Shown: piece after piece, positions 1 through 36,603 of the stretch
Position numbering within the stretch: position 1 is the first letter of the stretch
Layout: every line of letters begins with the position of its first letter
Origin: an uncultured Candidatus Saccharibacteria bacterium
GTDB taxonomy: Bacteria; Patescibacteriota; Minisyncoccia; Phycocordibacterales; UBA9973
Direction of reading: 5' to 3'
Assembly (NCBI GenBank): GCA_964637995.1
Contig: CAZWXV010000001.1
Coordinates: 41,186 to 77,788 of the forward strand
DNA length: 36,603 bases
Notes under the pieces: generated by a model
Databases searched by the model: none
Told to the model about the DNA's origin: nothing
Seen by the model: only the letters and a program-made list of their open reading frames with translations
Translations under genes and position numbers: made by a program

Positions 1-24
1 TTCAGTTGTGTTTAAGGTTTTCAT
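1..24 (-). CDS. rpoC: DNA-directed RNA polymerase beta-prime subunit, first 8 codons only (runs off the window)
   Basis: An ATG at 24-22 (minus) lies 18 nt after the rpoB stop and reads MKTLNTTE up to the window edge. The call rests only on the conserved rpoB-rpoC gene order. Confidence 0.4.
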
Positions 25-42
25 ATATATGGATTCTTTAGA

Positions 43-3000
43 TTATTTCTCTACGCTGTCCTTGGACTTTTTCAAATCCACATCGAGCGCCAGGCCTCGC
101 AAATAATTGAGCAATACGTTAAAGGATGCCGGCGAATTGGGCGGCCGGATCGGCTCGTTCTTTATTATCGCGTCAAAGGTGGCCGAGCGACCCAGGATGT
201 CATCCGACTTGATGGTCAGCATTTCGCGGAGAGTATAGGCTGCGCCATAGCCTTCAAGCGCCCAGACTTCCATTTCTCCGAATCTCTGCCCTCCGCCCTG
301 AGCCTTTCCACCAAGCGGCTGCTGAGTGATGAGTGAGTATGGACCGATGGAGCGCATGTGTATCTTGTCCTCCACCATGTGATGGAGCTTTAGCATGTAC
401 ATATATCCTACGGCAACATCCTGTTTGAATTTATCCCCGGTGCGGCCGTCGAAAAGTTTAACCTTGCCGCTTTCCGGAATTCCCGCCTTTTTAAGCTCTT
501 CCATTATTTCTTCGTGCCGGGCACCCAAAAACGGCGGAACTATCGCCTGATAGCCCAGAACGTTTGCGGCCATACCCAAGTGCATTTCGAGTATCTGTCC
601 CAGGTTCATTCTGGAAGGCACACCCAAGGGTGACAGTATTATGTCTACCGGGGTGCCGTCTTCGGTATACGGCATATCTTCTTCCGGGAGAATGGTGGAG
701 ATGACTCCTTTGTTGCCGTGCCGGCCGGAGAGTTTATCGCCGACGGAAATATTGCGTATCTGGGCAACCTCAATAACTATTTTCTTTATGATGCCTGCTT
801 CAAGCGTGTGCCCCAAGTCTCGGGAAAAGATCTTGACTCCGATAATGCGTCCCCGCTTGCCATGTTCCATGCGGAGCGAAGTGTCTTTTACATCTCGGGC
901 TTTTTCCGCAAAGATGGAGCGCAAGAGCCGCTCTTCCGGAGTGAGTTCGGTTTCTCCTTTCGGAGTAATTTTGCCCACCAATATGTCGTTTTCCCGGACT
1001 TCCGCGCCAATGCGGACAACTCCGTCTTCGTCTAAATCTTTCAGTTTAAGTTCGCCGACGTTGGGTATGTCGCGGGTAGTTATTTCGGGACCGAGTTTGG
1101 TATCGCGGACCACGCAGGTAAATTCTTCCACATACACGCTGGTAAATTTGCTGTTCTTTACCAGGCGTTCGGAAACAATGATGGCATCTTCGTAGGTAGA
1201 ACCGGACCAGGACAGGAAGGCGACGAAAATATTCTGTCCGAGAGAGATTTGGCCGTTCACGGTGCTCGAGGTATCCGCGAGAACATCTCCTTTTTTCACT
1301 TTATCGCCGACATCTACCAGCGGACGCTGATGAAATACCGCAAAGTTGTTGTTGCGCAGGAAATTTACCAGAGTATATGTATGTTCTTTCTTGCCTTCCA
1401 CCACGATCTTTTTAGCATCCAAATATTTGACCACGCCGTCTTCTAGGGCAATAACCAGCCGGCCGGAATCGCGAGAAGCCAGTTCTTCCACTCCTGTGGC
1501 TACAAGCGGCATTTCGGGTAAAACGCAAGGCACTGCCTGTTTCTGCATGTTAGATCCCATAAGCGCCCGATTCGCATTGTTGTGCTCCAGGAACGGTATC
1601 ATTGAAGTCGCGATGGAAAATGCCTGGTTGGGCGCCACGTCTATGAAATCCACTTCGTCGCGCGAGACCATACCCGGTTCGGTCTTGATCCTGGCTTCTA
1701 CTTTTTCTTTAGTGATCTTGCCGTTCTCGTCATAAGGAATACCGGCATGGGCAATGTTGTACTGCTCTTCTTCCAGCGCATTGAGATATACTATCTCACC
1801 GGTAATTTTTCCGTTCTTAACTCTTACGTAGGGCGTTTCAATTATTCCGAAATCATTGATCTTGGCATAAGTGGAAAGGTGGAGGATAAGACCGATGTTC
1901 GGTCCTTCCGGAGTATGAATCGGGCAAACGCGGCCGTAGTGCGACGGATGCACGTCGCGCACCTCAAGTCCCGCTCGCTCGCGGGTGAGCCCTCCCGGCC
2001 CGAGAGCGGAAAGTGTGCGCAAGTGTTCTATCTCGTAGAGCACGTTTTCCTGCGCCATGAACTGGGAAAGCTGGTTGGTGGTGAAAAATTCCTTGATGCG
2101 CGCCTGGAGCGGGCGTTGATTGATTATTTGTATCGGCATAGCGGTATCCACATCGATGATGGACATGCGGTCCTGAATATTGCGTTTAATCTGCATCATG
2201 CCGGTCCGTATCTTCTGCTGGAGGATCTCGCCTACAAAACGCACGCGCCTCTGGCCCAAGTGGTCAATGTCGTCCGCCTCGGCATCGGGCGTGTTGTTTA
2301 GAGTTATTATATTTGAAATCACTGTGACCAAGTCTTCCTTGGAAATAACCCTGCGGGCCAGTTCGGTTTCGTCGGTAGGCTTATTAAAGCGCTGATTGAA
2401 CCGAAAACGGCCCACCGGCGAAAGATCATAACGCTCCGAGGTGAAAAGCGAATGAATGAATTCTTTGGCGTTCTCCGCGGTCGCCATATCCCCGTCGCGC
2501 AGGCGCTTATATATCTCGATATAAGAATCCACGGCGGCCTTGGAGCTTTCTTTGGCGAAAGAATTCTTGAGGGCGCCCTCCGCAAATTCATTTTTACTAA
2601 AGGCCTCTATTATAGCTTCGTCGGTTGCATAGCCCAACGCGCGCAAAAGCGCGGTGGCGGGAAATTTCCGTTTCTTGTCTATGCGTATATAAATGCCGCC
2701 ATCTGCTTCCGACTCAATCTCTATCCAGACCCCGCGGGCAGGTATTATCTTGGCACCGAAATACTTCTGCCCCTTGGTTTCGCTCTCGGTGAAAAACACG
2801 CCGAAAGACCGCGCCAGCTGGGGCACAATCACGCGCTCCACGCCGTTGATGATGAAGGTGCCGTGAGGCGTCATCAAGGGCAGCTCGGACATGAAAATCT
2901 CCTGCTCTTTGACGGTGCCCAGAATCTTGTTGGTGAGTTTGACGCGTGCCTTGATGAGCCCTTGGTAGGAGAGTTTGTTTACCTTGGAGTCATTTTCGCC

Positions 3001-3219
3001 GGTCTTGGAATCGGAGAGGGAGAAGGAAGTGAATTCGAGCACGAACTTTTTCCCGGAATAATCCGCTATGGGCGAGAATTCTTTGAAAATTTCCGCGATG
3101 CCTGTTTCCACCAGCCACTTGAAACTCTTCTGCTGGGACTCAATCAGGTTGGGAAACGGGGCGAGAGGTTTTTTGTATCTGCTAAAGTATTTCTTCGGAC
3201 GCGCTTTGTCTTTTTGCAT
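43..3219 (-). CDS. rpoB: DNA-directed RNA polymerase beta subunit
   Basis: 1058-aa ORF with RpoB signature blocks GSNMQKQAVP, GRHGNKGV and GGQRFGEMEVWALEGYGAAYTLREMLT. Confidence 0.98.
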   Translation of the reverse strand: MQKDKARPKKYFSRYKKPLAPFPNLIESQQKSFKWLVETGIAEIFKEFSPIADYSGKKFVLEFTSFSLSDSKTGENDSKVNKLSYQGLIKARVKLTNKILGTVKEQEIFMSELPLMTPHGTFIINGVERVIVPQLARSFGVFFTESETKGQKYFGAKIIPARGVWIEIESEADGGIYIRIDKKRKFPATALLRALGYATDEAIIEAFSKNEFAEGALKNSFAKESSKAAVDSYIEIYKRLRDGDMATAENAKEFIHSLFTSERYDLSPVGRFRFNQRFNKPTDETELARRVISKEDLVTVISNIITLNNTPDAEADDIDHLGQRRVRFVGEILQQKIRTGMMQIKRNIQDRMSIIDVDTAMPIQIINQRPLQARIKEFFTTNQLSQFMAQENVLYEIEHLRTLSALGPGGLTRERAGLEVRDVHPSHYGRVCPIHTPEGPNIGLILHLSTYAKINDFGIIETPYVRVKNGKITGEIVYLNALEEEQYNIAHAGIPYDENGKITKEKVEARIKTEPGMVSRDEVDFIDVAPNQAFSIATSMIPFLEHNNANRALMGSNMQKQAVPCVLPEMPLVATGVEELASRDSGRLVIALEDGVVKYLDAKKIVVEGKKEHTYTLVNFLRNNNFAVFHQRPLVDVGDKVKKGDVLADTSSTVNGQISLGQNIFVAFLSWSGSTYEDAIIVSERLVKNSKFTSVYVEEFTCVVRDTKLGPEITTRDIPNVGELKLKDLDEDGVVRIGAEVRENDILVGKITPKGETELTPEERLLRSIFAEKARDVKDTSLRMEHGKRGRIIGVKIFSRDLGHTLEAGIIKKIVIEVAQIRNISVGDKLSGRHGNKGVISTILPEEDMPYTEDGTPVDIILSPLGVPSRMNLGQILEMHLGMAANVLGYQAIVPPFLGARHEEIMEELKKAGIPESGKVKLFDGRTGDKFKQDVAVGYMYMLKLHHMVEDKIHMRSIGPYSLITQQPLGGKAQGGGQRFGEMEVWALEGYGAAYTLREMLTIKSDDILGRSATFDAIIKNEPIRPPNSPASFNVLLNYLRGLALDVDLKKSKDSVEK

Positions 3220-3445
3220 ATGGCATTAACCCGAAAAAAGCGCAAAAAATAAAAGAAAAACAGCGAAAAAATGCTTTTCCCTTATTTCTTAAAACACTCT
3301 TCCTCGGATAACATTAATTATGCTTATTTTATAAGCTTTTAATAAAGAGATTGCATCCGATACTCAATCAGTGAATCTCAAACAGCCTACTCTATTTGCG
3401 CTCTATTGTCAAACTTTATCTGGGGATTATTGTTTTAACGGCCAA

Positions 3446-4408
3446 TTAATCTCCGGCTCCGACATACACCCATTCCCCGTCTTCTGTAATTATAATTCTG
3501 AGCTGGGAAAGATCTCCCCGATCTATGGGCCAAGTATAACGTGCCTCGATGGCAGAATGAGGGCCTGAGGCGGGTATGTAAGGTGAAAATTCAAAAGGCA
3601 TCTGGAGAACCGAAATAATATCCGGATTATTCGCTTCAAAAAATTCACGGTCTCCTCCATGGAAATCTACTACTAATTTATCGTAATCTTTCGAGATTGC
3701 GGCTTGATAAATAGCTTGGCGTTTGGCTTCTACTAAAGGCGGAAGGCCTGCTTGAGCAGGAAGAGAAGGTTTCCAGTGATAATCTCCGGACAATAAAACT
3801 GATTTGTTGTCGATATCTAAAGTGTAATAATAAGAATCACCTTCGGTTCCATCTGTGGCCCTAGCGGATATCCGTGCAGTGTGATTTGGTACTATCCATT
3901 CTAAATCGTATGACAAGGGTGGAGTTTTTACTGCAACCTTATCGTACGTCTCTGACTTTATATCCCAAATTACTATTGATCTCAAATCTGGCGGACAATC
4001 ATAAGGCGGGTTAAACCCGCATTCTGAAAATGGAAAGGACCCGACAAAACCCAAAACCCTTTGCGAATCAGAAAACCAGACAAGGGCTCGGTCATATAAC
4101 GATTTTGAAAACACCGTGGTTTTGCCTGTTGCCACGTCAATTAACTTCAAACCATCGTCACTGGCATAAATAATCCATTTATTATCTGGAGAAGGATTGC
4201 AGGGGTAGGCACCCGGTATGCGAGCTATTGCTTCGCAGTGTGCTTCTATGGAAACTGGAGCCGAAGGATTTGGATTCTCAACAGGTGTAACTTTCGAAGT
4301 ATCTGCAATCTTCTCAACCTCCGCTTTTTGACTATCAAAATATTTTAAACCTAGAAACACAAAAACAAGAGCGGTAAGAAGGCTGATTATTAACCTTGTC
4401 TTTTTCAT
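3446..4408 (-). CDS. Hypothetical secreted or membrane-anchored protein, possibly beta-propeller-like
   Basis: 320-aa ORF with an N-terminal hydrophobic helix (LIISLLTALVFVFLGL). Strand-rich segments such as WIIYASDDGLKLIDVATGKTTVF resemble TolB-type blades. I recognised no catalytic motif. Confidence 0.6.
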   Translation of the reverse strand: MKKTRLIISLLTALVFVFLGLKYFDSQKAEVEKIADTSKVTPVENPNPSAPVSIEAHCEAIARIPGAYPCNPSPDNKWIIYASDDGLKLIDVATGKTTVFSKSLYDRALVWFSDSQRVLGFVGSFPFSECGFNPPYDCPPDLRSIVIWDIKSETYDKVAVKTPPLSYDLEWIVPNHTARISARATDGTEGDSYYYTLDIDNKSVLLSGDYHWKPSLPAQAGLPPLVEAKRQAIYQAAISKDYDKLVVDFHGGDREFFEANNPDIISVLQMPFEFSPYIPASGPHSAIEARYTWPIDRGDLSQLRIIITEDGEWVYVGAGD

Positions 4409-4416
4409 ATGGGCTT

Positions 4417-4422
4417 ATTATA
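4417..4422 (-). promoter_or_regulatory. -10 box TATAAT, 8 nt upstream of the ATG at 4408 (leaderless-type)
   Basis: The minus strand reads GAGGTATAAT-aagcccat-ATG. The box lies in the last codons of trmD. Confidence 0.35.
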
Positions 4423-5062
4423 CCTCGTTATTTCTCTTTTTCCACTCATCTATCAATTTATGATGGCCGGATAGAAGAACTGTTGGAACTTTGTAATTTT
4501 TACCTTTGTGTTTTAAAACTTCGGGGCGGGTGTATACCTCGCTTGAAGACACGCGTTCTTCTTCGAGCGATTCATATTTTCCCAAAATTCCCGGCACCTG
4601 TCGGGAAATGGAGTCGATAAGTATCATGGCTGGCAACTCGCCGCCGGTCAGCACGTAGTCCCCTATTGAAATTTCCTCAGCTTTCAGTATTTTTTGCACC
4701 CGGGCGTCTATGCCTTCATACCGGCCGGAAATTAAAATTATATCCGTGTATTTTTTTGCTGAGTTTTTAGCATATTGGGTAGTAAACTTTTTGCCACTTG
4801 GGGAAAATAAAATTATTTTAGTTTTCTTTCTGTCTTTTATTTTTATTTTTGAAAATGCTTTAAGGAAAAATTCCGGCCGGAGCACCATGCCGGGCCCTCC
4901 CCCGTAGGGCCTGCCGTCCACCCGTTCTTTGGGTTTGCAGAAACTCATCGGGTTATAAAATTTTATGGCAATCTTCTTGTCCTGTATGGCTCGCCCAATA
5001 ATAGACTCTTTCAAATAAGAGCCGAACATTTCCGGAAAAATTGTAATGATATGAAAACGCAT
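4418..5062 (-). CDS. trmD: tRNA (guanine37-N1)-methyltransferase
   Basis: The ORF-track start at 5080 is TTG. The ATG at 5062 gives MRFHIITIFPEMF, the canonical TrmD N-terminus. Motifs GGGPGMVL, ISGRYEGIDARV and GDYVLTGGELPAM are present. Confidence 0.95.
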   Translation of the reverse strand: MRFHIITIFPEMFGSYLKESIIGRAIQDKKIAIKFYNPMSFCKPKERVDGRPYGGGPGMVLRPEFFLKAFSKIKIKDRKKTKIILFSPSGKKFTTQYAKNSAKKYTDIILISGRYEGIDARVQKILKAEEISIGDYVLTGGELPAMILIDSISRQVPGILGKYESLEEERVSSSEVYTRPEVLKHKGKNYKVPTVLLSGHHKLIDEWKKRNNEV

Positions 5063-5068
5063 GTGCTT

Positions 5069-5077
5069 AATATAGCA
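5069..5077 (-). promoter_or_regulatory. Extended -10 TGCTATATT, 6 nt upstream of the trmD ATG
   Basis: The minus strand reads TGCTATATT-aagcac-ATG, immediately after the terminator at 5084-5110. Confidence 0.5.
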
Positions 5078-5083
5078 CAAAAT

Positions 5084-5110
5084 AAAAAAGCCCCGTAACG
5101 GGGCTTTTTT
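5084..5110. terminator. Bidirectional intrinsic terminator between the KH gene and trmD
   Basis: AAAAAA-GCCCCG-TAA-CGGGGC-TTTTTTATTTTTT. A GC stem is flanked by an A-run and a T-run. Confidence 0.7.
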
Positions 5111-5115
5111 ATTTT

Positions 5116-5460
5116 TTATATTCCTTTCAGGTCTTCCATTGCCTGGTCGACTGTCTTGAGGGTAGGCCCCTGAGACATACCGCCCGCCATATGACCCCCT
5201 TCTCTCATGCCTCCGGCCGGCTCGTTTATCTTCAGGTTTACGCGGGCATTATTCTTCATGCCGATGATGCGAAGGAGCGTCCGTATTGCCTTGGCAGTGT
5301 TGCCCATGCGGCCTATAATTTTCCCCATGTCGGCAGGATTTACCGTTAGCGTTATCAAAACGCCCATCTCGTCCACTGTCCGCTCGATTTTTACATCGTT
5401 CGGATTGTCAACGAGGGCTTTGACTACGTATTCCAGAAATACCTTGTCTGCTTCTTCCAT
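5116..5460 (-). CDS. KH-domain RNA-binding protein (YlqC/UPF0109 family) with a Gly/Met-rich C-terminal tail
   Basis: VVKALVDNPNDVKIE...VNPADMGKIIGRMGNTAKAIRTLL matches the KH GxxG core. The position directly after rpsP matches the rpsP-ylqC order seen in many bacteria. Confidence 0.85.
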   Translation of the reverse strand: MEEADKVFLEYVVKALVDNPNDVKIERTVDEMGVLITLTVNPADMGKIIGRMGNTAKAIRTLLRIIGMKNNARVNLKINEPAGGMREGGHMAGGMSQGPTLKTVDQAMEDLKGI

Positions 5461-5557
5461 GGTGTACAGAATTTTAAATTTTTAATGTAAATTTGCAGTA
5501 TTACGACCCCAGACTGCTATGCAGTAATTGTATCAAAAACCGGAATGGGTTGGCAAA

Positions 5558-5875
5558 TTATTTAGCAGCTTTGAGTTCTTTGCGCTTGACTGTAGGCTTT
5601 TTCTTGGGCAATACGTTCACTTTTTTTCCGGAGATGGTCTTGTCGTGCACCAGAAAGTTGTGCATGGTGTCGGACGGTTTGGCCCCTTGGCTTATCCAAT
5701 ATTTTATTCTTTCGGTGTTGAGCATCCTCTTGGCTCCCTCTTTGCCCCGAGGATTATAAGTGCCTAATATTTCCAAAAATCTTCCGCTTTTAGTGCTGTT
5801 CTTGGAGTCGGTCAGAACGGCCCGAAAGGATGGGTCGTTTTTCCTGCCAATTCTCTGGAATCTTATTTTTAACAT
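5558..5875 (-). CDS. rpsP: 30S ribosomal protein S16
   Basis: MLKIRFQRIGRKNDPSFRAVLTDS...GTYNPR is the canonical bS16 N-terminus. Confidence 0.97.
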   Translation of the reverse strand: MLKIRFQRIGRKNDPSFRAVLTDSKNSTKSGRFLEILGTYNPRGKEGAKRMLNTERIKYWISQGAKPSDTMHNFLVHDKTISGKKVNVLPKKKPTVKRKELKAAK

Positions 5876-5882
5876 ACGAGAA

Positions 5883-5910
5883 AGTCTAGCATAAAAGCTA
5901 AAAATTGCAA
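5883..5910 (-). promoter_or_regulatory. rpsP promoter: TTGCAA, 16 nt, TGC-TAGACT, then 7 nt to the ATG
   Basis: The -35 TTGCAA is at 5910-5905 and is palindromic. The extended -10 TGCTAGACT is at 5891-5883. The sequence ttctcgt then precedes the ATG at 5875. Confidence 0.55.
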
Positions 5911-5926
5911 CGTATCGGGGTTTTTA

Positions 5927-5935
5927 TGCTATATT
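5927..5935 (+). promoter_or_regulatory. Extended -10 TGCTATATT, 9 nt upstream of the rnr ATG
   Basis: TGCTATATT-tagctaaat-ATG(5945). It is divergent from the rpsP promoter. Confidence 0.5.
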
Positions 5936-5944
5936 TAGCTAAAT

Positions 5945-7915
5945 ATGAAGAATAGCAGGCACGACGGCAGGAGAAAGCACGACAGGAACCAGAAACCCCA
6001 AAGCGCCAACAAATTGTTGGGCACTATTTCTATTACTTCCAAAGGCACCGGTTACGTCCGGGTTTTGGACCGCAAAGAAGACGTTGAGATAGACTTCAAG
6101 CACCTTAAGACCGCTCTGCAGGGCGACACGGTGGAGATAGTCCTCCACCCCAAAAAGGGCGGTCGGGACACGGGCGAGGTTGCCGGCATCGTTGCCCGCG
6201 CTAAGATGCGTTTCGCCGGCGTGCTTGAGGAAGAAAATAAATTATTTTTTCTCAAGCCCGACGACACGAAAATGTATGTAGATATCCTGATTCCGCCCGC
6301 GACGCTCGCGGGCGCCAAGACGGGACAAAAGGTTCTGGCTGAGATAGTTTCCTGGTCCGACCCTCGCAAAGCGCCGGAAGGCAAGGTAATTAAAATTCTG
6401 GGCATGCCAGGCGACAACGACACCGAGATGCATGCCATCGCCATGGAGAAGGGCTTCGACTCGGAACTCCCGAGCAAGGTGGAAAACGAAGCGCGAAAAA
6501 TAAAAGAGGCGGGCATACAGGAATCGGACTACCAAGGCAGGCGGGATATGCGTAAAGTACTTACTTTCACCATTGACCCCAAAGACGCCAAGGATTTCGA
6601 CGACGCGCTCTCCTTCAGGCTTTCCAAGGAGGGTTTGTATGAATTAGGCATCCATATCGCGGATGTATCGCATTACGTCCGTCCCGGGAGCCTATTGGAC
6701 GAAGAAGCGCGCGGACGCGGAACTTCCGTCTATCTGGTGGACCGGACCATACCCATGCTGCCGGAAGTATTGTCCAACGACTTGTGCTCTCTTGTTCCCA
6801 ATAAGGACCGCCTCTGCATGAGCGCCATATTTATTTTGAATAAAAACGCGGAGGTAAAAGACCAGTGGTTCGGCCGCACAGTCATACATTCGCAAAAAAG
6901 ATTTACTTACGAGGAGGCGGAAAAATCCATCAAGGAATCTTCCGCCCCGCTGCACAAAGAACTTGCGCTCTTAAACGACCTGGCAAAGAAACTCACACAT
7001 GAACGATTCGCCCGCGGAGCGATATCTTTGGATCAGGAGGAGGTCCGTTTCGTGCTGGCACCGGACGGCACACCCCTGAAAGTGGAAATAAAACAGCGGG
7101 GAGATTCCAATCGCCTCATAGAAGAATTCATGCTCTTGGCCAACAAGAAAGTGGCAGAAACACTTTCCACCACCAAGAAAAAGGGTGTGCCGGATAATAT
7201 TTCCATCTACCGCGTGCATGACCTGCCCAGTAAGGAAAAAATGGCGGATCTGGCGGTATTTTTGAGAAGTCTGGGACTAAAAGCTCCTTTGGTGGACGGC
7301 ATCATTCCGAGCCATGAATTAAATAAACTCTTGAAGAATCTGTCCGGAAAAGATACCATGGCAGATACCGTGCACCGGGCGGTCATCCGCTCCATGGCCA
7401 AAGCCGTTTACTCCACCAAAAACATCGGGCATTACGGACTAGCATTCGAGTACTATACCCATTTCACCTCCCCCATCCGGCGTTATCCGGACATACTGGT
7501 CCATAGACTCTTGGATAACCACCTGGCCGGCAGAAAAATTCCCGCGGACAAACTGTTGGAATATGAAAAAATGTCCCTGGTCGCAAGCGAGCAGGAGAAG
7601 CGCGCCTCCGACGCTGAACGCGCTTCCATAAAATACAAGCAAGTGGAATACATGTCCTACCGCCGGGGCGAATATTTCGACGGCATCGTCAGCGGCATTA
7701 CCGAATGGGGAATGTATGTGGAAGAAGTACACACAAAATGTGAAGGCTTGGTGCGGGTACGGGATATGAATGACGATTTTTATGTTTTTGATGAAAAAAG
7801 ACTTTCATTTTCCGGCCAAAAGACCAAAAACTCTTACCGCTTGGGCGACCGTGTTAGAATAAAGGTCAAGGAGGCGGATTTGGAGCGAAAAACAATAGAT
7901 TACATTTTAGCTTGA
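5945..7915 (+). CDS. rnr: Ribonuclease R (RNB-family 3'-5' exoribonuclease with a C-terminal S1 domain)
   Basis: The RNB motifs DAKDFDDALS and HYGLAFEYYTHFTSPIRRYPDILVHR are present. The C-terminus has an S1-like segment, GIVSGITEWGMYVEE...GLVRVRDM. Confidence 0.93.
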   Translation: MKNSRHDGRRKHDRNQKPQSANKLLGTISITSKGTGYVRVLDRKEDVEIDFKHLKTALQGDTVEIVLHPKKGGRDTGEVAGIVARAKMRFAGVLEEENKLFFLKPDDTKMYVDILIPPATLAGAKTGQKVLAEIVSWSDPRKAPEGKVIKILGMPGDNDTEMHAIAMEKGFDSELPSKVENEARKIKEAGIQESDYQGRRDMRKVLTFTIDPKDAKDFDDALSFRLSKEGLYELGIHIADVSHYVRPGSLLDEEARGRGTSVYLVDRTIPMLPEVLSNDLCSLVPNKDRLCMSAIFILNKNAEVKDQWFGRTVIHSQKRFTYEEAEKSIKESSAPLHKELALLNDLAKKLTHERFARGAISLDQEEVRFVLAPDGTPLKVEIKQRGDSNRLIEEFMLLANKKVAETLSTTKKKGVPDNISIYRVHDLPSKEKMADLAVFLRSLGLKAPLVDGIIPSHELNKLLKNLSGKDTMADTVHRAVIRSMAKAVYSTKNIGHYGLAFEYYTHFTSPIRRYPDILVHRLLDNHLAGRKIPADKLLEYEKMSLVASEQEKRASDAERASIKYKQVEYMSYRRGEYFDGIVSGITEWGMYVEEVHTKCEGLVRVRDMNDDFYVFDEKRLSFSGQKTKNSYRLGDRVRIKVKEADLERKTIDYILA

Positions 7916-7933
7916 ATTTGACGGAAAATTTAC

Positions 7934-9850
7934 ATGAAGTTCGTAAGAAAAAACAAAAGAATAATCGTGTGGGCAGCTTTCCCGGTAGCCTTCGGGGTAT
8001 TGGTCTCTTCTTTTCTGTTCTCGTTTTTAAAAATCGGCAATGCTTTAGAAAATACAAAAAACGTGTTATTCGCGGTATCCATGGCGCCCGAAGAAAATCA
8101 GTCTGAAAAACCGCAATATTTTTACATAAACAAAAGCGAAGGCACAAAACCAAAAGTAAGCGCGCAGGCGTTCCTGGTCGGGGACTTGAAAACCGGCGAA
8201 GTTATCCTGTCGAAAAACCAAGAAACAAAATTCCCCATGGCATCGGTATCCAAGCTCATGACCGCGTTGGTTACGAGCGAGCTTGCGAAATCCGAGGATG
8301 TGGCCACGGTGAGTAAAAAAGCCATAGCCACTCTGGGCCAAAACGGCGAACTGCGGGCCGGGGAAAAAATAAAAGCCGCCGATCTCGTCTATCCCCTGCT
8401 CCTGGAGTCGTCAAACGACGCCGCGGAAGCACTCGCGGAACATTTCGGGCGGCAAAACTTTATGGATAAAATGAACCTGCAGGCGGAACAGCTTATGATG
8501 TCTTCCACGTCTTACGAAGATCCGAGCGGCCTTTCGCCAAATAATAAATCCACCGCCGCAGACCTGTTCAAGCTGGCTGGCTACATCGAAGAAAAACATG
8601 GGGAACTTTTTGACATTACTGCCAAGCGGAGCTATTCCGCGCCCAAGCACAACTGGTCCAACATCAGCCAGTTTTTGGGTAAGGACGGCTACTCCGGCGG
8701 GAAGAGCGGCTATACCGATGCCGCTCTCCAAAGCGGCGTGGCAATATTTGAATTGCCTTTGGGAGAATCCGGCACCCGGCCCATCGCTATCACCCTTCTC
8801 CGCAGTCTGGACCGCAAAAAGGACGTAGAGAATATTTTGAAATATTTGGGAAGCTACGTGTATTATGGCGGCAAGACCGACTCGGCACGGGCATGGGTAG
8901 AGGAGAAAGTCGGTATGCCACCGATATACGAACCATCTTTCGTAACTCTGTCTTTTCTGGGGGATATAATGCTGGACCGCGGAGTTCGGGGCTCGGTGGT
9001 CAAAAATTTTAAAAATGATTATTCCGCCCTTTTTGTAAAAATACCCCAGAAGCTCCTTAAGAATTCCGACATTGCGTTCGCGAACCTGGAAGGCACGGCC
9101 TCCGACCAGGGCGTAGACGGGAAAAATTTATATTCTTTCCGGATGGACCCGGGTGTAATCCCCGCTCTTGCCGGCGCAGGTCTTGATATCCTGTCCGTTG
9201 GGAACAACCATGTCGGCGACTGGGGGCGTTCCGCCTACGCAGATACTTTGTCACGCCTGAAGGAAAACGAGATTCTCTACACCGGCGGCGGCATGGGCGA
9301 AGCAGAAGCCGAAAAGCCGGTCATCATTGAAAAGTACAGCATGAAAATAGGATTTCTAGGATTTTCGGATGTAGGCCCCGCCTGGATGGAAGCGGGCAAG
9401 CAGAAGGCGGGTATGCCTGCGAAGGCAGGGCTGCTCCTTGCCAGCGACCCGCGTTTTGATGAAATCGTGCAAAATGCCGCCAGCCAAGTGGATTTTCTCA
9501 TCGTCTCCTTCCACTGGGGCGATGAATACCAGGCCAAACATAATGCCCGGCAGGAATATCTGGCACACCGCGCGGTGGACCATGGCGCGAAACTGATTAT
9601 CGGCCACCATCCTCATGTCGTCGAAGATACGGAAGTTTATAAAGAAAGTTTTATAGCTTATTCCCTTGGCAATTTCATCTTTGACCAATCATGGTCCAAG
9701 CCAACCATGCAAGGCATGCTCCTGCAGGTCAAGCTCTGGAAGGACGGCACGCTGGACGTAAAGAAAAACACCACCTACTTGAATTCCGTCTTTCAGCTCG
9801 ACCGCATAACGGAAGGCAAAGAGGAGAAAATAAAATTTCAGAATCCCTAG
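7934..9850 (+). CDS. Fusion protein: membrane-anchored D-alanyl-D-alanine carboxypeptidase (S11 PBP) plus a CapA/PGA_cap metallophosphoesterase-like domain
   Basis: An N-terminal TM helix is followed by the PBP triad SVSK (SxxK), SSND (SxN) and KSGYT (KTG-like). The C-terminal half carries the CapA blocks FANLEG, NNHVGDWG, VSFHWGDEY and IGHHPHV. Confidence 0.85.
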   Translation: MKFVRKNKRIIVWAAFPVAFGVLVSSFLFSFLKIGNALENTKNVLFAVSMAPEENQSEKPQYFYINKSEGTKPKVSAQAFLVGDLKTGEVILSKNQETKFPMASVSKLMTALVTSELAKSEDVATVSKKAIATLGQNGELRAGEKIKAADLVYPLLLESSNDAAEALAEHFGRQNFMDKMNLQAEQLMMSSTSYEDPSGLSPNNKSTAADLFKLAGYIEEKHGELFDITAKRSYSAPKHNWSNISQFLGKDGYSGGKSGYTDAALQSGVAIFELPLGESGTRPIAITLLRSLDRKKDVENILKYLGSYVYYGGKTDSARAWVEEKVGMPPIYEPSFVTLSFLGDIMLDRGVRGSVVKNFKNDYSALFVKIPQKLLKNSDIAFANLEGTASDQGVDGKNLYSFRMDPGVIPALAGAGLDILSVGNNHVGDWGRSAYADTLSRLKENEILYTGGGMGEAEAEKPVIIEKYSMKIGFLGFSDVGPAWMEAGKQKAGMPAKAGLLLASDPRFDEIVQNAASQVDFLIVSFHWGDEYQAKHNARQEYLAHRAVDHGAKLIIGHHPHVVEDTEVYKESFIAYSLGNFIFDQSWSKPTMQGMLLQVKLWKDGTLDVKKNTTYLNSVFQLDRITEGKEEKIKFQNP

Positions 9851-9867
9851 TGATTTCCCTAGGGATT
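9842..9867. promoter_or_regulatory. Perfect 9-bp inverted repeat AATCCCTAG-N8-CTAGGGATT (candidate operator or hairpin)
   Basis: The arms are at 9842-9850 and 9859-9867. The repeat overlaps the stop codon of the upstream gene and abuts the -10 of the AbrB-like micro-ORF. Confidence 0.45.
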
Positions 9868-9875
9868 GATATAAT
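9867..9875 (+). promoter_or_regulatory. Extended -10 TGATATAAT, 6 nt upstream of the ATG at 9882
   Basis: TGATATAAT-taagga-ATG. Confidence 0.45.
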
Positions 9876-9881
9876 TAAGGA

Positions 9882-10049
9882 ATGAGAAAACTAAACAAGA
9901 CAGGGATAAGAAACATACAGCAGTCCGGCGGGTCATATTACATTACTCTGCCGATTGAAATAGTAAGGTCGTTCAGATGGAAAGAAAGACAGAAAGTGGT
10001 AGTTAAAAAAATCCGCGGCGGAATCCAAGTCAAAGATTGGAAGAAATAA
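9882..10049 (+). CDS. AbrB/MazE/SpoVT-family small DNA-binding protein (55 aa, absent from the ORF track)
   Basis: My own translation is MRKLNKTGIRNIQQSGGSYYITLPIEIVRSFRWKERQKVVVKKIRGGIQVKDWKK. The segment SYYITLPIEIVRSFRWKE..KV is the typical swapped-hairpin AbrB/SpoVT motif. Confidence 0.65.
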   Translation: MRKLNKTGIRNIQQSGGSYYITLPIEIVRSFRWKERQKVVVKKIRGGIQVKDWKK

Positions 10050-10052
10050 AAT

Positions 10053-10667
10053 TCAGAAATTCGGAAGAATTTTTTTGAGCTTACTTTGTAAATCTTGTGC
10101 GGTGGTAAATAAAATACTTTCAATGCCTAGAGCTCTGGCCGCTTCTATATTCCTCTCATGGTCATCTATAAAAAGACATTCTTCGGGTTTTGCGTTCAGT
10201 TTTTGTAAAACTTTTTGAAATGCGGAGGGATGTGGTTTTGAAACTTTGTCTTCGTAGGAATACGAGAGTGCGTCAAACAATTTATGGAAGTCGAATTTCT
10301 TTTCCAGGTAATCAATCCACTCTTTGCCGTGAATTGATAAGATGGCAGTCTTATACCCAAGCTTTCTGACTTTTATAACAATGGCTCTAGTGCCTTCAAC
10401 TTCTCGAAAATTTTCCCTAAGATGGGCTTTTAAATATTCTTGGGTTCCTAGTTCAGGATATTGCCTCAGAACTGCCTCAAGATACGCATCCTCGCTGACA
10501 TTTCCAAGAAAAAGTTCCTCCACGATAGGAACAAGCAAGGGTGTCTTAAAGAGAGCATCACTGATTTTATGCTTTTCCTTTAGCGCAAGACCGGTATCTC
10601 GTATGCCGTGTATTAAAACTTCTCCTAAATCAAAAATTATATTCTTGATCTTGTTGTTTTGATGCAT
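10053..10667 (-). CDS. HAD-superfamily hydrolase
   Basis: Motif I is IIFDLGEVL and the C-terminal motif is LFIDDHERNIEAARALGI. The second motif-I Asp is replaced by Gly (DxG), so it may not be a classical phosphatase. Confidence 0.85.
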   Translation of the reverse strand: MHQNNKIKNIIFDLGEVLIHGIRDTGLALKEKHKISDALFKTPLLVPIVEELFLGNVSEDAYLEAVLRQYPELGTQEYLKAHLRENFREVEGTRAIVIKVRKLGYKTAILSIHGKEWIDYLEKKFDFHKLFDALSYSYEDKVSKPHPSAFQKVLQKLNAKPEECLFIDDHERNIEAARALGIESILFTTAQDLQSKLKKILPNF

Positions 10668-10672
10668 AATAT

Positions 10673-12814
10673 TTATTTCGCTATCTGGGTAGCTTCTTCG
10701 AATTTTACGGACAGGAGTTTGGAGGCGCCGTCGGATCCTATGGTGATGCCGTAGAGCACCCCGGCGCGAGACATGGTTTCGCGGTTGTGGGTAACCACGA
10801 TGAGCTGGGAGCGCTTGGAGAGTTTTTCCAGCATGTCACCGTATTTGCGCGAGTTCGCTTCATCAAGCGCGGCATCGGTCTCGTCTAAGATGAGGAACGG
10901 CGGCGGGTTGACCTGGGACATCGCAAAGAGAAGCGCGATGGAGGTGAGTGAGCGCTCGCCGCCGGAGAAAGCATGCAGGTCTTTTACCTTTTTATGGGGC
11001 AAGGACACGTTTATCTCTATGCCCTGCTCGGGCTCGCCTTCCTCTTCGCCCGCCAAAGCCTCAGCGTCGGCGGGTTCTTCATTCTCATCAAATTCTATTT
11101 TTCTTCTTCGCCTCATCTCGGTCACGACAGCGAGCGAAGCATGCCCGCCGCCGAAAAGTATCGCGAAAAATTCCTGGAATTCCTTGTTTATTTTTTTAAC
11201 ACCCTCTTTAAATTCTGTATCGATCTTTTCTTTAAGATCGGTTATGAGCACTTTAAGGGACTCTATGCTTTTTCCCAAGTCTTCCAGCTCTTTCTCAAGG
11301 AATCGGTCCCGTTCGGTTACCTCTCCATATTCTTTCATTAGTTCCGCGCCGCCGCCGATTCCAGTGTCTTCCAGTTTTATTTTAATGCGTTCTATTTTTT
11401 TCTTTAATTCTTCCTGGGTGGTATCTGTCTTCTGATTGTCTTTGTTATTTTTGTAAGCCAAAATATCCTCGCCCAGGAGGACACCGCCCTCTTTGAGCTC
11501 GCTCTCAAAAGCGTCTTTCCGTATCCTTAAATTTTCTTCTTTTATTTTGACCAGTTCCAGTGCGGAATGAACTTCCTGCTCTCTGACTTTCCAAGCAAAT
11601 TTCTCACGCTCCAGATCCCGCAGAGCCTCCATCTCTTTATTAATGTCCTGTTTGAAGTTTTCCGCAAGCGCCGCATTTTCTTTTTCTTCGTTTTCAACCC
11701 GTCTAATCTCCGCAAGAGTTGACGCCTGTGTTTTTTTGAGTTCTTCCAATTCCTCGGTTTCGTGCCGCTTTTTTTCCGACTGCTCCGGGTCGGTCTCCGC
11801 AATAACGCTACCGCACATTGGGCACCGGCCGGAAATCTTGGCCTTCCTGTCCCCGGCCTCTATCATGCCCTCTATACGTCCGATTTTGCGCTCAAGTTCG
11901 TTCTTCTCCGACCGTAAAGAGTTTACCTTCTGCTCGACGGCGCGGAGGTCCTCTATTTTCTTTCCGCCCGAAGCATCATTTTGATCTTCAGTCTTGGAAA
12001 TTTTCGCGCTTACTTCGCGAAGTTCGCCCGACAACCGCCCGTGCTCCGAGGCAAGCTCGTTTTTTTCGCTTTGCAGGTAAATTTCTTCTTTTTTCAGATA
12101 TTTCCCGTAAAGAGCGGATAGTTCGCTACGCATTTCTTTTGCGCGCTCGAGCTTTTCCACCTGCTTTTCCAGAAACTTAAGGTGTGGCGCGTTCTCGCGG
12201 CGGAGCAGGGTCACCTCCTTCATGTTCTCGTTCGTCCGTTCGAGCTTTCGTTCGCTTTCTTTTATTTTGTACTGGTAGATGCGGAGGCCCAGGGCGTCTT
12301 CCACCATTTCTTTCCTATCGCGCGCCGATGCGGAGAGAATTCTGTCCGCCTCGCCCTGCGAAATTATATGGTGCCCGGAAGAGCCGATGTGGACCGATGC
12401 GAGCAGGCCATGGATATCTTTGAGCCGGACCTCCGAGCCATTCAAAATGTACTTGTTGACTCCGTCGGAGTAAACCTCGCGTGAAATAGAAATGACGTCA
12501 TAATTTAAATTTATATCTTCTCCCGCGTCATTCCAGAGTTTGAAAATTTTATCAGCATTATTGAAATAAGCAGTGATGGACGCGCGCGTGCCACGTGAGA
12601 GATTCTTGGATCCTTTAAATACCAGGTCCGCACCGCCCTTGCCGCGCATGGATTTCATGGACTGCTCGCCCAGAACGAAACGCACCGCTTCCACCACATT
12701 GGACTTTCCGCTGCCGTTCGGACCCACTATGGCCACTATGGGGCTCTCGAACTCCAAGACCGTTTTATGGGCGAAAGATTTAAAACCGTTTAAGGAAAGC
12801 GTTTTGAGCCGCAT
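10673..12814 (-). CDS. smc: SMC-family chromosome partition ATPase, short and hinge-less, with a central CPxCG motif
   Basis: SMC head motifs GFKSF, GPNGSGKSN, FSGGERSL, FLILDETDAALDEAN and VVTHN are present. The position directly downstream of rnc is the classic rnc-smc order. The protein is 713 aa with CPMCG at residues 331-335. Confidence 0.85.
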   Translation of the reverse strand: MRLKTLSLNGFKSFAHKTVLEFESPIVAIVGPNGSGKSNVVEAVRFVLGEQSMKSMRGKGGADLVFKGSKNLSRGTRASITAYFNNADKIFKLWNDAGEDINLNYDVISISREVYSDGVNKYILNGSEVRLKDIHGLLASVHIGSSGHHIISQGEADRILSASARDRKEMVEDALGLRIYQYKIKESERKLERTNENMKEVTLLRRENAPHLKFLEKQVEKLERAKEMRSELSALYGKYLKKEEIYLQSEKNELASEHGRLSGELREVSAKISKTEDQNDASGGKKIEDLRAVEQKVNSLRSEKNELERKIGRIEGMIEAGDRKAKISGRCPMCGSVIAETDPEQSEKKRHETEELEELKKTQASTLAEIRRVENEEKENAALAENFKQDINKEMEALRDLEREKFAWKVREQEVHSALELVKIKEENLRIRKDAFESELKEGGVLLGEDILAYKNNKDNQKTDTTQEELKKKIERIKIKLEDTGIGGGAELMKEYGEVTERDRFLEKELEDLGKSIESLKVLITDLKEKIDTEFKEGVKKINKEFQEFFAILFGGGHASLAVVTEMRRRRKIEFDENEEPADAEALAGEEEGEPEQGIEINVSLPHKKVKDLHAFSGGERSLTSIALLFAMSQVNPPPFLILDETDAALDEANSRKYGDMLEKLSKRSQLIVVTHNRETMSRAGVLYGITIGSDGASKLLSVKFEEATQIAK

Positions 12815-12817
12815 ATT

Positions 12818-13513
12818 TTAGTCTGCCCAGTTTTTTGTTTTTAATGCTGCGAGCGCCGCCGCCTGTTCCGCCTCCTGTTTGGATTTGCCTTTCCCGAGCG
12901 CGATTTGTTCCGTATTGAAATAAATACCTACGGTAAAATGCTTGTCGTGGTCCGGGCCACGCTCCTCCAGAACTTTGTACATCGGAGTGCACTGTACAAA
13001 TTCCTGCGCTTTTTCCTGCACCAGGGACTTTGCGTCCCGCCAGAGCTTTTTATCCACTATTTCCTCCGTCTTGGGTAAAAGTGTTTCGGTAATGAAAAGA
13101 TCTGCGGCGGCATAGCCCTGGTCCATGTAAATCGCCCCGATAAGCGCTTCATAAGTATTTGCCAAGATGTACTGCCGGGCCTTGCCGCGATCTTTGGCTT
13201 CGCCCTTGGACAACAGTAGATAATCGTTCATGCCGATACTCTCCGCGACGCTTGAGATTATGACCGCGTTTACGAGGGCGGACCGAAGCGCGGTCAGCTC
13301 GCCTTCGGTATGATTGGGATACTTCTTGTAAAGAAAGTCTGTCACCGAAAGTTCCAGCACTGCATCGCCTAAAAATTCCAACCGCTCGTTGTGGGCAAGC
13401 GCGGAAGATTCGTTTTCGTTGATGTACGAACGGTGAATAAATGCCTGCCGGAGGAGGCCCTTGCTCTTAAAATTTACCTTTATTTTTTTCTCAAAATCTG
13501 CGAATTGGACCAT
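12818..13513 (-). CDS. rnc: Ribonuclease III
   Basis: The ERLEFLGDAVLEL signature is present, with a C-terminal dsRBD (GKGKSKQEAEQAAALAAL). Confidence 0.97.
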   Translation of the reverse strand: MVQFADFEKKIKVNFKSKGLLRQAFIHRSYINENESSALAHNERLEFLGDAVLELSVTDFLYKKYPNHTEGELTALRSALVNAVIISSVAESIGMNDYLLLSKGEAKDRGKARQYILANTYEALIGAIYMDQGYAAADLFITETLLPKTEEIVDKKLWRDAKSLVQEKAQEFVQCTPMYKVLEERGPDHDKHFTVGIYFNTEQIALGKGKSKQEAEQAAALAALKTKNWAD

Positions 13514-13524
13514 GGCGGTATTGT

Positions 13525-14442
13525 TTACTTCTTACTGATAATTTCTACCGCTTTGCCGATAAGCGGGATTATGTCGTTGTAAATGCGGAGCTCCGGGATA
13601 GCGGACACGGGAAACCAGCGAGCCCCATCAAGCCCGGTGGATTTCTCGAGCACAAGTTCCTTGTATTCGCTTCGCGCCAAAAAATATACCACTCGCTTCA
13701 AACTCTTGCCTTTTTCCGGGTGGGACGCCACATACTCGTTCTCTCCGAGTTTTTCTTCTATGTCGATGTCCAGCCCTATCTCCTCTTTTATCTCCCTCCT
13801 GGTTGCCTCTTCTTCGTTCTCATCTTCCGACATCCCACCCTTGGAAATGGTCCAGTAGCCGAAAACATCGTGCACCAGAGCAAACATCGCCACCCCGTCT
13901 TTGTGGGTATAGATAAGCGCTCCGCCTTTTTTATCCACCGGAAGCTTCGAGATGTCTACCGGTTCGTCTTTTTTCTTCTTGCGGCTCTGCTGGTCTTTGC
14001 CCGGCTCGCCGATTTCTTTGTAGACGGCACCCAGAACTCCATTCACAAATTTGCCGGAATTCTCACCGCCAAAAGTCTTCGCAAGCTCTATGGCTTCGTT
14101 GATGGCAACCTTGGGCGGCACTTCGGAGCTGTCACCGAAAAGAAGTTCCGTAAGCCCGATGCGTAAAATATTCCGGTCAATTACCGAAATTTTATCCAGA
14201 GGCCAGTCCGGCGCGGCTTTTTCTATTATCTCGTCCACCGTCGCGCGCTTCTTGAGTGTAAGTTCCAGGAGCGCGGACGCGAAAGGGTCCTCCTCGAAAC
14301 CGGGAGCAAATTCCACAAGATTCCTTTTTAAAGTATCTTTTATCTCGAGGTCGGAATTTGCGGGCTTTTGGTCAGCCGGCAAGAAATCCCATTCGAAAAG
14401 AGTTTGGAGCACTATTGACCTTGAAAGGTGCCGATTAGCCAT
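13525..14442 (-). CDS. nusB: Fusion protein: transcription antitermination factor NusB plus a Nudix hydrolase
   Basis: The N-terminal ~145 aa are NusB-like (SRSIVLQTLFEWDF, KVAINEAIELAKTFGGENSGKFVNGVLG). A Lys-rich linker follows. The C-terminal part has a perfect Nudix box, GGMSEDENEEEATRREIKEEIGL. Confidence 0.85.
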   Translation of the reverse strand: MANRHLSRSIVLQTLFEWDFLPADQKPANSDLEIKDTLKRNLVEFAPGFEEDPFASALLELTLKKRATVDEIIEKAAPDWPLDKISVIDRNILRIGLTELLFGDSSEVPPKVAINEAIELAKTFGGENSGKFVNGVLGAVYKEIGEPGKDQQSRKKKKDEPVDISKLPVDKKGGALIYTHKDGVAMFALVHDVFGYWTISKGGMSEDENEEEATRREIKEEIGLDIDIEEKLGENEYVASHPEKGKSLKRVVYFLARSEYKELVLEKSTGLDGARWFPVSAIPELRIYNDIIPLIGKAVEIISKK

Positions 14443-14517
14443 TTTTTTGGGTTATGGGCGCTAGGCGCGACCGCTTTAGCAACAACGCTAGCGCGATCAG
14501 GCCTAAGGCCTAACTTT

Positions 14518-14745
14518 CTACTTCGCTGCCAACGCTTTTGCCTTGGCTTTTTTCTGCTTCTTTTCCGCCTTTTTGACCAGATCCAGAACCTTCTTACCGC
14601 GGTAAAACCCACAGACAAGGCAAACACTATGGCGCAGTTTGAGGGTTTTGCAATTATCGCACGCGGAAAAATTGGTGCTCTCTAGCGCGTGGTGCGAGCG
14701 CCTGTTTTTCGTATGCGATTTTGTATGCCTCATCCTTACAACCAT
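14518..14745 (-). CDS. rpmF: 50S ribosomal protein L32
   Basis: MVVRMRHTKSHTKNRRSHHAL is followed by CDNC...CLVCG zinc-ribbon cysteines. Confidence 0.95.
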   Translation of the reverse strand: MVVRMRHTKSHTKNRRSHHALESTNFSACDNCKTLKLRHSVCLVCGFYRGKKVLDLVKKAEKKQKKAKAKALAAK

Positions 14746-14754
14746 AGTGGTTTC

Positions 14755-14782
14755 ATACTAGCATATTATGGACGGAAAGCAA
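14755..14782 (-). promoter_or_regulatory. rpmF promoter: TTGCTT, 16 nt, TGC-TAGTAT, then 9 nt to the ATG
   Basis: The extended -10 TGCTAGTAT is at 14763-14755. The sequence gaaaccact then precedes the ATG at 14745. Confidence 0.5.
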
Positions 14783-14799
14783 AATTCTGCAATTAGCCT

Positions 14800-14828
14800 T
14801 TGACAAAAAAACTACCTTTTGCTATTAT
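14800..14828 (+). promoter_or_regulatory. Promoter of the thrS leader: TTGACA, 17 nt, TGC-TATTAT
   Basis: A consensus -35 is at 14800-14805, followed by an exact 17-nt spacer and the extended -10 at 14820-14828. Confidence 0.7.
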
Positions 14829-14835
14829 TATAGAT

Positions 14836-14991
14836 GTGTAGAGATTGTTATGGCTACCAACCATAATCCCTAGATTGAAGGGACCGTCTGGCTAATCTAC
14901 AACAAACAAAAAGAACAAAGTTGGGTGGAACCGCGAAATAGACTCGCCCCGACAAAAAGTGATAATTTTCATTTTTTGTCGGGGCGATTTT
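14836..14991 (+). promoter_or_regulatory. T-box riboswitch leader (threonine-type) with a terminator/antiterminator switch
   Basis: The T-box sequence AAAGUUGGGUGGAACCGCG is at 14917-14935. In the antiterminator, GUUGGG (14920-25) pairs with CCCGAC (14948-53). It has a 7-nt bulge UGGAACC, and GCG (14933-35) pairs with CGC (14945-47). A competing 14-bp terminator pairs 14945-14958 with 14973-14986 and is followed by AUUUUAAUUUU. AGAGA sits at the 5' end. ACC (Thr) triplets are at 14856, 14860 and 14883. Confidence 0.8.
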
Positions 14992-15015
14992 AATTTTAAT
15001 TAATAAAATAAATAT

Positions 15016-16251
15016 ATGGAAAAAGACGACAGTCGAGACCATAAGAGAATCGGTAAAGAGCTGGAGCTCTTTACCTTTAGCGACACTGTCGGCAAAGGTC
15101 TGCCTTTATGGCTGCCAAAAGGCGCAACGGTTCGCCGCGAGCTGGAACGTTTTATAATTGACGAAGAACTCCGCCGAGGGTACCTGCATGTGCGCACACC
15201 GGACATTGCGAAGCTGGAACTTTTCAAAAAGTCCGGACATTATCCGCACTATAAAAACTCAATGTATGCTCCGATAGCCATTGATGATGAGGAATTTATG
15301 CTCCGCCCGATGACCTGCCCGCATCATTTTGAACTTTATCTTTCAAAACCTCATAGTTATCGAGAGCTCCCGATACGCATTGCCGAACTTGCCCAATTAT
15401 ACCGATACGAACAATCGGGAGAACTTATGGGCTTGCAGAGAGTGCGAACTTTCTGCCTGGCTGATGCGCATATCATATGCGCAAACGAAGAACAGGCAAT
15501 TGAAGAAATGAGCAAGGCGCTTGACCTTATAGAATATGTTACCTCTGTTTTTAATCTCAAGCTTGATGTTGATTACCGATACCGGTTGTCGCTTGGGGAC
15601 AGGCATAATACAGAAAAATATTATAAAAATGACGAAGCCTGGGAAAAGGGTGAAGATTTAATGCACAAACTAATGCAAAAGAGAGGGTCTAAGTATGAAG
15701 AAGCAAAAGATGAGGCAGCTTTCTACGGACCAAAAATCGACATTCAAATGAAAAATGCAAATGGCAAAGAAGATACAGCTTTCACTGTACAGTATGACTT
15801 TTGTATGCCGGGAAAATTTAACCTAAATTATATTGGAGAAGACGGCAAAGACCACTTGGCTTTTGTGGTACATCGCTCATCCATCGGAGCAATAGAGCGA
15901 ATAATGGCCTTCCTTATAGAAAAATATGTGGGAGCTTTTCCTCTCTGGCTCGCGCCAGTGCAGGTAAAAGTTATCCCCGTGCGCATCAACCATAACGAAT
16001 ACGCAAAAGAAGTTGCCAATTTATTGAAAGAAAATAATATCCGAGTAGAGCTTGACGATAGTGACTCAAACCTCGGGGGCAAAGTCCGCGATGCGAAAAA
16101 CAACAAAGTTCCCTACTGGATAGTTCTTGGCGACAAGGAAATCGAGGCCAAAAAAGTGACCTTGGAATCCCGCGATGCGGGACAACTCGGCCAAATGTCC
16201 AAGGAAGAGCTTGTCCAAAAACTAACTGAGGAGATTCAAAGCAAAAAATGA
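15016..16251 (+). CDS. thrS: Threonyl-tRNA synthetase, catalytic plus anticodon-binding domains only (no TGS or editing domains)
   Basis: The 411-aa protein begins 6 residues before the RDHKRIGKELELF motif that opens the catalytic core. Motifs MLRPMTCPHH, YRYEQSGELMGLQRVRTFCLADAHI and HRSSIGAIERIMAFLIE are present. Confidence 0.93.
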   Translation: MEKDDSRDHKRIGKELELFTFSDTVGKGLPLWLPKGATVRRELERFIIDEELRRGYLHVRTPDIAKLELFKKSGHYPHYKNSMYAPIAIDDEEFMLRPMTCPHHFELYLSKPHSYRELPIRIAELAQLYRYEQSGELMGLQRVRTFCLADAHIICANEEQAIEEMSKALDLIEYVTSVFNLKLDVDYRYRLSLGDRHNTEKYYKNDEAWEKGEDLMHKLMQKRGSKYEEAKDEAAFYGPKIDIQMKNANGKEDTAFTVQYDFCMPGKFNLNYIGEDGKDHLAFVVHRSSIGAIERIMAFLIEKYVGAFPLWLAPVQVKVIPVRINHNEYAKEVANLLKENNIRVELDDSDSNLGGKVRDAKNNKVPYWIVLGDKEIEAKKVTLESRDAGQLGQMSKEELVQKLTEEIQSKK

Positions 16252-16841
16252 GACTTATAATCACCAGGCACGGCGAAACGGAAGAAAATAAGGCCGGCAT
16301 TATGCAGGGACATCTGCCCGGAAAATTATCCGCTGAAGGCATAAGGCAGGCGCAAAAAGTCGCGGAAAGGTTAAAGAGCGAGAAAATAGATTTTATCTTC
16401 TCAAGCGACCTTGCGCGCGCCGCCGACACGGCAGTAGAGATATCGCTCTATCACCCCGAAGCCAAATTGGAATTAACACAGGAACTCCGGGAGAGAAATT
16501 TGGGAGAATTTACAGGAAAAAATATAAGCGAGGCAGTCCTACATCAAAAAGGTTCGACCGCTGTTTTTGCAGAAATAAAAACTGGTGAGACAGAGCAGGA
16601 CCTGTATAAAAGAGCGACAATTTATCTGGAAAAAACATTGGAGTTACACCCTGACCATACAGTTTTGCTAGTGGGGCATAGTGGAATAAATAAAGCTCTG
16701 ATCGCAGTAATTACCCGCAGAACGCACGACTATATGAAAACCATGGAAACCCAGCATAACACCAATGTAAGTATTTTTGAGATAGACGAAAACAAAAACC
16801 ACAAAATTCACCTCTTAAACGACATTGAGCATTTGAAGTAG
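16248..16841 (+). CDS. Histidine phosphatase family protein (phosphoglycerate-mutase-like)
   Basis: The RHGETEEN motif is at the N-terminus and the second catalytic His is in LLVGHSGINKAL. The start overlaps the thrS stop (ATGA). Confidence 0.85.
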   Translation: MRLIITRHGETEENKAGIMQGHLPGKLSAEGIRQAQKVAERLKSEKIDFIFSSDLARAADTAVEISLYHPEAKLELTQELRERNLGEFTGKNISEAVLHQKGSTAVFAEIKTGETEQDLYKRATIYLEKTLELHPDHTVLLVGHSGINKALIAVITRRTHDYMKTMETQHNTNVSIFEIDENKNHKIHLLNDIEHLK

Positions 16842-18940
<2,099 letters not shown>

Positions 18941-19006
18941 GAAATACATAGGTTTTGCTAGTGATTTTTAACTAAATTCGTGTTGTAAAATCACCCTAAA
19001 ATTAGT

Positions 19007-19044
19007 ATAGGGGTTGCGGCTACGAATGTTGCAGCAACCCCTAT
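19007..19044 (-). terminator. 11-bp hairpin downstream of the small ORF (possible terminator)
   Basis: ATAGGGGTTGC (19007-17) pairs with GCAACCCCTAT (19034-44) across a 16-nt loop. On the minus strand it is followed by ACUAAUUUUAGGGUGAUUUU. Confidence 0.4.
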
Positions 19045-19073
19045 GTCCACAGATCGCGTGCGGCCGCGGCCGG

Positions 19074-19286
19074 CTAGATACCGGCGGAGATACCATCTCT
19101 TTCGAGATGGGCTTCGTGGAGAAGAAGGTCCAGTTTTGCCTGAATTCGTCGCATCTGAAAATCGCGACTGGCGCGCTTGTTGAGAGAACCATGGGGCTTC
19201 TTCACGCTTTTTTCTGCTATGCGAAGAATCTCTACGTAATACCTCTCGATCTTTTCGCTCAGCGGATCGTTAAAATAAAGTTCCAT
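19074..19286 (-). CDS. Hypothetical small helical protein (70 aa)
   Basis: The ATG at 19286 is preceded by GGGGGAG and a 7-nt spacer, the clearest Shine-Dalgarno I found in this window. The product is MELYFNDPLSEKIERYYVEILRIAEKSV...LLLHEAHLERDGISAGI. I recognised no family. Confidence 0.45.
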   Translation of the reverse strand: MELYFNDPLSEKIERYYVEILRIAEKSVKKPHGSLNKRASRDFQMRRIQAKLDLLLHEAHLERDGISAGI

Positions 19287-19373
19287 TGAACTACTCCCCC
19301 AATGCCGATTTCGCCCAGCTTTGCGGTTCTGCAAAGAACACCATAGGGTTTTAGATTGACCCAAAAACGACCA

Positions 19374-19395
19374 AGCCCTCCGTGATTGGAGGGCT
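19374..19395 (-). terminator. Terminator-like hairpin: AGCCCUCC, AAUCAC, GGAGGGCU, then UUGGUCGUUUUU
   Basis: A perfect 8-bp stem with a 6-nt loop. The U-rich tract lies only on the minus-strand side. Confidence 0.45.
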
Positions 19396-19499
19396 CGTGT
19401 GGAAACCTGTCAAATACTTTTGCAAATACGCCAGTAAAAGCTAAGCACCGAAAGGTTTCCGCATGAACCCCCCAATTTGGCGTATTTCCATTTAGTTGT

Positions 19500-19528
19500 A
19501 AAAGAACAAAAAAGCCCCCGAGAGGGCT
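19500..19528 (-). terminator. Intrinsic terminator: AGCCCU, CUCG, GGGGCU, then UUUUUUGUUCUUUU
   Basis: The stem spans 19528-19513. It has 6 bp on the minus strand (including one G-U pair) but only 5 on the plus strand. A strong U-run lies on the minus strand. Confidence 0.55.
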
Positions 19529-19643
19529 GGTGTTTGAGTTGTAAATTTTGGTTTTAGTAGTTTTTACAGCGCAAATATCAGCCCTCTAGAAGAGAGTTGA
19601 TAATGACGAGTACCAAATTTGCCTGTAAATTTTTCACATTCGT

Positions 19644-19670
19644 ATTATAGCACATATGAAAAGGATGCAA
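19644..19670 (-). promoter_or_regulatory. Orphan promoter: TTGCAT, 15 nt, TGC-TATAAT, with no ORF behind it
   Basis: A consensus copy of the window's promoter motif is at 19652-19644, just downstream of the pheT stop. The only nearby ATG is immediately followed by TGA. Confidence 0.5.
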
Positions 19671-19690
19671 GGTGGGGGCTGTGGAAAACA

Positions 19691-21478
19691 TTATCTTACT
19701 TGCCATCCCTTTTCCGTAATTTTCTCCGTTATTTTGGTCAAGAGTTCATTTACCTCTCCGTCCGTAAGAGTCCTATCGTAGGACTGGAAAACTATCCGGA
19801 ACGCGTAAGAAACTTTGCCGTCTTTTTTGAACTCATCGAAAAGTTCGGGCCCCCGGACTACCATTTCCCCCGCATTATCCTTCATGACTTTGGCGACATC
19901 TTCTGTCTTAATCCCTTCAGGCACCCATACCGCCATATCGCGCGCAATAAACGGATACAGCGGCCACATTTTAAAAACGGACACCGGGCCTTGGGTTTTG
20001 GGTTCAAGCTTAATGTCAGCGGACATGTCTTTGCAAAATTCGTCCAGTGTCATTTCTTTTACTTCCTTTTTGTCTCCGTAGGCGACACGCATCTCTTCTA
20101 CGCTCTTTTTGAAGATCGTTCCAATTTCAAAAACTTTTACCGTGTCAGTGCCCAAAAGCGGAGCATTGGCTTGGTTTAATTTAATGCTTTCCCGTAGTCC
20201 GTCCACCAAATTGGTGCGCAAGAAGTTTTTGTCCGATGCGGATGCCAAAACTGCTACATCCCCGCTATTTTTAAAACTGGAAGTCATAACTTCGGAATAT
20301 CCTTCCCCTATCAATTTATTCCTAGCCCAAACAATTTTTGCATATGTATTGTTTTGTTTTGGAAGAAATTCAATTTTGGGTATTTTCGGCTTAACTTTGT
20401 CATATCCTAAAATTCTGCCTATTTCCTCGGCGGCATCTTCTTCTATATTTAAATCCAGCCGCATGGCAGGCACGGTAATGGTAAACCCACCGTTTTCTTC
20501 TTTATGCTCCATGTTATATCTTTTCAGGATGTCTTTTATTTCAGCCGGAGAAACGGGGAGCCCTAAAATTTTAGAAATTTTTTCCGTCCGGAAAGAAAGC
20601 TTTTGTACCTCTTGTTTTTTGGGGTAGACATCCACAATATCCTCAAAAATCGCCTCGGGACACATCTCGGCTATGAGCGCGGAAAGTTCCCGCATCCCAT
20701 AAGATGCCAGCTCGGGAGACAGGTCATTTTCGAAACGCTTTTTTGCATCGGTTTGAATATTGAGGGCCTGAGCCGTTTTACGGACACTGGTCGGATCAAA
20801 ATTCGCGCATTCAAGAATAATATCTGTCGTATTGTCAGAAAGTTCAGCGTATTTCCCACCTTTTATACCGGCTATATCCAGCGCGTTTCCATAGTCATCA
20901 GCGATAATCATCATTGACTCATCCATTATTTTTTCCCCACCGCCGAGCAAGGTTATCGTCTCTCCTTTTTTCGCATCCCGAACCTGGAGTTTTAAGTCTT
21001 TCACTTTACTTAAATCAAAAACATGGGCCGGTTGCCCACAATTAAACATCGTTAGATTTGTTGCATCTACGATATTGTTTATACTTCTCTGTCCTATTGA
21101 TTCCAAATGCTTCACCACCCAATCGGGGGACGGACCGATTTTGATATTTCTCGCTACACGTCCCATATACCTGCGGCAGTTCGGAGATTCAATCGTCTTT
21201 ATTAGTTTGGTCGGTTTTGATTCCGGAATTTTATATTTGGGCGTCGGGTCGTTAAATTTTATATTTAAGAGCGACGCCAGCTCGCGGGCGAGCCCCTGAT
21301 GGCTCAAAAGGTCATGCGCACGGTTTGGTAATATTTTAATATCAAAAACCGTATCGCCATCAGGTTTACTGCTCATTTCTTCAACTTCAAAAAGGTGGCG
21401 GGTAATAGTATCCGCCAGCTTCGTCACTTCGGGGGCATCTGGGATATACCATTTAAGCCAGTTGTAAGAGTAAAGCAT
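19691..21478 (-). CDS. pheT: Phenylalanyl-tRNA synthetase beta subunit, lacking the B2 (OB-fold tRNA-binding) domain
   Basis: The 595-aa protein has the B1 segment MLYSYNWLKWYIPD...FEVEEM joined directly to ILPNRAHDLLSHQGLAREL. The B3_4 editing block is present (RRYMGRVARNIKIGPSPDWV...GQPAHVFD). Confidence 0.93.
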   Translation of the reverse strand: MLYSYNWLKWYIPDAPEVTKLADTITRHLFEVEEMSSKPDGDTVFDIKILPNRAHDLLSHQGLARELASLLNIKFNDPTPKYKIPESKPTKLIKTIESPNCRRYMGRVARNIKIGPSPDWVVKHLESIGQRSINNIVDATNLTMFNCGQPAHVFDLSKVKDLKLQVRDAKKGETITLLGGGEKIMDESMMIIADDYGNALDIAGIKGGKYAELSDNTTDIILECANFDPTSVRKTAQALNIQTDAKKRFENDLSPELASYGMRELSALIAEMCPEAIFEDIVDVYPKKQEVQKLSFRTEKISKILGLPVSPAEIKDILKRYNMEHKEENGGFTITVPAMRLDLNIEEDAAEEIGRILGYDKVKPKIPKIEFLPKQNNTYAKIVWARNKLIGEGYSEVMTSSFKNSGDVAVLASASDKNFLRTNLVDGLRESIKLNQANAPLLGTDTVKVFEIGTIFKKSVEEMRVAYGDKKEVKEMTLDEFCKDMSADIKLEPKTQGPVSVFKMWPLYPFIARDMAVWVPEGIKTEDVAKVMKDNAGEMVVRGPELFDEFKKDGKVSYAFRIVFQSYDRTLTDGEVNELLTKITEKITEKGWQVR

Positions 21479-21479
21479 A

Positions 21480-22187
21480 CTATAATTGGTTTAACCTTAA
21501 ATCCCCGCTATAAATTAAGCGTACATCCGGGATGCCCCATTTAACCATGGCGATACGGTCAAAGCCGTGTCCAAAAAGGAGGCATTGGTATTTCTTGGGG
21601 TCCAGACCGATATTTTTCAAAACATTAGGGTGTGCCATTCCCGCTCCACCCATCTCCAGCCATTTTCCTTTAAATTTCGTAAAGGTTTCTACTGAAGGTT
21701 CTGTAAAAGGAAAGAAGCTGGGGCGAAACTCTAATTCTATATCATCCCCCAGCATTTTCTTATAGAAATTAGTGAGTACCCCTTTTAGGTTAGCTAGAGA
21801 AATATTTTCTCCTATCATTCCTCCGTCTATCTGATAAAACTGCATTTCGTGAGTAGAGTCCGTAGCTTCATTGCGGAAAACCTTGCCAATGGAAATAAAT
21901 GCGGCGGGTATGCGGCCCTCTTTGCCCGCCTGCTCCAGCGCGCGTGCGATGGTCGCGGTCGTATGCGTACGGAGCACTTTTTCCTTTTCATCTTTAATCA
22001 CAAAAGTGTCCTGCATGTCCCGCGCGGGATGGTCCCGGGGCACATTTAAAACGTCAAAGTTGTACCATTCGCTTTCAAGCTCGGGGCCGGTAGCGATTTC
22101 AAAGCCCATTTCGGCGAAAACAGTATACGCCTCCGCCGCCAGGAGCGAGAGCGGGTGGATACTGCCTTTTTGACCCTTATCTTCCAT
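21480..22187 (-). CDS. pheS: Phenylalanyl-tRNA synthetase alpha subunit, catalytic core only
   Basis: The ATG at 22187 gives MEDKGQKGSIHPLS. Motifs PRDHPARDMQDTF, RTHTTA, FRPSFFPFTEPS and GAGMAHPNVL are present. The N-terminal coiled-coil is absent. Confidence 0.93.
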   Translation of the reverse strand: MEDKGQKGSIHPLSLLAAEAYTVFAEMGFEIATGPELESEWYNFDVLNVPRDHPARDMQDTFVIKDEKEKVLRTHTTATIARALEQAGKEGRIPAAFISIGKVFRNEATDSTHEMQFYQIDGGMIGENISLANLKGVLTNFYKKMLGDDIELEFRPSFFPFTEPSVETFTKFKGKWLEMGGAGMAHPNVLKNIGLDPKKYQCLLFGHGFDRIAMVKWGIPDVRLIYSGDLRLNQL

Positions 22188-22194
22188 GTTTTTT

Positions 22195-22205
22195 ATTCTA
22201 CAGCA
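22195..22205 (-). promoter_or_regulatory. pheS promoter element TGCTG-TAGAAT, 7 nt upstream of the ATG
   Basis: The minus strand reads TGCTGTAGAAT-aaaaaac-ATG(22187). Confidence 0.4.
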
Positions 22206-22241
22206 AAAAACCAAAAGGGCAACGTTCCGTCTTCGGGAACG
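22205..22241 (-). terminator. Terminator after proA
   Basis: CGTTCC (22241-36) pairs with GGAACG (22228-23) across a 7-nt loop. UUGCCCUUUUGGUUUUUU follows. The hairpin starts 4 nt after the proA stop. Confidence 0.45.
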
Positions 22242-22244
22242 GTT

Positions 22245-23501
22245 TTACTTCCGGGTGGAGTATTTGCCCCGAATTACCCATTTATACGTAGTTATTTCTT
22301 TCGGTCCCATGGGTCCCCGCGCGTGAAGCTTGGAAGTGGAAATGCCCAACTCCGACCCCAGACCGAACATGGCCCCGTCGGAGAACCGCGTGGACGCGTT
22401 TGTATACACCGCTGCCGCGTCTACGGCGCTTAAAAATTTCCGGCAATTATTTTCGTCTCCCGAGAGAATGGCTTCCGAGTGCTTGGAAGAATATTTACCT
22501 ATATGTGAGAGCGCCTCATTAATGCCAGAGACTATTTTTACCGACATTTTCTGGCTCAGGAATTCCCGGCCGAAGTCCGTTGCTTTGGCTTTCTTGAGCA
22601 GGCGGGCAGGATATATTTTTTTTAATATGCCGAAACTTTTCGGATCGGCGAAAATTTCCACATCTTTTTTGACGAGAAGCCGGGAAACCAGCGGCAGGAA
22701 TTTTGGGGCTACGTCTTTGTGGAGAAGCAAGGTGTCGAGTGAGTTACATACGCTCGGCCGCTGGGTTTTAGCATTGAAGACCACTGCCGCGGCCTTGGAG
22801 AGTTTTGCCGACTTGTCCACAAACGTGTGGCACACTCCGGCGCCGGTTTCAATGAAGGGCACCGTGGCATTTTTCCGGACATAATTTATCAGGTTCTGGC
22901 TTCCGCGGGGAATAATGACATCCACAAGGCCAGAAGCCCCGATTATGCTGGATGCAGCATTTTTTATTTTCGGGTCGATGAATTGGATTGCGTCCGAACT
23001 CGCCCCAGCAGAAAGAAGAGCTTCTTTGATTATTTTGTGGAGCACTATGTAGCTTTCGCGCGCCTCCACGCCCCCCTTGAGCGCTGCTGCGTTACCCGAT
23101 TTTATACAAATTGCCGCGACATCCGTGGTCACATTTGGCCGGGACTCATAGATAATGCCTACAACGCCCATGGGTACGCGCACCCGGCAAATTTTAAGCC
23201 CGTGCCGCTCCCGGCAGTCAAAAACTTCGCCCAGTGGGTCGGGCATTTTTACTATAGCCTCGATTTCTTGGGCCATACCCTCGATGCGCTCATTATTTAG
23301 GAGTAACCGGTCGTGCATAGGATCAGAGCCGGAAAGGTTTTGGAGGTCTTTCTGATTGGCACGGATAATATCTTTTCTGTGCCTTCGCAAGCCACTAGCC
23401 AGGTTTTTTAAAATAAGAACCCTCTTCGGATGGGGCAAAATTCCGAATTGCACGGAAGCTTTTTTGGCACTTTGCAGTTGTTTTAGTATTTTTGTGTCCA
23501 T
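22245..23501 (-). CDS. proA: Gamma-glutamyl phosphate reductase
   Basis: 418-aa ALDH-like protein with the catalytic-Cys block RPSVCNSLDTLLLH. Confidence 0.93.
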   Translation of the reverse strand: MDTKILKQLQSAKKASVQFGILPHPKRVLILKNLASGLRRHRKDIIRANQKDLQNLSGSDPMHDRLLLNNERIEGMAQEIEAIVKMPDPLGEVFDCRERHGLKICRVRVPMGVVGIIYESRPNVTTDVAAICIKSGNAAALKGGVEARESYIVLHKIIKEALLSAGASSDAIQFIDPKIKNAASSIIGASGLVDVIIPRGSQNLINYVRKNATVPFIETGAGVCHTFVDKSAKLSKAAAVVFNAKTQRPSVCNSLDTLLLHKDVAPKFLPLVSRLLVKKDVEIFADPKSFGILKKIYPARLLKKAKATDFGREFLSQKMSVKIVSGINEALSHIGKYSSKHSEAILSGDENNCRKFLSAVDAAAVYTNASTRFSDGAMFGLGSELGISTSKLHARGPMGPKEITTYKWVIRGKYSTRK

Positions 23502-23509
23502 GCCCTTAT

Positions 23510-24259
23510 TTACCTGCTTAATTGCTTGGCTCTCTGATATGCGTAACGTACCGCGCTTGAAACCATCTTTTCGAATCCTTTTTGTTTGAAGGTTCGGAGT
23601 GCCGCTTCCGTTGTACCGCCCTTGGAGGCTACCTTTTTTATGAGTTCCGAATAATTTCCGTGTTCACCCAGCGCCGCGGCAGCTTTGAACGTCTTCCCCA
23701 CCAAACGACGGCTTTCTTCGGCGCTAAAACCCAAACTCTTAGCCGCAGCTAACATGCTGTCCGCCAAAAGGAAAAAGTATGCCGGCCCGCTACCAGAGAC
23801 GGCAGTGGCGCGGTTTATGGCATCTTCATTCTTAACCTCGAAATTATCTGTTATTTTATTTATGAATTTGCCTACGCGCGCGGATTCTGCCCTGTTTAAC
23901 CCCGCACTCTTCCAGACAGCTATGCCCTCACCTACCGAAAGCCCCAAGTTCGGCATCATGCGGATTATTTTTTTATGTCCCGACATTATGGCAATTTTTT
24001 TTAGTGAAACCCCCGCCATAATAGACACCAATACTGTATTTTTGTCGAGATGATTTTTTACCCGCTCAATCGCTTCTTTCGCGCTCTGCGGTTTTACGGC
24101 AATTATGGTAAAATCTGATTTCCGTATTTCTGCCGCCGCGCGGTTTTCAGAAGTATTCCGGCCGACGGCAAAAATGCTTGCTCCGCCGCTACGCTTGAGC
24201 GCGCGGGCCATGGCCTTGCCCATTGTTCCATATCCTATTATGACAACTTTATTTTTCAT
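23510..24259 (-). CDS. proC: Pyrroline-5-carboxylate reductase
   Basis: A Rossmann N-terminus (VVIIGYGTMGKAMA) and the C-terminal block SKGGTTEAAL are present. Confidence 0.92.
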   Translation of the reverse strand: MKNKVVIIGYGTMGKAMARALKRSGGASIFAVGRNTSENRAAAEIRKSDFTIIAVKPQSAKEAIERVKNHLDKNTVLVSIMAGVSLKKIAIMSGHKKIIRMMPNLGLSVGEGIAVWKSAGLNRAESARVGKFINKITDNFEVKNEDAINRATAVSGSGPAYFFLLADSMLAAAKSLGFSAEESRRLVGKTFKAAAALGEHGNYSELIKKVASKGGTTEAALRTFKQKGFEKMVSSAVRYAYQRAKQLSR

Positions 24260-25035
24260 TTTATTTTTTTCGCTTGAGTTTTAGTTTGCGCCGCAAAACG
24301 GGTGCCGGAAAAGTCCTTCTTTAGAGCTTCCAATATTGTACCTTTTTTCTCCCCATTGCCAATAAACGTTTCCACGCCCCGCTTGGTCGCGTATTCTGCG
24401 GCATTTATCTTGGCGGCCATGCCGCCGACCCCCAGGCCCGATTTGCCTTTGGAGCAAAGGGCTTTGATTTTGGCATCAATCCGGGGAATATTCTTCAAGA
24501 GTTCCGTGTCTTCATATTTGTCCGGGTCCCTGGTGTAAAAACCGTTTTGATTGGTGAGAATCATAAGCTTGTCGGCACCGAGAGCCGCGGCTACCACCGC
24601 ACTTAACATGTCGTTGTCATTCACCCGCAGGTCTTCGCCTTTCATCACGTCGTTCTCGTTGATAATCGGCAGAATCCTATGCGAGAGCATCGCGTTGATA
24701 TTCAACACGAAATTTTTTAAGTGCCCTTTGTCGGCAAAATCATCGGCCAAAATAAGCATCTGGCCCACGGCAATATGGGACTTTTGAGCCGCCAAAATGT
24801 AATTGTGCATTAAAAGCGGCTGACCGACCGCCGCGGCAACTTTTTTCTGACGTTCAACATCCGAGAAATGCACATAGGGCAGGCCGGCGCCTATGGCTCC
24901 GGAACTCACCAGCACGACTTCATGCCCGTGTTTTATGAGCGCAGCAATCTCACTTATGATCTGGTCCAGCCGCATTCGGTTCAAGGCAAATTTGCCGTAT
25001 ATGACCTGCGTGCCCACTTTTATTACTAAACGCAT
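24256..25035 (-). CDS. proB: Glutamate 5-kinase (short form without a PUA domain)
   Basis: Motifs VIKVGTQVI, VLVSSGAIGAG and NENDVM...DNDMLSA are present. The stop overlaps the proC start (ATGA). Confidence 0.92.
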   Translation of the reverse strand: MRLVIKVGTQVIYGKFALNRMRLDQIISEIAALIKHGHEVVLVSSGAIGAGLPYVHFSDVERQKKVAAAVGQPLLMHNYILAAQKSHIAVGQMLILADDFADKGHLKNFVLNINAMLSHRILPIINENDVMKGEDLRVNDNDMLSAVVAAALGADKLMILTNQNGFYTRDPDKYEDTELLKNIPRIDAKIKALCSKGKSGLGVGGMAAKINAAEYATKRGVETFIGNGEKKGTILEALKKDFSGTRFAAQTKTQAKKIK

Positions 25036-25084
25036 ATTTATTGTTTAAAATTAATAAAGGACCTTTGAGCGGCCCCGTATTTAA

Positions 25085-25113
25085 ATTGTATGATAAATAG
25101 AGTGAAAATACAA
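25085..25113 (-). promoter_or_regulatory. proB promoter candidate: TTGTAT, 17 nt, TACAAT
   Basis: The -35 is at 25113-25108 and the -10 at 25090-25085. This leaves a leader of about 45 nt before the ATG at 25035. Confidence 0.4.
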
Positions 25114-25115
25114 AT

Positions 25116-28109
25116 TTACCTCGATAGTCCCGCGAGTTTGCAATACTCGCAGTCTTTTTTGCCGCAGCCTTTTTGAAGAAATTCCATTGAGAGCACTTCG
25201 TGGGCGCACGTGTTTATCTCCTCACGGAGCTTGTCCATCTGTTCCCTGGTAATCTTAAAAGAATACTGTTCGAATTTCCCCTTTTTGTTTTTCTCCACAA
25301 AGTCCAGCGTGCATTCATCGATGACCAGATTGCCTTCGTCATAATCCTCGAGGAGCAGGTTATAAAATACTATCTGCCGTTCGTAGTCCGCTTTTTCCTC
25401 CTTGGTTTTTTCCGAGAAGCCGCGGCCGGTCTTGTAGTCCACTATGTGTATGGTGCCATCGTCGTTCTCCTCGACTTTGTCGATAAACCCCGAAAGTCGG
25501 AGCGTTTCCCTGTTGTCGAGCTCAAAGTTCCTTTTAAAGTGAAGCTCTGTTTTCACCTTATGGCTCCAGGAAGCCGAGTACGCGTCGTAATATTCCGCAA
25601 GCAATTTTTCTCCTCTCTCCCGGAACTTTTCTTCGTCTTTTTCGGTAAAATATGTTTGGGCGATTTCCTTGCCGAATGCTTCCAAAAGGTTGTTTTTTGG
25701 GAGGATCTTCTCCGCACGGGCGGAAGCGCTGAAAAACTGCTCGAGCGACTTATGGATTATGTCGCCGAATTTAAGCGTCGGGGAATACGCTTCCGGGACC
25801 TGGAACAAATTCTTGTATAAATATTTCTGCGGGCAGGAGAGAAAATTGTTAAGAGCCGAAACGTTGAGTCCGCGCTTTAAAAAAAGTTCCCGGATATATG
25901 CCGGCTCAAAGAGGGTCGCAGTCTTGTGTCCGGCGCGGAGAAAGGCCTCGAGCTTGTCTATATTTTTTTCTTCGAACTCTTTCATGCCGGAATTTTCCTT
26001 AAATTCCTCCTCGATTTCTTTCACGAATTCCGACTCTTCGTGTTCCCGGCCGTCATTGTCCGTACGCGCGAAAGAAATTGTAAGTGATTTTTTGGCGCGG
26101 GTCATGGCCACGTAAAACAGGCGCCTCTCGTCCTCGATATCGCCGTCGTACTGGTACACCGGCAGTTCTAGGCTGTCCCCGCCGCGTCGCGCTTCCCAGG
26201 ACTTGCGCACGGCGTTTATGATATATACGTGCTCGAATTCGCGGCCCTTGGAGCCGTGCGCAGTCATAAGCGACACTCCTTCTATTATTTCGGGGTTCGT
26301 GCTCTCGATATCCAGGTTGTATTTGGCGAAAGCGTCGACAAAATATATGAATTCGGCCAGGCCGTATTCTTTCCGCGCTTCGCTTTGCCTTTTGATTTCA
26401 TCCAGTAGCTTGTCGAGCTTCACCAACTGGAGGCGACTGTCCATTGATGCCAGGAGATACTCCATGTATCCAATTTTCGAGAGAAATGTTTTAAAGAAGT
26501 CAGAGAAATTTTGGTTTAAGGATTCGACTTTCATCTCCTTGAGCGTATCGGAAAAATTTATAAAGTTCGCCACGCTCTTAACGCCCGCCTCCTCGAGCGC
26601 CTTTTTGTCTTCCAGTACGGCAAAAATATGTTTTTTGCCCCCCGCCCGCGAAGATTTCACTTTTTCCAGTATCCTTACAACATCGTAAGCATCCAGACGG
26701 AGAAATTTTGCGAACAAGGCCTTGCCCAGATTGTGGTCATCGTTCATGTCGTAAACAGCTTTTAAAATATGTATGAGATTCCGGATGTTCGGGTCATCTA
26801 GGATCTTGTCCTTGGAGAAAATTGTGTAGTGTATACCGTAAAAATCGAAAATGGTTTTTATATCCGAAACGTTTTTATTCGCGCGGTAAAGCACCGCTAT
26901 TTCCTTCGGGGCAACTCCGCTTTTTATTTTTTCTTTTATTTCTTCGGCCAGATACAGGAGTTCGAATTTGTAGTTGGAAAATTCCCTCACCGCGATTTTT
27001 TCGCTCTCTTTCTCGTGGGAATGAAGTTTGGCGCTATCCGCCATGCCTTCCGATTTAACAATAAGGCTGTGGGCACCGTCCAAAATGTCTTGATTGGAGC
27101 GATAATTCTCGGTCAGGGTCACAATCGCCACATCCGCGTACAAATCCCGGAATCTGCGGAAGGTCTCCGCGCTCGCGCCCTGAAAACGGTAAATGGACTG
27201 CTTCTCGTCCCCGACCGTAAAAATGTTGGGCCGTTTTTCCAAATGCGGCGCGTCGGTCAGAAGCTCAAGTATTTCATTCTGGCCCTGGTTGGTGTCCTGG
27301 TGCTCGTCGACTAAAATGTACTGGTACTGTTCCCCGAGGTCCGCTTTTAGATTTTTGTTTTTTCCAAGCTCAACCAATACATACAGAACCATATCCGAAA
27401 AATCATACAGCCCCCGTCGGGAAAGCTCTTTCTGATAGAGAGCGAAAATCTCGCCGAGCTCGCGGGCTTTGCCGATTTTTTTTTGTATTTTCTCCGCCTC
27501 GGTGGGCTTTAGGTCGCCCTTTTTAAACTTGCCGTAATCCTTTTTATAATAAGCGTCCTCGTTGCCTAAAAGTTCTTTCTCCCACTCCGGTATTTTCTCC
27601 GCGAATTCCTCGGAACTTAACCCCTCTTTTTTGACCGCAAGAATGCCCGCGACAATCTTCCCGAGAAAAGAAAACTCGTCGTGGAAGGAAACCAGGTCTT
27701 TAAATTTATTTTTTTGCAGGATGGCCTCCACTAGCTCCACCCGTTCCAGGTCGGTTATGACCCGGGCACCTTCAAGCTCTTCGAAATAAAACGGTAATTC
27801 TTTGATGATATGCTCGCAGAACGCATGGAAGGTGAAAATATTTACGCGGTACGCCGTATCGCCCGTGATCTCAAGCAGCCGTTCCCGCATAGAGATGACA
27901 CCCGCGTTGGTAAAGGTGAGCGCCAGAATATTTTCCGGCGTGACCTGTGTATTAATTAAAATATTAGCAATGCGGAGAGCCAGTATCTGTGTCTTGCCCG
28001 TGCCGGGGCCCGCCACTACCATTACCGGGCCCTCGGTGGCATCTACGGCCTCTTTTTGAGCTTTATTTAGCTTCTCATATTCCTTTGCGAATTCTCCGGA
28101 TGAAGGCAT
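25116..28109 (-). CDS. Single-polypeptide UvrD/PcrA-type SF1 helicase fused to a PD-(D/E)xK nuclease with a Cas4/AddB-like cysteine cluster
   Basis: Helicase motifs are AGPGTGKTQ, ILVDEHQDTN, TAHGSKGREFEHVYI and RRLFYVAMTRAKKSL. The C-terminal nuclease has CPQKY, GFIDKVEE, IVDYKTG, QIVFYNLL and CGKKDCEYC. Confidence 0.88.
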   Translation of the reverse strand: MPSSGEFAKEYEKLNKAQKEAVDATEGPVMVVAGPGTGKTQILALRIANILINTQVTPENILALTFTNAGVISMRERLLEITGDTAYRVNIFTFHAFCEHIIKELPFYFEELEGARVITDLERVELVEAILQKNKFKDLVSFHDEFSFLGKIVAGILAVKKEGLSSEEFAEKIPEWEKELLGNEDAYYKKDYGKFKKGDLKPTEAEKIQKKIGKARELGEIFALYQKELSRRGLYDFSDMVLYVLVELGKNKNLKADLGEQYQYILVDEHQDTNQGQNEILELLTDAPHLEKRPNIFTVGDEKQSIYRFQGASAETFRRFRDLYADVAIVTLTENYRSNQDILDGAHSLIVKSEGMADSAKLHSHEKESEKIAVREFSNYKFELLYLAEEIKEKIKSGVAPKEIAVLYRANKNVSDIKTIFDFYGIHYTIFSKDKILDDPNIRNLIHILKAVYDMNDDHNLGKALFAKFLRLDAYDVVRILEKVKSSRAGGKKHIFAVLEDKKALEEAGVKSVANFINFSDTLKEMKVESLNQNFSDFFKTFLSKIGYMEYLLASMDSRLQLVKLDKLLDEIKRQSEARKEYGLAEFIYFVDAFAKYNLDIESTNPEIIEGVSLMTAHGSKGREFEHVYIINAVRKSWEARRGGDSLELPVYQYDGDIEDERRLFYVAMTRAKKSLTISFARTDNDGREHEESEFVKEIEEEFKENSGMKEFEEKNIDKLEAFLRAGHKTATLFEPAYIRELFLKRGLNVSALNNFLSCPQKYLYKNLFQVPEAYSPTLKFGDIIHKSLEQFFSASARAEKILPKNNLLEAFGKEIAQTYFTEKDEEKFRERGEKLLAEYYDAYSASWSHKVKTELHFKRNFELDNRETLRLSGFIDKVEENDDGTIHIVDYKTGRGFSEKTKEEKADYERQIVFYNLLLEDYDEGNLVIDECTLDFVEKNKKGKFEQYSFKITREQMDKLREEINTCAHEVLSMEFLQKGCGKKDCEYCKLAGLSR

Positions 28110-28117
28110 TATCCCCT

Positions 28118-28123
28118 ATTATA
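28118..28123 (-). promoter_or_regulatory. -10 box TATAAT, 8 nt upstream of the helicase-nuclease ATG
   Basis: The minus strand reads GTGTATAAT-aggggata-ATG(28109). The aggggata spacer could alternatively act as a weak SD. Confidence 0.35.
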
Positions 28124-28130
28124 CACCAGG

Positions 28131-29051
28131 TCAAATCTTTTTAGGAAAGATTATCGAGAGCACTATAGACGCCACGAGGGCGAACATTATTACCCCGAAG
28201 GACAAAAACGAAGATATGTGGATGCTAAAAATGCCCGCGAGCATTTTGGCGCCGATGAACACGAGGATAATCGCGAGTCCTTTTTGAAGATGATGAAAAC
28301 GGTGCAGAATATTTTCAATCAGGAAGAAAAGGGCCCGCAACCCCAGAATAGCAAAAATATTGGAGGTAAAAACCACAAAGAGATTTTGGGAAATGGCGAA
28401 AACAGCCGGAATGGAATCCACTGCAAAAATTATGTCCGTCGCCTCCACCATAAGTACCACCATGAAAAGGGAGGTGAAAAAGAACTTGCCGTTCTCGCGG
28501 AAAAAGAACTTGCCGCCGTGATGGGTGTCGGTGAAAGGCAGAAATTTGTGCGCGAATTTTATAACTTTATTATGCTTGAAATCTATATGCTCTTCCTTTT
28601 TCTCCGCCAGCAGTTTTATACCTGTATACAAAAGTATCGCACCAAAGATATAGAGCACCCAGTAAAATTGGTGGATGATATAAGCTCCCGCGACAATGAA
28701 AATACCCCGGAAAAGTATGGCCCCCAGGATACCCCAGAACAGGGCGCGGTGATGATATTTTTCCTCCAGCTTGAAGTAGCTGAAAATGAGCATGATCACG
28801 AAGAGGTTGTCTACTGAAAGCATCTTCTCCGTGACATAGGCGCTCAAAAACTCCACCGCCGTGACTTTGCCTATAAAAAAATAAATCAGGGCCCCGAAAA
28901 TGAGCGAAATCGCTATCCAGAAAATGGACTGATACAAAGCGGGGCGGAATTCTATCTTGTGGCTCTTCTTGTTGAAAAAGCCAAGGTCCGCCACCATAAA
29001 ACCTGTCACTATAACCCCGAATAAAATTGTTAAAGCCGTCTGCGCTGCCAT
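28131..29051 (-). CDS. TerC-family integral membrane protein
   Basis: A multi-TM 306-aa protein with the TerC block KMLSVDNLFVIMLIF. The start overlaps the truB stop (TAATG). Confidence 0.9.
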   Translation of the reverse strand: MAAQTALTILFGVIVTGFMVADLGFFNKKSHKIEFRPALYQSIFWIAISLIFGALIYFFIGKVTAVEFLSAYVTEKMLSVDNLFVIMLIFSYFKLEEKYHHRALFWGILGAILFRGIFIVAGAYIIHQFYWVLYIFGAILLYTGIKLLAEKKEEHIDFKHNKVIKFAHKFLPFTDTHHGGKFFFRENGKFFFTSLFMVVLMVEATDIIFAVDSIPAVFAISQNLFVVFTSNIFAILGLRALFFLIENILHRFHHLQKGLAIILVFIGAKMLAGIFSIHISSFLSFGVIMFALVASIVLSIIFPKKI

Positions 29052-29797
29052 TACGATATCTTAGCAAAAAAGCCCACCTTTGTCCTTTTTATCCGGTAGG
29101 CCAGCGCGGGAATCCCCAGACGTTCGCCCAGTGCATGGGCAATGGCACGCACATATGTGCCGGAGGAACTTCGGATTGCAAAACCGGCTATATAAAAATT
29201 CACAGATTCTTTGCCGGCCAATTTTTTACGCCAAATGCTTGAAATTTCTTTCTGCCGGAAATCCCCGTCCACCTTGCCGATCCTTTTTATAATATCTGAT
29301 AATAGCTTTTGTCCGCTTGCTCTTTTAATCCCTAAAAATTTAAGTTTTTTTATGGTAACTTCCCGGGTGGGGAGTTCTACCGCCTTTTCGTCCCTGCCGT
29401 ACTCCCAGAGTTGTTTGCCCTTTACGGTCTTGGACGAATAGAGCGGGTATGTCTGCCGGAATCTGCCTCTGAAATACTTTAGGTTTTTTGTAATATCTTT
29501 TGTTCCAATGTTCGTTAGAACTTTAGAACTTACTATTTTGCCTAAGATGTCGTATGTATCCGTCGCAAAACCGAAGAGGACTTCGAATTCATATTCTTTG
29601 TCCAGCACCAAATATTTTTCTTTATTACTGACTTCCTCGCCCAAGAGTGCAAGAAGCACTCCACTCGCCATCGGGTCCAACCGGCCGGCGTAGGTCATTT
29701 TTATATTTTCATATTTTTTACTCTTGGCACGCAAACGCAAGAGCGCGGCAAGCGGTGTCTCCCCCTCTCTTTTGTTAAGGATTAAAATACTTTTCAT
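29051..29797 (-). CDS. truB: tRNA pseudouridine synthase, TruB family
   Basis: The catalytic-Asp block YAGRLDPMASGVLLAL is present. The protein is 248 aa. Confidence 0.85.
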   Translation of the reverse strand: MKSILILNKREGETPLAALLRLRAKSKKYENIKMTYAGRLDPMASGVLLALLGEEVSNKEKYLVLDKEYEFEVLFGFATDTYDILGKIVSSKVLTNIGTKDITKNLKYFRGRFRQTYPLYSSKTVKGKQLWEYGRDEKAVELPTREVTIKKLKFLGIKRASGQKLLSDIIKRIGKVDGDFRQKEISSIWRKKLAGKESVNFYIAGFAIRSSSGTYVRAIAHALGERLGIPALAYRIKRTKVGFFAKIS

Positions 29798-29805
29798 TTA
29801 ACCAA

Positions 29806-29814
29806 ATACTAGCA
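29806..29814 (-). promoter_or_regulatory. Extended -10 TGCTAGTAT, 8 nt upstream of the truB ATG
   Basis: The minus strand reads TGCTAGTAT-ttggttaa-ATG(29797). This is the same 9-mer as at rpmF. Confidence 0.5.
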
Positions 29815-29857
29815 TGCTGGACTTTCTTTTTGGCAAAAAAGGTGTAAATTATGGATA

Positions 29858-30181
29858 ATGGTAACTTTAGAAGATTTTAAAAAACTGGATATACGCATCG
29901 GCAAAATAGTTTCCGCCGAGCGGATTCCCGATTCGGACAAGCTGGTCAAACTTATTTTTGACCTAGGAGGCGAACAGCGCCAGATACTGGCAGGTATTGC
30001 CGAGTTTTTTCCCGACCTCGCTGTTTTGGCGGGAAAAGAAGTTCCACTAATCGTGAATCTTGAACCCAGAAAAATGAGGGGCCTTATGAGTGAAGCCATG
30101 TTGCTTGCCGCCGATACCGGCGGCCGGCCGGTGCTCCTCTACCCTGCGGAAGAAGTGCCGCCAGGGAGTATCGTGCACTAG
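29858..30181 (+). CDS. Free-standing tRNA-binding OB-fold protein (Trbp111/CsaA/MetRS-C-terminal type)
   Basis: LDIRIGKIVSAERIPDSDKLVKLIFDLGGEQRQILAGIAEFF...LEPRKMRGLMSEAMLLAA matches the tRNA_bind (EMAP-like) domain. TAAATT lies 7 nt upstream of the ATG. Confidence 0.85.
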   Translation: MVTLEDFKKLDIRIGKIVSAERIPDSDKLVKLIFDLGGEQRQILAGIAEFFPDLAVLAGKEVPLIVNLEPRKMRGLMSEAMLLAADTGGRPVLLYPAEEVPPGSIVH

Positions 30182-30195
30182 GTCACATTTTCTCT

Positions 30196-31062
30196 CTAAT
30201 TTACTTCGTCCATCGCGTCCTCGGCGAGATTCTCGGCATCCCGCGCAAAATCTTCCGCGTCGTCATAATTCTTGTCATCGTATTCGTCCTCCGCGTCATT
30301 AAGTCGGTCTTCGGCGTCATCCAGGAAATTTTCGGCCCGGCGGATAATGGTTATGCTTACCCCGCGGCGGCGTGCGTCGTCTATTTCGTCCTCGGCGTCA
30401 TTGATCGCGTCTTCCGCGTCGTTTATTGCGTCCTGCGCGTCCTCCTTATCGCCACTACTTCGGTCTCCACCCGCATCCTCAAACGCATCTTCCGCGTCCC
30501 GGTAAGCGTCGTCCGCCAGATTGTAAGCTTCGGCAAAATCCCGGTTGACGAAGAATTCATGTACGGCCTCGAGCATATTGTCTTCCGCGTCCTCTAGACT
30601 GTCCTCCGCGGAACTAGTATTGCGATTGGAGTCGTCTATCTCATCCCGCGTGTCTTCCATCATCCGGAGCGCCTCGTCTATCCTCTGCCTGGCGCTTGCT
30701 TCTTCCGTATTGCCGCCATAGTAACCGCCGACTCCGCCATAGCCCCCCGCAGGCTCAACATATTTTGCCCGTGACGCCGCATCAAAATATCCGGTTGGAG
30801 GTAAGCTCTTCGTTGTCTGCCATTGCATGACTGCCTGCGTGGTCATCGGACCGAAAAAACCGTCCGGAATCATGTAGTTCTGGTAGGGCGCGCCATAATA
30901 GCCGGAACCGCTAGACCCCAGATACTGCTGCAGGCATCTTACGTCTTCGCCCCAGCTGCCCTGCCCCAGGTCGCGAGTAAAGTTGCAGTTTGCGGCTTCG
31001 GCATTGAGGGCTACAAATAAGGCCGAACTTAGAAACAATACGCTAAAAATCTTTGTTTTCAT
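30196..31062 (-). CDS. Secreted protein: signal peptide, PG_binding_1 domain, Gly/Tyr linker and an acidic DAED-repeat helical tail
   Basis: The signal peptide is MKTKIFSVLFLSSALFVALNAEA. The PG-binding block is GEDVRCLQQYLG...PDGFFGPMTTQAVMQWQ. The linker is GGYGGVGGYYGG. Seven exact DAED motifs follow. Confidence 0.8.
   Translation of the reverse strand: MKTKIFSVLFLSSALFVALNAEAANCNFTRDLGQGSWGEDVRCLQQYLGSSGSGYYGAPYQNYMIPDGFFGPMTTQAVMQWQTTKSLPPTGYFDAASRAKYVEPAGGYGGVGGYYGGNTEEASARQRIDEALRMMEDTRDEIDDSNRNTSSAEDSLEDAEDNMLEAVHEFFVNRDFAEAYNLADDAYRDAEDAFEDAGGDRSSGDKEDAQDAINDAEDAINDAEDEIDDARRRGVSITIIRRAENFLDDAEDRLNDAEDEYDDKNYDDAEDFARDAENLAEDAMDEVN
30211..30612 (-). repeat. In-frame degenerate repeats encoding DAED-type motifs, including a 21-bp tandem pair
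   Basis: The plus-strand motif TC(Y)TC(S)GCGTC recurs at least 9 times. Segments 30391-30411 and 30412-30432 each encode DAINDAE. Confidence 0.8.
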
Positions 31063-31199
31063 AGAGTTTTTATAGTTAATTTATAATGAAAAACACAAAA
31101 AACCTTGGTCTTTTTTCATTCTACTACCTTGTCTTTTTTTAGCAACCCGGGCCATACCGGCTTTCTTTTTACAAAAAATAATGTAGATTAAAGAGTGTT

Positions 31200-31289
31200 G
31201 GAGGCGTCGCATAGCGGTCTAGTGCACCACCTTGGAAAGGTGGCATGGGGTTACTCCCATCGAGAGTTCGAATCTCTCCGCCTCCGCCA
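31200..31289 (+). tRNA. tRNA-Ser (anticodon GGA), class II with a long variable arm and an encoded CCA
   Basis: The acceptor stem pairs GGAGGCG with CGCCTCC. The anticodon stem CCACC/GGTGG carries the loop TTGGAAA. The variable arm is CATGGGGTTACTCCCATC, the T-loop is GTTCGAATC, and the 3' end is GCCA. Confidence 0.95.
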
Positions 31290-31373
31290 GTAGTTTTGAA
31301 AAGTGAGCATTAAAATACCCTTGTTTTAAGCTACTTTCTAAAACTGAAAAGTGATAAAATATAAGAACCCTAG

Positions 31374-31478
31374 AGGGATTCGAACTATGAGGGCGATTCT
31401 GTGCAAAAGCCGAGCGTTCAAGTTATAGCAAAAATTGCAAAGGCACTCGACATTTCTGTAGAAGATTTGTTAAAATAA
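31374..31478 (+). pseudogene. Remnant of an XRE-family helix-turn-helix gene (C-terminal half only, no start codon)
   Basis: The frame reads RDSNYEGDSVQKPSVQVIAKIAKALDISVEDLLK and then stops. This matches the recognition-helix and C-terminal part of HTH_XRE proteins. An in-frame TAG sits at 31371 and there is no ATG. Confidence 0.5.
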
Positions 31479-31483
31479 TGTAT

Positions 31484-31846
31484 ATGAATAAAAAATCAAG
31501 TGAGCTGTTGGGTATCGCCCGGTTCAAGATTCACGAGGGCAAACTTGAGGAGTTCAAGCGCTTGTCCGCGGAGTGCATTGAGATTGCGCGAGCCAAGGAC
31601 AATGGAACATTGCAGTACGATGTCTACATCAACGAGGACAAATTGGAAGCAGTCGTCATTGAACGATACAAAGACTCCGAAGCACTCATCCAACACCTAG
31701 CGAACAATAGGGATGCGGCAAAAGAAATTTTTCTTACGGGATCGATCTCAGGCGAACTTCTTGGCGAACCGAACGCAGAGCTCAAGGCGATGCTAGAAGG
31801 TAGCAAGGAACCTCGTCTTTTTACAACGCCCTTCTTGTCAATGTAA
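31484..31846 (+). CDS. ABM-domain (antibiotic-biosynthesis-monooxygenase-like) small protein
   Basis: The product is 120-122 aa. YDVYINEDKLEAVVIERYKDSEALIQH resembles the ferredoxin-like ABM fold motif. The start could be 31478 or 31484, and TAAAAT lies 7 nt before 31484. Confidence 0.6.
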   Translation: MNKKSSELLGIARFKIHEGKLEEFKRLSAECIEIARAKDNGTLQYDVYINEDKLEAVVIERYKDSEALIQHLANNRDAAKEIFLTGSISGELLGEPNAELKAMLEGSKEPRLFTTPFLSM

Positions 31847-32020
31847 ACACCGCCGGAATGGGTAGTTAATACTGTTTTTGAGCAAAAGTAGGGACATCGA
31901 ATAAGGCAGGATTTTCCTTGTGGATTCGTCTTAAATCCCTCACGATCTTATCAACACTTCTGAAATTAAACCTTTTCGGTTCTAACTTCGGGACATCGCC
32001 ACCGCAAATTTTCGAAAAAA

Positions 32021-32029
32021 TGCTATAAT
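32021..32029 (+). promoter_or_regulatory. Extended -10 TGCTATAAT, 30 nt upstream of the ATG at 32060
   Basis: A perfect copy of the recurring motif. Here it leaves a short SD-less leader. Confidence 0.5.
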
Positions 32030-32059
32030 TAAGGTCTTATTAACAACTTTTAACTTTTT

Positions 32060-32425
32060 ATGTCTAACGAAAAAAAGTTTGAGTGGGCGCTCCGGATAGG
32101 CGTAGCCGGAGAATTTTTGGGTCATGGATTGCTCGCAGTAGGAGGCAAGGCTGACTGGATAGCCTGGATCAGCCAGTTGACGGGAGCTGGCGCGGAAACG
32201 GCGGCAACTTTGCTAATGCTCGTGGGCGCCACAGATATTCTGGTCGCGGCGATAGTTTTAATCAGACCGGTTAAGCCGGTTTTGCTTTGGGCGGCATTCT
32301 GGGGCTTTTGGACCGCATTGGTGCGGCCTTTGGTCGGGCAATCATGGCTCGACTTTATTGAAAGGTTCGCGAACTGGGCGGCACCTTTGGCTCTTTACTA
32401 CTTCTATAAAAGCAAGGGCAAGTAA
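32060..32425 (+). CDS. Small integral membrane protein (DoxX-like?)
   Basis: 121 aa with 3-4 predicted hydrophobic helices. The family assignment is weak. Confidence 0.55.
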   Translation: MSNEKKFEWALRIGVAGEFLGHGLLAVGGKADWIAWISQLTGAGAETAATLLMLVGATDILVAAIVLIRPVKPVLLWAAFWGFWTALVRPLVGQSWLDFIERFANWAAPLALYYFYKSKGK

Positions 32426-32426
32426 T

Positions 32427-32446
32427 TTACGTAAAGTATTACGTAA
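32427..32446. terminator. AT-rich hairpin between convergent genes
   Basis: TTACGTAA-agta-TTACGTAA. Each 8-mer is self-complementary, giving an 8-bp stem. There is no clear T-run. Confidence 0.3.
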
Positions 32447-32450
32447 TAGA

Positions 32451-35576
<3,126 letters not shown>

Positions 35577-35577
<1 letters not shown>

Positions 35578-36143
35578 TATTGCATCCAATTAAACAAGGT
35601 CTCATAAAATTTAACCTCTTTGTTGCCCGAGCCCTGTGCCCAGTTGACGCTGACATACACTTCCATTTCATCGGCGGTAGTCTCCACTACTTGCATTCGT
35701 CGGCGAAAGCCGGTGTTCGCTCCGCCATAAATACTTATGTTGTAGGCGCCATTGTTGAGAAATAAGTCGCAGTTTTCCGGAGGGCATTGGAATACGGATC
35801 CGGCATCAGAGCCCGGGAGTAAAGGATCAACGCCGCAGGTGACCCCCACACAGGGCGCTAGTTTGGCTTTGAAGTCATCCCAACCATCTTGGCCACTTTG
35901 CGGGTGGTAAAGGGTATAGGTATCGCGTATGTTCCGGACATATTCTATCCCCTCCTGCGCGAGATATTCCCCCACCATTCTTTGCTTGGCGTAATTTATG
36001 TCGGCAATACCCTGGGACAAAACGCTTATAAGACCCAAAATGGACAGGGAAAAAATGGAAATGGCGACCAGGGTTTCAACCAAGGTAAACCCCGAATGAA
36101 CGGCCGTGAGCTTATTTTTGTTTTTTAAAAAAATTATTCTCAT
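35577..36143 (-). CDS. Type IV pilin-like protein (PilV/GspI-type minor pilin)
   Basis: The prepilin cleavage/methylation motif is HSG-FTLVETLVAISIFSLSILGL, with G-1, F+1 and E+5. Confidence 0.75.
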
Positions 36144-36149
36144 TTTTTT

Positions 36150-36603
36150 TTATATATCTATCAGCCGTTGCGACACCGAGGTCTGCAGGAAGAACGGGGT
36201 GGCTAAATTTCTAAATTTAATTTCGCCGACCATGCGCATGGTAATGAACGGCTGTCTCTGGTCGCCGCCCGGAGCTTCAGCGCCCACTACAAAAAAACCG
36301 GATAGGTTTATGTCTAACTCCAGTTCCTCCGGGGTAAGTCTCGTGGGCACGGGTGTGGGTGTGGGCACCCCGGCATAAGGGCCGGAGAGTTTCCAGAGAC
36401 TGCCTATCCCCTCTTCATCCTCCGCAAAATAATATATCTCCTGGTCATTGAAATCATTGGCATTGCCGCTGTCAGTCTCAAAAGATGTGCCGTAGCCCCC
36501 CAGAGGGCAGCTTTGGGCGTAATTTAGCGCCGTAAGCTGGCTCGGCAATATTTCGTCCTCACCGTCTACGAAACAATGATAGGTGTATGCCGTCCTCAAA
36601 TTG
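36150..36603 (-). CDS. C-terminal part of a further pilus-cluster protein (PilW/GspJ-like?), open to the window edge
   Basis: The frame is open to position 36603 and the track start is only a TTG at the edge. The gene lies directly upstream of the pilV-like gene. I recognised no strong motif. Confidence 0.35.
   Translation of the reverse strand, partial: NLRTAYTYHCFVDGEDEILPSQLTALNYAQSCPLGGYGTSFETDSGNANDFNDQEIYYFAEDEEGIGSLWKLSGPYAGVPTPTPVPTRLTPEELELDINLSGFFVVGAEAPGGDQRQPFITMRMVGEIKFRNLATPFFLQTSVSQRLIDI

Follow-up and report, generated by a model that had tools for sequence, protein, structure and literature searches.

Extended -10 promoters next to start codons suggest leaderless, Shine-Dalgarno-independent expression in a Nomurabacteria-like bacterium

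In a 36,603-nt stretch of DNA (the window) from a groundwater Candidate Phyla Radiation bacterium, which is Nomurabacteria-like, most operon-first genes carry a standard -10 promoter box 6-9 nt ahead of the ATG. As they also lack a ribosome-binding site, their messages should begin at the start codon. The original prediction was that a motif TGCTAnAnT heads almost every transcription unit surveyed and implies predominantly leaderless expression without Shine-Dalgarno (SD) sites. The full-motif boxes it listed, as well as those of three leadered units (14820-28, 32021-29 and 19652-44), were found where it had placed them and with the predicted spacings (Table 1), but the motif itself had been drawn too narrowly, as rpmF, truB, the AbrB-like gene and thrS fit only TGNTANNNT. 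The true motif is the extended -10 element TGnTAnnnT.

Table 1. Promoter boxes and associated elements in the window; gaps are counted from the box to the ATG.
Feature	Element	Position	Strand	Gap and start	Context
hyp320 (320-aa hypothetical)	-10 box TATAAT	4417..4422	-	8 nt, ATG 4408	
trmD	extended -10 TGCTATATT	5069..5077	-	6 nt, ATG 5062	directly adjoins bidirectional terminator 5079-5115
rpsP	extended -10 TGCTAGACT	5883..5891	-	7 nt, ATG 5875	divergent pair with rnr promoter
rnr	extended -10 TGCTATATT	5927..5935	+	9 nt, ATG 5945	
AbrB-like (55-aa AbrB/SpoVT-like ORF)	extended -10 TGATATAAT	9867..9875	+	6 nt, ATG 9882	hairpin precedes box
rpmF	extended -10 TGCTAGTAT	14755..14763	-	9 nt, ATG 14745	
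thrS promoter	complete sigma-70: TTGACA, 14 nt, TGC TATTAT	14800..14828	+		drives leadered thrS
thrS leader	T-box-like, ~180 nt	14835..15015	+	ATG 15016	
gyrB	extended -10 TGCTATAAT	18932..18940	-	8 nt, ATG 18923	
non-coding RNA	conserved, long imperfect hairpin	19495..19637	-		downstream of orphan promoter
orphan unit	extended -10 TGCTATAAT	19644..19652	-		drives conserved small RNA (~140 nt), not a protein gene
pheS	-10 box TAGAAT	22195..22200	-	7 nt, true ATG 22187	terminator hairpin immediately before; -35-like TTGCCC 16 nt upstream
UvrD-type helicase-nuclease	-10 box TATAAT	28118..28123	-	8 nt, ATG 28109	
terC	extended -10 TGCTAAGAT	29058..29066	-	6 nt, ATG 29051	box within truB 3' end; truB stop and terC start overlap (TAATG)
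truB	extended -10 TGCTAGTAT	29806..29814	-	8 nt, ATG 29797	divergent from Trbp111-type gene
Trbp111-type tRNA-binding gene	-10 box TAAATT	29845..29850	+	7 nt, ATG 29858	
ABM gene	TGTTAAAAT	31468..31476	+	1 nt, first ATG 31478; 7 nt, second ATG 31484	
121-aa membrane protein	extended -10 TGCTATAAT	32021..32029	+	30-nt leader, ATG 32060	

Among the weaker boxes that had been proposed, those of hyp320, pheS, the helicase-nuclease gene and the Trbp111-type gene were confirmed, that of hyp320 lying inside the 3' end of trmD, so that it would be an internal promoter. The TATAAA before the peptidoglycan (PG)-binding protein gene lacks the key final T, and the ABM case is ambiguous because TGTTAAAAT overlaps the final codons of a 25-aa HTH gene remnant, the stop of which overlaps the first ABM ATG. 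The survey of heads had omitted terC and a weak box of the KH gene (gap 10 nt), and we saw no convincing box at several other heads in the window (rpoB, nusB, proB and PG-binding). Counting the plain hexamer TANNNT at 6-10 nt, 13-14 of the ~19-20 promoter-proximal genes carry a box, which bears out "predominantly" for the window, and all box-bearing genes of this class start with an ATG that is the first possible start of the ORF.

Copy number says little about whether the element is real. The strict form TGCTANANT occurs seven times, not nine as originally counted, against 4.04 expected, and 13 of 100 shuffles contain at least seven copies; the raw count is thus not significant and the argument from it, taken alone, fails. 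One copy (3180-3188, + strand) lies antisense within rpoB, so that not all are non-coding, but the other six fall into the non-coding DNA that makes up 6.8% of the window (P ~7e-7). Unlike copy number, placement is significant: an annotated ATG follows 6-9 nt after the end of 8-9 of the 49 TGNTANNNT sites in the window, where 0.08 are expected (P ~3e-14).

We extended the analysis to relatives, using a first set of 160 loci from related genomes (1.94 Mb, 1312 ORFs) and an independent set of 70 loci around 16S genes lacking the anti-SD sequence (308 ORFs). In the first set the distance from TGNTANNNT to the ATG cuts off sharply below 6 nt and is most often 6-8 nt: there are 0-5 counts at 5 nt or less, then 78, 62, 39, 26, 16 and 16 counts at 6, 7, 8, 9, 10 and 11 nt, respectively, against a background of ~4. 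The same spike is present in the independent set (26 at 6 nt), and overall three independent collections of related genomes reproduced it. Among the closest genomes 23% of operon heads have a box at 6-10 nt, among more distant ones 19%, whereas other offsets in the same upstream regions give a background of 1-2%. That chance and A/T-rich intergenic composition produced the pattern could be argued from the strict count, which stays within the shuffle range (mean 4.0, with 13% reaching 7 or more), and from a generic -35/-10 scan, which yields only ~1.4-1.5 times more sites than shuffled sequence; in view of the placement in the window, the replicated spike and the contrast with other offsets this explanation is already effectively refuted and its probability negligible.

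The box is largely confined to operon heads. In the first set, 27% of divergent and 15-23% of same-strand heads have it 6-11 nt before the start, compared with 3% of starts inside operons and 1.1% of internal control ATGs; overall, 1-3% of operon-internal genes in relatives carry it versus 19-23% of heads. These lineage-wide head fractions, ~17-29%, are lower bounds because the starts were called crudely from ORFs, and for the relatives "predominantly" stands only as such a bound. Of 482 protein families, 66 have the box; it is present before rpsP in 36 of 51 relatives and before rnr in 35 of 73. At gyrB, close relatives keep both the box and its gap (6-13 nt), whereas the sequence of the spacer drifts; gyrB gaps of up to 11-13 nt correspond to a short leader rather than a strictly leaderless message.

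What kind of signal the box represents follows from its partner. In relatives it is preceded exactly 17 nt upstream by a -35 consensus T61 T59 G42 n C36 A42, with mean mismatches to TTGACA of 2.78 at this spacing and 3.5-3.6 at shifted spacings, and by T-rich positions before its TG, a dinucleotide that is contacted by RNA polymerase through sigma-70 region 3.0. A -35 element TTGnCA at this distance identifies the box as a sigma-70 promoter rather than a ribosome-binding site, and the recurring element is best explained as the extended -10 part of ordinary sigma-70-type promoters (-35 TTGnCA, 17-nt spacer, TG-n-TAtaaT). Promoters of the extended -10 (TGn) class in E. coli and Firmicutes likewise have a TG one base ahead of TATAAT, a frequently weak -35 and a spacing of 17 nt; no mechanistic difference separates the two and only the position relative to the ATG is unusual here.

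Alternatively, the mRNAs might have leaders on which the A/T-rich box serves as a non-SD ribosome-binding signal, an arrangement known from Bacteroidota (GeneMarkS-2 'group B'). The upstream regions of all genes are indeed A/T-rich and G-poor, starts inside operons, too, prefer T at -1, and internal genes likewise show a raised frequency of plain TANNNT ahead of them, an excess that the gap histogram attributes to the TAA or TAG stop of the upstream gene falling into range. A ribosome-binding site, however, would precede heads and internal genes alike, whereas the TG-extended box is 7-20 times commoner at heads; together with the -35 partner, the polymerase-contacting TG and the hard distance edge at exactly 6 nt, this makes a ribosome-binding signal very improbable. 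Bacteroidota retain a sequestered anti-SD, have mostly leadered mRNAs and use a different promoter type (-33/-7). The lineage studied here resembles them in its rare SD motifs and A-rich, G-poor start regions and differs in having classic sigma-70 promoters with extended -10 elements and, in relatives, a replaced anti-SD.

If the boxes are promoters, the true starts might still lie further downstream, the currently annotated first codons being part of ordinary leaders. Starts in an uncultured genome are unverified and the ABM gene has two nearby ATGs, but such a shift would truncate conserved N-termini: RpsP and solved S16 align from residue 1 of each, TrmD aligns with solved TrmD from residue 1-4, residue 5 of TruB aligns with residue 6 of solved TruB, and GyrB relatives share an N-terminus MAKE directly after the box. 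Moreover, the 6-8 nt peak appears when distances are taken to the first ATG in long ORFs, and an irrelevant ATG would produce no such peak. We consider downstream starts highly unlikely; since the annotated codons are the first possible ones and the N-termini match residues 1-6 of solved homologues, the start codons of the boxed genes apparently cannot move.

SD sites are missing as predicted: none of the 31 genes of the window has an SD core (GGAG, GAGG or AGGA) at a spacing of 4-12, and in relatives cores are depleted: random coding ATGs have one in 11% of cases, heads in 8.8% and internal starts in 2.9%. Inspection of the 16S 3' end, which the original prediction had proposed, revealed that the anti-SD is absent in relatives L215, L193, L231 and L233, where GGAAUAAUUCAAUU replaces the GGAUCACCUCCUU of the model; L215 is the same genome as L008, whose GyrB is 85% identical. 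CCUCC is absent from 69 of 74 recovered 16S 3' ends of the clade, and the Rfam alignment likewise gives GGAAUAAUUCAAUU. Judging from these relatives, at ≤85% GyrB identity, the window organism has probably lost its anti-SD as well. Anti-SD loss in a Parcubacteria subgroup was described by Tsurumaki et al. 2022 (RNA 28:1041, PMC9297842); clade and rRNA change are the same and the change was re-derived here. That study reports the rRNA loss, leaves the mode of translation start open and is silent on leaderless mRNAs (the word "leaderless" is absent from its text).

The few leadered genes also start in A/U-rich, G-poor sequence. The thrS leader (z = -5.7) contains an ACC specifier within GGCUACCAACC, a T-box sequence GGGUGGAACCGCG and a 19-bp terminator (14944-14987), followed by an A/U-rich stretch without SD up to the ATG, and scores only 24 bits (E 0.14) against the Rfam T-box. 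The leader of the 121-aa membrane protein is A/U-rich and SD-free, too. In the orphan RNA the 3' arm of the hairpin can alternatively pair with a downstream GGGGGCU, which with the U-run forms a terminator; this RNA has no Rfam match at E<1.

Taken together, the distance edge, the restriction to heads, the -35 partner, the fixed starts and the 16S of relatives make it likely that operon-first mRNAs are leaderless, transcribed from -10 boxes abutting the ATG, in an SD-independent lineage. This reading is well supported, the evidence being comparative throughout; groundwater metatranscriptomes containing a relative's rRNA had zero mRNA coverage, and the only RNA runs from the study behind the window are tiny SOLiD libraries. 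From the architecture we infer the exact transcription start, the mode of ribosome loading and reinitiation as follows. The placement of the promoters puts the A of the ATG 7-10 nt past the last T of the -10 hexamer, and since RNA polymerase normally starts 7 nt past the -10 (PMC12641261), the first transcribed base would be that A or lie 1-3 nt ahead of it; where the gap is 8-10 nt, there would be either a leader of 1-3 nt or some flexibility in the choice of start site. Such mRNAs would presumably be bound directly via their 5' AUG rather than by SD pairing, which would fit a lineage whose 16S has lost its CCUCC tail. In other bacteria a 5' AUG is bound by 70S ribosomes or by 30S subunits with initiator tRNA. 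Operon-internal genes, which have neither box nor SD and lie at gaps of -4 to +12 nt, are most likely translated through termination-reinitiation coupling.

A comparable arrangement is the GeneMarkS-2 'group C' signature of leaderless transcription, a Pribnow box 6-8 nt from the start, known from Actinobacteria (Mycobacterium, Streptomyces) and Deinococcus-Thermus (PMC6028130). As in group C, the box precedes first-gene starts at 6-8 nt and is missing at internal genes, and the start codon would form the transcript 5' end; the share of operons, 25-50% in group C, is at least ~20-30% here and covers most heads in the window. Unlike group C, the organism belongs to the Candidate Phyla Radiation (Paceibacteria) and has a mid-GC genome (~48%) instead of a high-GC one, its box is usually TG-extended with a recognisable -35, and the remaining genes do not use SD sites as they do in group C, SD cores being depleted everywhere and relatives lacking any anti-SD. 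Thus, a known architecture of the Actinobacteria and Deinococcus type would occur in a new lineage, where promoters placed at the ATG may be the mRNA-side counterpart of anti-SD loss from 16S rRNA.

The window comprises 31 protein genes and one tRNA-Ser, which are tightly packed, with 6.8% of the sequence being non-coding. The original prediction held that extended -10 boxes lie 6-9 nt in front of start codons, implying leaderless expression without Shine-Dalgarno (SD) sequences, and each of its listed boxes was present at its position and distance. The strict pattern TGCTANANT, reported in nine copies, was counted only seven times, and its copy number did not stand out against chance: shuffled sequences contained 4.04 copies on average and at least seven in 13 of 100 cases. 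The raw count is thus not evidence, and as enrichment of the strict 9-mer by count alone was not significant we used placement tests instead. Six of the seven copies fall into the 6.8% non-coding DNA (P ~7e-7); the claim that all copies are non-coding fails for the seventh, an antisense copy within rpoB. Likewise, four boxes listed as full motifs, those of rpmF and truB (both TGCTAGTAT), thrS (TGCTATTAT) and the AbrB-like ORF (TGATATAAT), match the extended -10 element only in its general form, TGNTANNNT. This form occurs at 49 sites on both strands, 15 of them non-coding, and eight or nine of the 49 are followed, after 6-9 nt, by an annotated ATG in the correct orientation, as compared to 0.08 expected (P ~3e-14). 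The non-random feature of the boxes is their placement.

Box-to-ATG gaps of 6-10 nt were found at 13-14 genes of the window. The box of terC (TGCTAAGAT, 6 nt before the ATG) had been missed, and of the boxes proposed those of the PG-binding gene (TATAAA) and the ABM gene are weak cases. The first ATG of the ABM gene overlaps the stop codon of a 25-aa HTH remnant, so that its box, TGTTAAAAT, is partly coding sequence; the remnant (SVQVIAKIAKALDISVEDLLK) is similar to the C-terminus of an XRE/HTH regulator.

Coordinates of the features discussed, in the window and in loci from related genomes
Source	Feature	Coordinates	Strand	Remarks
Window	Strict box copy	3180-3188		antisense within rpoB
Window	Peptidase_S11/PGA_cap protein	7934-9850	+	638 aa
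Window	SMC-like protein	10673-12814	-	713 aa
Window	NusB-NUDIX fusion	13525-14442	-	305 aa
Window	thrS leader, T-box-like	14835-15015	+	~180 nt, structured; thrS at 15016-16251
Window	Structured stretch between orphan RNA and gyrB	19330-19480	-	
Window	Orphan RNA	19495-19652	-	conserved, ~140 nt
Window	Core of orphan RNA	19503-19595		long imperfect hairpin
Window	HTH remnant	31401-31478	+	25 aa
L062	23S rRNA gene	6094-8082		~1 kb downstream of gyrB
L215	190-nt RNA	1969-2160	-	
L215	Low-depth expressed piece	7748-7905		
L046, L047, L050, L059, L069, L077	TGCTAnAnT promoter	~2950-3000		upstream of gyrB

In one protein encoded in the window a NusB domain is fused to a C-terminal NUDIX hydrolase domain, and a Peptidase_S11 (D-Ala-D-Ala carboxypeptidase) domain shares a single chain with a PGA_cap (CapA-like) domain. 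In the SMC-like protein both SMC_N head halves together span residues 3-698, pointing to a coiled coil of much reduced length.

All candidate leaderless genes of the window start with ATG and, except in trmD, pheS and the ABM gene, no other possible start lies between this ATG and the preceding in-frame stop, so that the 5' ends of these genes cannot shift upstream. For trmD the sole upstream alternative is a TTG within the box itself. Alignments of RpsP, TrmD and TruB with solved homologues (three of three tested) begin within residues 1-6, indicating that starts further downstream would truncate conserved structure, and MAKE immediately 3' of the box is common to the GyrB relatives.

GyrB is 83-90% identical to proteins of Candidatus Nomurabacteria/Paceibacterota metagenome-assembled genomes (Candidate Phyla Radiation), and an identical RpoB is encoded on the groundwater scaffold ANAN16-1 scaffold_233 (77.7 kb). 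In 160 loci around gyrB and rnr from related genomes (1.94 Mb), with long ORFs called mechanically, we determined how far each TGNTANNNT lies from the first ATG. Each distance from 0 to 5 nt was observed 0-5 times, the distances 6-11 nt 78, 62, 39, 26, 16 and 16 times, and those farther out about four times, so that the counts peak at 6-8 nt and begin abruptly at 6, a hard lower edge; internal in-frame ATGs, serving as control, gave counts of 0-4. The lineage-wide fractions, which are lower bounds owing to the crude ORF calling, depended on gene context: a box at 6-11 nt preceded 27% of genes whose neighbour is divergent. Where the neighbour lies on the same strand, the share was 15-23% if the gap was at least 20 nt, and it was only 3% for genes less than 20 nt from the upstream gene (controls, 1.1%). 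With the box at 6-10 nt, operon-first genes reached 19-23% versus 1-4% for operon-internal genes, and in the closest genomes 23% versus 2%. The spike was reproduced in 70 independent loci around 16S genes of the same clade (26 at 6 nt, 308 ORFs). As the box is carried by 66 of 482 protein families, 33 of them singletons, the signal is not one gene repeated.

A box at such a fixed distance might be a promoter or a ribosome-binding site. Alignment of 237 sites on the TG revealed a -35 consensus, TTGnCA, separated from the hexamer by exactly 17 nt, and a T-rich stretch preceding the TG; mismatches to TTGACA averaged 2.78 at 16-18 nt spacing as compared to 3.5-3.6 at shifted spacings. In close relatives the gyrB box and its distance are conserved, whereas the intervening 6-13 nt up to the ATG are free to vary. 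Judged by these alignments and by its rarity at operon-internal genes, the box is a promoter element, a sigma-70 extended -10, and not a ribosome-binding site. A generic -35/-10 consensus scan was dropped as uninformative since it missed most of these promoters, their -35 being weak.

In a survey of 49 bacteria transcription starts were centred 7 bp downstream of the -10 (PMC12641261), so that with a 6-nt gap +1 would fall on the first base of the start codon. A hard edge at this distance is then expected if the ATG has to be inside the transcript. T is favoured at -1 in the relatives (46-65%), yielding the pyrimidine-purine dinucleotide that is favoured for transcription starts. The RNA runs of the window's own study are tiny SOLiD metatranscriptomes, and the groundwater metatranscriptomes X24-X27 cover the rRNA of a relative, with zero coverage on the mRNA genes of three related loci (L215, L082 and L008). 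A 190-nt RNA of L215 is expressed in four groundwater metatranscriptomes; read on the minus strand, it starts 7 nt past a GATAAT box and includes a lysine-rich 21-codon ORF (MAAKKKVAKKAKAKKTTKKRA). Other L215 expression in these four was limited to rRNA with flanking spacer and one low-depth piece.

The absence of SD sequences was confirmed, as GGAG, GAGG or AGGA at a spacing of 4-12 preceded none of the 31 window genes. In the relatives SD cores were found at 2.9% of operon-internal starts and 8.8% of operon-first starts, both below the 11% before random coding ATGs. A 16S gene was not found in the window, in the 10 kb beyond or in the 160 related loci, apart from a partial one in L121, which carries a clade-specific variant of the 515 site. 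A genome scan for this variant yielded 120 Paceibacteria 16S loci, nearly all hits being titled as Candidate Phyla Radiation or Parcubacteria genomes. At the '515F' site this clade (16S loci L163-L282) has GTGCCAGCAGGAGCGGTAA where the universal sequence is GCCGCGG, a difference that standard 515F primers would mismatch. In L062 the 23S rRNA gene has no 16S upstream, so that the rRNA genes are unlinked in that relative.

We inspected the 16S 3' ends of these relatives for the anti-SD. CCUCC is missing in 69 of 74 recoverable 3' ends, where helix 45 is followed by AAUAAUUCAAUU-type tails replacing AUCACCUCCUUA. These include L193, L231, L233 and L215, a Nomurabacteria locus from the same genome as L008, whose GyrB is 85% identical to that of the window; in the Rfam alignment the L215 tail reads GGAAUAAUUCAAUU versus GGAUcACCUCCUUu in the model. 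The new tail is transcribed, with mapping of mature 16S 3' ends in metatranscriptomes being limited by related strains that share k-mers up to helix 45. The tails match the large Parcubacteria subgroup without anti-SD described by Tsurumaki et al. 2022 (PMC9297842), who are silent on how such cells start translation. An 'alternative SD' pairing with the new tail would require complementary words upstream of starts, but such AAUUGAAUUAUU-type words were not enriched versus composition-matched permutations; there is thus no sign of replacement pairing, and this alternative was set aside.

Leadered mRNAs also occur in the window. A perfect promoter, TTGACA-N14-TGC-TATTAT, drives the thrS leader, in which an ACC specifier, GGGUGGAACCGCG and a strong 19-bp terminator were seen directly. 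The leader looks like a compact Thr (ACC) T-box but scored only 24.3 bits against Rfam RF00230 (gathering score 93). The terminator is followed by UUAAUUAAUAAAAUAAAUAU-AUG without an SD, so that leadered mRNAs, too, lack it. ThrS of the window is short (411 aa) and comprises no more than the catalytic core and the anticodon domain; in many relatives ThrS is 584 aa long, and 27 of 56 of these longer genes carry a leaderless-type box instead of a leader.

Upstream of gyrB an orphan promoter, which has no protein gene directly downstream, drives a conserved RNA whose core forms a long imperfect hairpin (UAGAGGGCUG...CAGCCCUCUA; inner GCUGUAA/UUACAAC). As an alternative, pairing of its 3' arm with a downstream GGGGGCU plus U-run can form a terminator, a predicted layout of riboswitch- or attenuator-like type. 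Homologues, found only in L001, L002, L005, L011 (two copies), L015 and L031, share the strand of gyrB and precede it by 200-700 nt, except for one L011 copy about 2.3 kb upstream; an Rfam search gave no match at E<1. In the second structured stretch a long-range helix (AAAUACGCCA...UGGCGUAUUU) comes before a strong terminator (GAGCCCUCC-AAUCAC-GGAGGGCUU plus U-run), and a small non-conserved ORF follows. In six distant relatives the gyrB leader is about 35 nt long, with a GC hairpin and U-run just before the ATG, and looks like an attenuator.

These observations suggest how translation may start in this clade. Operon-first genes would be transcribed from sigma-70 extended -10 promoters, giving mRNAs that begin at the AUG or 1-3 nt before it, and ribosomes would engage the 5' AUG directly, with no pairing to rRNA. 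Termination-reinitiation would give access to internal genes, for which the commonest gaps are -4, -1 and +1 to +4 nt, and occasional internal promoters, such as those of hyp320 (a 320-aa hypothetical gene) inside trmD and terC inside truB, may restart expression. Other Parcubacteria (Moran-, Yanofsky-, Nealsonbacteria and others), sampled as loci around TrmD of an anti-SD-positive genome, kept GGAUCACCUCCUU in eight of nine 16S tails. Their SD peak, at spacing 6-7, is only small and their leaderless spike is weaker (5.9% of 915 ORFs), which suggests that SD reliance faded first; low SD dependence and leaderless operon-first genes seem to predate the loss of the anti-SD. We hold with about even confidence that the clade has abandoned SD pairing altogether, with a rewritten 16S tail, leaderless 5'-AUG first genes and reinitiation downstream.

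The architecture itself is a known leaderless one, here in a newly added lineage. In the 'group C' genomes of GeneMarkS-2 (Actinobacteria, Deinococcus-Thermus) a Pribnow box lies 6-8 nt from the start (PMC6028130), and similarly the box precedes operon-first starts by about 6-8 nt in this clade and is missing at operon-internal genes. Unlike group C, the clade belongs to another lineage, has mid-range GC, apparently makes no use of SD at all and has a rewritten 16S tail. Our literature searches returned nothing linking leaderless mRNAs with Candidate Phyla Radiation, Patescibacteria, Parcubacteria or Saccharibacteria, and nothing on topic for SD and Patescibacteria.

A promoter at the ATG offers a concrete, testable answer to how initiation occurs at operon-first genes of anti-SD-less Parcubacteria and points to reinitiation for the remaining genes. 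Gene callers tuned to SD sequences will place starts wrongly in these genomes, while promoter and start positions could be predicted jointly, and leaderless designs are advised for heterologous expression and genetic tools in Candidate Phyla Radiation bacteria. With this clade the leaderless-rich groups, so far mostly high-GC, gain a mid-GC lineage with ultra-small genomes, which bears on the question whether leaderless initiation is an ancestral trait or evolves again as ribosomes become simpler. If the reading of abandoned SD pairing is true, this would be a bacterial lineage in which translation initiation as a whole resembles the archaeal-like mode that is supposed to be ancestral.

Follow-up and report, generated by a model that had tools for sequence, protein, structure and literature searches.

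Coiled-coil ABC ATPases are split in the literature into "hinge SMCs" and "CxxC SMCs", and SMC proteins are defined by their hinge. Krishnan et al. 2020 (NAR 48:10045) is reportedly the source of this classification. Bacillus subtilis Smc, which forms Smc-ScpAB, is about 1,186 aa long and has about 344 paired arm residues (~47 nm). Until now, the case for a dispensable hinge fold has rested mainly on a B. subtilis chimera, Smc(Zh), engineered to carry the Pf Rad50 hook instead of the hinge. Growth was normal, and the fold of the dimerisation domain was not critical (Buermann et al. 2017, PMC5344682). Mini-Smc constructs with shortened arms were functional in particular length windows, and natural SMC arm lengths showed major modes at 238, 341, and 515 aa and a tentative minor mode at 163 aa (PMC5344682). 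Hook-hinge swaps between cohesin and Rad50 have also been engineered (PMC6969161).

Two natural groups combine short arms with a hook motif. The archaeal ASRP proteins (ClsN/coalescin and Sph1/2) are chromosome-associated, about 600 aa long, and carry a zinc-hook motif where the hinge would be (PMC9389158). Lamassu LmuB is about 650 aa long with ~20 nm arms, and CPxCG is found in many members. LmuB is derived from Rad50/SbcC, usually has a Glu-to-Gln change in Walker B, and has its gene in defence islands beside those of the LmuA/LmuC effectors.

The gene studied here encodes a bacterial protein with SMC heads and a hook motif. It is read as the hook-dimerised chromosomal Smc orthologue of Nomurabacteria-type Paceibacteria (Patescibacteria/CPR), with a probability of about 0.7. 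The initial annotation knew of no characterised SMC-head/hook hybrid, and the literature agreed with it in that only engineered chimeras were described. No published description of a natural hook-SMC or of a hinge-less SMC in Patescibacteria was found; Krishnan et al. 2020 might mention such proteins.

The smc gene and its ATPase head

The window is the whole stretch of DNA analysed, 36,603 nucleotides long. All features given with coordinate ranges below lie on its minus strand. The smc gene (10673..12814, stop codon 10673-10675) was assigned from its open reading frame and from the SMC_N and SMC_prok_B models. It encodes a hinge-less mini-SMC of 713 aa with CPxCG at the apex, and Pfam SMC_N gave 191 bits. 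The open reading frame and all head motifs quoted in the initial annotation were located where it had put them.

The N-terminal half of the head (residues ~1-170; 12305..12814) was recognised by its motifs and aligned to residues 2-197 of the Bacillus Smc head 3ZGX. It contains GFKSF at residue 10, the Walker A motif GPNGSGKSN (residues 31-39, nt 12698-12724), and the Q-loop SQG (residues 152-154, nt 12353-12361). The C-terminal half (residues 555-713; 10676..11152) aligned to the Bacillus Smc C-head over residues 597-710 at 104 bits. It contains the signature FSGGERSL (residues 616-623, nt 10946-10969), the Walker B/D-loop FLILDETDAALDEAN (residues 640-654, nt 10853-10897), and the H-loop VVTHN (residues 673-677, nt 10784-10798). 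Walker A, Q-loop, signature motif, catalytic Walker B glutamate, and H-loop were all intact. A variable acidic insert at about 567-593 within this half had low pLDDT in the AF2 model.

The head was compared with the models of related ATPases. NCBIfam TIGR02168 (SMC_prok_B) gave 506.2 bits, under its equivalog cut-off of 567.35 bits. The NCBIfam Rad50 equivalogs gave 30-65 bits against cut-offs of 700-1087, RecN TIGR00634 gave 47.5 bits against 408 bits, and ASRP NF045487 gave 54.5 bits against 300 bits. Since the SMC score was below the cut-off (506 vs 567 bits), orthology rests on the heads plus synteny. The lack of a hinge and the half-length arms could account for the difference. The best PDB sequence matches were the Smc heads of Bacillus, Geobacillus, and Pyrococcus, with E = 8e-75 for the Bacillus Smc head. 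In a Foldseek search, an SMC head plus coiled coil (5XEI) was first at 1.7e-24, and Rad50 did not appear before rank 12. The heads are thus of the SMC type and not of the Rad50/SbcC type, as had been claimed from the motifs. ASRP resembles the mini-SMC in superfamily, short arms, and a zinc-hook motif instead of a hinge, but ASRPs are an archaeal family and their heads are divergent, whereas the mini-SMC is bacterial and has bona fide Smc heads.

Arms and apex loop

Pfam SMC_hinge (PF06470) had no match at E<=10 in the mini-SMC, and no other globular domain was found in its middle. The hinge was also absent from ten diverse family members searched with Pfam. In the AF2 model, the mid-region consisted of two long helical arms and one 16-residue loop between them. 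The claim that there is no hinge therefore held in both the domain search and the model.

The N-terminal arm helix (residues 178-326; 11837..12283) was modelled by AF2 with about 149 residues, roughly 22 nm, and a short break at 278-282. The C-terminal arm (11153..11788) was modelled as three helices (343-456, 467-484, and 489-554); the interruptions at 457-466 and 485-488 may amount to a joint-like discontinuity. The last ~40 residues of the C-terminal arm packed into the head, and in the PDB search residues 474-563 matched the coil next to the head in Bacillus Smc. The arms had a hydrophobic (heptad) periodicity of 3.5 residues, which none of 300 shuffles reached. The charged, heptad-like sequence noted at the outset was thus borne out as coiled coil by periodicity and by the AF2 helices.

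Arm spacing was nearly fixed in the hook-type sequences. The distance from SQG to the first cysteine was 179 aa in 141 of 177, and that from the second cysteine to FGGG was 220-221 aa in 121 of 177 (221 in the mini-SMC). Conservation was 0.74 in the N-neck, 0.62 in the C-neck, and 0.41-0.44 in the distal arms; the head-proximal neck was conserved to the same degree as the heads. A pre-apex motif, GRIEG (residues 312-316; 11867..11881), had E315 and G316 conserved at 90% or more in both hook-type and helical-apex relatives.

The mini-SMC shares with B. subtilis Smc the head halves with all catalytic motifs, the conserved neck, the antiparallel intramolecular coiled coil, and the position after rnc. 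It differs in its length of 713 aa, in having a CPxCG loop as apex and no hinge, and in its ~150 paired arm residues (~22 nm). These arms are shorter than every major natural mode in PMC5344682 and near its tentative 163-aa minor mode.

The apex loop (residues 327-342; 11789..11836) was the sole non-helical segment between the arms, and the apex model was a helix-loop-helix with pLDDT 88. Within it, CPMCG (residues 331-335; 11810..11824) may provide one half of a Zn(Cys)4 site between subunits, as suggested by sequence, profile, and Foldseek. It contains both cysteines of the protein, exactly as the initial annotation had said. With random placement of two cysteines along the 713 aa, an i,i+3 spacing has p = 0.0028.

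The likeness of the apex to the Rad50 hook was examined with three methods. A profile of residues 286-421 was searched against 177,635 PDB sequences, and the top two matches were the P. furiosus Rad50 hooks 1L8D (5.9e-05) and 6ZFF (2.1e-04); the third-best match had E = 0.049. The similarity reached into the flanks, as G[RK]CPxCG.E[IL]. The Pfam model Rad50_zn_hook (PF04423) matched the apex segments of 10 out of 18 relatives with a best E of 3e-04, which is sub-threshold by E-value (relative P0169 had 14.4 bits, cut-off 24.3), and the CPMCG variant of the mini-SMC itself was unmatched even at E<=10. Foldseek with the apex model placed chains A and B of 1L8D on top with TM 0.77-0.80; the E-value of 0.05 was weak because helical hairpins are common. 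The LmuB structure 9HQU was at rank 5 in this search. The motif had been taken for the Rad50/SbcC hook signature, and the profile, Pfam, and fold matches together extended that likeness beyond the four-residue motif.

The motif was strictly conserved. CP[LMTV]CG was kept in all 177 hook-type relatives examined, with nearly fixed arm lengths, and it occurred in about 60 GTDB species-representative genomes (Nomurabacteria/Paceibacteria). In these 177 short-apex sequences the arm around the motif varied but the motif itself did not, and no short-apex sequence without CxxC was found. In place of a hinge, the two arms are probably joined by a two-cysteine zinc hook of the Rad50 type.

It is unlikely that the CxxC is something other than an inter-subunit zinc site, for instance a turn with a structural role, a redox switch or disulfide, or the binding site of a different ligand, in which case only arm-arm or head contacts would hold the dimer together. 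That role would fit the sisters whose helical apex has no cysteine and which evidently function, the sub-threshold Pfam hook matches, and the co-alignment of canonical SMC arms as rods. However, the arrangement is that of the Rad50/SbcC hook (PF04423; 1L8D, 6ZFF), in which each chain has two cysteines at i,i+3, set between Pro and Gly in a short loop where an antiparallel coiled coil ends. The significance of the flanking likeness in the profile search and the invariance of the motif amid a varying arm also favour the zinc hook. Since each chain has only two cysteines, one CxxC is insufficient for a tetrahedral site in a single chain, and such a zinc site would need two chains.

Genomic context and alternative functions

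The smc gene was located in a tightly packed string of L32, nusB, rnc, and smc. The rnc gene (RNase III domains plus dsrm; 12818..13513) precedes smc, with a gap of 3 nt before the smc start, and a nusB-NUDIX fusion gene (13525..14442) lies further upstream. The initial annotation had pointed to the classic position directly after rnc. The 3-nt gap confirmed it, and relatives L005-L008 (71-74% identity) keep the same L32-nusB-rnc-smc string. The same syntenic smc locus was present in about 80 species-level genomes. A HAD-family hydrolase gene (10053..10667) lies 5 nt downstream of smc. Relatives have a pilin-like gene or maf at this position; the hydrolase is therefore not a dedicated smc partner. 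An AddA-like helicase-nuclease gene was observed 12 kb from smc in the window.

ScpA and ScpB were searched using phmmer with the B. subtilis proteins (validated against PDB) and using a five-sequence ScpB HMM; positive controls gave 1e-40. Neither was found in the window up to ~10 kb from smc, in another 10 kb of the contig past rpoB, or in ~85 related loci (93 sources, 1.56 Mb; all ORFs and six-frame fragments). A relaxed-threshold Pfam search of unannotated ORFs in the window gave one pilin-like protein and no Scp. Because all searched loci are the same syntenic region, this result shows only that scpAB is unlinked to smc. Two ScpB proteins from viral contigs were considered as CPR ScpB and rejected; both were on high-GC contigs and are not CPR.

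A role as a DNA-repair or end-processing ATPase, analogous to Rad50/SbcC or RecN, is quite improbable. In this role, the SMC-like heads would be incidental, and the hook would hold DNA ends together as it does in Mre11-Rad50. Hooks are otherwise characteristic of the superfamily's repair and defence branch, RecN and LmuB are typically short-armed, ScpAB was not found near the gene, and the AddA-like gene is in the window. On the other side, the Rad50 and RecN models reached 47-65 bits against 506 for SMC_prok_B, and the Walker and signature regions of the two head halves were close to Bacillus Smc at 130 and 104 bits. No SbcD/Mre11 phosphoesterase gene was found within 10 kb in any of ~85 loci, and the gene holds the rnc-smc position of canonical smc. 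The mini-SMC thus resembles Rad50/SbcC at the hook and is unlike it in its heads, in its neighbouring genes, and in the failure of its own CPMCG to match the Pfam hook model.

A mobile defence-system ATPase, of the Lamassu LmuB, MADS mad3-like, or Wadjet JetC-like kind, is very unlikely. The PADLOC models mad3 and LmuB matched the mini-SMC at 202 bits (head only) and 104 bits (full length), respectively. LmuB is alike in size and hook, with some members of ~650 aa having short arms and CPxCG, and its structure was among the top five in the apex fold search. However, the SMC equivalog score (506 bits) was 2.5 to 5 times higher. The mini-SMC keeps an intact LDE in Walker B, where Gln is typical of LmuB. 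The smc gene belongs to a core housekeeping operon, with neither LmuA/LmuC nor any other defence gene found nearby. The locus is the same in ~80 species-level genomes, unlike patchy defence islands.

An identical gene with the same neighbours was present in GCA_001002215.1 (NCBI) and in three independent ENA assemblies. In an exhaustive search of 1.84 billion proteins, the best 150 representatives were all short; full-length ones had 643-797 aa, and two were fragments. An assembly or binning deletion of the hinge, or a decaying pseudogene, is scarcely credible, even though the source is a metagenome-assembled genome and the protein, which misses the annotation cut-off, often goes by just 'AAA family ATPase'. 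The identical ORF is in at least four independent assemblies, arm lengths are fixed in over 170 intact relatives, the best 150 representatives are all short, and heads and necks are strongly conserved. The possible assembly deletion raised in the initial annotation was thereby ruled out.

Helical-apex relatives and significance

Beyond what the initial annotation had noticed, the hook form, which occurs in a large group of tiny groundwater bacteria, represents a single branch within a far larger set of hinge-less "mini-SMC" proteins of ~750 aa. Every family match was from Patescibacteria. Most of the family, very close relatives included, has a cysteine-free helical apex module of ~50 aa that is unrelated to the hook. 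Loss of the CxxC in close orthologues, which the initial annotation had named as a refuting result, was observed in part. CPxCG was kept in 120 of 120 close relatives, with exactly two cysteines in 108 of them, as would fit one Zn2+ shared by two chains. In the closest clade, 16 of 90 proteins were without CxxC, and these always had an apex at least 20 aa longer with a different helical module. These very close relatives indicate that the hook is not the sole workable apex.

The relationship between the two modules was investigated. A degenerate hinge was rejected as the origin of the helical apex; its PDB matches were only designed or generic helical bundles, and no Pfam hinge was found. Homology of the hook and helical modules was also rejected. 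With hhalign, only 31 shared pre-apex columns were paired, and GRIEG was the sole stretch aligned between the two apex profiles. A clean polarity between hook and helical forms was rejected in an NJ analysis with the apex masked, in which neither type was monophyletic in any of 60 bootstraps. Distances within an apex type equalled those between types in the same comparison. With this star-like radiation, one hook/helical switch is indistinguishable from several.

Tentatively, and with somewhat less than an even chance of being right, the tip of the Paceibacteria SMC may be an exchangeable cassette. Hook and helix would have been swapped for one another, perhaps on several occasions. Neither the Rad50-type hook nor the ~50-aa helical module is a hinge, and both stand on ~22-nm arms. 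A further part of this reading, for which slightly unfavourable odds are likewise given, is that the heads and arms of species carrying either module may be otherwise indistinguishable.

The following mechanism is proposed for the hook-dimerised Smc orthologue. The chain folds back so that its N- and C-terminal halves build one SMC-type ABC ATPase head. Its two ~150-residue helices pair in antiparallel fashion into a coiled-coil arm that, at ~22 nm, is about half as long as the canonical one, with the 16-residue CPxCG loop at the tip where the ~150-aa hinge would be. Two apex loops would share one Zn2+, as in Rad50/SbcC, and form a putative constitutive dimer. The two heads would engage and disengage with ATP, and the resulting ring or rod could act on chromosomal DNA like Smc-ScpAB, possibly in ATP-driven DNA loop extrusion or segregation. 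A kleisin is presumably bound to the strongly conserved neck and to the cap, with ScpA and ScpB as putative partners.

The mini-SMC crosses the divide between hinge and CxxC proteins. It has bona fide Smc heads, neck, and genomic position together with the apex of the CxxC branch and half-length arms, and many species within one of the largest radiations of bacteria share this fixed architecture. With a probable hook as joint, it is the natural counterpart of a chimera until now made only in the laboratory. Like Smc(Zh) and the hook-hinge swaps, it combines SMC heads and arms with a putative Rad50-type hook as joint, and with shortened arms. The chimera is a laboratory construct with an archaeal hook, whereas the mini-SMC is natural and fixed across ~60 species-level genomes. 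Most relatives are named 'AAA family ATPase' at NCBI. With this naming and the sub-threshold SMC score, annotation-based surveys would count these genomes as without SMC.

The finding bears on loop extrusion, in particular on whether the hinge is essential for DNA binding or as a gate, on the need for elbow folding and hinge-head contacts, and on arm-length constraints. The compact hook-SMC (2 x 713 aa) and its helical-apex sisters would be attractive for cryo-EM and single-molecule assays. If the cassette reading is true, mini-SMCs would offer structural biologists and single-molecule studies a minimal SMC of 700 aa. If mini-SMCs are the sole condensins of these bacteria, SMC chromosome organisation would need only a stable apex tether, and the hinge, hinge-DNA contacts, and ~50-nm arms would all be unnecessary.

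The smc gene and its heads

The smc ORF (10673..12814, minus strand) encodes a protein of 713 aa. All motifs quoted for it in the initial annotation were present at their places in this ORF, and CPMCG (residues 331-335, nt 11810-11824, minus strand) indeed holds the only two cysteines of the protein. The gene directly follows rnc, as had been described: the smc start lies 3 nt past the stop of the RNase III gene (12818..13513, minus strand). The gene order rpmF (L32), nusB-NUDIX fusion, rnc, smc, and HAD hydrolase is tightly packed. Elsewhere, the 36.6-kb window carries the genes of an ordinary core chromosome, including rpoB, trmD, rpsP, RNase R, gyrB, pheST, proABC, truB, and ligA; an AddA-like helicase-nuclease is also encoded.

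The Pfam SMC_N model matched residues 3-698 with 191 bits. Among NCBIfam models, SMC_prok_B (TIGR02168) gave 506 bits, which is under its curated equivalog cut-off of 567 bits, while Rad50 models gave 30-65, ASRP 54, and RecN 47 bits. The top PDB sequence matches were the Smc heads of Bacillus, Geobacillus, Pyrococcus, and Thermotoga (best 8e-75), and the two head halves scored 130 and 104 bits against the best PDB Smc head. When the AF2 model was searched by Foldseek, structures of SMC head and coiled coil led (5XEI, 1.7e-24), and Rad50 did not appear before rank 12. The heads are thus SMC-type and not Rad50-type, in agreement with the initial annotation. There was no sign of an inactive ATPase, since the Walker B glutamate is intact.

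The head scores and the rnc-smc position tell against a repair-type role, like that of Rad50, SbcC, or RecN, as does the lack of a nearby nuclease partner. The reading as a defence ATPase was likewise disfavoured: mad3 and LmuB reached 202 and 104 bits against 506 bits for SMC, and both the intact Walker B glutamate and the housekeeping gene context spoke against it.

Several other features were observed. An acidic low-complexity insert (RRRRKIEFDENEEPADAEALAGEEEGEPEQ) at residues ~567-593 (window 11036-11116) lies in the C-terminal head half, just past the FGGG strand; its length differs among relatives, and its pLDDT was below 50 in the AF2 model. The NusB-NUDIX fusion (13525-14442, minus strand; 305 aa, with the NUDIX hydrolase domain C-terminal) is kept at the equivalent position in the related genomes L005 and L008. 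A 638-aa chain (7934-9850, plus strand) joins a D-Ala-D-Ala carboxypeptidase domain (Peptidase_S11) to a PGA_cap capsule-synthesis domain, and its gene adjoins RNase R in relatives too. The gyrB gene is a single gene of 693 aa in the window (16842-18923) and other assemblies; one ENA assembly of this organism (L001:3882-5973) instead has two gene calls, of 482 aa and 202 aa, probably through a frameshift or an assembly difference. Small proteins that resemble pilins and bear an N-terminal methylation motif (PF07963) are found repeatedly in the region (35577-36143, minus strand; another at L005:12190-12711). In one relative, a pilin-like gene stands directly downstream of smc in place of the HAD hydrolase; therefore, the gene after smc is not conserved.

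Arms and apex

No SMC_hinge match was found at E<=10 in the window protein (Pfam) or in ten diverse family members. The full AF2 model had a mean pLDDT of 68, with poor heads (shallow alignment) and arms of 80-90. Helices were predicted at residues 178-277, 283-326, 343-456, 467-484, and 489-554, and the loop 327-342 was the sole break at the fold-back point. The absence of a hinge claimed earlier was borne out by both results. Residues 286-421 modelled separately (pLDDT 88) gave a helix, a 16-residue loop, and a helix. Both arms had a hydrophobic periodicity of ~3.5 residues; of 300 shuffles, none matched its power in the N arm and 5 did so in the C arm.

The paired arm is predicted to be about 150 residues, roughly 22 nm; the B. 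subtilis Smc arm is about 344 residues, 47 nm (PMC5344682). Arm length was nearly fixed: the Q-loop lies 179 residues from Cys1 in 141 of 177 sequences, and Cys2 lies 220-221 residues from the FGGG strand in 121 of 177. A survey of natural arm lengths gave 238, 341, and 515 aa as major modes, with a minor mode "possibly" at 163 aa (PMC5344682); since it needed a located hinge, hinge-less proteins were beyond its measurement. The neck, which is the head-proximal part of both arm helices, had conservation of 0.74 and 0.62, level with the heads, and the distal arms had 0.41-0.44. In canonical Smc, the kleisin N-domain binds at the head-proximal neck (structure 3ZGX).

CP[LMTV]CG was retained in 120 of 120 close relatives, with exactly two cysteines in 108 of them. 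When the single 76-aa apex peptide was compared with the PDB, the P. furiosus Rad50 hooks 1L8D and 6ZFF came first at a marginal E of 0.05-0.09. With an 18-sequence profile of residues 286-421, the same hooks were found at 5.9e-05 and 2.1e-04 (next match 0.049), in an alignment spanning G[RK]CP[LV]CG.E[IL] and both flanking helices. The reading of the apex CPxCG as a Rad50 zinc-hook signature was thereby upheld. Pfam Rad50_zn_hook matched 10 of the 18 apex segments scanned alone (best E 3e-04, lowest of any family, yet sub-threshold); in this HMM search, which the initial annotation had proposed, the apex segment of the window's own CPMCG variant gave no match. Among 350,542 PDB chains, both chains of 1L8D were the best structural matches to the apex model by Foldseek (TM 0.77-0.80, target-length normalised; rmsd 3.1-3.3 A over 103 columns), with an E-value of just 0.05 because helical hairpins are common.

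In its motif, position, and flanks, and in its predicted fold, the apex therefore resembles a hook. A non-zinc role of the CxxC is the less likely reading, as it agrees poorly with the profile match to Rad50 hooks and with the strict conservation. In the Rad50 hook, the metal is coordinated by four cysteines from two chains. Since each chain here has only two, we infer a putative Zn2+ shared by two chains at the apex.

The wider family and its two apex forms

The apex profile was searched against one genome per GTDB species and found 80 loci, about 60 of them with the hook form. Their taxon labels were Nomurabacteria, Paceibacterota, Minisyncoccia, or Patescibacteria, and the remainder were generic or auto-assigned "Saccharibacteria". 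The cysteine-free form occurred in 17 species-level genomes at 742-757 aa, one of these ORFs (L087) being a 610-aa fragment ended by a short contig. Helical-apex SMC ORFs lie at loci L071-L073, L075-L078, and L080-L088 (e.g., L077:9146-11383), and further ones occur among proteins P0121-P0270.

When 1.84 billion proteins were searched exhaustively, the top 150 cluster representatives (42-68% identity) were all short: full-length members had 643-797 aa, and two shorter ones were fragments. An artefact, such as the assembly deletion of the hinge considered in the initial annotation, was excluded by these short relatives, by lengths of 706-735 aa in all 120 best relatives (69-100% identity), and by the identical gene with identical neighbours in NCBI GCA_001002215.1 and three independent ENA assemblies.

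Only 7 of these 150 representatives had an apex CxxC: CPLCG and, in more remote lineages of 44-51% identity, CIYCA (P0141), CRTCK (P0153), CRYCG (P0156), CPVCG (P0169, labelled Candidatus Vogelbacteria), CAACG (P0182), and CGYCG (P0210). The rest, many wholly cysteine-free, had a 45-60 aa insert at the apex point, seemingly two amphipathic helices. This helical module (~50 aa) is present in most wider-family members (~750 aa), including proteins very close to that of the window. It was rejected as a hinge: Pfam gave no hinge match, and the PDB profile matches were only designed or generic helical bundles. A relation to the hook was also rejected, as the profile-profile alignment was limited to 31 shared pre-apex columns and ended where the modules start. 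Since neither form has a hinge and the two modules are unrelated, the family as a whole lacks a hinge and bears at least two alternative apex modules on a shared arm.

The shared columns contain the motif GR[IL]EG (GRIEG in the window, 11867-11881, residues 312-316), about 15 residues before the apex, with E315 and G316 at least 90% conserved in both forms. The motif is conserved amid a variable distal arm; it may serve as a kink in the helix or as a register marker, or may mark where an exchangeable cassette begins or ends.

A neighbour-joining tree (60 bootstraps) was based on the head and arm sequences, the apex being masked. One clade of 90 leaves held every CPxCG hook except that of P0169, with 74 hook and 16 helical leaves. 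Loss of the CxxC in close orthologues, named as refuting in the initial annotation, is read here as replacement: no short-apex sequences without CxxC were found, and the motif is swapped for another module, not "lost". Mean distances were 0.292 for hook-hook, 0.268 for helical-helical, and 0.292 for hook-helical pairs (outgroup 0.66). No diagnostic columns away from the apex flanks separated the types, and monophyly of either type was found in 0 of 60 bootstraps. The apex was altered without visible change elsewhere, heads and arms not tracking apex type. The radiation is star-like, so one apex switch is indistinguishable from several. The helical form prevailed outside the 90-leaf clade, and the other CxxC variants fell in at least four separate places on the tree; repeated origin or exchange of hooks is a possibility.

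Proposed working and relation to known systems

The mini-SMC protein would work as a homodimer whose two apices are held together by one zinc, with two ATP-gated SMC heads at the far end of ~22-nm rods, and the complex would act on the chromosome in the manner of Smc-ScpAB. The engineered B. subtilis Smc in which a Rad50 hook takes the place of the hinge, and which sustains normal growth, offers a strong experimental precedent for a hook-tethered SMC (PMC5344682). ScpA and ScpB were not found among the window ORFs, in another 10 kb of its contig, or in about 85 related loci (1.56 Mb), with probes validated against the PDB and a working positive control. All loci sample one syntenic region; therefore, this absence indicates no more than a lack of linkage of scpA and scpB to smc.

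Natural hooks are documented in Rad50/SbcC, the archaeal ASRP (ClsN/Sph) family, and many LmuB proteins. Rad50/SbcC shares the CPxCG apex with the window protein, but its heads are Rad50-type and those here are SMC-type. The literature describes SMC proteins proper as having a hinge, and a 2025 paper repeats the division into "Hinge SMC" and "CxxC SMC". No description was found in the literature on SMC, hinge, and zinc hook in Patescibacteria, CPR, or Parcubacteria (Krishnan et al. 2020 was outside scope). Each part was already known; neither their combination in nature nor the hinge-less family was. NCBI names most relatives "AAA family ATPase". With such names and a score under the cut-off, these proteins may have gone unnoticed, and annotation-based surveys would tally their genomes as having no SMC.

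Follow-up and report, generated by a model that had tools for sequence, protein, structure and literature searches.

The window, by which we mean the whole 36,603-nt stretch of DNA analysed here, carries pheT and gyrB separated by a gap that a preliminary description had taken for an ORF-free riboswitch or small RNA (sRNA) with an orphan promoter. The five elements listed in that description were all found where it had placed them, on the minus strand. Contrary to that description, a conserved 19-codon leader ORF lies inside the gap, and the first of the two switches described below carries this ORF, which is apparently leaderless. A scan of positions 18800-19900 detected five terminator-like sites, against 1.5 ± 1.3 in shuffled sequences. 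Folding z-scores were -5.2 for 19600-19495 and -4.5 for 19500-19365, and both halves of the gap are kept in other genomes. The promoter, the U-tracts, the leader ORF and the G-U pairs all lie on the minus strand, so the sequence supports the transcription from this strand that had been proposed. The three SOLiD metatranscriptomes of the source study (~2.5 Mb each) gave zero coverage of the locus, which was found in the DNA runs only.

The gap opens, behind the pheT stop, with the following features:

19680-19688, minus strand: DnaA-box-like nonamer TTTTCCACA, 3 nt past the pheT stop and 9 nt upstream of the -35 hexamer
19644-19670, minus strand: sigma-70-type promoter, with -35 TTGCAT at 19670-19665 and extended -10 TGCTATAAT at 19652-19644 (-10 hexamer, 19649-19644)
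19578-19637, minus strand: leader ORF VKNLQANLVLVIINSLLEG*, predicted to be leaderless, 19 codons from GTG (19637-19635) to TGA (19580-19578)

The consensus promoter noticed earlier is present, with 15 nt separating its hexamers, but the statement that it is followed only by ATG-TGA was wrong, because an overlapping GTG (19637-19635) opens the conserved 19-codon ORF. A pattern scan together with nhmmer recovered 91 distinct copies of this leader, all of them from Nomurabacteria/Paceibacterota assemblies; a genome can contain at least four copies, and copies occur on several contigs of one assembly. In a promoter matrix of the family (77 copies), counted from the R of the leader RTG, TTG occupies -34..-32, TG -15/-14 and TATAAT -12..-7, a distance at which the start codon itself is the predicted transcription start. 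The leader starts with G in 60 of the 77 copies and with A in the other 17 (purine in 77/77), and the TG that follows is invariant. Leaderless mRNAs that begin with 5'-RUG form a general class, and the restriction of the first base to G or A in this leader family fits the purine-UG start rule (PMC4633059). The promoter geometry by itself points to a GUG-initiated leaderless start in the window. The nonamer TTTTCCACA is the sole match to TTWTCCACA in the window, and 34/76 copies have this very nonamer, oriented alike, at -52..-49 from the leader start, where 0.7 would be expected. Judging from the E. coli consensus, DnaA may bind there.

The frame that starts at the conserved RTG is open as far as segment 2 (S2, listed below) in 82/86 copies, compared with 3/86 and 8/86 for the other two frames. 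Even in the non-conserved middle of the leader this frame has a single stop in 824 codons (P ~1e-14 against the 4.2% expected); the other two frames have 11/809 and 55/752. Leader lengths favour multiples of three (59:9:15 for the three remainders). The stops of the individual copies sit at the UAG, UGA or UAA of S2; as S2 has a stop in all three frames, each leader ends inside it. The C-terminus of the leader peptide depends on the frame (e.g., RRLIFAL* and LEG*), which makes a conserved function of the peptide unlikely. Runs of hydrophobic codons are frequent in the leaders (FFF 18, II 16, FF 13, LLL 9 and VV 8), and the variable middle of the window copy reads LVLVII. These runs vary between copies (F, L, I, V) without evident relation to the downstream genes, and the region that holds them is partly constrained by the pairing of S1b as well. 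We rejected the idea that the leader senses an amino acid matching the downstream gene, since leaders linked to aspS carry Phe runs and no Asp codons.

Four segments of the RNA make up the first switch, hereafter element 1:

19591-19629, minus strand: segment 1 (S1), with S1a UUUACAGGCAAA at 19629-19618 and S1b UAUCAACUCUCU at 19602-19591, inside the leader ORF and pairing with S2
19563-19588, minus strand: segment 2 (S2) UAGAGGGCUGAUAUUUGCGCUGUAAA, partner of S1 or S3, with the stops UAG, UGA and UAA, one per frame
19521-19545, minus strand: segment 3 (S3) UUUACAACUCAAACACCAGCCCUCU, 3' arm of the antiterminator, whose 3' part (19528-19523) is the 5' arm of terminator 1
19500-19528, minus strand: terminator 1 (S3:S4), AGCCCU-CUCG-GGGGCU at 19528-19513, then the U-tract UUUUUUGUUCUUUU to 19500

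The complementarity of AGAGGGCUG (19587-19579) to CAGCCCUCU (19529-19521) proved correct, and the repeat to which it belongs (I2) exceeds the length noted before, with arms of 25 nt at 19587-19563 and 19545-19521 that are 84% complementary. The intrinsic terminator AGCCCU-CUCG-GGGGCU with its U-tract is likewise there, as are the four occurrences of the heptamer AGCCCUC/GAGGGCU. The segments can form three mutually exclusive hairpins, namely 1:2, 2:3 (the antiterminator) and 3:4 (the terminator with its U-tract). In the window, S1 (19629-19591) is contained in the leader ORF and the TGA (19580-19578) in S2. A leader ORF that spans segment 1 and ends in segment 2 is the architecture of ribosome-mediated attenuation.

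Conservation and covariation in relatives had been named as a check on the locus, and the 91 copies show compensatory changes in the terminator as well as in the antiterminator, so that the choice between the two helices is real. For S2:S3, 78.5% of cells are paired and 11 pairs are changed on both sides, in 47 cells versus 21.6 ± 3.0 in shuffles (of which 0/500 match). In the longer form that S3:S4 takes in the family (ACACCAGCC / GGCUGGUGU), 10/11 pairs have compensatory changes, in 49 cells versus 7.8 ± 2.5 (again matched by 0/500 shuffles). Across 88 copies S2 is almost invariant, and the alignment of these copies has a U-rich tail after S4. RNAalifold gave no consensus for the 5' leader, whose variable insert disrupts the MAFFT alignment; S1:S2 accordingly rests on per-sequence folds and conserved complementarity instead of covariation. 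In the minimum-energy fold of the 5' part of the window copy, 23/28 bases of S2 pair upstream, and per-sequence folds of 80 copies gave a mean of 17.6 such bases (mean z -2.2), most copies having S1:S2 in their fold of lowest energy.

Full-length folds were computed for the same number of copies. S2 was paired upstream in 60/80 and the terminator was formed in 63/80; when S1 was masked, S2 shifted onto S3 in 49/80, and when both S1 and S2 were masked, the terminator appeared in 76/80. With S1 masked, the terminator was still detected in 68/80 folds. In many copies the antiterminator is thus predicted to be the thermodynamically weaker of the two even when S1 is masked, and read-through would need kinetic control. 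The window copy is near-isoenergetic, at -30.1 for the antiterminator form and about -29.8 for S1:S2 (-20.2) plus the terminator (-9.6).

The near-invariance of S2 and S3 across distant genomes surpasses the needs of base pairing, which hints at an extra partner (a protein, a tRNA or a trans target) outside the attenuator model. The same observation bears on another account of element 1, namely that it is a metabolite-, ion- or protein-binding riboswitch in which the S2:S3 hairpin, with its internal mismatches, is the aptamer and the small ORF is incidental. The invariance includes bases left unpaired in the hairpin, the S2:S3 helix covaries and is in direct competition with the terminator, and the leaders yielded no specific regulatory codon. 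Nevertheless, this account gives no role to the open RTG frame, the bias towards multiples of three or the stops in S2, and the apparent mismatches are explained by S2 pairing also with S1 and S3 also with S4. Moreover, the apical loop of the hairpin varies in sequence and length, and Rfam offers no match. The preliminary description could assign no riboswitch class, and a search against Rfam 15 agreed with it, giving only hairpin noise at the gathering score or at E ≤ 10. No family other than tRNA was found in the whole window at the gathering score, nor any in the gap (E up to 10), in two homologous copies or in 17 loci (gathering score). Phe_leader (RF01859) reached 21.4 bits in one locus (L097) and 16.7 bits in the window, there on the plus strand, against a gathering score of 55, and Leu_leader (RF00512) 14.1 bits in another (L155) against 50. 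Neither the gap nor the homologous copies matched the T-box model at E up to 10. We give the riboswitch account of element 1 only a slim chance.

Element 1 is probably a transcription attenuator of the trp type, ribosome-mediated and starting leaderless, and we take this as the best reading of the first switch. The sigma-70-type promoter behind the DnaA-box-like site would start the RNA at or beside GTG 19637, and a transcript starting there opens with the leaderless 19-codon leader ORF. On a leader without a ribosome, S1:S2 would form and then the S3:S4 terminator, so that transcription would stop near 19500 and yield a transcript of ~135 nt. A ribosome that reaches the stop codon in S2 would cover S2 and lead to termination again. 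A ribosome stalled in the variable middle, rich in hydrophobic codons (LVLVII here; FFF, LLL, II or VV elsewhere), would mask S1 and leave S2 free to pair with S3 before S4 is made, allowing RNA polymerase to read through. The signal sensed would most likely be the availability of tRNAs charged with hydrophobic amino acids, or else the general status of translation. Sequence and comparison show how the promoter is placed, that the leader frame is conserved and open, that three helices alternate, with covariation, and that the unit is autonomous; we infer leader translation, stalling and the signal sensed.

Leader-peptide attenuators are familiar from amino-acid operons of Proteobacteria (trpL, pheL/pheM, hisL, leuL, thrL and ilvL). 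Element 1 resembles them in its short ORF over segment 1, at whose stop a terminating ribosome would cover segment 2, in the exclusive 1:2, 2:3 and 3:4 hairpins, of which 3:4 is an intrinsic terminator with a U-tract, and in the runs of identical hydrophobic codons (FFF, LLL, II, VV). It differs in that the leader is leaderless instead of SD-led and the hosts are Patescibacteria, and in that the codon runs match no downstream biosynthetic or synthetase gene, the regulated genes being hypervariable small ORFs. It is also multi-copy, with S2 and S3 near-invariant across genomes and with stops in all frames of S2. A second comparison is offered by mycobacteria, in which leaderless polycysteine sORFs with consecutive Cys codons occur in cysteine-related operons (bioRxiv 10.1101/834739). 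There, as predicted here, an AUG/GUG ORF at the 5' end of the transcript controls genes downstream on the same RNA. In contrast to the mycobacterial sORFs, the leaders described here have a covarying intrinsic terminator/antiterminator, Cys runs are not the rule in them, and the two share no sequence relationship.

A transcript that has read through would next meet element 2, a second terminator/antiterminator switch that is predicted to consist of RNA alone:

19362-19490, minus strand: element 2, RNA-only terminator/antiterminator switch, separate from element 1
19487-19478 with 19433-19424, minus strand: helix A:A' of element 2
19469-19454, minus strand: local hairpin P2 of element 2
19476-19453 with 19408-19385, minus strand: antiterminator of element 2 (repeat I1)
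19397-19372, minus strand: terminator 2 (repeat I4), then GUCGUUUUUG to 19362

The two crossing inverted repeats reported for this half of the gap were recovered as I3 (19490-19478/19433-19421; 13 nt, 92%) and I1 (19476-19450/19411-19385; 27 nt, 81%), together with the second terminator-like hairpin (19397-19372, then GUCGUUUUUG). That the helices here are mutually exclusive also held, and the structured element is kept in 11 sequences. These 11 distinct homologues include at least seven directly behind an element-1 terminator. Pairing is retained in 98% of cells for A:A', 88% for the antiterminator and 97% for P2 and the terminator; compensatory pairs number one in A:A' and one in P2, a thin support from covariation, and there are U-G pairs compatible with the minus strand alone. 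Element 2 has no conserved ORF; the 16-codon frame from ATG 19490, considered as another leader peptide, was discarded because the homologues do not keep it. In the proposed mechanism, A:A' and P2, possibly a sensor fold, would compete with a long antiterminator hairpin, in which the 5' arm of terminator 2 is sequestered. This is the layout of an OFF riboswitch, in which a closing helix and an internal hairpin compete with the antiterminator. Judging from the sequence, a riboswitch-like reading may apply to element 2, and to element 2 only, as a candidate orphan switch. Tandem riboswitch arrangements are known (PMC12452182), and the gap is like them in having two independent switches in series in one 5' leader, both of which have to be passed. 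It would be unlike them in that the first switch is ribosome-dependent in our model and the second has no Rfam family.

Downstream of the two switches, the intergenic region continues as follows:

19074-19300, minus strand: SD GGGGGAG (19300-19294) and a putative 70-aa ORF (19286-19074), the likely regulated payload
19007-19044, minus strand: strong hairpin AUAGGGGUUGCUGC...GCCGCAACCCCUAU, then ACUAAUUUU, the likely end of the inserted transcription unit
18921-18963, minus strand: gyrB promoter, with CACTAGCAAA at 18963-18954 and TGCTATAAT at 18940-18932, 8 nt before ATG 18923

The SD-led 70-aa ORF would be reached only by transcripts that pass both switches. Among 5.8 billion proteins this ORF matched only itself, and it had no Pfam, PHROG or PADLOC match; a query with the EWF..LPCGC family from another locus (L130) found only itself and one relative in a large protein search. 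The small genes behind the conserved heads were observed to be hypervariable and often GC-richer. As for gyrB, it is probably not the regulated gene, having its own conserved promoter and a terminator-like hairpin (19044-19007) that closes the unit before it. The motif TGnTAnAAT-N5-9-ATG is kept upstream of gyrB in loci both with and without the cassette, and at other loci equivalent GC-rich hairpins with U-tracts precede the promoters of gyrB, aspS and prs. Because gyrB has its own promoter, the switches most likely control the putative orphan 70-aa ORF instead. Control of gyrB, aspS or prs by the attenuator was rejected, since each of the three has a promoter of its own, placed behind a terminator, and T-box-like leaders precede some of the aspS genes. 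The leaders are co-oriented with the downstream gene at 67:2, a ratio that is uninformative alone because the upstream genes are mostly co-oriented too (60:8). The pheT-gyrB gap is likely to be the control region at the head of an autonomous cassette, ~650 nt long, that was inserted between pheT and the promoter belonging to gyrB. A further suggestion, to which we lend little weight, is that the conserved head (the DnaA-box-like site, the promoter, the leaderless leader and one or two attenuators) is a portable expression platform of a gene-cassette system peculiar to Nomurabacteria, with the small genes swapped by recombination between the near-invariant heads and the closing terminators and with element 2 as an orphan riboswitch gating the cassettes in response to a cellular signal.

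An insertion of this kind could also be read as a DNA-level or plus-strand feature, such as a palindromic MITE or REP repeat, a cassette recombination site or a plus-strand hairpin RNA. The unit is multi-copy and often tandem, it splits a pheT-gyrB junction that is tight in many relatives (54-103 nt to gyrB residue 17), and the GC content of the payload DNA is often above that of its flanks. The plus strand of 19495-19600 also folds better, at -36.5 kcal/mol versus -26.9 on the minus strand. The conserved A-C mismatches of S2:S3 fall, however, where S1:S2 has A-U and S3:S4 has G-C, positions which let the plus strand fold better without being the functional strand. The conserved promoter, RTG, open frame and U-tracts are all on the minus strand, G-U pairs found at several columns of the antiterminator and the terminator would turn into A-C if read on the plus strand, and S4, which lies outside the palindrome, still covaries with S3. 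In an unsystematic look we noticed no terminal inverted repeats bounding the unit, target duplications, transposase or integrase, and by eye the hairpin arms were without the GTTRRRY/RYYYAAC cores of an attC-type site. To this account we assign the slimmest chance of those considered.

The alternative that the ~135-nt terminated transcript is itself the main product, a trans-acting, multi-copy sRNA or dual-function RNA with cis control secondary, we regard as unlikely; it is compatible with the attenuator as the best explanation. Element 1 has its own promoter and an efficient-looking terminator, several near-identical copies occur per genome, its sequence is conserved beyond structural needs, and the payloads are either hypervariable or of doubtful coding status. 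A precedent for attenuator RNAs and leader peptides that act in trans is rnTrpL/peTrpL of Sinorhizobium (PMC7968998, PMC7298713). Against the sRNA as main product, S2:S3 and S3:S4, although mutually exclusive, both show compensatory changes, which indicates that the read-through state itself is under selection. A dual function through the peptide is also weakened by a C-terminus that varies with the frame.

Patescibacteria are ultrasmall bacteria, mostly uncultured, and our literature searches turned up no account of attenuation or of cis-regulatory RNA in them. An attenuator family would be a concrete regulatory device of this group that can be checked by sequence alone. The analysis supplies family libraries with two new RNA motifs, and it flags regulated, fast-evolving small genes inserted beside housekeeping genes. 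Tools for inducible expression are reported to be lacking for Patescibacteria (PMC11665869), for which a compact, portable ON/OFF leader native to the group could serve. As gyrB, aspS and prs also show near-leaderless promoters, our data suggest that leaderless translation is routine in Patescibacteria. Elsewhere in these genomes, directly upstream of aspS, we also observed T-box-like sequences (GUAGGGUGGCACCGCG).

The genome from which the window derives is of the Nomurabacteria/Paceibacterota kind of Patescibacteria, as all of the closest pheT relatives are so labelled. The five elements listed in the preliminary description of the gap between pheT and the small ORF preceding gyrB were all recovered on the minus strand at the positions given there, and are listed here with their neighbours.

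Features of the pheT-gyrB region
22214-21480, minus strand: pheS, 244 aa
21478-19691, minus strand: pheT, 595 aa
19670-19644, minus strand: promoter TTGCAT-15-TATAAT with extended TG
GTG 19637 to TGA 19580-19578, minus strand: leader ORF, VKNLQANLVLVIINSLLEG followed by the stop
19587-19563 / 19545-19521, minus strand: imperfect inverted repeat of 25 nt, noted earlier as a 9-nt complement (19587-19579 / 19529-19521)
19528-19513, U-tract to 19500, minus strand: terminator 1
19490-19478 / 19433-21 and 19476-19450 / 19411-19385, minus strand: two crossing inverted repeats
19397-19372 plus GUCGUUUUUG, minus strand: terminator 2
19286-19074, minus strand: 70-aa ORF
19044-19007, minus strand: hairpin closing the inserted unit
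18940-18932 (region 18921-18963), minus strand: gyrB promoter
18923-16842, minus strand: gyrB

The PheRS encoded here (19691-22214, minus strand) is the short form, and its PheT matches the Pfam domains B3_4, B5, tRNA_synthFbeta and FDX-ACB. A 186-aa ORF starting with TTG (19619-20179, plus strand) lies antisense to the 3' end of pheT and reaches into the gap; we took it as a chance frame.

The two halves of the gap fold with z values of -5.2 and -4.5 against shuffles, and the region carries five terminator-like sites compared with 1.5 in shuffles. The proposed choice between terminator and antiterminator on the minus strand proved to be real and to be present twice, once in each half (elements 1 and 2). 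An Rfam search, which had been suggested as a check, matched no family to the gap region.

Searching 80 pheT-anchored loci with blastn and nhmmer, we found a conserved element of ~100 nt (19599-19496 in the window) in ~25 of them, sometimes in two copies. pheT and gyrB are nearly contiguous in many other relatives (54-103 nt up to gyrB residue 17), whereas the same distance is 450-2600 nt in the element-bearing loci, indicating that the element arrives with an insertion. Scanning one genome per species for the pattern added 70 further loci, every one from Nomurabacteria/Paceibacterota and often on several contigs per assembly; distinct copies of element 1 number 91 overall. The 5' part of their alignment comprises the promoter, a conserved RTGAATAAAAATATACAGCAAATA and a variable pyrimidine-rich stretch with CAGCCYUC at its end. 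Segment S2 (UAGAAGGCUGAUAUUUGCGCUGUAA), a variable loop, S3 (UUACAACCCAAACACCAGCCUUCUA), another variable loop and S4 ((UAGAAG)GCUGGUGUUUU plus the U-tract) follow. S2 resembles S4, and S3 is complementary to both; S1a (UACAGCAAAUA) and S1b (CAGCCYUC) in the 5' stretch resemble S3 and complement S2.

Covariation was counted in a MAFFT alignment of 88 copies. The terminator helix S3:S4 is paired in 87% of cells, with both-sided changes in 10 of the 11 pairs (49 cells vs 7.8 +/- 2.5 in shuffles), and the antiterminator helix S2:S3 in 78.5%, with both-sided changes in eleven pairs (47 cells vs 21.6 +/- 3.0). None of 500 shuffles matched the observed covariation for either helix, and shifting the partner columns abolished both signals. 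With an almost invariant S2 and a poorly aligned insert, S1:S2 was assessed by folding instead of covariation. Minimum-energy folds contain it in most copies, on average 17.6 of the 28 S2 bases being paired upstream (mean z -2.2).

The palindrome folds better on the plus strand than on the minus strand (-36.5 vs -26.9 kcal/mol), because four conserved A-C/C-A mismatches of the minus strand correspond to G-U pairs when the plus strand is folded. A four-segment model accounts for this: at the mismatch positions S1:S2 would use A-U and S3:S4 would use G-C, so that cross-pairing of S2 with S3 would be deliberately weaker. The minus strand carries the promoter and the U-tracts as well as the start codon with its open frame, and G-U pairs at other columns fit that strand (e.g., columns 22-71, with G-U in 13 copies), as does S4, which lies outside the palindrome and yet covaries. 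Among full-length folds of 80 copies, S2 lies on S1 in 60 and the terminator forms in 63. When all sequence 5' of S2 was masked, S2 switched to S3 in 49 of the 80 folds; masking of both S1 and S2 gave the terminator in 76. Even with S1 masked, a terminator persisted in 68 of 80 folds and was the more stable state in many copies, in which read-through must then be kinetic. The two states are nearly equal in the window copy, with -30.1 for the antiterminator form and about -29.8 for S1:S2 (-20.2) together with the terminator (-9.6).

The gap had been regarded as ORF-free, which does not hold, as a conserved leader ORF begins at GTG 19637. In 77 copies, the promoter is fixed relative to this ATG or GTG start (first base G in 60 and A in 17; TG invariant), with the -10 hexamer at -12..-7, TG at -15/-14 and TTG at -34..-32. 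Such spacing makes the start codon the predicted transcription start, and from this promoter geometry we infer that the element 1 mRNA would be leaderless. The frame from this start is open as far as S2 in 82 of 86 copies, as opposed to 3 and 8 of 86 for the other frames. Since the conserved 5' part shuts the other frames alike in all copies, stops were recounted in the non-conserved middle; the leader frame has a single stop in 824 codons against 4.2% expected from composition (P about 1e-14), and the other two have 11 in 809 and 55 in 752. Leader lengths modulo three are distributed 59:9:15 for remainders 0, 1 and 2. S2 holds UAG, UGA and UAA, one per frame, so the leader ORF ends inside S2 in every copy. 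The C-terminus is RRLIFAL in 55 of 82 leaders and LEG in 15, including that in the window, and the remainder stop at UAG. As the C-terminal peptide varies with the frame while the bases are fixed, S2 is conserved as RNA, not as peptide.

Ser, Phe, Leu and Ile abound in the variable middle of the leader, whereas Asp and Glu are almost absent. This part contains codon runs (FFF 18, II 16, FF 13, LLL 9 and VV 8) located just upstream of S1b, where a stalled ribosome would mask S1 but keep S2 available. These runs differ even among copies of one assembly (e.g., VVVV, III, LLL and LLL in one genome) and mismatch the downstream genes, aspS-linked leaders having Phe runs and no Asp codons. Part of the variable stretch also pairs with S2. 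Candidate signals are how well tRNAs for hydrophobic amino acids are charged and supplied, or the general state of translation. The best explanation of element 1, which we consider probable on comparative sequence evidence, is a leaderless leader-peptide attenuator. Its architecture is the same as that of ribosome-mediated attenuation of the trp/phe/leu type, and its score against Rfam leader families was below threshold (21 bits vs a gathering score of 55). It differs from classical attenuators in its leaderless start, its lack of a cognate codon logic, the hypervariable ORFs behind it (payloads), its near-invariant multi-copy occurrence, the S2 stops in three frames and the tandem arrangement with an RNA-only switch. 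Mycobacteria are known to have regulatory sORFs that are leaderless (bioRxiv 10.1101/834739; PMC4633059); in contrast to element 1, to which they have no sequence relation, they carry Cys runs. Our literature searches for attenuation or cis-regulatory RNA in Patescibacteria found none.

The preliminary description had tied the switch to gyrB, and this is probably wrong, as gyrB has its own promoter (18940-18932) behind the hairpin at 19044-19007. The genes following element 1 copies are gyrB (27), AspRS-like genes (17), PRPP synthetase (5) and other housekeeping genes found singly. We rejected the copies as controllers of these genes, since gyrB, aspS and prs have promoters of their own (TGnTAnAAT-N5-9-ATG type) with a strong terminator hairpin immediately before each, whether or not the locus carries element 1. 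Consequently, the inserted unit, consisting of promoter, leader, attenuator(s), variable small ORF and terminator, is autonomous. The position of TGnTAnAAT 5-9 nt before the ATG of housekeeping genes implies near-leaderless mRNAs, and leaderless or nearly leaderless expression may be a common feature of these genomes; a conserved CACTAGCAAA around the -35 is shared among the gyrB promoters.

The payloads are hypervariable, and a search of 5.8 billion proteins gave no relative for the 70-aa ORF in the window. One payload family (..EWF..LTVP..LPCG[CH]..GWVH..) recurs in ~11 copies (loci L018, L088, L101, L118, L120, L122, L129, L130, L133, L138 and L150); a large protein search with its 114-aa member in L130 returned only itself and one relative (78% identity). 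No payload, including this family, matched Pfam, PHROG or PADLOC. In 34 of 79 copies, payload DNA (+10..+310 after the attenuator) has a higher GC content than the genes on either side, at maximum 0.67 vs 0.45 (e.g., L130, L021 and L104 among the examined copies), which suggests foreign origin or unusual composition. Directly upstream of aspS in L103, L093 and L138, a T-box-like sequence (GTAGGGTGGCACCGCG) is followed by a terminator. These leaders may be divergent patescibacterial T-boxes; the Rfam T-box model, run on L093 and L138, gave no hit at gathering score.

Homologues of element 2 (19490-19362) were found in L136, L124, L095, L155 and six further metagenome contigs, giving 11 distinct sequences with the following parts.

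Parts of element 2
19487-78 / 19433-24, minus strand: helix A:A', 98% of cells paired, one A-U to G-C compensation
Local hairpin P2, GGUUY/RAACC: C-G in 3 sequences, U-A in 7
19476-53 / 19408-19385, minus strand: antiterminator of 22 pairs, 88% paired, with an invariant U-G that fits the minus strand only
3' end of the antiterminator: also the 5' arm of terminator 2

Helix A:A' crosses the antiterminator, and the two are thus mutually exclusive. The layout is that of an OFF switch, in which the sensor fold (A:A' plus P2) would free the terminator. The sequences are too similar to give strong covariation. An ATG ORF at 19490 was dismissed as a second leader because it is not conserved among the homologues, and no Rfam family matched element 2. 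The element 1 model matches 19400-19357 weakly (E 0.02), so terminator 2 may have been derived from an S3:S4 pair.

A strong copy of element 1 (>80 bits) lies directly upstream of element 2 in 7 of the 11 sequences, including the window, and in two others only a weak match occupies this position (14 and 19 bits). L155 and L162 have no upstream match, another terminator preceding instead; in L155 a diverged leader ORF (MNTQNKFNKFWYYTKCAAFALLC, then a stop) with its own terminator occupies the place of a canonical element 1. In both loci the gene after element 2 encodes a free-standing protein of 140 aa homologous to the archaeal ThrRS editing domain (PF08915, E 3.7e-18); in L155 (region 1100-4320) it heads an operon with prs and aspS next.

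The nonamer TTWTCCACA, which matches the E. coli DnaA-box consensus and would be a putative DnaA site, occurs once in the 36.6 kb of the window (19688-19680, minus strand). In the cassette promoters it keeps a fixed spacing upstream of the -35: 34 of 76 copies have it, in the same orientation, at -52..-49 relative to the leader start (0.7 expected from shuffles). The nonamer also precedes other promoter types (L088, L091, L093, L094, L096, L102, L111, L113, L133, L134 and L147), including one with a palindromic ATACTAGCATACTAGTAT operator. The 1.18 Mb of loci contain 86 distinct occurrences, compared with ~18 expected.
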